Assembly: GCF_001078055.1 (NCBI RefSeq)
Contig: NZ_CP010777.1
Location: 300,408 to 332,407, forward strand
Source: Rufibacter radiotolerans
GTDB lineage: Bacteria > Bacteroidota > Bacteroidia > Cytophagales > Hymenobacteraceae
Length of the DNA stretch: 32,000 bases
Direction of reading: 5' to 3'
Both the position numbers and the translations under genes were made by a program. The stretch's first letter is position 1, and each line of letters opens with the position of its first letter. Below, one piece after another: positions 1 through 32,000 of the stretch. The notes beneath the pieces are model-generated. The model did not search any database. It had not been told where the DNA came from and worked only from the letters and a program-made list of their open reading frames with translations.

Positions 1-534
1 GATAAAGCCCTGGCCTCTGCCAAAGAGAACGGCGGCTGCGCTATTTCTTCGGCTACCGCCGAGGTGGAACTGACCCGTATTGATGCCCCGGCCCATTACC
101 AGGAACTGCTGCAGAAAGCCAGCAACCACATCGGGCAGAACAACATGCCAGAGGCTGTGAAAGTGTACCAGGAGGCTGGCCGACATTTTGAGGCGAGGGA
201 AGTTTCCCGCTTTGGGCTGGGCCATGCGCCTTTGCTTGCCTACGCGCTGGGGCATGAGAACAAAGCCTTCGTGGCCGAGGTGGCCAAACACGCTGCCGCC
301 TCTGGAGACGCCACCGGGGCCATTGACCTGGTAAAACGCTTAGTGTCCTTAAAGTACTCCCGGTACAACCTGAACCAACTGCAGGAACAGATTGGCGAGC
401 AACTGGCCATCAAGGACGCACAGACCAACCCTAAAGCCAATTACAAAGCCCAGGCAGAAGCTTACACCGGCGGCTCCAAAGACCTCAAAAAGCTAAGAAA
501 AGCCTATGAAAAGAAATTCAAAAAACTAACTTAG
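1..534 (+). CDS. hypothetical protein, C-terminal part (ORF open at the left window edge)
   Basis: Frame 1 is open from nt 1 (DKALASAKENGG...) and continues through the listed 64..534 ORF to TAG at 532-534. The C-terminus is Lys-rich. A strong terminator hairpin follows. No family recognised. Confidence 0.6.
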   Translation, partial: DKALASAKENGGCAISSATAEVELTRIDAPAHYQELLQKASNHIGQNNMPEAVKVYQEAGRHFEAREVSRFGLGHAPLLAYALGHENKAFVAEVAKHAAASGDATGAIDLVKRLVSLKYSRYNLNQLQEQIGEQLAIKDAQTNPKANYKAQAEAYTGGSKDLKKLRKAYEKKFKKLT

Positions 535-543
535 GGGCTAAAA

Positions 544-585
544 CTGAATACGCCTCCCCAAATTCTGGGGAGGCGTATTCAGTTT
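544..585 (+). terminator. Rho-independent terminator
   Basis: Perfect 16-bp stem: ctgaatacgcctcccc (544-559) pairs with ggggaggcgtattcag (567-582). The loop is 7 nt (aaattct) and ttt follows. Confidence 0.8.
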
Positions 586-593
586 ATAAGAGG

Positions 594-638
594 CTTTGTT
601 TTAGGGCCGATTCCTTAAAAAGGGGCTGGAAACGGAAG
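594..638. repeat. degenerate copy of the dispersed palindromic element (copy M)
   Basis: Sequence ctttgttttagggccgattccttaaaaaggggctggaaacggaag resembles GTTTTGGGCC...GGCCCAAAAC. Only about 9 of 15 outer-arm positions still pair. It lies between convergent genes. Confidence 0.35.
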
Positions 639-640
639 AC

Positions 641-1579
641 CTACTGCTGCAGCAACTCGGCCAACATCCCTTCCTTCAAAGCATATGCAGAGACCCGTAT
701 CTTCTCCAGGTTGAATTTCTCCAGCGTCCAGTCAATGACCACGCTTGCCACCACAATCATGTCTACCCGCATGGCCAGCATGCCGGGTATAGCCAGACGC
801 TCAGCGCGGGTTTTATGGGTAAGTTCCTTGTGCTGCCGTTGGTAGGTAGTAAGCGCCAGGTTCATGTCTGGGGAACCTTCCAGATCACGCACAATACCTT
901 GGGCCGCCAGGTCCATGTCCACCAGGGTATCAAAGGTGCCCGAGGAGCCAATCAGGGTTTCGGGTTGGTGCTGGAGTACAGCTGCTGTGAGTTTCTGCAG
1001 GTGATCCTGCAGGTAATGCCGTAGGGCTTTTGCCTGGTCGGAGGTGATGGGTTGTTCCTGGTCTGGGTAGAATTTATCCAGAAGGCGCTGGGCCCCAATC
1101 TCGAAGCTTTTCTTCCAGAGAATGCCTTTATCCGTGCCTATGATGAACTCCACGCTGCCGCCGCCAATGTCCATGACCAGCACTGGTTTGGGGCCTACTT
1201 CCATAGCCAGTTGCACGCCTTTGAAAATGAGTTCGGCCTCCCGGGCCCCGGAGACAATCTCTACCTCAATACCCGTCTGGTCTTTGATGGCCTGCACCAC
1301 TTCCGCACCGTTTTTGGCATTGCGGAGGGCACTGGTAGCGGTAGCCTTGACCACGTCTACCTTATGCTCGGCCATTATCTCTTTGAACTCCCGCAGGGCT
1401 TTCAGGCCGCGCTCCCGGGCCTCAGGAGTGATTTCCCCTTTACTGATACCGCCTTCGCCCAACTTAACCGGCACTTTGGTTTTATACAGGGTCTGCTGCG
1501 CGCCTTCGGGGTCAAGGGCAACAATAAGCAAGTGAAAGGTATTGGTTCCAAGATCTATGAGAGCGTATCGGCGAGACAT
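641..1579 (-). CDS. Ppx/GppA family phosphatase (exopolyphosphatase-like)
   Basis: 312 aa. It has the N-terminal ASKHA-fold phosphate-1 motif ALIDLGTNTFHLLIV, then VMDIGGGSVEF and IGSSGTFDTL, which are typical of Ppx/GppA. Confidence 0.85.
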   Translation of the reverse strand: MSRRYALIDLGTNTFHLLIVALDPEGAQQTLYKTKVPVKLGEGGISKGEITPEARERGLKALREFKEIMAEHKVDVVKATATSALRNAKNGAEVVQAIKDQTGIEVEIVSGAREAELIFKGVQLAMEVGPKPVLVMDIGGGSVEFIIGTDKGILWKKSFEIGAQRLLDKFYPDQEQPITSDQAKALRHYLQDHLQKLTAAVLQHQPETLIGSSGTFDTLVDMDLAAQGIVRDLEGSPDMNLALTTYQRQHKELTHKTRAERLAIPGMLAMRVDMIVVASVVIDWTLEKFNLEKIRVSAYALKEGMLAELLQQ

Positions 1580-1631
1580 TTTGGTAATTAAGTATTAAGA
1601 ATTAGGAATTGAGGCAGAGGCAAATAAGATT

Positions 1632-1958
1632 CTATTGCCAATTACTTCCTCTAAAAATAAGAATCAGCACAGCTAATACGATATGTAACAAGACAATACT
1701 AATTATCACCTTCTTCTGTTTCTTGAAATCTTCAGTTAAATCAATAAAGAAACCATAAAGGGGATATTGAAGGATAGCAAGTATGATAAAAGGCGTAGTG
1801 ATTATTTTAAATAAAAGAATACTAATAAGTCCGAAAGGAAAGAGGACAATGGCTGGCTCATACCATCCATGTCCACCACCCGCAAGAAACAATGCGACCA
1901 ACACCAAAACTGGGGTCAAAAGTGTAAACCGCAAAGTCCACTTCCAATTACGCTGCAT
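1632..1958 (-). CDS. small hypothetical integral membrane protein
   Basis: 108 aa with about 3-4 hydrophobic spans (LLTPVLVLVALFLAGG, IVLFPFGLISILLF, FIILAILQYPLYGFFI, VIISIVLLHIVLAVLILIF). The gene has clearly lower GC than its neighbours. No family recognised. Confidence 0.6.
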   Translation of the reverse strand: MQRNWKWTLRFTLLTPVLVLVALFLAGGGHGWYEPAIVLFPFGLISILLFKIITTPFIILAILQYPLYGFFIDLTEDFKKQKKVIISIVLLHIVLAVLILIFRGSNWQ

Positions 1959-1980
1959 TCCTGTTTGTACAACAATTAAA

Positions 1981-2868
1981 CTACTTCTCAGAACTAAACC
2001 GGAAGAACGTGCCCAGCGGAAGTTTGCGGTGTCCGCGGTCTTCCAGGTAGAGTTCGCCTAGTTCCTCGTTCTGTACGGTCTTCCCGAAAGAGCCTCTAAC
2101 AAGGTTGTCCAGGATGAGCGCGGAGTAGCCCAGGGAGTAAAGGTTGATCACGAAGAAGTTGTTCTCTGGGTCCAGGAGCTGGGAGCAGAGCTTGATGAGT
2201 TCATTGATCTGTTCTTCCAGGAGCCATTTCTCGCCGTCGGGGCCGCGGCCGTAGGCGGGAGGGTCCAGGATAATGCCCTGGTATTTGTTGCCGCGTTTCA
2301 CTTCGCGGCGGGCGTATTTCATGGCGTCTTCTACAATCCACCGGATATTGTCCAGGTTGCTGGCTTCCATGTTTTCGCGGGCCCAGAAGTTGACTTGTTT
2401 CACAGAGTCAAGGTGGGTGACATCGGCACCGCCGGCATTGGCCGCCAGGGACGCGCCGCCGGTGTAGGCGAACATGTTCAACACCTTCGGCTTGCCGGGC
2501 AACGCGCGGGTGCGGTCATAGATAAACTGCCAGTTGGGGTCCTGCTCCGGGAACAGGCCCACATGCTTGAACGAGGACAAACCTAGACGGAAGCGTAGTT
2601 TCAGCTCATGATACCGGTAGTTGATGAACCACTGTTCGGCCATGCCTTTCTTAAGGGCCCACTGGCCTTTTTCGGCGTTTCCTTTCTCACGCCGGAACGT
2701 GGCCTGCGCCAGTCGGTCCCACTCCTGCTCAGAGAGGTGTTTGTCCCAGGCGGCCTGGGGTTCTGGACGGGCCAGCACGTAATCCCCGAAGCGCTCCAAC
2801 TTCTCAAAGTTACCGCAGTCTATCAGTTCATAATCGGTCCAGGCGCTGGTGGTCAGGAAAGAATACAT
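1981..2868 (-). CDS. class I SAM-dependent methyltransferase (RlmI/RlmK-like catalytic domain)
   Basis: 295 aa. SAM-binding motif I is VLNMFAYTGGASLAAN and motif IV is IILDPPAYGRGP. Confidence 0.8.
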   Translation of the reverse strand: MYSFLTTSAWTDYELIDCGNFEKLERFGDYVLARPEPQAAWDKHLSEQEWDRLAQATFRREKGNAEKGQWALKKGMAEQWFINYRYHELKLRFRLGLSSFKHVGLFPEQDPNWQFIYDRTRALPGKPKVLNMFAYTGGASLAANAGGADVTHLDSVKQVNFWARENMEASNLDNIRWIVEDAMKYARREVKRGNKYQGIILDPPAYGRGPDGEKWLLEEQINELIKLCSQLLDPENNFFVINLYSLGYSALILDNLVRGSFGKTVQNEELGELYLEDRGHRKLPLGTFFRFSSEK

Positions 2869-2958
2869 ATCTTTGTTATGGTTTCAGCTGGCAAAGGTAC
2901 GCAATTGGTATCACGTAGCGCGTATCAAGTAGTAAGACTTGGGTAGCCTGGAACCGGG

Positions 2959-2998
2959 CTGTTTTTGGCCTGATTTCCGGAAAACAGGACCAAAACAG
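2959..2998. repeat. dispersed palindromic element, copy A
   Basis: Sequence ctgtttttggcctgatttccggaaaacaggaccaaaacag. It is an imperfect inverted repeat in the divergent region between the methyltransferase and dapF. Confidence 0.7.
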
Positions 2999-3035
2999 AA
3001 GACCAACCCATCCAGCTTTTTACATCGTGCTACTT

Positions 3036-3077
3036 GATACCTGATACCTGATACCTGATACCCGATACCCGATACGC
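3036..3077 (+). repeat. tandem heptamer array (GATACNN x6)
   Basis: Units are gatacct gatacct gatacct gataccc gataccc gatacgc, then a partial atac. The array ends 7 nt before the dapF ATG at 3085. Confidence 0.9.
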
Positions 3078-3084
3078 ATACTAC

Positions 3085-3855
3085 ATGGATTTGACCTTTT
3101 ATAAATACCAGGGCACCGGCAATGACTTTGTGGTGCTGGATAACCGCTCCCAGGAAATCACGCTCACCCAGGAGCAGGTGGCTTTTCTCTGCGACCGCCG
3201 CAAAGGCGTGGGCGCCGACGGCCTGATGCTGCTGCAAAACAAGGAAGGATATGACTTTGAGATGGTCTACTACAACGCCGACGGCCGCGTGGGTTCTATG
3301 TGCGGGAACGGCGGGCGTTGCCTGGTGGCGTTTGTGCAGTTTATGGGCGTGGTAGAGAACGAAGCCTATTTCATTGCCTCAGACGGTCCGCATAAGGCAT
3401 ACCTGAAAGACGGGCTGGTGCACCTGCAGATGAAAGACGTAGACGCCATAGAGGACCTGGAGGAAGCCACGTTTATGAATACCGGCTCGCCGCATTACGT
3501 GAAGCAGGTAGAAGCACTCGCAGACCTGAACGTGTTCGCAGAGGGCCGTGCCATCCGTTACTCAGACCGCTTCAAGGCCGAGGGTACCAACGTGAACTTT
3601 GTGGAGCATCTGCCCCAGAACAAACTGTCGGTGCGCACCTATGAGCGGGGCGTAGAAGATGAGACCTTCTCCTGCGGAACCGGCGTGACCGCCTGCGCCC
3701 TGGCCGCCAGCCGGTCCGGTTATGAAAGCCCGGTGCCCATTAGCGTGTTGGGCGGCGAGCTGCAGGTAAGCTTTGAGAAGGAGGGAAGCGGTTTTAAAAA
3801 TGTCTTCCTTATCGGCCCGGCCGTGCAGGTGTTCAAAGGCGAAATTACCCTGTAG
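3085..3855 (+). CDS. dapF: diaminopimelate epimerase
   Basis: 256 aa. N-terminus is FYKYQGTGNDFVVLDN. Both catalytic Cys motifs are present: SMCGNGGRC and FSCGTGVTA. Confidence 0.93.
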   Translation: MDLTFYKYQGTGNDFVVLDNRSQEITLTQEQVAFLCDRRKGVGADGLMLLQNKEGYDFEMVYYNADGRVGSMCGNGGRCLVAFVQFMGVVENEAYFIASDGPHKAYLKDGLVHLQMKDVDAIEDLEEATFMNTGSPHYVKQVEALADLNVFAEGRAIRYSDRFKAEGTNVNFVEHLPQNKLSVRTYERGVEDETFSCGTGVTACALAASRSGYESPVPISVLGGELQVSFEKEGSGFKNVFLIGPAVQVFKGEITL

Positions 3856-3885
3856 TTTTAACGTAGCGGTTTAGCAGATCATCCT

Positions 3886-4695
3886 ATGGCCCTTCCTACC
3901 TGTTCTTTGATTGTTGCCACCTATAACTGGCCCGCGGCTTTGAATCTGTGTTTGCAGAGCGTGGCCCGGCAGGTGGTGTTGCCCAAAGAAGTGCTGGTAG
4001 CTGATGATGGCTCAAGTGAGGAGACCAGGTTGTTAATAGAGCGCTTGCAGAAAGACTTTCCGGTGCCGTTGATCCATGTGTGGCAACCCGACAACGGGTT
4101 CCAGAAAACCAAGATTCTGAACAAGGCCATCGCCCGCGCTAAAGAGCCTTATATTGTGCAGGTAGACGGCGACGTGATTCTGCACCCCAAGTTCATTAAA
4201 GACCATTTGACGCTAGCCGCCCCGGGGCGTTTTCTGGCCGGCGGCCGAATCAACCTCTCGGAGGAGAATACTAAGGAAGTGCTGGCCAACTCCACCGTTT
4301 TCTTCGGGCTGAAGGAGATCCTCAAGACCAGCAATCTTTTCAACGGCCTTCGGAGCGGTTTCCTGCGCCGCCTGCTGGCCGACCGCTACAAGTTAAAAGG
4401 CAAAAACAAGTACTACGCCAAGGGCTGCAACATGTCTTTCTGGCGCCAGGATCTGCTGCGCGTGAATGGCTACAATGAAAGCTATACCGGATGGGGCCCC
4501 GAGGACAGTGAACTGGCTGCCCGCCTCATGAATGCCGGCATCTTGAAAAGGTCTCTGAAGATGGGCGGCGTGCAATACCACCTGCACCACACCTATGTAG
4601 ACTCCAGCCGCAAGGCCATCAATGAGGAACTGTTGCGCACCACTATCCAGACCAACATCACCTACTGCGCACAAGGGCTAGACCAGTATTTGTAG
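3886..4695 (+). CDS. glycosyltransferase family 2 protein (with galactosyltransferase-like C-terminal region)
   Basis: 269 aa. Motifs are SLIVATYNWP, the GT-A motif VADDGSSEET and the DxD-like VDGDV. The C-terminal NGYNESYTGWGPEDSELAARL is typical of GT2 proteins carrying a Glyco_transf_7C-like tail. Confidence 0.85.
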   Translation: MALPTCSLIVATYNWPAALNLCLQSVARQVVLPKEVLVADDGSSEETRLLIERLQKDFPVPLIHVWQPDNGFQKTKILNKAIARAKEPYIVQVDGDVILHPKFIKDHLTLAAPGRFLAGGRINLSEENTKEVLANSTVFFGLKEILKTSNLFNGLRSGFLRRLLADRYKLKGKNKYYAKGCNMSFWRQDLLRVNGYNESYTGWGPEDSELAARLMNAGILKRSLKMGGVQYHLHHTYVDSSRKAINEELLRTTIQTNITYCAQGLDQYL

Positions 4696-4711
4696 GTTAG
4701 AAACGTAATTG

Positions 4712-4751
4712 GTGTTTTAGAGTCATTTTCCTGAGAACAGGCCCAAAACGG
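4712..4751. repeat. dispersed palindromic element, copy B (left arm decayed)
   Basis: Sequence gtgttttagagtcattttcctgagaacaggcccaaaacgg. The right arm matches the consensus exactly (aacaggcccaaaacg) and the left arm is degenerate. It lies 3' of the GT2 gene. Confidence 0.6.
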
Positions 4752-4883
4752 TTTCCAGGTGAATGCGGTTAAACGCTGAAAGGATCCTCTCTATCCATGG
4801 CAGAATAAAGAAAAGCAGTAGCTTGCACCCGGAGTGTGATTTCTGGAACTATCCCTCCCCATTCTTCTTTCGTAAAATACTTC

Positions 4884-5411
4884 ATGCTGCAAACAGACCG
4901 TATTTACCTGCGCGCCCCAGAGCCCTCAGACCTTGACTTTCTCTACCTCTTTGAGAATGACACGGCGCTCTGGCCGGTGAGTTTATCGGTGACGCCTTTC
5001 TCCCGGGAGGCGCTGCGGCAATACCTTGAAAACGCTACGCTAGACATTTACGCCGCCCGGCAACTCAGGCTCATGATCTGCCTGCAGGAAGAAGACACGG
5101 TGATGGGCTCTATAGACCTTTTTGACTTTGAGCCGCTGCACCAGCGGGCCGGGATTGGCATTGCCCTTACACCCAAATACCAGGGCAAAGGCTACGGCCA
5201 GGAGGCGCTGAAACTGTTGGAGACCTATTGCACGCAGGTGCTGCAACTTCACCAATTGTACTGTACCGTAACCCAGTCAAATGCCGGCAGCCTGCACCTG
5301 TTCCGCCAGGCTGGCTACCAAGAAATAGGGATAAGGAAAGAATGGCTTAAGACGCCGTCTGGCTGGCAAGATGTGGTGGAGTTTCAGAAGCTTTTATTCC
5401 AAACTAGGTAA
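4884..5411 (+). CDS. GNAT family N-acetyltransferase (RimJ/RimL-like)
   Basis: The acetyl-CoA binding motif is QRAGIGIALTPKYQGKGYGQEAL. I prefer the ATG at 4884 (MLQTDRIYLRAP) over the GTG at 4836 that the ORF track uses. Confidence 0.8.
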   Translation: MLQTDRIYLRAPEPSDLDFLYLFENDTALWPVSLSVTPFSREALRQYLENATLDIYAARQLRLMICLQEEDTVMGSIDLFDFEPLHQRAGIGIALTPKYQGKGYGQEALKLLETYCTQVLQLHQLYCTVTQSNAGSLHLFRQAGYQEIGIRKEWLKTPSGWQDVVEFQKLLFQTR

Positions 5412-5578
5412 TTCTATTTCTTAGTTGCACTATTCTTAGTGCCAACTCTACCAATGAATAATCTGCGACTTTATGTGCGCATTTATACGGTATTTTTCTG
5501 ATTCTGTCCTATTTACGGCCCATGTTGTATTAGAATATAGCCTTTTTCCTGAATTACACGTATGCTATGTTAACTATA

Positions 5579-5606
5579 AAAAGAGAAGCCTTCCCGCTTC
5601 TTTTTT
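5579..5606 (+). terminator. weak terminator-like hairpin with T-run, orphan position
   Basis: Stem agaagc (5584-5589) pairs with gcttct (5596-5601). The loop is cttccc, A/T extensions flank the stem, and the T-run is tttttt (5601-5606). It lies 168 nt past the GNAT stop and 34 nt before the ATG at 5640. Confidence 0.35.
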
Positions 5607-5639
5607 GGTGAACCCACACTTCATAACCGGCTTTCGTAT

Positions 5640-6923
5640 ATGTCTGAATTTGATTCTGATTTCATCCCCGGCGGGGGAGGAAACTTCTTGTCGTCTGAAC
5701 CAGAGGTAACTACTTCTACTTCGTACATTTCTTCAGTAACCAATACCCCAAAGGTGACCCCTAAACCTACTTCAGAAAGTAGCCTGGAGGCATTTCTTTC
5801 CTCCGTCTCCAGCATTGTTTGTTTCTCCCATTTACGTTGGGATTTTGTGTACCAGCGCCCGCAGCACTTGCTGTCACGTTTTGCCAAACACACCCATCTC
5901 TATTTCTTTGAAGAGCCGGTGTTCACAGATAATGCCATTCCGCGCCTGGAAACCCATTCCCGCGAAGATGGCCGCCTTACACTTATTGTAGCGCAATTGC
6001 CGCACGGCCTCACGCCGGAAGAATCAGACGCCAAGCAGATAGAACTGCTCAATGAGTTCATGGCCGCGCAAGATCTGGACAAAACCGTTTTCTGGTACTA
6101 TACGCCTATGGCCCTGGAGATTTCCCGCCACTTCACGCCGGCCTTAACCGTGTTTGACTGCATGGATGAACTCTCTGCCTTCAAATTTGCGCCGCCAAGG
6201 TTATTGGAACTGGAAACAGAGATGATGGCCAAGGCCGATGTGGTCTTTACCGGCGGGCAAAGCCTTTACGAAGCCAAAAAACACAGACATACCCAAATCC
6301 ATGCCTTCCCTAGCAGCATTGACAAAGCGCATTTCGCGCAGGCGCGCCAGCCGCAGGAAGACCCCGCCGACCAGGCCAATATCCCGTACCCGCGCATGGG
6401 CTTCTTTGGTGTGGTAGATGAGCGTTTTGACATTGAGTTGCTGCGTGAGGTAGCCACCTCGCGCCCGGAGTGGCAGTTCGTGATCATTGGGCCCGTGGTG
6501 AAAATAGATCCGGCCGTTTTGCCTAACAGCGCCAACATCCATTACCTGGGCGGCAAGTCTTACCAGGAACTGCCGGCCTACCTGGCAGGCTGGGATGTGG
6601 CCATGCTGCTGTTCGCGCACAATGAGTCCACCAGGTTCATCAGCCCCACCAAAACGCCTGAGTACCTGGCGGCCGGCAAACCGGTGGTTTCCACCTCTAT
6701 CAGAGACGTGGTGCGCCCATACGGTGAGCAGAACCTGGTACACATAGCAGACGGCGCCCCGGCGTTTGAGGCGGCAATTGAGAAAGCCCTCTTGCAGAAA
6801 GAGGATAAAACCTGGATGGCCCGCACAGATGAATTCCTGGCTGGCGTGTCCTGGGACAAAACCTGGCAAAATATGGTGCGCCACATGCAGGCCGTAAGCC
6901 AGGAGAAGAAAGGGAACGCCTAG
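5640..6923 (+). CDS. glycosyltransferase (GT-B fold, GT1/GT4-like), start codon uncertain
   Basis: 427 aa. The conserved core starts near VCFSHLRWDFVYQRPQHL (about nt 5817). The C-terminal half (FFGVVDERFD, ISPTKTPEYLAAGKPVVST) looks like a GT-B nucleotide-sugar binding domain. The first ~60 codons are Ser/Thr/Pro-rich with A/T-ending codons. An in-frame GTG at 5754 is an alternative start. Confidence 0.75.
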   Translation: MSEFDSDFIPGGGGNFLSSEPEVTTSTSYISSVTNTPKVTPKPTSESSLEAFLSSVSSIVCFSHLRWDFVYQRPQHLLSRFAKHTHLYFFEEPVFTDNAIPRLETHSREDGRLTLIVAQLPHGLTPEESDAKQIELLNEFMAAQDLDKTVFWYYTPMALEISRHFTPALTVFDCMDELSAFKFAPPRLLELETEMMAKADVVFTGGQSLYEAKKHRHTQIHAFPSSIDKAHFAQARQPQEDPADQANIPYPRMGFFGVVDERFDIELLREVATSRPEWQFVIIGPVVKIDPAVLPNSANIHYLGGKSYQELPAYLAGWDVAMLLFAHNESTRFISPTKTPEYLAAGKPVVSTSIRDVVRPYGEQNLVHIADGAPAFEAAIEKALLQKEDKTWMARTDEFLAGVSWDKTWQNMVRHMQAVSQEKKGNA

Positions 6924-6984
6924 TAAAACAGGTGCCCCACCTAAAAGAAAGACTGGAAAAGTAACTTTAAAATATTAGCAGACT

Positions 6985-8181
6985 ATGTTTGATTACCTGA
7001 TTGTAGGGGCCGGTTTTGCCGGCAGTGTACTGGCCGAGCGCCTGGCTACTTATTCCAATAAAAAAGTATTGATTATCGATAAGCGTCCGCATATTGCGGG
7101 GAACGCCTATGACCATTATAATGAAGACGGCATTCTGGTGCACAAGTACGGCCCACACATCTTCCACACCAATTCCAAGGATGTGTTTGAGTACCTGGGG
7201 CAGTTCACCGAGTGGCGCCCGTATGAGCACCGCGTATTGGCCAGCGTAGATGGCCAGCAAGTGCCTATGCCCATTAACCTTGACACCATTAACAAATTGT
7301 ACGGCTTAAGCCTTACCTCTTTTGAGTTAGATGAGTGGTTTGAATCGGTGGCCGAAACCGTGCCGGTGATCAAGACCTCTGAAGACGTGGTGGTGAGCAA
7401 AGTGGGCCGTGAGCTGTATGACAAGTTCTTCAAGAACTACACCCGCAAGCAGTGGGGCATGGACCCGTCTGAGCTGGATAAGTCAGTGACTTCAAGGGTA
7501 CCCACCCGCACGAACCGTGACGACCGTTACTTCACAGACACTTACCAGGCCATGCCGTTGCACGGCTTCACCAAGATGTTTGAGAAGATGCTGGATCACC
7601 CCAACATCAAGATCATGCTCAACACAGACTACCATGAAATCATTGACATGATCCCGTTCAAGGAGATGATTTACACTGGTCCGGTAGATGAGTACTTTGA
7701 CTTTAAGTTCGGCAAGCTGCCGTACCGCTCTCTGGAGTTCAAGCATGAGACCGTGAACAAGGAAGTGTTCCAGCCGGTGGCCGTAGTCAACTACCCTAAT
7801 GAGCAACTCTATACCCGCGTAACAGAATTCAAGTACCTGACCGGTCAGCAGCACCCTAAGACCAGCCTGGTATATGAATTCCCTAAAGCTGAGGGAGATC
7901 CGTATTACCCAGTGCCAAGACCTGAGAACGCTGAACTGTACAACCAGTACAAGAAACTGGCCGACAGTACCCCGGGTGTGCATTTCGTGGGTCGTTTGGC
8001 TACCTACAAATACTACAACATGGACCAGGTAGTGGCGCAGGCCCTTACCCTGCACAAGAAGTTAACCGAGAAAGATAAAGTGAGAGTGGCGGTGGTAGAT
8101 GGCCAGGATGTCTTGCCCAAAGTAGTGCGCGAGGCTTTAAATGGAAGTTCCACCAAACTCAGCACGAATGGCAAACATTAA
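6985..8181 (+). CDS. glf: UDP-galactopyranose mutase
   Basis: 398 aa. The FAD motif is YLIVGAGFAGSVLAERL. Also present are HKYGPHIFHT, FNYTRKQWG-like FKNYTRKQWG, and the C-terminal hallmark FVGRLATYKYYNMDQVVAQAL. Confidence 0.93.
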   Translation: MFDYLIVGAGFAGSVLAERLATYSNKKVLIIDKRPHIAGNAYDHYNEDGILVHKYGPHIFHTNSKDVFEYLGQFTEWRPYEHRVLASVDGQQVPMPINLDTINKLYGLSLTSFELDEWFESVAETVPVIKTSEDVVVSKVGRELYDKFFKNYTRKQWGMDPSELDKSVTSRVPTRTNRDDRYFTDTYQAMPLHGFTKMFEKMLDHPNIKIMLNTDYHEIIDMIPFKEMIYTGPVDEYFDFKFGKLPYRSLEFKHETVNKEVFQPVAVVNYPNEQLYTRVTEFKYLTGQQHPKTSLVYEFPKAEGDPYYPVPRPENAELYNQYKKLADSTPGVHFVGRLATYKYYNMDQVVAQALTLHKKLTEKDKVRVAVVDGQDVLPKVVREALNGSSTKLSTNGKH

Positions 8182-10417
8182 CCTTTGGGGCGGCGTTGAG
8201 TGTACTGTAAACCGGGTAGGCGAACAGTACTTTGATCAGCTGGCACAAAGTGGACATGCGCACCGTCTGGCGGATCTTGATTTGTTCGCCGGTTTGGGTA
8301 TCCAGAAGATGCGGTATCCGGTTCTTTGGGAGCACGTGGCCCCTGAAGACCCTGACCAACACAACTGGACCTGGGCCACCGAGCGCCTCAACAAGCTCCG
8401 TGACCTTCACATAGAACCTATAGTGGGGCTGCTGCATCATGGCAGCGGCCCGCGCTATACCAATCTTTTAGACCCTGAGTTCCCGCAGAAATTTGCCGCC
8501 TACGCCAAAGCCGTGGCGCAGCAGTTTCCGTGGGTCACCCATTACACCCCCATCAACGAGCCGCTCACCACGGCCCGGTTCAGTGCCCTCTACGGTCTGT
8601 GGTACCCACATGCCAAAGATGATGCTTCCTTTGCCCGGGCACTCATGAACCAGATCAACGGCACGCGCCTGGCCATGCAAGCCATTAGGGAGGTGAACCC
8701 CAATGCCCTTCTGGTCCAGACCGATGACCTGGGCTATTCCCACAGCACCACTACCATGCAGTACCAGGCAGACTTTGAGAACCACCGCCGGTGGCTCACC
8801 TGGGATCTGCTATGCGGTAAGGTAGACCAGCAGCACCCCCTCTGGAATTACCTGCACTGGGCCAAGGTGCCTGAAAACGAGTTGCTAGAGATGGTAGCCA
8901 AGCCTTGTCCGCCGGACATCATAGGCATTAACTATTATGTAACCAGCGAGCGTTACTTAGACGAACACATCATTGACTACCCCTGGCATACCCACGGCGA
9001 GAACCACCGGCAGCGTTACGCTGATGTGGAGGCGATCAGGGTGCCAGACGCTATGCCCCTGGGCATCCAGAACATCTTAGCCCAGGTGTGCGAGCGGTAT
9101 GATATTCCGGTAGCCGTCACCGAGGCCCACTTATGCTGTACCCGCGAAGAGCAAATGCGCTGGCTGGCCGAGGTCTGGGATTCTGCGCTGTTTTTGGCAA
9201 ACCAAGGCAAAAACGTGATTGCGGTTACCGCCTGGTCTTTGCTGGGCGCCTTTGACTGGAACAGCCTCTTAACCGAGCAGCGCGGCCACTATGAACTGGG
9301 CGTATTTGACATAAGAACCGGTACCCCCGAACCCACGGCGGCGGCCACCCTGCTGCAGACCCTGGCCAGTGGCGGCGAACGCCACCCAGTGCTGGAGATT
9401 GACGGCTGGTGGAAACGCACCTGCCGCAGCATCTACCCGCCTGTGCCCGAGACGGCAGAAAGCTGGAACCTACGGGCCAACCAGCAGAAAGCCGGTAAAA
9501 CACAAACAAAGCCGCTGCTCATTACCGGTGCCACCGGTACGCTGGGCCGAGCCTTCTCCAGAATCTGTGATGCCCGTGGTATCCCGTATGTACTGCTCAA
9601 CCGCCAGGAAATGGACATCGCGGAGGAAATCTCGGTAAAAGAAGCCCTGCTGAAGTATAAACCATGGGCCGTCATCAATACCGCCGGCTACGTGCGCGTA
9701 GACGATGCGGAGCGGGAACAGGAAGCCTGTTACCGTGAGAACACCGAAGGACCCGCCATCTTGGCGAAGGCCTGCCAGAAGCACAACAGCAAGTTGGTGA
9801 CCTTCTCCTCAGACCTGGTGTTCAACGGAACCAAGCAAACTCCTTACCTGGAAGAGGATGCCCACAGCCCTCTCAACATCTATGGCCATAGCAAGGCTCA
9901 GGCCGAAGTAAAGGTGCTGGAAACTTTGCCGGAAGCCCTGGTGATCAGAACCAGCGCGTTCTTCGGGCCCTGGGATGAGCACAACTTTGTGTACCATGCC
10001 CTGCGGGCGATGGCGCATGAGGAGCCGTTCCATGCCGCGGAAGACCTATACATTACGCCCACGTTTGTGCCAGATCTGGTGAATACCGCGTTGGATTTAT
10101 TGATAGACGGAGAGACCGGGATATGGAACGTAGCCAACCAGGGCGCCTACAGTTGGGCCGAGTTGGCAGAACTGGCGGCCAACCTGGCAGGCCTCAACCC
10201 AGAACCCTGGCTACAGCCTGTGCCACAGTCTTTTTTTAACTGGCCTGCCGCCAGACCTGCCTATACCGTGCTGGAGACCAGTAAACGGGCCGTATTACCC
10301 ACCGTGGAAGATGCGCTGCACCGGTTCCTGCACCTGCATGAGTTCCCTTTCCGTCCGGCTTTTGCGCCCCACCCAGAAGAAGTGGAAGAAGAAAGTCTCC
10401 TTTCAGCCAGGGCGTAG
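8168..10417 (+). CDS. bifunctional-looking fusion: GH1-like TIM-barrel domain + RmlD-like (dTDP-4-dehydrorhamnose reductase family) SDR domain
   Basis: The N-terminal ~450 aa carry GH1-type motifs: YTPINEP (acid/base Glu) and PVAVTEAH (nucleophile Glu position). The C-terminal ~290 aa carry the Rossmann motif LLITGATGTLG and the catalytic YGHSKAQAE (YxxxK). There is no signal peptide. I prefer the ATG at 8168 (MANINLWGG), which overlaps the glf stop by 14 nt. The track's start at 8141 is also possible. Confidence 0.8.
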   Translation: MANINLWGGVECTVNRVGEQYFDQLAQSGHAHRLADLDLFAGLGIQKMRYPVLWEHVAPEDPDQHNWTWATERLNKLRDLHIEPIVGLLHHGSGPRYTNLLDPEFPQKFAAYAKAVAQQFPWVTHYTPINEPLTTARFSALYGLWYPHAKDDASFARALMNQINGTRLAMQAIREVNPNALLVQTDDLGYSHSTTTMQYQADFENHRRWLTWDLLCGKVDQQHPLWNYLHWAKVPENELLEMVAKPCPPDIIGINYYVTSERYLDEHIIDYPWHTHGENHRQRYADVEAIRVPDAMPLGIQNILAQVCERYDIPVAVTEAHLCCTREEQMRWLAEVWDSALFLANQGKNVIAVTAWSLLGAFDWNSLLTEQRGHYELGVFDIRTGTPEPTAAATLLQTLASGGERHPVLEIDGWWKRTCRSIYPPVPETAESWNLRANQQKAGKTQTKPLLITGATGTLGRAFSRICDARGIPYVLLNRQEMDIAEEISVKEALLKYKPWAVINTAGYVRVDDAEREQEACYRENTEGPAILAKACQKHNSKLVTFSSDLVFNGTKQTPYLEEDAHSPLNIYGHSKAQAEVKVLETLPEALVIRTSAFFGPWDEHNFVYHALRAMAHEEPFHAAEDLYITPTFVPDLVNTALDLLIDGETGIWNVANQGAYSWAELAELAANLAGLNPEPWLQPVPQSFFNWPAARPAYTVLETSKRAVLPTVEDALHRFLHLHEFPFRPAFAPHPEEVEEESLLSARA

Positions 10418-10431
10418 GCTTCCTGTCTGCT

Positions 10432-10479
10432 AAACCCGTTTTGGGCCTGTTTTTACAAAAACAGGCCCAAAACGGGTTT
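10432..10479. repeat. dispersed palindromic element, copy C (perfect)
   Basis: Left arm aaacccgttttgggcctgttttt, spacer ac, right arm aaaaacaggcccaaaacgggttt. The arms are perfect over 23 bp. ttt tct follows, so it may terminate the glf operon. Confidence 0.9.
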
Positions 10480-10565
10480 TTCTATTAGGGCTGTTTCCAG
10501 TACCGGTTTCGTTGTAAAGCGATACCTTTTACCGCCATTATCTCCCGGGGATTTTAGCCATGTTT

Positions 10566-10604
10566 CTGTTTTAAGCCCGTTTTTGAGAAAACAGGGGTAA
10601 AACG
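10566..10604. repeat. dispersed palindromic element, copy D
   Basis: Sequence ctgttttaagcccgtttttgagaaaacaggggtaaaacg. It is imperfect and is the second copy in the secA upstream region. Confidence 0.6.
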
Positions 10605-10738
10605 ACTACCCTTCCTAAAAAAGCACTACCCCAATTTTTTTACCGTTTTCAATGTTTTCTGCCATCCCGTCAGGTGCGGGGCACTAATGTAGGGATGGTA
10701 TTGTTTTGGCTAGATAGAAAATTGTCGGAAAAACCGCG

Positions 10739-10746
10739 TATTTTTG
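10739..10746 (+). promoter_or_regulatory. candidate Bacteroidota -7 promoter box upstream of secA
   Basis: tatttttg is an exact match to TAnnTTTG and ends 33 nt upstream of the secA ATG. I saw no convincing -33 TTTG at the expected spacing. Confidence 0.3.
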
Positions 10747-10779
10747 AAATTGAATCAAGTACATCTTAAATAGTAGTTT

Positions 10780-13700
10780 ATGTTTGACTTTTTTGGGAAG
10801 ACGGTCGCTAAGATTTTCGGAACCAAGTCGGATCGGGATATCAAGGGCGTGATGCCGTATGTGGGACTCATCAACCAGGAGTTTGCCAAATTGGCCACTC
10901 TCTCAGATGACCAACTCCGGAACCGTACGCAAGAGGTGCAAGCCGCCATTGCCGCTCGTCTGAAACCCATTGATGATAAAATAGCCGCGCTCCATCTGCG
11001 CATTGAGAACGAGACGGAACTGGACATCGCCCAGAAAGAGGAGATCTTCGTAGAGATTGATGAGCTGGAGAAGGAGCGCAACAAAGACCTGGAGGTGGTA
11101 CTCATGGAAGTGCTGCCCGAGGCCTTTGCCATTGTGAAGGAAACCGCCCGTCGCTTCAAGGAAAACGGCCAAATGACCGTTACCGCCTCTGACCTGGACC
11201 GCGCCTTCGCGGCCCGCAAACCAAACGTACAGATCAACGGCGACCAGGCCGTGTGGGCCAACCGCTGGAACGCCGCCGGTACCGAGGTAGTTTGGGACAT
11301 GCTGCACTATGACGTGCAGCTGATTGGGGGTATTGTGTTGCACCAGGGTAAGATTGCCGAGATGGCCACAGGTGAGGGTAAAACATTGGTAGCCACGCTG
11401 CCAGCGTTCCTGAATGCCTTAGCCAAACGCGGCGTGCACGTGGTAACCGTGAACGACTACCTGGCCAAGCGTGACTCTGAGTGGATGGCGCCGTTGTTTG
11501 AGTTCCATGGAATTACCATTGACTGCATAGACAAGCACCAGCCCAACACAGACGCCCGCCGTAATGCTTATTTAGCTGACATCACCTACGGTACCAACAA
11601 TGAGTTCGGGTTTGACTACCTGCGCGACAACATGTCCCGTGAGCCGGGTGAACTGGTGCAGCGCAAGCACCACTATGCCATGGTGGATGAGGTTGACTCC
11701 GTGTTGATTGATGATGCCCGTACCCCGTTGATCATCTCCGGCCCCGTGCCGCGCGGCGATGAGCACGAATTCTACGTGTTGAAGCCCCGTGTAGCCATGC
11801 TAGTTGAAAATCAGCGCAAGCTGGTGGGTAACTACCTGGTAGAAGCCAAACGCCTGATCAAAGAAGGAAACGACAAAGAAGGTGGTCTGGCCTTGTTCAG
11901 AGCCTACCGTGGCTTGCCTAAAAACAAGCCCTTGATCAAGTTCCTGAGTGAGACCGGCGTGCGCCAGATCTTATTAAAGACCGAAGCCTTCTACCTGCAG
12001 GACCACTCCCGCCAGATGCCAGAGGCCGATGCGCCCCTGTTCTTCACCATTGACGAGAAGCACAACCAGATTGAACTCACGGAGAAAGGCATTGACCTGA
12101 TCACGGGTCAGGGCGAAGACCCGCACCTGTTCATCTTGCCAGACATCGGGACGGAGATCGCCAATATTGAGAACCACAAAGAACTGTCTGCCGAGGACAA
12201 ACTGCACCAGAAAGAACACCTGATCCTGGAGTACCAGGACAAGTCTCAGCGCGTGCACACCATCAACCAGTTGCTTAAGGCCTACACCCTGTTTGAGAAG
12301 GACACCGAGTACATTGTCACCGATGACCACAAGGTGAAGATTGTAGATGAGCAGACCGGTCGTGTGATGGAAGGTCGCCGCTACTCAGACGGGCTGCACC
12401 AAGCCATTGAGGCAAAGGAGAACGTGCGCGTGGAAGACGCCACCCAGACCTACGCCACGGTTACCCTGCAGAACTACTTTAGAATGTACCACAAGCTGGC
12501 CGGTATGACCGGTACGGCAGAAACCGAAGCCGGTGAGTTCTGGGAAATCTACAAGCTGGACGTGGTAGTGATCCCCACCAACCGCGTAGCCCAGCGTAAA
12601 GACGAGCATGACAAGGTTTACAAGACCATTAGAGAGAAATACAACGCCGTAGCCGAAGAGATTCAGGAACTGACCAAGGCCGGACGCCCGGTGCTGGTGG
12701 GTACCACCTCGGTGGAGATTTCTGAATTGGTAAGCCGCATGCTCAAGATACGCGGTATTCCGCACCAGGTCTTGAACGCCAAGCAGCACCAGCGCGAGGC
12801 TGAGATCGTAGCCGAAGCCGGTAAGCCTAGCACCGTAACCATTGCTACCAACATGGCCGGCCGTGGTACCGATATTAAACTGACGCCAGAGTCTAAAGCC
12901 GCCGGCGGATTGGCCATTATTGGTACCGAACGCCATGAGTCGCGCCGGGTAGACCGTCAGTTGCGTGGTCGTTCCGGCCGCCAGGGTGACCCGGGATCGT
13001 CGCAGTTCTTCGTGTCTCTGGAAGATAGCTTAATGCGTCTGTTCGGTTCTGACCGTATTGCCCGCTTAATGGATAGAATGGGTCTGGAGGAAGGCGAAGT
13101 GATTCAGCACGCCATGATCACCAACTCCATTGAAAGAGCCCAGAAGAAAGTAGAGGAAAACAACTTCGGGACGCGTAAGCGCCTGCTGGAGTATGATGAC
13201 GTGATGAACGCCCAGCGCGAGGTGGTGTACAAACGCCGCCGCAACGCCCTGTACGGCGAGCGCCTGGAGCTGGACATCTGGAACATGATCTATGATACCG
13301 CCGAGGACATTGTACAGACCTACAAAGCCACCGGTAACCACGAGGACTTCCTGCTGCACATTATTAGAGTGTACGGGTTCAACTCCGCTATCACGGCGGC
13401 AGAACTGACCGGGCAATCGGTAGACGTGCTGATGGACCGCCTGTACAACGAGGCCCTGGATTTCTACCTGACCAAAAGCCACCAGATCATGGAGCAGTCT
13501 GCCCCTATCATGGCAGATATCTTCCAGAACCGTGGCCCAATGATTGAAAACATTGCCGTACCGTTCACAGACGGACGCAAGCAGATCACCGCCGTTGCCA
13601 ACCTGGAGAAGGTAGTGAACAGCCACGGCAAAGAGTTGATCAAGACCGTGGAGAAAGTGATTACGCTGGCCACCATTGACCAGGCCTGGACCCAGCACCT

Positions 13701-14151
13701 GCGTGAGATGGACGACCTGAAGCAGAGCGTGCAGAACGCCGTGTACGAGCAGAAAGACCCGCTGTTGATCTACAAGTTTGAGTCATTTGAGTTGTTCAAG
13801 CGCATGATCAGTAAGGTGAACGAGGAAACCGTGTCCTTCCTGTTCAAGGCAGACTTACCCGTACAACAGGAGCAACCGGTACCGGTGCAGGAAGCCCGCC
13901 AAACGCAGGCCCCCAGACCCCCGCGCTTACATGAGCAGAAGGAAGAAGTGCACTCTACCTTAGAGGAAACTATCCCAGACATGCCCCAGGCCCCGGCCCA
14001 AAAGCAGGCTCCTGTAAGGGTAGAGAAACATGCCGGCCGCAATGACAAGGTAAGCGTGCAGTACATGGATGGCCGCGTGGTAAAAGACGTGAAGTTCAAA
14101 AACGTAGAAAACGATTTGCTCAATAACCGTTGTATCATCATTGAAGATTAA
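10780..14151 (+). CDS. secA: preprotein translocase ATPase subunit SecA
   Basis: 1123 aa. Walker A is MATGEGKTLVATLPA and the DEAD-like box is MVDEVDSVLIDDARTPLIISG. Also present are TNMAGRGTDIKL and RQLRGRSGRQGDPG. The C-terminal tail has no Cys-rich zinc finger. Confidence 0.97.
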   Translation: MFDFFGKTVAKIFGTKSDRDIKGVMPYVGLINQEFAKLATLSDDQLRNRTQEVQAAIAARLKPIDDKIAALHLRIENETELDIAQKEEIFVEIDELEKERNKDLEVVLMEVLPEAFAIVKETARRFKENGQMTVTASDLDRAFAARKPNVQINGDQAVWANRWNAAGTEVVWDMLHYDVQLIGGIVLHQGKIAEMATGEGKTLVATLPAFLNALAKRGVHVVTVNDYLAKRDSEWMAPLFEFHGITIDCIDKHQPNTDARRNAYLADITYGTNNEFGFDYLRDNMSREPGELVQRKHHYAMVDEVDSVLIDDARTPLIISGPVPRGDEHEFYVLKPRVAMLVENQRKLVGNYLVEAKRLIKEGNDKEGGLALFRAYRGLPKNKPLIKFLSETGVRQILLKTEAFYLQDHSRQMPEADAPLFFTIDEKHNQIELTEKGIDLITGQGEDPHLFILPDIGTEIANIENHKELSAEDKLHQKEHLILEYQDKSQRVHTINQLLKAYTLFEKDTEYIVTDDHKVKIVDEQTGRVMEGRRYSDGLHQAIEAKENVRVEDATQTYATVTLQNYFRMYHKLAGMTGTAETEAGEFWEIYKLDVVVIPTNRVAQRKDEHDKVYKTIREKYNAVAEEIQELTKAGRPVLVGTTSVEISELVSRMLKIRGIPHQVLNAKQHQREAEIVAEAGKPSTVTIATNMAGRGTDIKLTPESKAAGGLAIIGTERHESRRVDRQLRGRSGRQGDPGSSQFFVSLEDSLMRLFGSDRIARLMDRMGLEEGEVIQHAMITNSIERAQKKVEENNFGTRKRLLEYDDVMNAQREVVYKRRRNALYGERLELDIWNMIYDTAEDIVQTYKATGNHEDFLLHIIRVYGFNSAITAAELTGQSVDVLMDRLYNEALDFYLTKSHQIMEQSAPIMADIFQNRGPMIENIAVPFTDGRKQITAVANLEKVVNSHGKELIKTVEKVITLATIDQAWTQHLREMDDLKQSVQNAVYEQKDPLLIYKFESFELFKRMISKVNEETVSFLFKADLPVQQEQPVPVQEARQTQAPRPPRLHEQKEEVHSTLEETIPDMPQAPAQKQAPVRVEKHAGRNDKVSVQYMDGRVVKDVKFKNVENDLLNNRCIIIED

Positions 14152-14812
14152 CGTGCAAACAGAGCCGGAACAGAGCCTGGCGCCGTACATTGACCATACG
14201 GTACTCAGGCCTGATACCACCCAGGCCATGGTGGAGCAACTTTGCCAGGAAGCCGCCCAGCACCACTTTGCCGCGGTGTGCGTGCCTCCCTGTTTTGTAA
14301 AGCAGGCCGTGGCCGCTTTGCAGGACACGGGTGTGCAGATTGCTACCGTGGTGGGTTTTCCACTGGGGTATCAGTTGGCCAAAGTAAAGTTCTTTGAGGC
14401 CCACCAGGCCTTGACCGAGGGTGCCACCGAGATTGACGTGGTCATGAACATTGCGGCCTTCAAGTCTGGCAAGCATGATGAGGTCATGTCTGAGCTGCAG
14501 GAACTAAGCACCCTGTGCCACTTCAAGAACGCCATCCTGAAAGTGATCATTGAAACCGCCTTGCTGTCTCCGGAGGAAATTGTGCAGGTATGTAACCTGT
14601 GCGTGGAGGCCGAGGCAGATTTCGTGAAAACCTCTACCGGGTTTGCCGCCAGCGGCGCGAAAGTGGAAGATATTCTTTTGATGCGTTCCACCTTGCCGGC
14701 CCATATCAGGATCAAGGCATCGGGCGGAATCAAAACCAAGGACGCCGCCCTTGCGTTGGTGAAAGCGGGAGCAGACCGGATAGGAACATCCTCCGGCGTT
14801 TCATTGCTATGA
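14141..14812 (+). CDS. deoC: deoxyribose-phosphate aldolase
   Basis: 223 aa. Motifs are IDHTVLRPD, FVKTSTGF and the Schiff-base Lys motif IKASGGIKT. The start is either TTG at 14141, which overlaps the secA stop, or GTG at 14153. Confidence 0.9.
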   Translation: MKINVQTEPEQSLAPYIDHTVLRPDTTQAMVEQLCQEAAQHHFAAVCVPPCFVKQAVAALQDTGVQIATVVGFPLGYQLAKVKFFEAHQALTEGATEIDVVMNIAAFKSGKHDEVMSELQELSTLCHFKNAILKVIIETALLSPEEIVQVCNLCVEAEADFVKTSTGFAASGAKVEDILLMRSTLPAHIRIKASGGIKTKDAALALVKAGADRIGTSSGVSLL

Positions 14813-15354
14813 GATTGACACAGATGACCTATAGATTCTTCACCATCCTGTGCCTGGGCGCCATGATGAGCTGTGCCGCCACCAGTGGCAGCACCTCTAC
14901 CGGCTCCGGAAGCACGCCTTCAGAAGCCCGCAGCACCGAGAAAGGCGGTACGGCCACTATCATAGACACCAAGAAATACCTGCCAACGTTTCCATCGGCC
15001 CCGGCTGGAGGTGCTGCGCCCGTAGCCATGGCTGCTCCCACGCACCACGTCCGGAACCAGGTGAACCTGCTCATGGACAGCGTGGTGATGGTGAACAAGA
15101 ACATCAGGTATGCCGCCGGCTACCGTATTCTGGCCTATACCGGCAATGAGCGCAAAGCCGCTATGGAACTGCGTAACAACATTATCCAGCGCCTACCCGA
15201 AGAGAAGGATTACCTAACCTACAAGCAGCCCACCTACCAATTAAAGATAGGTGACTTCCTGACCCGGGTAGAGGCGCACGCAGCCTTGATGAAGATCAAA
15301 GACCTGCTGCCCAACGCCATGCTGGTGCAAGAGACAGTGAATATCCCTAAGTAA
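14809..15354 (+). CDS. SPOR domain-containing lipoprotein
   Basis: ATG at 14809 forms an ATGA overlap with the deoC stop. The lipoprotein signal is FFTILCLGAMMSC, followed by a Ser/Thr/Gly linker. The C-terminal SPOR-like domain is YRILAYTGNERKAAMELRNNI...YQLKIGDFLTRVEAHAALMKIK. The upstream part of the 14599 ORF is a frame artefact inside deoC. Confidence 0.8.
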   Translation: MRLTQMTYRFFTILCLGAMMSCAATSGSTSTGSGSTPSEARSTEKGGTATIIDTKKYLPTFPSAPAGGAAPVAMAAPTHHVRNQVNLLMDSVVMVNKNIRYAAGYRILAYTGNERKAAMELRNNIIQRLPEEKDYLTYKQPTYQLKIGDFLTRVEAHAALMKIKDLLPNAMLVQETVNIPK

Positions 15355-15396
15355 AAACGGGTGTGGGCTGTATTGGTCCTTTCTTAATACCATTTC

Positions 15397-15448
15397 CTTC
15401 CGCCGTTTTAAGCCTGTTTTTCAGAAAACAGGCTTAAAACGGCGGAAG
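15397..15448. repeat. dispersed palindromic element, copy E (perfect)
   Basis: Left arm cttccgccgttttaagcctgtttt, spacer tcag, right arm aaaacaggcttaaaacggcggaag. The arms are perfect over 24 bp. The variant is AAGCC/GGCTT where copy C has GGGCC/GGCCC. Confidence 0.9.
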
Positions 15449-15459
15449 CTTTTTCTGCC

Positions 15460-15467
15460 TACCTTTG
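15460..15467 (+). promoter_or_regulatory. candidate -7 promoter box for the amidohydrolase gene
   Basis: tacctttg is an exact match to TAnnTTTG. It ends 26 nt before the ATG at 15494 and lies directly downstream of repeat copy E. Confidence 0.3.
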
Positions 15468-15493
15468 CCTTCCAGATTATAGACTGATTTTCC

Positions 15494-16699
15494 ATGCAAG
15501 ACCTTTCCCACCGCATTCAGGCCCTGGCCAGGCAGTACGCCCATGACACGGTAGCCACGCGCCATCACCTGCACCAGCACCCGGAGCTTTCCTTCCAGGA
15601 GCATGAGACCTCGGCCTACGTTTTCCAGAAGCTGCAGGAATATGGCCTGAACCCGGAGCGGATGACGGAGACCGGCGTGGTAGCCTTGGTGCAAGGCCGT
15701 AACCCCGAAAAAGCCACCACCGCCCTGCGTGCCGACCTGGATGCGTTGCCTATTCTGGAGACCAATGAGGTGGATTACAAATCAAAGCGGGAAGGGGTGA
15801 TGCACGCCTGCGGCCATGACGTGCACACGTCTTCATTGCTTACCACCGCGCGCATTCTGCAGGAACTTCGGAATGAGTTCGAAGGGACGGTCAAGCTGAT
15901 CTTCCAACCCGGTGAGGAGAAGTTCCCGGGCGGCGCGTCTCTGATGATCAAGGAGGGTGTGCTGGAGAATCCGGCGCCTAAGAGCATTATGGGCCAGCAC
16001 GTGTTCCCGTTTCTGCCGGCGGGCAAAGTAGGTTTCCGGTCGGGTATGTATATGGCTAGTGCAGATGAGATTTACGTGACCGTGAAAGGCAAGGGCGGCC
16101 ACGGCGGCCTTCCGGAGCAACTGGTAGACCCGGTGCTCATTACGGCGCACCTGTTGGTGGCGCTGCAACAGATTGTGAGCCGGCGCGCCAACCCTAAAAT
16201 CCCGTCGGTGCTGTCCTTTGGACGCGTGATCGCGGAGGGGGCTACCAACGTGATACCCGGGGAGGTGAAGCTGGAGGGCACCTTCAGGACCATGGATGAA
16301 AACTGGCGGGCCGAAGCCAAAGTGTTGATGAAGAAACTGGCCGAAGGCCTTTGTGAAAGCATGGGCGGTTCCTGTGAGTTCACCCTCATGGACGGCTACC
16401 CCTTCCTGAAGAACGACCCCGAACTGGTGGCCCGTGCTCGTGCGGGCGCTGAGGCTTACTTGGGGCCGGAGAACGTAGTGGACCTGGACATGTGGATGGC
16501 CGCCGAGGACTTCGCGTATTACTCCCAAATCACTCCCGCCTGCTTCTACCGGCTGGGTACCCGCAACGAGGCCCAAGGCATTACCTCGGGCGTACATACG
16601 CCCACCTTCAACATAGACGAAGATGCGCTGGAAGTAGGCAGCGGCCTCATGGCCTGGCTGGCCATCCATGAGTTGCAGTCGCTCGCGGCGGAACAGTAA
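15494..16699 (+). CDS. M20 family amidohydrolase (M20D, N-acyl-amino acid amidohydrolase-like)
   Basis: 401 aa. The metal-binding motif is MHACGHDVH. The sequence also contains IFQPGEE and GGHG. Confidence 0.85.
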   Translation: MQDLSHRIQALARQYAHDTVATRHHLHQHPELSFQEHETSAYVFQKLQEYGLNPERMTETGVVALVQGRNPEKATTALRADLDALPILETNEVDYKSKREGVMHACGHDVHTSSLLTTARILQELRNEFEGTVKLIFQPGEEKFPGGASLMIKEGVLENPAPKSIMGQHVFPFLPAGKVGFRSGMYMASADEIYVTVKGKGGHGGLPEQLVDPVLITAHLLVALQQIVSRRANPKIPSVLSFGRVIAEGATNVIPGEVKLEGTFRTMDENWRAEAKVLMKKLAEGLCESMGGSCEFTLMDGYPFLKNDPELVARARAGAEAYLGPENVVDLDMWMAAEDFAYYSQITPACFYRLGTRNEAQGITSGVHTPTFNIDEDALEVGSGLMAWLAIHELQSLAAEQ

Positions 16700-16784
16700 T
16701 TAGCTGTCTGAAAAGTAATTGCAATTAAAGCGCAAAGGCTTGGTGCTTTACTGCTTGCCTGATCAGTGAGAGGTGTATTTAATG

Positions 16785-16834
16785 AAAAAGCGTTTCGGGC
16801 CTGTTTTTCCAAAAACAGGCCCGAAACGCTTTTT
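16785..16834. repeat. dispersed palindromic element, copy F (perfect)
   Basis: Left arm aaaaagcgtttcgggcctgttttt, spacer cc, right arm aaaaacaggcccgaaacgcttttt. The arms are perfect over 24 bp and flanked by A-run and T-run. It sits between convergent genes and looks like a bidirectional terminator. Confidence 0.9.
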
Positions 16835-16849
16835 TCGTTCTTGGCTTAA

Positions 16850-18067
16850 TTAAATGCCCAGTTCTACCTGTATCCTCAGAATCCAGGCGTCTTGGGTGTC
16901 ATTAGTAATGGGCAGGAAATCCTTGGTCTGGTAAGTAAGGTCAGACTGGAGTTTGATGCGGTGCCAGCGCAGGTAATAGTTGGCGGCCAGGGTGTACTGC
17001 TTGGTTTGCTGCACCAGTCGCTCCACTTCTCTAGTAGGCGTGATCACCGAATACCGGCCGGCCAGCTCAAAATGGCTGGGGAACTGGTAACTCAGCTGCC
17101 CATTGTAGCCGTGGCCGGCAAAGACAAAGTCGGTCTCGTTGTCTTCGGTGGGGCCTGAGAAAACGGGGGTGCCAGCCGTGCGCCGGTTATACTCATGGTA
17201 GGTAGCCCAGCCGTTGTACTTGAACACCATGTCTGCTATGAGCGACTGCAGATCAGTAAAGCCCGGGAGCGGACGCCCAATCTGCCCGCCGGCGCGGTAG
17301 GCATTGTCGTTTTCAGAGAAAGAAACGCCTATGGATAGTTTAGGAGAAGGCTCCCGCACCCAGTCGCCTTCAAAATAATCGCCGTCCATGGTGAATTCCC
17401 CGAAGGGAAGGGCCTCCACACGACCGGTGTAGGCCACCCCGGAACCTTTGACTGGGGAAGCGTTCCGGCCGTCGCCGTTAGAGATGGCGGCCTGCAGGTG
17501 AATGGGCATGTTGCCCAGCTGGTTCTGGTAGAAGGCAAACAGGCCAAAATCCCGGTCCAGGGTGAAGGTGGCATTGACAATGGACCGGTCTACAAACTGC
17601 TGCTCCCCGGAAGAGATCACCCGTTGGCGGTTGCCGGGCAGCTTGCTCTGGCCCAGGCCAATCTTAAGGTGGGGGGTGAACTGGTAGAACACTATAGCGT
17701 CCCTGATGATCTGCGGGTCTTCCGAGTTCTCCAAATCCATGTCGCCGGGAGAGAAACCCAGTTGGAGCGAATAGGTAAGTTTCTTGCTGAGCAGGAACCC
17801 AGACGAACGCAGACGCAGGCGCTTGATGTAGCCGCCATGCGAGGCCAAATCCAGGTCTCGGCCGGACTGCGTCTGGAAATCGGTGCGGTTCTGGATTCTG
17901 AACCGGAGGTTGATGCCGGCCGAGGTATCGCGGGCCAGAATCCTGATTCCCTCTTTATCGTCCAGTACCACATCGGCGTAGTTTTGCTGGTGATCCTGAG
18001 AGAAGGCGGGCAGGCTGGTTATCCAGAAACAGAAAATAGAAGTCCAGAAGTAAAGGTGTTTTTTCAT
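16850..18067 (-). CDS. outer-membrane porin (phosphate-selective porin O/P-like)
   Basis: Start at the ATG giving MKKHLYFWTSIFCFWITSLPAFSQ, which is a signal peptide. The body has alternating beta-strand character (LRFRIQNRTDFQ, KIGLGQSKLPGNRQR) and ends in an aromatic-rich terminal strand. The 43 codons upstream in the track ORF are probably not translated. Confidence 0.7.
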   Translation of the reverse strand: MKKHLYFWTSIFCFWITSLPAFSQDHQQNYADVVLDDKEGIRILARDTSAGINLRFRIQNRTDFQTQSGRDLDLASHGGYIKRLRLRSSGFLLSKKLTYSLQLGFSPGDMDLENSEDPQIIRDAIVFYQFTPHLKIGLGQSKLPGNRQRVISSGEQQFVDRSIVNATFTLDRDFGLFAFYQNQLGNMPIHLQAAISNGDGRNASPVKGSGVAYTGRVEALPFGEFTMDGDYFEGDWVREPSPKLSIGVSFSENDNAYRAGGQIGRPLPGFTDLQSLIADMVFKYNGWATYHEYNRRTAGTPVFSGPTEDNETDFVFAGHGYNGQLSYQFPSHFELAGRYSVITPTREVERLVQQTKQYTLAANYYLRWHRIKLQSDLTYQTKDFLPITNDTQDAWILRIQVELGI

Positions 18068-18395
18068 GGTGCGGAACGGGTCATAAATCTTGAATAAAAG
18101 TTGCCATATGCTCCCCTGAAAAGAAGGACGGCAAGGGCACGGGCATAAAGCAATAGCAAGTAAGCCCCCAAAACTGGAAAGAACCTGAAATGCCACTAAC
18201 CTATCCTCAAGAAGTGAGGTCAGGATGGGCTAATTTATTCAGAAAGAAGAGAACAATAGTGTAAATAAGACAAAATGTCGTGGTTTAATGTCTTGGGTTT
18301 TTAATTACAAGACGTAATGGCTGGTTTTGAGGCTTGGTACAGAATTTATAGAAAAGTAATCGTCCAAGAGCGACTCATTCTAACCTAAAAAAATC

Positions 18396-18824
18396 ATGAC
18401 TATTATACACCAACAACCAGTACTGAAGGGCAGAACCCAGACCCTTCCACCAGTATTAAATGGCCTTTTCCAGAGCAACCTGAATAGCCAGGGCCAAGGC
18501 TTTACCCCCGCCGTTGACCTCTGGGAAACCCAGGCCGGGTATGAACTGGAGATCGCCTTGCCGGGCCTGAAGAAAGAAGAGCTAAGCGTAGAGTTTCAGG
18601 AAGGCGTGCTTACTATCAGCGGCAAGCGGGCTTTTGAAAAAGGAGACCAGGAGCGGAAGTACCTGCGGGTAGAGAACCTGTACGGGACGTTTAAACGCTC
18701 TTTCAAGCTACCAGAGCACATTGACGCTGCCGCTATTGAAGCCCAGTTGGAGAACGGGGTGCTGCATGTTTCCGTGCCCAAATTAGAGGAAATGGTAATG
18801 AAGCGCCAGATTGCCGTAAAGTAA
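18396..18824 (+). CDS. Hsp20/alpha-crystallin family small heat-shock protein
   Basis: 142 aa. The alpha-crystallin domain is PAVDLWETQAGYELEIALPGLKKEELSVEF..GVLTISGKR...FKRSFKLPEHID..AQLENGVLHVSVPK. Confidence 0.92.
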   Translation: MTIIHQQPVLKGRTQTLPPVLNGLFQSNLNSQGQGFTPAVDLWETQAGYELEIALPGLKKEELSVEFQEGVLTISGKRAFEKGDQERKYLRVENLYGTFKRSFKLPEHIDAAAIEAQLENGVLHVSVPKLEEMVMKRQIAVK

Positions 18825-18843
18825 CCTGCTTGTTAAAAAAGTT

Positions 18844-18871
18844 AAAAAGGCGCTTGAAATGGCGCCTTTTT
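18844..18871 (+). terminator. Rho-independent terminator
   Basis: aaaaaggcgc and gcgccttttt flank an 8-nt loop. The T-run is 18867-18871. Confidence 0.7.
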
Positions 18872-18994
18872 GGCGTAGTCTTTGTTTACATTAACATACT
18901 AGTTTTACTATTTTAGCGTTTCTTCCGTACCAAATAAGAAGCAGACTTTAAGACAGATAAAACATATTTCTAACTTTTTAGCTTACCTGAGAAT

Positions 18995-20488
18995 ATGAAG
19001 ACAAAACAATTAATGTTTGGTTTGTTGCTTTCCGCTATGGTAGGTGGAGGTGTGGGCGTTGGTAGCTACAAACTACTGGAAGATGATACCCCTGCTGCCG
19101 GGCAACAATTACCCAATACCAATGTGCGGTATACCAGTGCCATGCGCTCGTCTACCGTAACCGTACCAGAAGGAATCAATTTTGTGACCTCCGCTGAACT
19201 GGTAACACCGGCGGTGGTGCACGTGACCACCGAGTACAACGTACAGGCCAGCCGTGGCCAAAGCCAGATCCATCCGTTCCTGCGCGATTTCTTCGGAGAA
19301 GAATTTGAAGGCTACCAGCAGCGTCCGCAGGGCCCGGCCCAGGGATCAGGGTCTGGGGTGATCATTGCCTCTAACGGCTATATTGTCACCAATAACCACG
19401 TGATTGACCGCGCCGATAAGATTCAGGTGATCCTGGATGACAAACGCACCTTTGAGGCCACTTTGGTAGGTACAGACCCTAACACAGACATTGCGCTTCT
19501 AAAAATTGGCGCCGAGAACCTGCCGGCCCTGCGCTACGGCAACTCAGATAATGTGCGCGTAGGCGAGTGGGTGCTGGCGGTGGGTAACCCCTTCAACCTG
19601 AACTCTACCGTGACCGCGGGTATTGTAAGTGCCAAAGGCCGGAACGTAGGTATTCTGCAGGCCGCCGGCAATATGAGCGTGGAGTCCTTTATTCAGACCG
19701 ATGCTGCGGTAAACCCTGGTAACAGCGGGGGCGCCTTGGTGAACCTGAACGGAGACCTGGTGGGTATCAATACCGCCATCGCCTCGCAGACCGGTACCTT
19801 CTCGGGTTATTCCTTTGCCGTGCCGTCCTCTATTGTGAGCAAGGTGGTAGATGACCTCATCAAATATGGCGAGGTACAGCGCGCGCTCCTGGGGGTGCAG
19901 ATGCAGGAGGTAGATTCCCAACTGGCCAAAGAAAAGAACCTGAAAACCCTGAACGGGGTGTACGTGGCCGAGTTCTCTGAAGGCAGCGCCGCCAAGGCCG
20001 CCGGCTTGGAGAAAGGCGACGTGATCACCGAGATTAACGGCGTGAAGATCAATACCGGTGCCCAGTTGCAGGAGCAGGTAACCCGTTACCGCCCCGGCGA
20101 CAAGATCAAGGTAAATTACCTGCGCTCCGGAAGCAACAAAACGGCAACCGTTACCCTGCGTAACTCCAAAGGCAGCACCGAGATTGTGAAGCGCGACCCT
20201 AAAGCCAGCAAATCTATGACCATAGACGGGGCTAAGTTTGAGGCCGCCAGCAAGCAGGATCTGAACAAACTGGATATCCCGGGTGGGGTGCAGATCAATG
20301 GGGTGGAAGGAAGCGCCTTTGCCGAGACCGGCATGCGCGATGGCTTCATTATCACCAGCATTGACAAGAACCCAATGAACACCCCCGAAGACGTTCAAAA
20401 AGTACTAAAAACCACCAGACGTGGCGGACTGTTGATTGAAGGGGTCTACCCAGACGGGCGCCGGGCGTATTACGCCATTGGCCGCTAG
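18995..20488 (+). CDS. htrA: Do/HtrA family serine endopeptidase with two PDZ domains
   Basis: 497 aa with an N-terminal signal/anchor. The catalytic triad contexts are TNNHV (His), DIALLKI (Asp) and GNSGGAL (Ser). Two PDZ-like regions follow. Confidence 0.92.
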   Translation: MKTKQLMFGLLLSAMVGGGVGVGSYKLLEDDTPAAGQQLPNTNVRYTSAMRSSTVTVPEGINFVTSAELVTPAVVHVTTEYNVQASRGQSQIHPFLRDFFGEEFEGYQQRPQGPAQGSGSGVIIASNGYIVTNNHVIDRADKIQVILDDKRTFEATLVGTDPNTDIALLKIGAENLPALRYGNSDNVRVGEWVLAVGNPFNLNSTVTAGIVSAKGRNVGILQAAGNMSVESFIQTDAAVNPGNSGGALVNLNGDLVGINTAIASQTGTFSGYSFAVPSSIVSKVVDDLIKYGEVQRALLGVQMQEVDSQLAKEKNLKTLNGVYVAEFSEGSAAKAAGLEKGDVITEINGVKINTGAQLQEQVTRYRPGDKIKVNYLRSGSNKTATVTLRNSKGSTEIVKRDPKASKSMTIDGAKFEAASKQDLNKLDIPGGVQINGVEGSAFAETGMRDGFIITSIDKNPMNTPEDVQKVLKTTRRGGLLIEGVYPDGRRAYYAIGR

Positions 20489-20525
20489 TTTTTGCCCGAA
20501 ATCAGAAAAACAGGCCAGAAACGGC
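20481..20525. repeat. dispersed palindromic element, copy G (left arm decayed)
   Basis: Sequence gccgctagtttttgcccgaaatcagaaaaacaggccagaaacggc. It overlaps the htrA stop codon (TAG at 20486-20488). Confidence 0.55.
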
Positions 20526-20532
20526 TATAAGG

Positions 20533-20567
20533 AAAGCTCCTGCCATTGGCAGGAGCTTTTTGTTTTT
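20533..20567 (+). terminator. Rho-independent terminator
   Basis: aaagctcctgcc (20533-20544) and ggcaggagcttt (20548-20559) are perfectly complementary. tttgtttttg follows. Confidence 0.8.
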
Positions 20568-20638
20568 GTATCTTACCAGAAAGGCCTATACTAGGGCTTC
20601 TATTCGCATTTACTATTCAGGATTAAAGTACCAACCCT

Positions 20639-22183
20639 ATGTATCATACCATTTCAGATGTATTGTCATCCCTGGGTATACAGGAAACCAACGCCGCCTA
20701 CAGCACCGGTTTAAACTGGGGCACCGGCAACAGCGGCCAGACCCGCGCCATCCATTCACCTACCAACGGCAAACTGATTGCGCAGGTGACCATGGCTTCT
20801 GAGCAAGAGTACGACCAGGTGATTACCACCGCGCAACAGGCGTTTCTGGAGTGGCGCACCTGGCCATCGCCTAAGCGCGGCGAGGTGGTGCGGCAAATTG
20901 GGCAAAAGCTGCGCGAGCACAAGCGGGCTTTAGGCACGCTGGTGAGTTATGAGATGGGCAAGATCATGCAGGAGGGTCTGGGCGAAGTGCAGGAGATGAT
21001 TGACATCTGTGACTTCGCGGTAGGGCTTTCACGGCAACTGCACGGCTACACCATGCACTCAGAGCGGCCCACGCACCGCATGTATGAGCAATACCACCCG
21101 CTGGGGATTGTGGGCGTTATCTCTGCCTTCAATTTTCCGGTGGCCGTATGGAGCTGGAACGCCATGCTGGCCGCCATCTGCGGCGATGTGGTGGTCTGGA
21201 AACCCTCAGAGAAAACCCCGCTTACGGCGGTGGCCTGCCAGCACATCATCCAGGAGGTGCTCAAGCAGAACCATGTGCCCGAAGGCGTCTTCAATATGAT
21301 CATTGGTGATGCTACCATTGGCAGCAGAATGGCCCATGATGAGCGCGTGCCCTTGATCTCTGCCACAGGTTCTACCCGCATGGGCAAGAAGGTAGGAGAG
21401 GCCGTGGGTGCCCGTTTGGGCAAGTCCCTGCTGGAACTGGGCGGTAACAATGCCATTATCCTCACCCAGAACGCCGACCTGGAGATGGCGCTACGGGCCG
21501 TAGTGTTTGGCGCGGTAGGTACAGCCGGACAGCGCTGCACCTCTACCCGCCGCCTGATCATCCATGACAGCATCTATGACGAGGTGAAAGAACGCCTGCT
21601 CAAGATTTACCCTAAACTGCCTATCGGTGATCCGTTGAAAGAGGAAATCCTGGTAGGGCCCCTGATTGACAAAGACGCCGTGTCTGCATTCCTCAAGGCG
21701 CTGGACGAAGTGCAGAAAGAGGGAGGCAAACTACTGACGGGTGGTACCGTGCTGAAGGGCGAGGAATTTGCCACCGGTACTTACGTGACCCCAGCTATTG
21801 TAGAGGCCCAGAACCATTACCACATGGTGCAGGAAGAGACGTTTGCGCCCATTCTGTACCTGATCAAATACAGCGGGGAAGTAGAGGAGGCCATTGCCAT
21901 CCAGAACGGGGTGCGCCAAGGCTTGTCTTCGTCCATCTTCTCCACCAACCTCCTGGAAACCGAGGCTTTCCTGAGCCACTGGGGCTCAGATTGCGGCATT
22001 GCCAATGTGAACATTGGGACCTCCGGGGCCGAGATTGGCGGGGCCTTTGGCGGGGAGAAAGACACCGGCGGCGGACGCGAATCGGGGTCAGATGCGTGGC
22101 GTTTCTATATGCGCCGGCAAACCAACACCATCAACTTCGGGCGGGAGTTGCCGCTGGCCCAGGGCATCCGGTTTGAGTTTTAG
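20639..22183 (+). CDS. aldehyde dehydrogenase, ALDH7 (aminoadipate-semialdehyde / piperideine-6-carboxylate dehydrogenase)-like
   Basis: 514 aa. The ALDH7-like block is ICDFAVGLSRQLHGYTMHSERP...ISAFNFPVAVWSWN. The catalytic Glu is in ELGGNNA and the catalytic Cys is in GTAGQRCTSTRR. Confidence 0.85.
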   Translation: MYHTISDVLSSLGIQETNAAYSTGLNWGTGNSGQTRAIHSPTNGKLIAQVTMASEQEYDQVITTAQQAFLEWRTWPSPKRGEVVRQIGQKLREHKRALGTLVSYEMGKIMQEGLGEVQEMIDICDFAVGLSRQLHGYTMHSERPTHRMYEQYHPLGIVGVISAFNFPVAVWSWNAMLAAICGDVVVWKPSEKTPLTAVACQHIIQEVLKQNHVPEGVFNMIIGDATIGSRMAHDERVPLISATGSTRMGKKVGEAVGARLGKSLLELGGNNAIILTQNADLEMALRAVVFGAVGTAGQRCTSTRRLIIHDSIYDEVKERLLKIYPKLPIGDPLKEEILVGPLIDKDAVSAFLKALDEVQKEGGKLLTGGTVLKGEEFATGTYVTPAIVEAQNHYHMVQEETFAPILYLIKYSGEVEEAIAIQNGVRQGLSSSIFSTNLLETEAFLSHWGSDCGIANVNIGTSGAEIGGAFGGEKDTGGGRESGSDAWRFYMRRQTNTINFGRELPLAQGIRFEF

Positions 22184-22298
22184 GGGGAGCCGGGCATGGT
22201 CTTCGGTATCCTGAAATCCGTAAACATATGGACAAGGTCTTTGTTGTTTAAAGGAGAGTAAGTTCTTTGAGTACCCATTATTTCAAAACACCCAACCC

Positions 22299-22784
22299 AT
22301 GGATTCTTCCATTAAACAAGCGCAAAAGCAAGGCGAACGCTACGCCGTAAAAGCCACCCTGGTAACGGAGCTGGGCCTGGCCCTGCTTTTCTTTACCCTG
22401 TTGTTGCTGGTCACCCACTCGGTCCAGGCTTTCTGGGATATCATCACCTACCTGGGGGCCGTGAACGTGGCGGTATTTATGGCGGCCAGCCTGCTGTTTG
22501 CCTATCTGGTGGGTAGAAATGCTGGCGTGAAGATCTTGGTGAAGAAAAAGCGCTATGCCTGGGTGGGCTTGGTGTCAGGATTGAAGGTGGTGTTTTTCTC
22601 TACCCTGGTGTGCGTGGCGACGACGCTGCTGGTACAGGCGGCCATGGGTCCCTTGGAGCTGGGCTGGCTGGTGCATTTCATCATGAAACCCTTTGCCTGG
22701 CTTGCGCTTTTGTGTCTGGTACCGGTAGCCCTGGCCGGAATCTGGTACGGGTACACGCTGCGTAAGAGCACAGAACGCCCATAG
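22299..22784 (+). CDS. hypothetical integral membrane protein
   Basis: 161 aa with four hydrophobic spans. There is no terminator between it and the ALDH gene, so they are probably co-transcribed. Confidence 0.6.
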   Translation: MDSSIKQAQKQGERYAVKATLVTELGLALLFFTLLLLVTHSVQAFWDIITYLGAVNVAVFMAASLLFAYLVGRNAGVKILVKKKRYAWVGLVSGLKVVFFSTLVCVATTLLVQAAMGPLELGWLVHFIMKPFAWLALLCLVPVALAGIWYGYTLRKSTERP

Positions 22785-22823
22785 ATAACCTCTTTGTCTG
22801 AAAAGCAACTGAATACATAAACG

Positions 22824-22857
22824 AAGCCTCCCGGTCTGCATGGCCGGGAGGCTTTTT
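22824..22857 (+). terminator. Rho-independent terminator
   Basis: Stem gcctcccgg (22826-22834) pairs with ccgggaggc (22844-22852). ttttt follows. Confidence 0.75.
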
Positions 22858-22899
22858 GCGTTTTGAGGGCGTTTTACCAAAAACAGGCCTGAAACGGGA
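22858..22899. repeat. dispersed palindromic element, copy H (left arm decayed)
   Basis: Sequence gcgttttgagggcgttttaccaaaaacaggcctgaaacggga. It directly abuts the preceding canonical terminator. Confidence 0.55.
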
Positions 22900-22971
22900 A
22901 GGCGTGTCCTGCGTTAATTTCCGAAAGCCCGTTCTTCTTCTTACCTTATCTGCTGCACCAGCCTTTACGCC

Positions 22972-23472
22972 ATGTCTGCCCACGCCCGCCTTGCCGCCTT
23001 CCGGAAGCTTATTACCAACCCCCTCAAGTTCCGGCTGTTTTTGTTCAAGAACCTGCCCATGGCTTACCTGGCGGGCATACGGGTGAAAAGCCTCACGGAG
23101 CAGGAGGCGCAGGTGGCCATCTCGTACGGCTACCTGACCAAGAACCCGTTTAGGTCCATCTACTTCGCCTGCCTGTCTATGGCCGCCGAGATGGCCTCTG
23201 GCGTATTGTCCATGATGTACCTGTACCAGGCCAACCCGTCTGTATCTATGCTGGTGGTAAGCCTGGAGGCAGATTTCAGCAAGAAGGCCGTGGGTACCGT
23301 CACGTTCACCTGCCAGAACGGCGATGCCATTGCCGCCGCCGTGCGGGAAACCCAGGCAACCGGGCAGCCCACCAGTGTGCAGGCCCTGAGCGTAGGCCAC
23401 AATGCGCAGGGCGAGGAAGTGGCCCGCTTCCGGGTGACCTGGTCATACAAGGCCAGAACCTCTAAAGCCTAG
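22972..23472 (+). CDS. DUF4442-like hotdog-fold (thioesterase-like) protein
   Basis: 166 aa. I recall the pattern FRLFLFKNLPMAYLAGIRV...NPFRSIYFACLSMAAEMASG as typical of DUF4442 proteins. The assignment is from memory only. Confidence 0.6.
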   Translation: MSAHARLAAFRKLITNPLKFRLFLFKNLPMAYLAGIRVKSLTEQEAQVAISYGYLTKNPFRSIYFACLSMAAEMASGVLSMMYLYQANPSVSMLVVSLEADFSKKAVGTVTFTCQNGDAIAAAVRETQATGQPTSVQALSVGHNAQGEEVARFRVTWSYKARTSKA

Positions 23473-24413
23473 CTCTTGCGGCTGGTCTTCTTCAGGAACT
23501 GCTTCACTTCCTTCTGGAACTGCGCGTTCTGCTCCAGGTAGATCACGTGCCCGCCCGGCATGGAGACTACCCTCTGGTTCGGGAATTTGAAGCTTTTGAA
23601 GTGGTTGGGCCCAATGGAGAAATCCTGCTGGCCGGCAATCACCAGCACCGGCATTTTCAGGTGCCGGGAGACCTCCGTGAAATCCTGGAAGTACTCCGGA
23701 TAGGAAGACCAGGACTGCCCGAAGCTGTAATTTGGGGGCCGCTTGGCGTCTTCCTGGTTCATTTTATCTAAGCCCTCGGCCGTGGTGTACATGAGCTGGT
23801 GGTAGGCGTTCTTCTCGTTCAGGGCAGTGATAATGGCCATGAACCGGTCAAAAATGGGGCGGCTGGTATCCAGGAAAGGCGAGGGATCAGCGGGCTTTAG
23901 AATCTCCAGGCCTTTGTCTATCTGCACCTGCGCCGAGGCCTTCAGGTTCAATGTGGCGCTCAGCAACACCATGCGGGAAATAGTCTTGGGGAAATAATAG
24001 GCGTACTCCGTGGCCAGAATTCCGCCGAAGGAGTGGGCCAGTACGGTCCAGGAAGGGAACCCCAACTGTTGCCGCACCTCGTCAAAATCAAGGACGGTGC
24101 GTCTGAGGCTGTAATCGCCGGATGGGGATTTGCCTGATCGGCCCGAGCCCCGCTGGTCTACGTAAACCATCTGGAGAGAGTCTTCCAAAGTGTTGAGGCC
24201 CAGCACTTCAAAGGAATGGCTCCAGGCACCTGGTCCGCCATGGATGAAAAGGCAGGGTTTGCCCTTGCCAGCCACCTTCACATATAACTCGGTTCCATCA
24301 CTCATGGTCAGGCGCAACTCGCGCGGGGCAGTTGGGGCAGAGGTTACCTGGGCCTGGGCAATACCCCCGCAAACAGCCAGCAGCAGGAGCAGAAAAAGGG
24401 AGCGGATCTTCAT
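23469..24413 (-). CDS. alpha/beta hydrolase, proline iminopeptidase-like (S33)
   Basis: Start at the ATG giving MKIRSLFLLLLLAVCGGIAQAQ, which is a signal peptide. Motifs are HGGPG, VDQRGSGRS and the nucleophile elbow AHSFGG. The 82 codons upstream in the track ORF are not supported. Confidence 0.8.
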   Translation of the reverse strand: MKIRSLFLLLLLAVCGGIAQAQVTSAPTAPRELRLTMSDGTELYVKVAGKGKPCLFIHGGPGAWSHSFEVLGLNTLEDSLQMVYVDQRGSGRSGKSPSGDYSLRRTVLDFDEVRQQLGFPSWTVLAHSFGGILATEYAYYFPKTISRMVLLSATLNLKASAQVQIDKGLEILKPADPSPFLDTSRPIFDRFMAIITALNEKNAYHQLMYTTAEGLDKMNQEDAKRPPNYSFGQSWSSYPEYFQDFTEVSRHLKMPVLVIAGQQDFSIGPNHFKSFKFPNQRVVSMPGGHVIYLEQNAQFQKEVKQFLKKTSRKS

Positions 24414-24639
24414 GGCTTCTAAATTTTGTTCGAAATTGGTAAAAATCTTGAAAAAACAAAGAAAATAACGGTTCAACGGAAATTTTAGAGAACTGGTGCA
24501 ACCCTTGCCTTTTCGGCTTGTCTTTAGAGTAGAAATTAGGGAACAAGCGAGTGGGTCTGCAGACTCAAAAGGGGGTTGGTGTTGTTCCAGGGGTTGCTGT
24601 AAGTGAAGTGCATCATGATGAGGCTTAAAAAGTAACAAT

Positions 24640-25200
24640 TTGGAGACGCTGGAATACACTGACGTAAACGCGCAGGTGGTAGCCCGATGTAAGGAGGGTG
24701 ACCGAAAGGCGCAGTATGAGCTCTATAAGCTCTACAGTAAATCTATGTTCAACGTGAGCATGCGCATCACCAATGATTACACAGAGGCCGAGGACGTCTT
24801 GCAGGAAGCATTTCTGAGCGCGTTCCGGGAACTGAACTCCTTCAAAGGCGATGCCACCTTCGGCAGTTGGCTTAAGCGCATTGTCATTAACAAGGCCATC
24901 ACCAAAGTGCGCAGCCGGCGCCTGCAGGTAGTGCCCATAGAGGAGCACCAGGATTTCGCGGAGGAGGCCCCTGACTATGACCAGGAGGAAATGGACTACA
25001 AGGTGGACTGCATCAAGAAAGCCATTCAAGCCTTGCCAGACGGTTACCGGGTGGTGCTCACGCTGTACCTGCTGGAAGGCTATGACCACGGCGAGATAGC
25101 CGAAGTGCTGGGCATTAGTGAGGCCACCTCCAAATCACAGTACAGCCGGGCCCGCAAGAAGTTGCTGACCCTCATGAAAGAAGAAACGTTTCTTGCCTGA
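24640..25200 (+). CDS. ECF-type RNA polymerase sigma-70 factor
   Basis: 186 aa. Region 2 is EDVLQEAFLSAFRELNSFKGDATFGSWLKRIVINKA. The region 4 HTH is YRVVLTLYLLEGYDHGEIAEVLGISEATSKSQYSRARKKL. The start is TTG, so its position is somewhat uncertain. Confidence 0.88.
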   Translation: METLEYTDVNAQVVARCKEGDRKAQYELYKLYSKSMFNVSMRITNDYTEAEDVLQEAFLSAFRELNSFKGDATFGSWLKRIVINKAITKVRSRRLQVVPIEEHQDFAEEAPDYDQEEMDYKVDCIKKAIQALPDGYRVVLTLYLLEGYDHGEIAEVLGISEATSKSQYSRARKKLLTLMKEETFLA

Positions 25201-25247
25201 TTTCTAAAAAACGAACCTAAAACAGAAAGCCAAAAGCTTTAAAAGCC

Positions 25248-25817
25248 ATGAGTGACAAACTAAAAGACTTTGTACAGGCCCATAGAGAGGAATTCGACTC
25301 CTTTACCCCCCGCCCAGACCTGTGGCAGGACATAGCCGCTGAGCTTCCGGCAGGGCAGACCGCCCCGCAAGAGGCGTCTGCGCCCGAAGCCAAGGTCTTC
25401 TCCCTGAACTGGAACACCGCCTGGCGCTATGCCGCCGCCGTGGCCCTGCTGGTGACAGTGGGGTTGGCGCTGCGCTACCTGAGCGTGAACAACGCACAGA
25501 CATCGGCGCCCCTGGCTACCAATGGACAGCCCGTAACGCTGGAGAAGATAGCCCCTGAGCTGCGCCAGATGGAGACCCGGTACGTGCAGGTAATTGAGAA
25601 AAAGGAGTCTAAGCTCAAGGCCATGGGCGCCGAGGTGCAGTTTGCCGAACTGGACTCCGCTTACAATGAACTCAAGAAAGAGCTTTACACCACCCCCAAC
25701 AAAGAAGTGCTGCTGCAGGCCATGGGCGATAACCTTAAAATGAGGATTGCGCTGCTCAACCAACAGCTGGAGGTAGTGGAAAATAAAAACAGTGATAAAA
25801 AATTGCGTGCGCTATGA
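25248..25817 (+). CDS. putative anti-sigma factor (single-pass membrane protein)
   Basis: 189 aa, immediately downstream of the ECF sigma gene. It has one TM span (WRYAAAVALLVTVGLALRYL) and a coiled-coil-like C-terminus. The call rests on position and architecture. Confidence 0.6.
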   Translation: MSDKLKDFVQAHREEFDSFTPRPDLWQDIAAELPAGQTAPQEASAPEAKVFSLNWNTAWRYAAAVALLVTVGLALRYLSVNNAQTSAPLATNGQPVTLEKIAPELRQMETRYVQVIEKKESKLKAMGAEVQFAELDSAYNELKKELYTTPNKEVLLQAMGDNLKMRIALLNQQLEVVENKNSDKKLRAL

Positions 25818-27148
25818 AACTACCCATATCTAAATTGCTGGTTTTCCTGAGCTTCTTCGCGGCGGTTCCTGCCGTGCAGGGCCAAACGGCAAAACAGAAG
25901 GCAGCCTGTGAAGAGGCGGTAAAGGAACACCTAAGAATAAATTTAAGCGAGCTGGAAGCCGGTTCTCTAAAGCTTTCTGTGGAGGCGTTGGCCTCAGTAG
26001 AAGCGATAGCCCACCTAGCGGCGAATGACAAACTGGTTGCCTTGCAGCGCCTGGCCCCGCTGGCATCGTTGCCGCCGTTCCCAGAAATGCCTCTGCAGAC
26101 CGGTCCCGCCAAATCCACTGAGGCAGACCCCAATGCCCAGCCGGCCTTCTCCATCACCAAAGTGAAGAAGATTGACCGCTCCTTTAAAGTAGACCGTTCT
26201 GATAAGCTGGCCATTGAAAACCAGTTCGGGCGGGTAGAGGTGCAAACCTGGGCCAGAAATGAGATGGCCGTAGAGGTGACCATTATCTCGCGCGCCGCCA
26301 CCGACGAAAAAGCCCAGGAGATCCTGGACAAGATCAACGTAAGAATCAACGAAGACCGCGGCAATAACCTTATCTCGTTTACCACTGAACGTGAGCCCAT
26401 GCAGATTCGCTCCAGTAGCGAGAAGGCCTTTGAGATCAATTACCTGGTAAAAATGCCCAAGGCCAATCCTTTAAAGGTGAGCAATAAATACGGCACGGTA
26501 CAGGTACCCGATCTGGACGGCCCCACTGAACTGGAGGTGCAGTACGGCAAGCTCACGGCCGGCCGGCTGAACAACGCCAGAAACAAAGTGCAGGTGTCTT
26601 ACAGCGGGGGCGAGTGCCAGGTGGACTACATGAAAGGCGGTGACCTGAACGTGAAGTATTCCCGCCTGCACCTTACCGCCGCAGATGACATCAAGACCAG
26701 CACCGGCTACAGCAACATCGCCATTGACAAAGTAGAGACGCTCACCATTGAAAGCCGCTATGACAGCAAGTTCCTGTTGGGCAGCGTGGGGCAGATCACT
26801 GGCAACGGTAGCTACTCGGGCATTAAGATTGGCAGCCTGAAAGAATCGGCTAGCCTGAACATGAAATACTGCTCTGGCTTTGAGATCGCCAACGTGGCGT
26901 CCAACTTCAAGAACGTGAACCTCACTGCCGGCTATACGGGCATGGCCCTGGGCTTCGCCGATAATTCGGCCTTCAACTTTGAGGTAGACACCCAGTTCGG
27001 GAGCCTTAAAATGGACCAGGATCTGGCTAACTTCAGCTTTAAAGAGGTGAGAAATACGTCTAGCAGCTACAAGGGCAAATACGGTAAGTCTTCGCCTAAA
27101 GGCACCGTGAACGTGACCAGCCGCTACGGCAGCGTGGCGTTCCAGTAA
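25814..27148 (+). CDS. secreted beta-strand-repeat protein (DUF4097 / putative adhesin-like)
   Basis: ATGA overlap with the preceding gene. The signal peptide is LLVFLSFFAAVPAVQGQ. The C-terminal two thirds repeat short strand motifs (NKYGTVQV, VQYGKLTA, TGYSNIAI, GSYSGIKI, TQFGSLKM, SRYGSVAF). Confidence 0.65.
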   Translation: MKLPISKLLVFLSFFAAVPAVQGQTAKQKAACEEAVKEHLRINLSELEAGSLKLSVEALASVEAIAHLAANDKLVALQRLAPLASLPPFPEMPLQTGPAKSTEADPNAQPAFSITKVKKIDRSFKVDRSDKLAIENQFGRVEVQTWARNEMAVEVTIISRAATDEKAQEILDKINVRINEDRGNNLISFTTEREPMQIRSSSEKAFEINYLVKMPKANPLKVSNKYGTVQVPDLDGPTELEVQYGKLTAGRLNNARNKVQVSYSGGECQVDYMKGGDLNVKYSRLHLTAADDIKTSTGYSNIAIDKVETLTIESRYDSKFLLGSVGQITGNGSYSGIKIGSLKESASLNMKYCSGFEIANVASNFKNVNLTAGYTGMALGFADNSAFNFEVDTQFGSLKMDQDLANFSFKEVRNTSSSYKGKYGKSSPKGTVNVTSRYGSVAFQ

Positions 27149-27176
27149 GAGAAAAGTATAGGTTTAATAATAGGGA

Positions 27177-27207
27177 AAGAGCGGGCTGTTAACGGCCCGC
27201 TTTTTTT
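27177..27207 (+). terminator. Rho-independent terminator
   Basis: Stem agcgggc (27180-27186) pairs with gcccgct (27195-27201), and the T-run ttttttt (27201-27207) begins at the last stem base. Confidence 0.7.
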
Positions 27208-27213
27208 ATACCT

Positions 27214-27252
27214 CCGTTTTTAGGCTATTTTTGTGAAAACAGGCCTAAAACG
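27214..27252. repeat. dispersed palindromic element, copy I
   Basis: Sequence ccgtttttaggctatttttgtgaaaacaggcctaaaacg. The TAGGC/GCCTA variant is compensated. Its left arm contains tatttttg (27226-27233), which matches TAnnTTTG and ends 26 nt upstream of the RidA-family ATG. Confidence 0.7.
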
Positions 27253-27259
27253 TGCTGCC

Positions 27260-27685
27260 ATGGAAAACACGCCCTCCAATTTTATTAACGCCTCCAAAGC
27301 GCCCGAACCGGTGGGCCTGTACCCGCACGCCCGTAAGGTAGGTGGCCTGTTGTTTCTTTCGGGCGTAGGCCCCCGGGAGAGAGGGGTAAAAGAAATACCC
27401 GGCGTGACCCTGGACGCCGCCGGCAACATTGAAAGCTATGACATAGAGGCGCAGTGCCACTCGGTGTTCAAAAACGTGCGGGCCATTCTGGAAGAGGCCG
27501 GCTCTGCCTGGGAAAACCTGGTGGACGTGACCGTGTTCCTCACCAACATGAAGGCAGATTTCCAGACCTACAACCGGCTGTACGCCGAGTACTTCAAAGA
27601 CTGCCAGCCTTGCCGCACCACCGTAGAGGTGAATGCCCTGCCCACTCCCATTGCCATTGAACTCAAGTGCATTGCCACTATTTAA
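27260..27685 (+). CDS. RidA/YjgF family protein (reactive intermediate deaminase-like)
   Basis: Motifs are APEPVGLYPHARKVGGLLFLSG, VDVTVFLTNMKADFQTYNRLYAEYF and PCRTTVEVNALPTPIAIELKCIA. I prefer the ATG at 27260, because the track's GTG at 27233 lies inside the repeat element. Confidence 0.85.
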   Translation: MENTPSNFINASKAPEPVGLYPHARKVGGLLFLSGVGPRERGVKEIPGVTLDAAGNIESYDIEAQCHSVFKNVRAILEEAGSAWENLVDVTVFLTNMKADFQTYNRLYAEYFKDCQPCRTTVEVNALPTPIAIELKCIATI

Positions 27686-27743
27686 GCAAAAAGAAAGGCC
27701 GTTCGGCAATAACTTCCGTAGGTTTGCCTTTAGACAATAGAGC

Positions 27744-27790
27744 ATTTCTGTTTTTGGGCCGTTTTCTGTAAAACAGGCCCAAAACAGAAT
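27744..27790. repeat. dispersed palindromic element, copy J
   Basis: Sequence atttctgtttttgggccgttttctgtaaaacaggcccaaaacagaat. It belongs to the AAAACAG outer variant. Confidence 0.75.
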
Positions 27791-27858
27791 CTAACACCTG
27801 CTGGCCGGAGGGCGTGCCGTATTGGCAACCATAACGCTTTCCTGCTTTTACTTATCCT

Positions 27859-29658
27859 ATGCAACATACCCCAGAGCCGTTGTTTGCGGAGCGCCAGCAA
27901 CGCTTTTTTGCCGCCGAAGAAAAGCAGGCCTTCAAATACCGTTGGGTGGGCTGGCTGCGACTGTCCTTTTTTGTGGGGGCCGCCCTGGGCGGGGCGGCGC
28001 TGATCTATTACGGACAGGCGGCGGCCGGCATTGCTGTGCTGCTTGGTGGGTATTTTATTTTTGCCGCCCTCATCCATTGGCACAACAAGATAGAGTACGC
28101 CCGCAAGCACCAGTTGTACCTGGGCCTGATCAATCGCACCGAGCAGGAACGCCTCAAAGGAGACCTGAAAGACCTGCCCAACGGCGCCCATTTTGAGGAA
28201 CCCAACCATTTTTATGCGGCTGACTTAGACGTTTTCGGGCATAACTCCCTCTTTCAATTGTTGAACCGGGCCGTCACTCTTTTAGGCCAGCAGCGCCTGG
28301 CCGAGTGGCTGAAAACCCCGGCTCCGGCCCCGGAGATCATTGCCCGCCAGGAGGCCGTGGCCGAACTGGTGCTGGACATTGAGTGGCGCCAAAACCTGCA
28401 GGCCCGTGCTATGCACCACCATCGCAAGACGCAACAGTTGCCCCAACCGTTTCTGCTTTGGTTGCGCCAGCCAAATTTCTTTACAGGCAAAGGCTGGCTG
28501 GTAGTGGCCACGTTCCTGTTGCCCACGCTTACTTTGGCGGCCATTGTGTACTGGATGGAAGGCCATTCGCATTACCCTTTCCTGGCCCTGGTGGTGGTGC
28601 AGTTCCTGATTGCGGTCAAGTTCCAGCGGCAGCGCGATGAGTATTATGAAGAAAGCAGCGGCATGTACGAGACCCTGCGCAGTTATACAGACATGCTGGT
28701 GCACATTGAAGGCCGCACCTTTCAGAGTGCCCGGGCCCGGGAGTTGCAGCAGCAGCTGAGCATAGACGCCAAGCCGGCCTCTGAACACGTGCGGCAGCTG
28801 GCCTCCATTATTCAGTACTTGTCGGCCCGGCTCAACACCTACCTCAACTTTATCCTGAACCACGTGCTTATGTGGGACTTTATCTGGATGTGGCGCCTGG
28901 AACGCTGGAAACGCACCATGTCCGGCAGCATAGGCCAGGTGCTGAACGCCGCCGCCGAGTTTGAGGCGCTGGCCAGTCTGGCGGCGTTTCAGTTTGCCAA
29001 CCCAGACTACGCTGTGCCGCACATCAGCCCAGAGCCTTTCCGGTTTGAGGCAGAGGAGTTGAGCCACCCGCTTATTTTCAGCGTGGCCCGCAAAGCCAAC
29101 AGTATTTCCTTTAAGGGGGCCGGGCACACGGTTTTGATCACGGGGTCCAATATGTCGGGCAAGAGTACCTTTCTGCGGGCGGTAGGGGTGAACATGGTGC
29201 TGGCCTTTACCGGCGCGGCCGTCTGCGCCAGAAAGCTGGCCGTGTTCCCGGCGTTGGTCTACACCAGCATGCGCACCGAAGACAACCTGGCGGAGAACAC
29301 TTCCTCTTTCTACGCCGAGCTCAAACGCCTGAAGATTCTCATTGACCTCACCGCCACCGGGCAACCCGTCTATTTCTTCCTGGACGAGATCCTGAAAGGC
29401 ACCAATTCCCATGACCGCCATGAAGGGGCAATGGCCTTAATCAGGCAGCTGCACCAGCGCCAAACCTCAGGCTTTGTGTCTACCCATGATCTGGAGTTGG
29501 GCAATATGGAGCAGGAGTTGCCGGGCTGCGTGGAGAACTTTAGCTTTAACAGTTACTTTGAAGACGGGCACCTGCGGTTTGACTATACCCTTCGGCCGGG
29601 CATCTGCCAGAGCTTTAACGCCAGCCAGCTCATGCGCCAGATGGGCATTGAAATGTAG
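27859..29658 (+). CDS. MutS-related ATPase with N-terminal transmembrane segments (MutS domain III/V only)
   Basis: 599 aa. Walker A is ITGSNMSGKSTFLRAVG and Walker B is FFLDEILKGTNSHDR. STHDLEL is also present. There are about 4 hydrophobic spans (WLRLSFFVGAALGGAALIYY, IAVLLGGYFIFAALI, WLVVATFLLPTLTLAAIVYW, FLALVVVQFLIAV). I see no mismatch-binding domain I and no Smr domain. Confidence 0.8.
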   Translation: MQHTPEPLFAERQQRFFAAEEKQAFKYRWVGWLRLSFFVGAALGGAALIYYGQAAAGIAVLLGGYFIFAALIHWHNKIEYARKHQLYLGLINRTEQERLKGDLKDLPNGAHFEEPNHFYAADLDVFGHNSLFQLLNRAVTLLGQQRLAEWLKTPAPAPEIIARQEAVAELVLDIEWRQNLQARAMHHHRKTQQLPQPFLLWLRQPNFFTGKGWLVVATFLLPTLTLAAIVYWMEGHSHYPFLALVVVQFLIAVKFQRQRDEYYEESSGMYETLRSYTDMLVHIEGRTFQSARARELQQQLSIDAKPASEHVRQLASIIQYLSARLNTYLNFILNHVLMWDFIWMWRLERWKRTMSGSIGQVLNAAAEFEALASLAAFQFANPDYAVPHISPEPFRFEAEELSHPLIFSVARKANSISFKGAGHTVLITGSNMSGKSTFLRAVGVNMVLAFTGAAVCARKLAVFPALVYTSMRTEDNLAENTSSFYAELKRLKILIDLTATGQPVYFFLDEILKGTNSHDRHEGAMALIRQLHQRQTSGFVSTHDLELGNMEQELPGCVENFSFNSYFEDGHLRFDYTLRPGICQSFNASQLMRQMGIEM

Positions 29659-29692
29659 TTTAGCCCTGTTTTTGCAAAAACAGCCCCAAAAC
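29658..29692. repeat. dispersed palindromic element, copy K (outer stem decayed)
   Basis: Sequence gtttagccctgtttttgcaaaaacagccccaaaac. The inner 8-bp stem ctgttttt/aaaaacag is intact. The element begins at the last base of the MutS-like stop codon. Confidence 0.55.
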
Positions 29693-29728
29693 AGCGGCAC
29701 TAATTAAAAACCAGAACGTACAGGTTTC

Positions 29729-29736
29729 TAACTTTG
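29729..29736 (+). promoter_or_regulatory. candidate -7 promoter box for the 82-aa gene
   Basis: taactttg is an exact match to TAnnTTTG. Its flanks (c...cc) are the same as those of the box at 15460. It ends 35 nt before the ATG at 29772. Confidence 0.3.
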
Positions 29737-29771
29737 CCTTCTTCTTTCACCCAACTTTTTTTCTATAGCCC

Positions 29772-30020
29772 ATGCGTGTTGTCGCTGATATCCCTCACCC
29801 TGAAATAAAGATCACCTTACTTTCCTGGAACGGTAAGTACTTGCTCAAACTGGAGCTGGGCCCCTTTGAGCAAACCTACAAAGTAAGCGAGATGGAAGTG
29901 ACCGGCGGCGATGAGGAAGTGAAGAAATGGTTGGACGAGCCTTTCCTGCAGGGGAGCATTGAGCTGTTTCTGGCCATGCGCAAGAACCTACACGAAGCCC
30001 GCCTTCGCCACGAGTTGTAA
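29772..30020 (+). CDS. small conserved-looking hypothetical protein
   Basis: 82 aa with an ATG start and plausible composition (MRVVADIPHPEIKITLLSWNGKYLLKLE...). No family recognised. Confidence 0.55.
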   Translation: MRVVADIPHPEIKITLLSWNGKYLLKLELGPFEQTYKVSEMEVTGGDEEVKKWLDEPFLQGSIELFLAMRKNLHEARLRHEL

Positions 30021-30194
30021 CGCCTTAGCGCTGTTGGTAAATATTTTCCTCTGAGGCTGTGGAAAATAGTGTGGAGAACTTGCAAAATCAAAAACGTTAT
30101 CCTACTTTCATGCTAGACAGACAACAAGTGACTATTATTGTATGATTTTCACAGTGCCGTTATTGAGGTAGCGGTATTAGTCTCTTACAGCTAT

Positions 30195-30635
30195 ATGCAG
30201 ATAGGATTAAGCAAACATATAAAGATTTCCTATCGGGCAGATATGCAAACGGTGATTATCCGTTGGCAACAGCCTGTCACCTTCACGGAGTTTAAGATAA
30301 ACTGCCTGGCTATTCTCGCATTGGCCAAAGAAAACAGCGCCTCTTCCTGGCTGCTGGATTGCCGTTCAAAAGGCGAAATTACCGAACAGGAAAGTGACTG
30401 GCTAACCGAGGAATTCTACCCCAAAGCCATTGAGCAGGTAGCTTCCCAATTAGTGGTGGCCTGGCTATTGACGCCCCGCCAGATGCAGCGCCTGTCAGAA
30501 GGCGCCAACCTTTCTGCGGTGACCCTGGATAACCCCGTCATCCGGAGAAACGCCTTCATGACGGAGCAAGACGCCGTAAAATGGCTGGAAGAGTCTATGG
30601 CTACCTTGGAGAAAAATAGCACCCCCCGCTCTTAA
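30195..30635 (+). CDS. hypothetical protein
   Basis: I prefer the ATG at 30195 (MQIGLSKHIKISYRADMQTVIIRW...) over the TTG at 30138. The GC content is lower than in neighbouring genes. Any similarity to STAS/SpoIIAA-like folds is only an impression. Confidence 0.5.
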   Translation: MQIGLSKHIKISYRADMQTVIIRWQQPVTFTEFKINCLAILALAKENSASSWLLDCRSKGEITEQESDWLTEEFYPKAIEQVASQLVVAWLLTPRQMQRLSEGANLSAVTLDNPVIRRNAFMTEQDAVKWLEESMATLEKNSTPRS

Positions 30636-30786
30636 TCCTTTTCTTTCCTGTCTTTAAGCAGAGAACCCTTCTTTCAACTTCTTCCAGGCTTTTTGCCCTC
30701 TCTGGGCTGCTTCTATTCCCTAGCCCTTTCTTAGTAGATTTCTTTACTTACCTGACTGGTTTACCCTCTTTTCTTTTGGTAAAAGG

Positions 30787-30824
30787 CGTTTTGAGCCTGT
30801 TTTTAGGAAAACAGGCCCAAAACG
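30787..30824. repeat. dispersed palindromic element, copy L
   Basis: Sequence cgttttgagcctgtttttaggaaaacaggcccaaaacg. It has one arm mismatch and lies between convergent genes. Confidence 0.8.
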
Positions 30825-30847
30825 TAATTAGCGCACGGCAGCTAAGC

Positions 30848-31657
30848 TTACTCAGCAAAAGAAGGGTAGAGCGTCATGCCGCCGTCTACGTAAAGCGTGG
30901 CGCCGGTCACGTAATCCGCCTCGTCTGAGGCCAGCCAGGATGCCACCCGCGCAATGTCGTCTGGTTCCCCAATGCGGCCATACGGTATCTGTGACAGCAT
31001 CTTCTCTTTCCCTTCGGGGCTGCTCCAGTCTTCCTTGTTGATGTCGGTTTTTATGGCCCCCGGCGAGATGCTGTTGACCCGTATCTGGTGCGGCGCCAGT
31101 TCCTGGGCCAGGGTCTTCATCATCATGGCTACCCCGCCTTTGGAGGTGGCGTAGTTCACATGGCCGCCCCACGGAATGATATCATGCACCGAACTGATGA
31201 AGATGATCTTACCGGCCGCCCTGGAGACTTCTTTCTTTATGCCTTGGGCCATAAACTCGCGGGCGGCGGCGCGGGCACATAAGAAGGGACCGGTGAGGTT
31301 GGTATTGATTACTTTCTGCCATTGCTCCAGGGTCATGTCTACCAGGCTGGCGTCTTTCTGGATACCGGCGTTGTTTACCAGAATATCAATACTGCCGTAG
31401 GCATCTTTAGCATCTTTAAACATCTGCTCCACCTGGGCTTCGTTGCCAACATCTGCCTTAAGGGCCAGGGCCACGCCTCCTTCTTTTTCTATGGCCTCTA
31501 CAGTGGCCTGGGCTCCGTCTTCATCAGAATTATAATTGATCACCACCTTGGCGCCATCCTGGGCCATTCTCAGGGCAATGCCCTGGCCAATGCCTGAACT
31601 GGCACCCGTGATAAGGACTACCTGGCCTTGCAGTCGTTTTTGCTGTTTCTCTCCCAT
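30848..31657 (-). CDS. SDR family oxidoreductase (glucose 1-dehydrogenase-like)
   Basis: 269 aa. The cofactor motif is ITGASSGIGQGIA and NNAG is present. The catalytic motif is SSVHD...YATSKGG (YxxxK). PGAIKTDIN is also present. Confidence 0.88.
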   Translation of the reverse strand: MGEKQQKRLQGQVVLITGASSGIGQGIALRMAQDGAKVVINYNSDEDGAQATVEAIEKEGGVALALKADVGNEAQVEQMFKDAKDAYGSIDILVNNAGIQKDASLVDMTLEQWQKVINTNLTGPFLCARAAAREFMAQGIKKEVSRAAGKIIFISSVHDIIPWGGHVNYATSKGGVAMMMKTLAQELAPHQIRVNSISPGAIKTDINKEDWSSPEGKEKMLSQIPYGRIGEPDDIARVASWLASDEADYVTGATLYVDGGMTLYPSFAE

Positions 31658-31872
31658 GGTTCAACTATGTAATTGCGTCCGTTCTAATACCGGAAAATTT
31701 GATTTTGGTTATGCGGCACCGGAAGAAACCTTAAAGGAAGATTGCTTCTCTGGTGCCGTTTAGAAAAAAGCCCTTTCCATTCCCACGGCAACCACTATGT
31801 TTGTAGGAGAAAGCAACGCCAACCGCTAGAGGTGCGCGCTTTCTGATTTCTCTGTTGTTTCAACCTAACCTT

Positions 31873-32000
31873 ATGCCCTCTTCCATGCGCAAAATACTCC
31901 CCATTCTGTTTCTGTTGATTTCCTGGCAAGCCTCGGCCCAACTGGGCACCCTGCGGGAAAGCCTGTCTGCCAAAAGTAAAATACTGGGCAAAGAGGTGGA
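31873..32000 (+). CDS. secreted hypothetical protein, N-terminal fragment (runs off the right edge)
   Basis: ATG at 31873 gives MPSSMRKILPILFLLISWQASAQLGTLRE..., a signal-peptide-like N-terminus. The frame is open to the window end. Confidence 0.45.
   Translation, partial: MPSSMRKILPILFLLISWQASAQLGTLRESLSAKSKILGKEV

Follow-up and report, generated by a model that had tools for sequence, protein, structure and literature searches.

Introduction

REP sequences carrying a GTAG or a CGTC tag form two superfamilies that are associated with RAYT/TnpA-REP (Di Nocera et al., 2013; PMC3733652). The same paper (PMC3733652) also cites untagged REP-like stem-loop families from Mycobacterium tuberculosis, Deinococcus radiodurans, Bordetella, Brucella, and Cyanobacteria. 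Here we describe a palindromic repeat in a 32,000-nt stretch of Rufibacter radiotolerans DNA (the window) and in loci of related genomes. To our knowledge, REP biology is essentially unstudied in Bacteroidota. Two other kinds of dispersed sequence serve for comparison: DUS are abundant single 10-12-mers that occur within genes too, and Correia elements are 100-150 bp long with TIRs and a TA duplication.

Results

An earlier note on this DNA had placed 13 copies of a 40-50 bp inverted repeat in the window, and all 13 were found in their places. At a tolerance of 2 mismatches, the half-site GGGCCTGTTTTT occurs 24 times in the window versus 5.4 +/- 2.6 times in shuffled sequence, a count reached by 0/100 shuffles. 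A covariance model (CM) trained on the 13 copies recovered them at E = 1e-7 to 1e-12 and added one decayed copy at 25182-25229 (E = 3e-4), bringing the window total to 14; nothing further in the window scored below E = 0.4. The hairpin was upheld and its length was revised: the palindrome has a fixed 36-nt core, C[CT]GTTTT-N-GGCCTGTTTT-(4-nt loop)-AAAACAGGCC-N-AAAAC[AG]G, with locus-specific stem extensions, and the size of 40-50 bp arose because the extensions at individual loci had been added to the core. Across genomes the core is 36 nt long in 190/227 copies. Its real termini are C[CT]GTTT...AAAC[AG]G; the inner part, GTTTT-N-GGCCTGTTTT, a 4-nt loop, and AAAACAGGCC-N-AAAAC, is usually, not invariably, bracketed by C[CT]...[AG]G, and the outer GTTT/AAAC ends are kept in all of the genome-specific dialects described below. 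Rfam covariance models run on the hairpins gave only spurious sub-threshold miRNA matches and the family was not found in the searched literature, and the earlier note had likewise not recognized the sequence as a named repeat family. The repeat appears to be an undescribed family, not a new kind of element.

Five of the 14 window copies, noted earlier at 10432, 15397, 16785, 27744, and 30787, fold far better than shuffled sequence (-22 to -40 kcal/mol). The first three have the features of intrinsic terminators, a stable hairpin with an immediate T-run, which the majority of copies lack. The perfect copy at 10432..10479 (core 10438-10473), located 3' of a GH1-RmlD fusion gene, is extended by the stem AAACCC/GGGTTT and followed by a T-run; with 23-bp perfect arms and -37 kcal/mol (z = -9) it ranks first in the terminator scan. 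The perfect copy at 15397..15448 (core 15405-15440), also terminator-like and upstream of an M20 peptidase gene, has the locus-specific stem CTTCCGCC/GGCGGAAG plus a T-run, 24-bp perfect arms, and -40.5 kcal/mol; its flank stem covaries across 7 genomes, and two pair changes between the window and the related locus L123 are both fully compensated. The perfect copy at 16785..16834 (core 16792-16827; -38.6 kcal/mol) lies in the convergent gap of M20 peptidase and porin genes, where an A-run and a T-run flank the hairpin and the terminator scan matches on both strands; from its sequence it looks like a bidirectional terminator. Two well-paired copies have no T-run: 27750..27785, between Rid-family and MutS-like genes (3+0 mismatches; -22 kcal/mol, z = -5.6), with an ortholog upstream of the MutS-like gene in the MAG locus L040, and 30788..30823, in the convergent gap before an SDR gene (1+0 mismatches; -23.8 kcal/mol, z = -6.1), with an orthologous copy at L040:2370-2405.

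The imperfect copy at 22860..22895 (noted at 22858), 3' of a 161-aa gene (4+2 mismatches), is marginal in the fold test (z = -2.1), and the remaining 8/14 are decayed, with folds no more stable than those of shuffled sequence. The decayed copy at 598..633 (formerly 594), in the gap where the gene of a 785-aa protein and ppx converge, has 5+5 arm mismatches, a CM match at 592-639 (E = 9e-8), and z = -1.1; an ordinary terminator hairpin (541-585) adjoins it. Orthologous copies at 6 related loci accompany the copy at 2961..2996 (2+1 mismatches; E = 1e-10), which occupies the divergent gap between a methyltransferase gene and dapF. The left arm has decayed at 4714..4749, 3' of a GT2 glycosyltransferase gene (6+1 mismatches; E = 7e-10), and there is no stable fold. 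The imperfect copy at 10568..10603, upstream of secA (3+3 mismatches; E = 5e-10), is the second in its gap. A decayed 35-nt copy at 20488..20522 (7+2 mismatches; E = 2e-8) begins right at the end of the htrA TAG stop codon (20486-20488), with an ordinary terminator downstream (20533-20559) and orthologous copies in L123, L126, L127, and L128. The newly added decayed copy, 25188..25223 (4+4 mismatches), overlaps the stop of an ECF sigma gene and has orthologous copies at L126:22663 and L127:22687. Further imperfect copies lie at 27216..27251, between a 444-aa gene and the Rid-family gene (4+1 mismatches; E = 1e-10), and at 29657..29692, overlapping the stop of the MutS-like gene (4+1 mismatches), the latter with an orthologous copy at L040:3362-3397.

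All window copies are intergenic or touch just a stop codon (20481, 29658, 25188). The gene map bears out the previous statement that the copies avoid CDSs save for stop overlaps at 20481 and 29658, with 25188 as a further overlap, and it likewise puts 2959 in a divergent gap and 10566 upstream of secA. Across genomes 3/167 strict matches are intragenic, far from an equal frequency inside coding sequence. Approximately half of all intergenic gaps of at least 40 nt hold a copy; occupancy is 74-86% in convergent, 52-58% in co-directional, and 41-67% in divergent gaps. Read with the upstream gene, the hairpin is followed by a T-run in 20/61 cases; read the opposite way, in 1/61. In divergent gaps T-runs were found in 0/15. 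T-run copies have longer stems and better pairing than other copies, and across genomes roughly 20-30% of the copies at gene 3' ends combine an extended stem with a T-run oriented with transcription. Members of this subset look like intrinsic, sometimes bidirectional, terminators in their predicted anatomy. The suggested role as a terminator or mRNA hairpin can be retained for them; it does not extend to most copies, which have no T-run, or to the occupied divergent gaps.

The repeat is confined to Rufibacter, Nibribacter, and one related MAG, with a density of 0.20-0.44 copies/kb in their loci versus 0.005/kb in unrelated loci, so that the related genomes show strong enrichment beyond the window. 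Six syntenic loci chosen through SecA contain 61 sites in 140 kb, and no copies were found in the syntenic Pontibacter and Adhaeribacter loci. Extrapolation from the sampled loci gives roughly 2,000 copies for a whole genome, provided that those loci are typical. Orthologous intergenic sites hold copies across the genera (Rufibacter, Nibribacter, and the MAG), and between the window and L123 8/8 sites in the overlap are common to both despite 31% divergence at 4-fold sites. The family dates from the common ancestor of Rufibacter and Nibribacter or earlier. Copies are mostly solitary: 27/202 distances between neighbors are 200 nt or less (for example 10432 and 10566), and copies lie a median of 1.4 kb apart even where loci were selected for the repeat. 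A CRISPR array was rejected, the copies being singly dispersed between genes.

Pairing within the hairpin is preserved through changes of sequence. Position 6 is paired in 78% of copies versus 27% expected, by TA (62), AT (48), GC (38), and CG (20), and in the flanks from -1 to -7 pairing falls from 76% to 36% versus an expected fall from 46% to 25%. Covariation within the core and in the locus-specific flanking stems shows the hairpin to be under selection for pairing. Arm mismatches have no G·U bias, and no excess of G·U on the sense strand was found (128 vs 134). In the comparison of the window with L123, divergence inside the elements equals that in flanking intergenic DNA (80% vs 80%), and some copies decay in place. 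The near-perfect copies of R. ruber and the MAG have random loops (1.7-2.0 bits) and invariant arms, a combination more in keeping with old copies maintained by purifying selection than with recent copying.

Sequence dialects differ from genome to genome, with changes in the arms that compensate each other. Identity is 0.774 between non-orthologous sites within a genome, compared with 0.698 for orthologous and 0.693 for unrelated sites between genomes. The LB8 variant GGGCTCATTT-YCAG-AAATGAGCCC is present at 7/7 orthologous sites, where loops and loop orientation are homogeneous. Such genome-specific dialects at shared sites are a sequence signature of concerted evolution. A 42-kb Hymenobacteraceae prophage with terminase and integrase genes carries three identical, perfect "naked" copies that have no stem extension and no T-run. 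These three copies are apparent evidence of recent spread; alternatively, selection for host-type terminators, and not insertion, could account for them. Over 23 kb, the window and its closest relative show no insertion/absence polymorphism save one additional copy, which accompanies an additional gene, thus mobility is low on that time scale.

The repeat has the attributes of a REP in the broad sense (a palindrome of 20-40 bp, high-copy, and extragenic), and the proposal of a REP-like dispersed hairpin is supported by its shortness, high copy number, near-absence from genes, lineage specificity, and genome-specific variants. The tag is lacking: GTAG occurs near the boundary in 12/215 copies and CGTC in 4/215, which is chance level. 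NCBIfam scans and the precomputed Pfam annotation of a syntenic locus revealed no transposase or Y1/HUH gene in the window, consistent with the earlier note's report of no transposase or RAYT-type gene there, and a motif scan of ~0.9 Mb of relatives' DNA detected no transposase. Short direct duplications (3-5 bp) flanking the unit show no excess over controls. All matches to the 16-mer arm in the window (2 or fewer mismatches) fall within palindromes and none in coding sequence. A separate repeat of 166 nt, itself hairpin-forming, adjoins some of the copies in the related MAG.

Discussion

We lean toward reading the repeat as an untagged, REP-like family of extragenic palindromes specific to this lineage, with a terminator subset and DNA-level propagation. 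A master sequence copied at the DNA level, now or recently, would propagate the family, and the new sequence may often enter or replace a resident copy or a terminator hairpin already in place. Such copying would account for genome-specific dialects at orthologous positions, for loops that are homogeneous in certain genomes, and for the three identical copies in the prophage. The obvious candidate enzyme would be an HUH/Y1 endonuclease of the RAYT type, working on single-stranded hairpins, none of which was found in the DNA scanned.

It is not very likely that the repeat is instead a standardized functional 3'-end module that does not move, with its hairpin read by a clade-specific trans-acting factor, such as a protein that acts in termination, processing, or stability, or RNase III on perfect stems of at least 20 bp; purifying selection would keep every copy and the dialects would stem from co-evolution of site and factor. 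The conservation of copy positions across genera, the near-perfect copies with invariant arms and random loops, the GTTT/AAAC ends kept in every dialect, the directional T-runs with their better-paired hairpins, and the peak of occupancy in convergent gaps all speak for such a module. However, decay affects about half of the copies, which fold like shuffles, divergence between the window and L123 is the same inside the elements as around them, and the G·U excess on the sense strand is missing. At least 41% of divergent gaps are occupied although they contain no 3' end, selection on arms alone leaves the homogeneous loops and orientation at the LB8 orthologous sites unexplained, and the identical prophage copies have no T-runs.

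Also quite unlikely, in our judgment, is a "site-conservative" replicator that overwrites resident copies or, alternatively, a dedicated protein that reads a standardized terminator module. In the replicator version a single-strand hairpin enzyme would copy the master over residents or into terminator-hairpin loops, with the outer GTTT/AAAC as putative recognition or cleavage sites; positions would stay fixed through the history of the clade, and sequence, loop, and orientation would be periodically overwritten genome-wide. If true, the replicator or the dedicated reader would represent a mode of concerted evolution or of termination not described for REPs.

We regard as highly improbable a double-stranded DNA site in which two inverted half-sites bind a dimeric nucleoid-associated or regulatory protein in intergenic regions genome-wide. 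The conserved arms, symmetric half-sites, fixed 36-nt length, and intergenic restriction that includes divergent promoter regions are compatible with it, and the dialects could reflect protein co-evolution. Against this, one genome has several complementary pairs at positions 5, 6, and 9, and pairing runs on into non-conserved flanks; varied but complementary pairs and paired flanks are expected of a hairpin and not of half-site recognition. T-runs are moreover coupled to the direction of transcription, and ~0.4 per kb far exceeds known site-specific regulators. Next to no weight can be given to the earlier option of a MITE, here one mobilized by a DDE transposase, which would suit a dispersed, palindromic, intergenic repeat and the 166-nt hairpin repeat beside some MAG copies, but the unit is 36 nt, 3-5-bp duplications occur at control frequency with no target-site duplication, and the flanks complement each other in inverted orientation instead of repeating directly. 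Least credible is an inverted pair of DNA-uptake sequences, comparable to the DUS pairs of Neisseria or the USS pairs of Haemophilus, which also serve as terminators: terminator-like positions, species-specific dialects, and high density recall it, but solitary arms are absent from the window and strict matches are nearly all outside genes.

The preferred reading, an untagged REP-like family, can be set against the known systems. Like Neisseria DUS pairs and Correia/NEMIS, the Rufibacter repeat is dense, sits at 3' ends, and has terminator-like anatomy and lineage-specific dialects; unlike DUS and Correia, it has neither solitary arms nor target-site duplication. With REP/BIME of Enterobacteria and Pseudomonas it shares a 20-40-bp palindrome in hundreds to thousands of extragenic copies, a species-specific consensus, sites at gene 3' ends and inside operons, proposed roles in termination and mRNA 3'-end protection, a conserved stem with a variable loop, and long persistence at orthologous sites. 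It differs from them in its Bacteroidota host, in having no GTAG/CGTC head, in that most copies are solitary rather than in BIME/REPIN doublets, and in that no cognate RAYT was seen in the window or the ~0.9 Mb of relatives; unlike E. coli REPs with bulges, it is fully symmetric with near-perfect 16-bp arms. The untagged REP-like stem-loop families are the class that fits best: they too are dispersed palindromes with no terminal tag and no known transposase. Relative to the families cited there, the Rufibacter repeat belongs to another clade and has another sequence, is unusually dense with about half of the gaps occupied, and combines positional conservation with concerted evolution at the level of dialects.

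Copies of the repeat and their anatomy

The 13 copies listed in the earlier note were used to build a covariance model. Run on the window without filters, it recovered all of them at E = 1e-7 to 1e-12, confirming the recurring palindrome described there. It added a single decayed copy (25182-25229), with no further match at E < 0.4, which gives 14 copies in 32 kb. An inverted-repeat search of the window showed that three copies (10432, 15397, and 16785) have perfect arms of 23-24 bp and that those at 2959, 29659, and 30787 are imperfect; the other copies were recognized by direct reading of the sequence. A 12-nt half-site with at most two mismatches matched 24 times in the window vs. 5.4 ± 2.6 times in shuffles. 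The gene map, drawn from NCBIfam scans, codon-usage gene calls, and database calls on the syntenic locus, puts each copy in an intergenic region or across a stop codon, as had been stated; the window likewise has no transposase. No tRNAs were found there either. An apparent intragenic copy at 9179-9214 was rejected, since the stretch is conserved coding sequence that resembles the repeat weakly and by chance: this weak match is made up of codons of the gene for a 758-aa protein (8141-10417), a fusion of a GH1-like glycosidase domain with an RmlD (dTDP-4-dehydrorhamnose reductase) domain. This unusual domain pairing is kept in Rufibacter, Nibribacter, and Adhaeribacter beside UDP-galactopyranose mutase.

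When folding was compared with shuffled sequence, 5 of the 14 window copies were very stable (-22 to -40 kcal/mol, z <= -5.6), one was marginal, and eight folded no better than the shuffles. Decay is visible at many sites, for example in the GT1|glf gap of the window. In eight copies (4714, 20488, 22860, 27216, 27750, 29657, 30788, and 2961) the right arm on the + strand is nearer to the family consensus than the left arm, and the reverse never occurs. This asymmetry was not replicated in related loci (against gene direction or within loci) or at the orthologous sites of L123, the syntenic secA locus of the closest relative; it is possibly due to chance.

The core is 36 nt long in 190 of 227 copies. 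Its outer GTTT/AAAC and inner TTT/AAA blocks are nearly invariant, and positions 5, 6, and 9 are variable yet complementary; at position 6 the pairs are TA (62), AT (48), GC (38), and CG (20), with 78% paired vs. 27% expected. Pairing continues for 6-7 bp into the non-conserved flanks (76% falling to 36% vs. an expected 46% falling to 25%). The near-perfect copies of R. ruber and of a related 'Cytophagales' MAG (JBBSSO01) have arms of about zero entropy around two random central loop bases (1.7-2.0 bits). Loops are random in the window, R. ruber, and the MAG, and a 4-nt YCAG loop is nearly uniform in the secA loci of Rufibacter sp. LB8 (L125), N. ruber (L126), and Rufibacter sp. DG15C (L127). 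The loop (CAG vs. CTG) is co-oriented with + strand genes 17:0 in these three loci; overall its orientation relative to gene direction is not significant (Fisher p = 0.16) and is inseparable from replication direction. MITE, DUS, CRISPR, and integron attC readings were ruled out on this anatomy; of the two that had been proposed earlier, the MITE reading fails for want of a target-site duplication at the element and the DNA-uptake reading for want of solitary arms in the window.

Distribution across genomes

The window encodes a SecA of the long Bacteroidota type; Rufibacter sp. XAAS-G3-1 has a SecA 93% identical to it, and a JGI metagenome contig one that is 98% identical. Sequence of the exact strain was seen in two Logan assemblies only. 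When one genome per GTDB species was scanned for the exact pattern, at least 120 loci matched; among the matches listed, about 75 belong to ten Rufibacter species, Nibribacter koreensis, and the MAG, and the remainder are scattered singletons. Loci selected by pattern are biased toward perfect copies. Six syntenic secA loci were fetched via the protein and thus not chosen for the repeat; they hold 61 element sites in 140 kb. Gene calls in fetched loci follow a codon-usage heuristic that was checked against database calls for the syntenic loci only. With a generic detector that required GTTT...AAAC and 12 or more Watson-Crick pairs out of 15, density was 0.20-0.44 copies per kb in the Rufibacter/Nibribacter/MAG clade vs. 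0.005 per kb elsewhere. If the sampled loci are representative, a genome would carry on the order of 2,000 copies. The element is absent from the syntenic secA loci of Pontibacter and Adhaeribacter; in the loci examined, ordinary, unrelated terminators stand where its sites would be, and no alternative repeat family occupies these orthologous outgroup sites.

Rfam at permissive E-values returned only chance miRNA matches on the element, and a literature search on palindromic or extragenic repeats of Rufibacter, Nibribacter, and Hymenobacteraceae found nothing relevant. BLAST of plasmid and phage collections with the element gave no match, although short T-rich queries may be partly masked.

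Gene context and terminator-like copies

Only 3 of 167 strict matches lie within genes, in agreement with the intergenic restriction claimed earlier. Among gaps of at least 40 nt, the element occupies 74-86% of convergent, 52-58% of co-directional, and 41-67% of divergent ones. On these two counts, the element is generally intergenic with a moderate 3'-end preference.

The proposal that the hairpins are terminators is supported for a part of the copies. After + strand genes a T-run follows 20 of 61 copies and an A-run precedes one of 61; the mirror pattern after - strand genes is 10/34 vs. 4/34. Copies with a T-run are better paired (14-14.7 of 16 pairs vs. 12.2-13.5) and have longer locus-specific stems (4.4-5.3 bp vs. 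about 2 bp). The strongest terminator-like sites in the window are the three perfect copies at 10432, 15397, and 16785, the last of which scores as a terminator on both strands. Of the copies in divergent gaps, none (0/15) has a T-run or A-run. A test for RNA-level selection showed no sense-strand G·U excess among mismatches (128 vs. 134). Ordinary, non-repeat terminator hairpins with T-runs are found in the window at 541-585, 18841-18874, and 20533-20559. The decayed copies at 594 and 20481 each adjoin one of these hairpins, as if the element were redundant there.

Orthologous sites and sequence dialects

In every Rufibacter and Nibribacter locus examined, the element occupies corresponding orthologous gaps, and orthologous sites are also common to the MAG and the window or Nibribacter. 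Comparison of the window with L123 shows 31% divergence at 4-fold sites; each of the eight window sites within the overlap is occupied in both, and element identity is 80%, equal to that of the flanking intergenic DNA. Mean identity is 0.774 for different sites of the same genome, 0.698 for orthologous sites of different genomes, and 0.693 for different sites of different genomes; beyond the L123 distance, orthology adds nothing past family membership.

A sequence dialect characterizes each genome; examples are GTTTTAGGCC (MAG), GTTTTTGGCC (Nibribacter, DG15C), and GTTTAGGGCC (R. immobilis). The form GGGCTCATTT-YCAG-AAATGAGCCC occurs in Rufibacter sp. LB8 at each of the seven orthologous sites that were examined, and both of its arms show compensatory changes. 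The outer, locus-specific stem of the 15397 site also covaries between genomes (ccgcc/ggcgg, ctgcc/ggcag, cttcc/ggaag). Between the close relatives N. ruber (L126:6290-6325) and DG15C (L127:6296-6331), the left end of one orthologous copy differs by a block change from GTTTTTG to AAAAAAA and the rest is conserved, which may reflect a templated or multi-nucleotide mutation.

Prophage copies and gene turnover

A scan of viral contigs found the element in a 42-kb prophage (IMGVR_UViG_2883339560_000001) with terminase, integrase, and methylase genes; relatives of its terminase sit in Hymenobacteraceae genomes. Its three copies (L131:9375-9408, L133:6599-6634, and L134:7196-7229) are identical, perfect, and of the Nibribacter-type dialect, with neither stem extension nor T-run. 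Their density, about 0.07 per kb, is well below the ~0.4 per kb of chromosomal loci, and they look like a recent insertion into young DNA. A second viral contig carries one copy of the window-type dialect (L135:1275-1310).

Gene-content differences between relatives, such as a Por_Secre_tail gene in LB8, are often flanked by two element copies, which suggests recombination at the elements, or elements accompanying gene turnover. Upstream of the M20 peptidase gene lies a variable gap (window 15355-15494 vs. L123:14558-15305, LB8 L125:14594-15187, and, in two further related secA loci, L124:14624-16448 and L128:14603-15538). A single element is present there in the window, N. ruber, and DG15C. 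Three genomes have a homologous ~90-aa gene (50-60% identity; 129 aa as called in L124) between two elements, and in L123 two elements enclose an unrelated gene of 150 aa that lies on the opposite strand. This suggests deletion or insertion via recombination at the elements.

The MAG has a separate repeat of ~166 nt that forms a long imperfect hairpin (a 221-nt stretch has a DNA fold of -48 kcal/mol, z = -7.6) and is absent from the window. Copies lie in fetched loci at L117:4818-4985, L088:5377-5543, L060:2296-2464, L025:151-317, L050:224-410, and L074:2290-2460, with weaker matches at L124:104-265 and L026:301-417 and a deletion derivative at L117:7564-7621. It often directly adjoins a 36-nt palindrome and often lies at contig ends; its form resembles that of a MITE or REPIN, and the palindrome may be its target.

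Interpretation and comparison with known families

The main rival reading takes the element for a module with a purely functional role, recognized by a clade-specific factor. Invariant arms around random loops would fit such a module, but a large fraction of copies is decayed, divergent gaps are occupied, the G·U test shows no RNA-specific signal, loops are homogeneous in LB8, and copies occur in a prophage. The element is best explained as an untagged REP-like family of hairpin-forming extragenic repeats. It would have spread in the Rufibacter/Nibribacter ancestor, with copies then retained in place; part of them would serve as the apical portion of intrinsic terminators and others are decaying, with occasional re-homogenization by a putative DNA-level copying process.

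To our knowledge, REP-type elements have been well studied almost only in Proteobacteria, and how they spread and persist is still debated. The present family is a clean, very dense REP-like system in a Bacteroidota genus, with orthologous copies traceable across about a dozen sequenced species and with dialects, compensatory changes, decay, and terminator co-option all visible. It could serve to test whether selection, enzyme-driven overwrite, or both uphold REP-like repeats. In short-read assemblies of these genomes, the elements are probably among the causes of breaks, and masking or modeling them is advisable in terminator and sRNA prediction for Hymenobacteraceae.

The defining features of RAYT-linked REPs are GTAG/CGTC tags together with a RAYT gene at their flank (PMC3733652, PMC5581495, PMC6006769); the genera Rufibacter and Nibribacter are unmentioned in the supplements of PMC6006769. 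The Rufibacter element differs from them in having no such tag, and no HUH...Y motif of a RAYT was found in all the fetched DNA. The earlier REP-like reading is supported as to a high-copy extragenic palindrome. Because the tag test fails, we file the element as REP-like and untagged, a class that exists in several phyla and of which 'many more likely occur' (PMC3733652).
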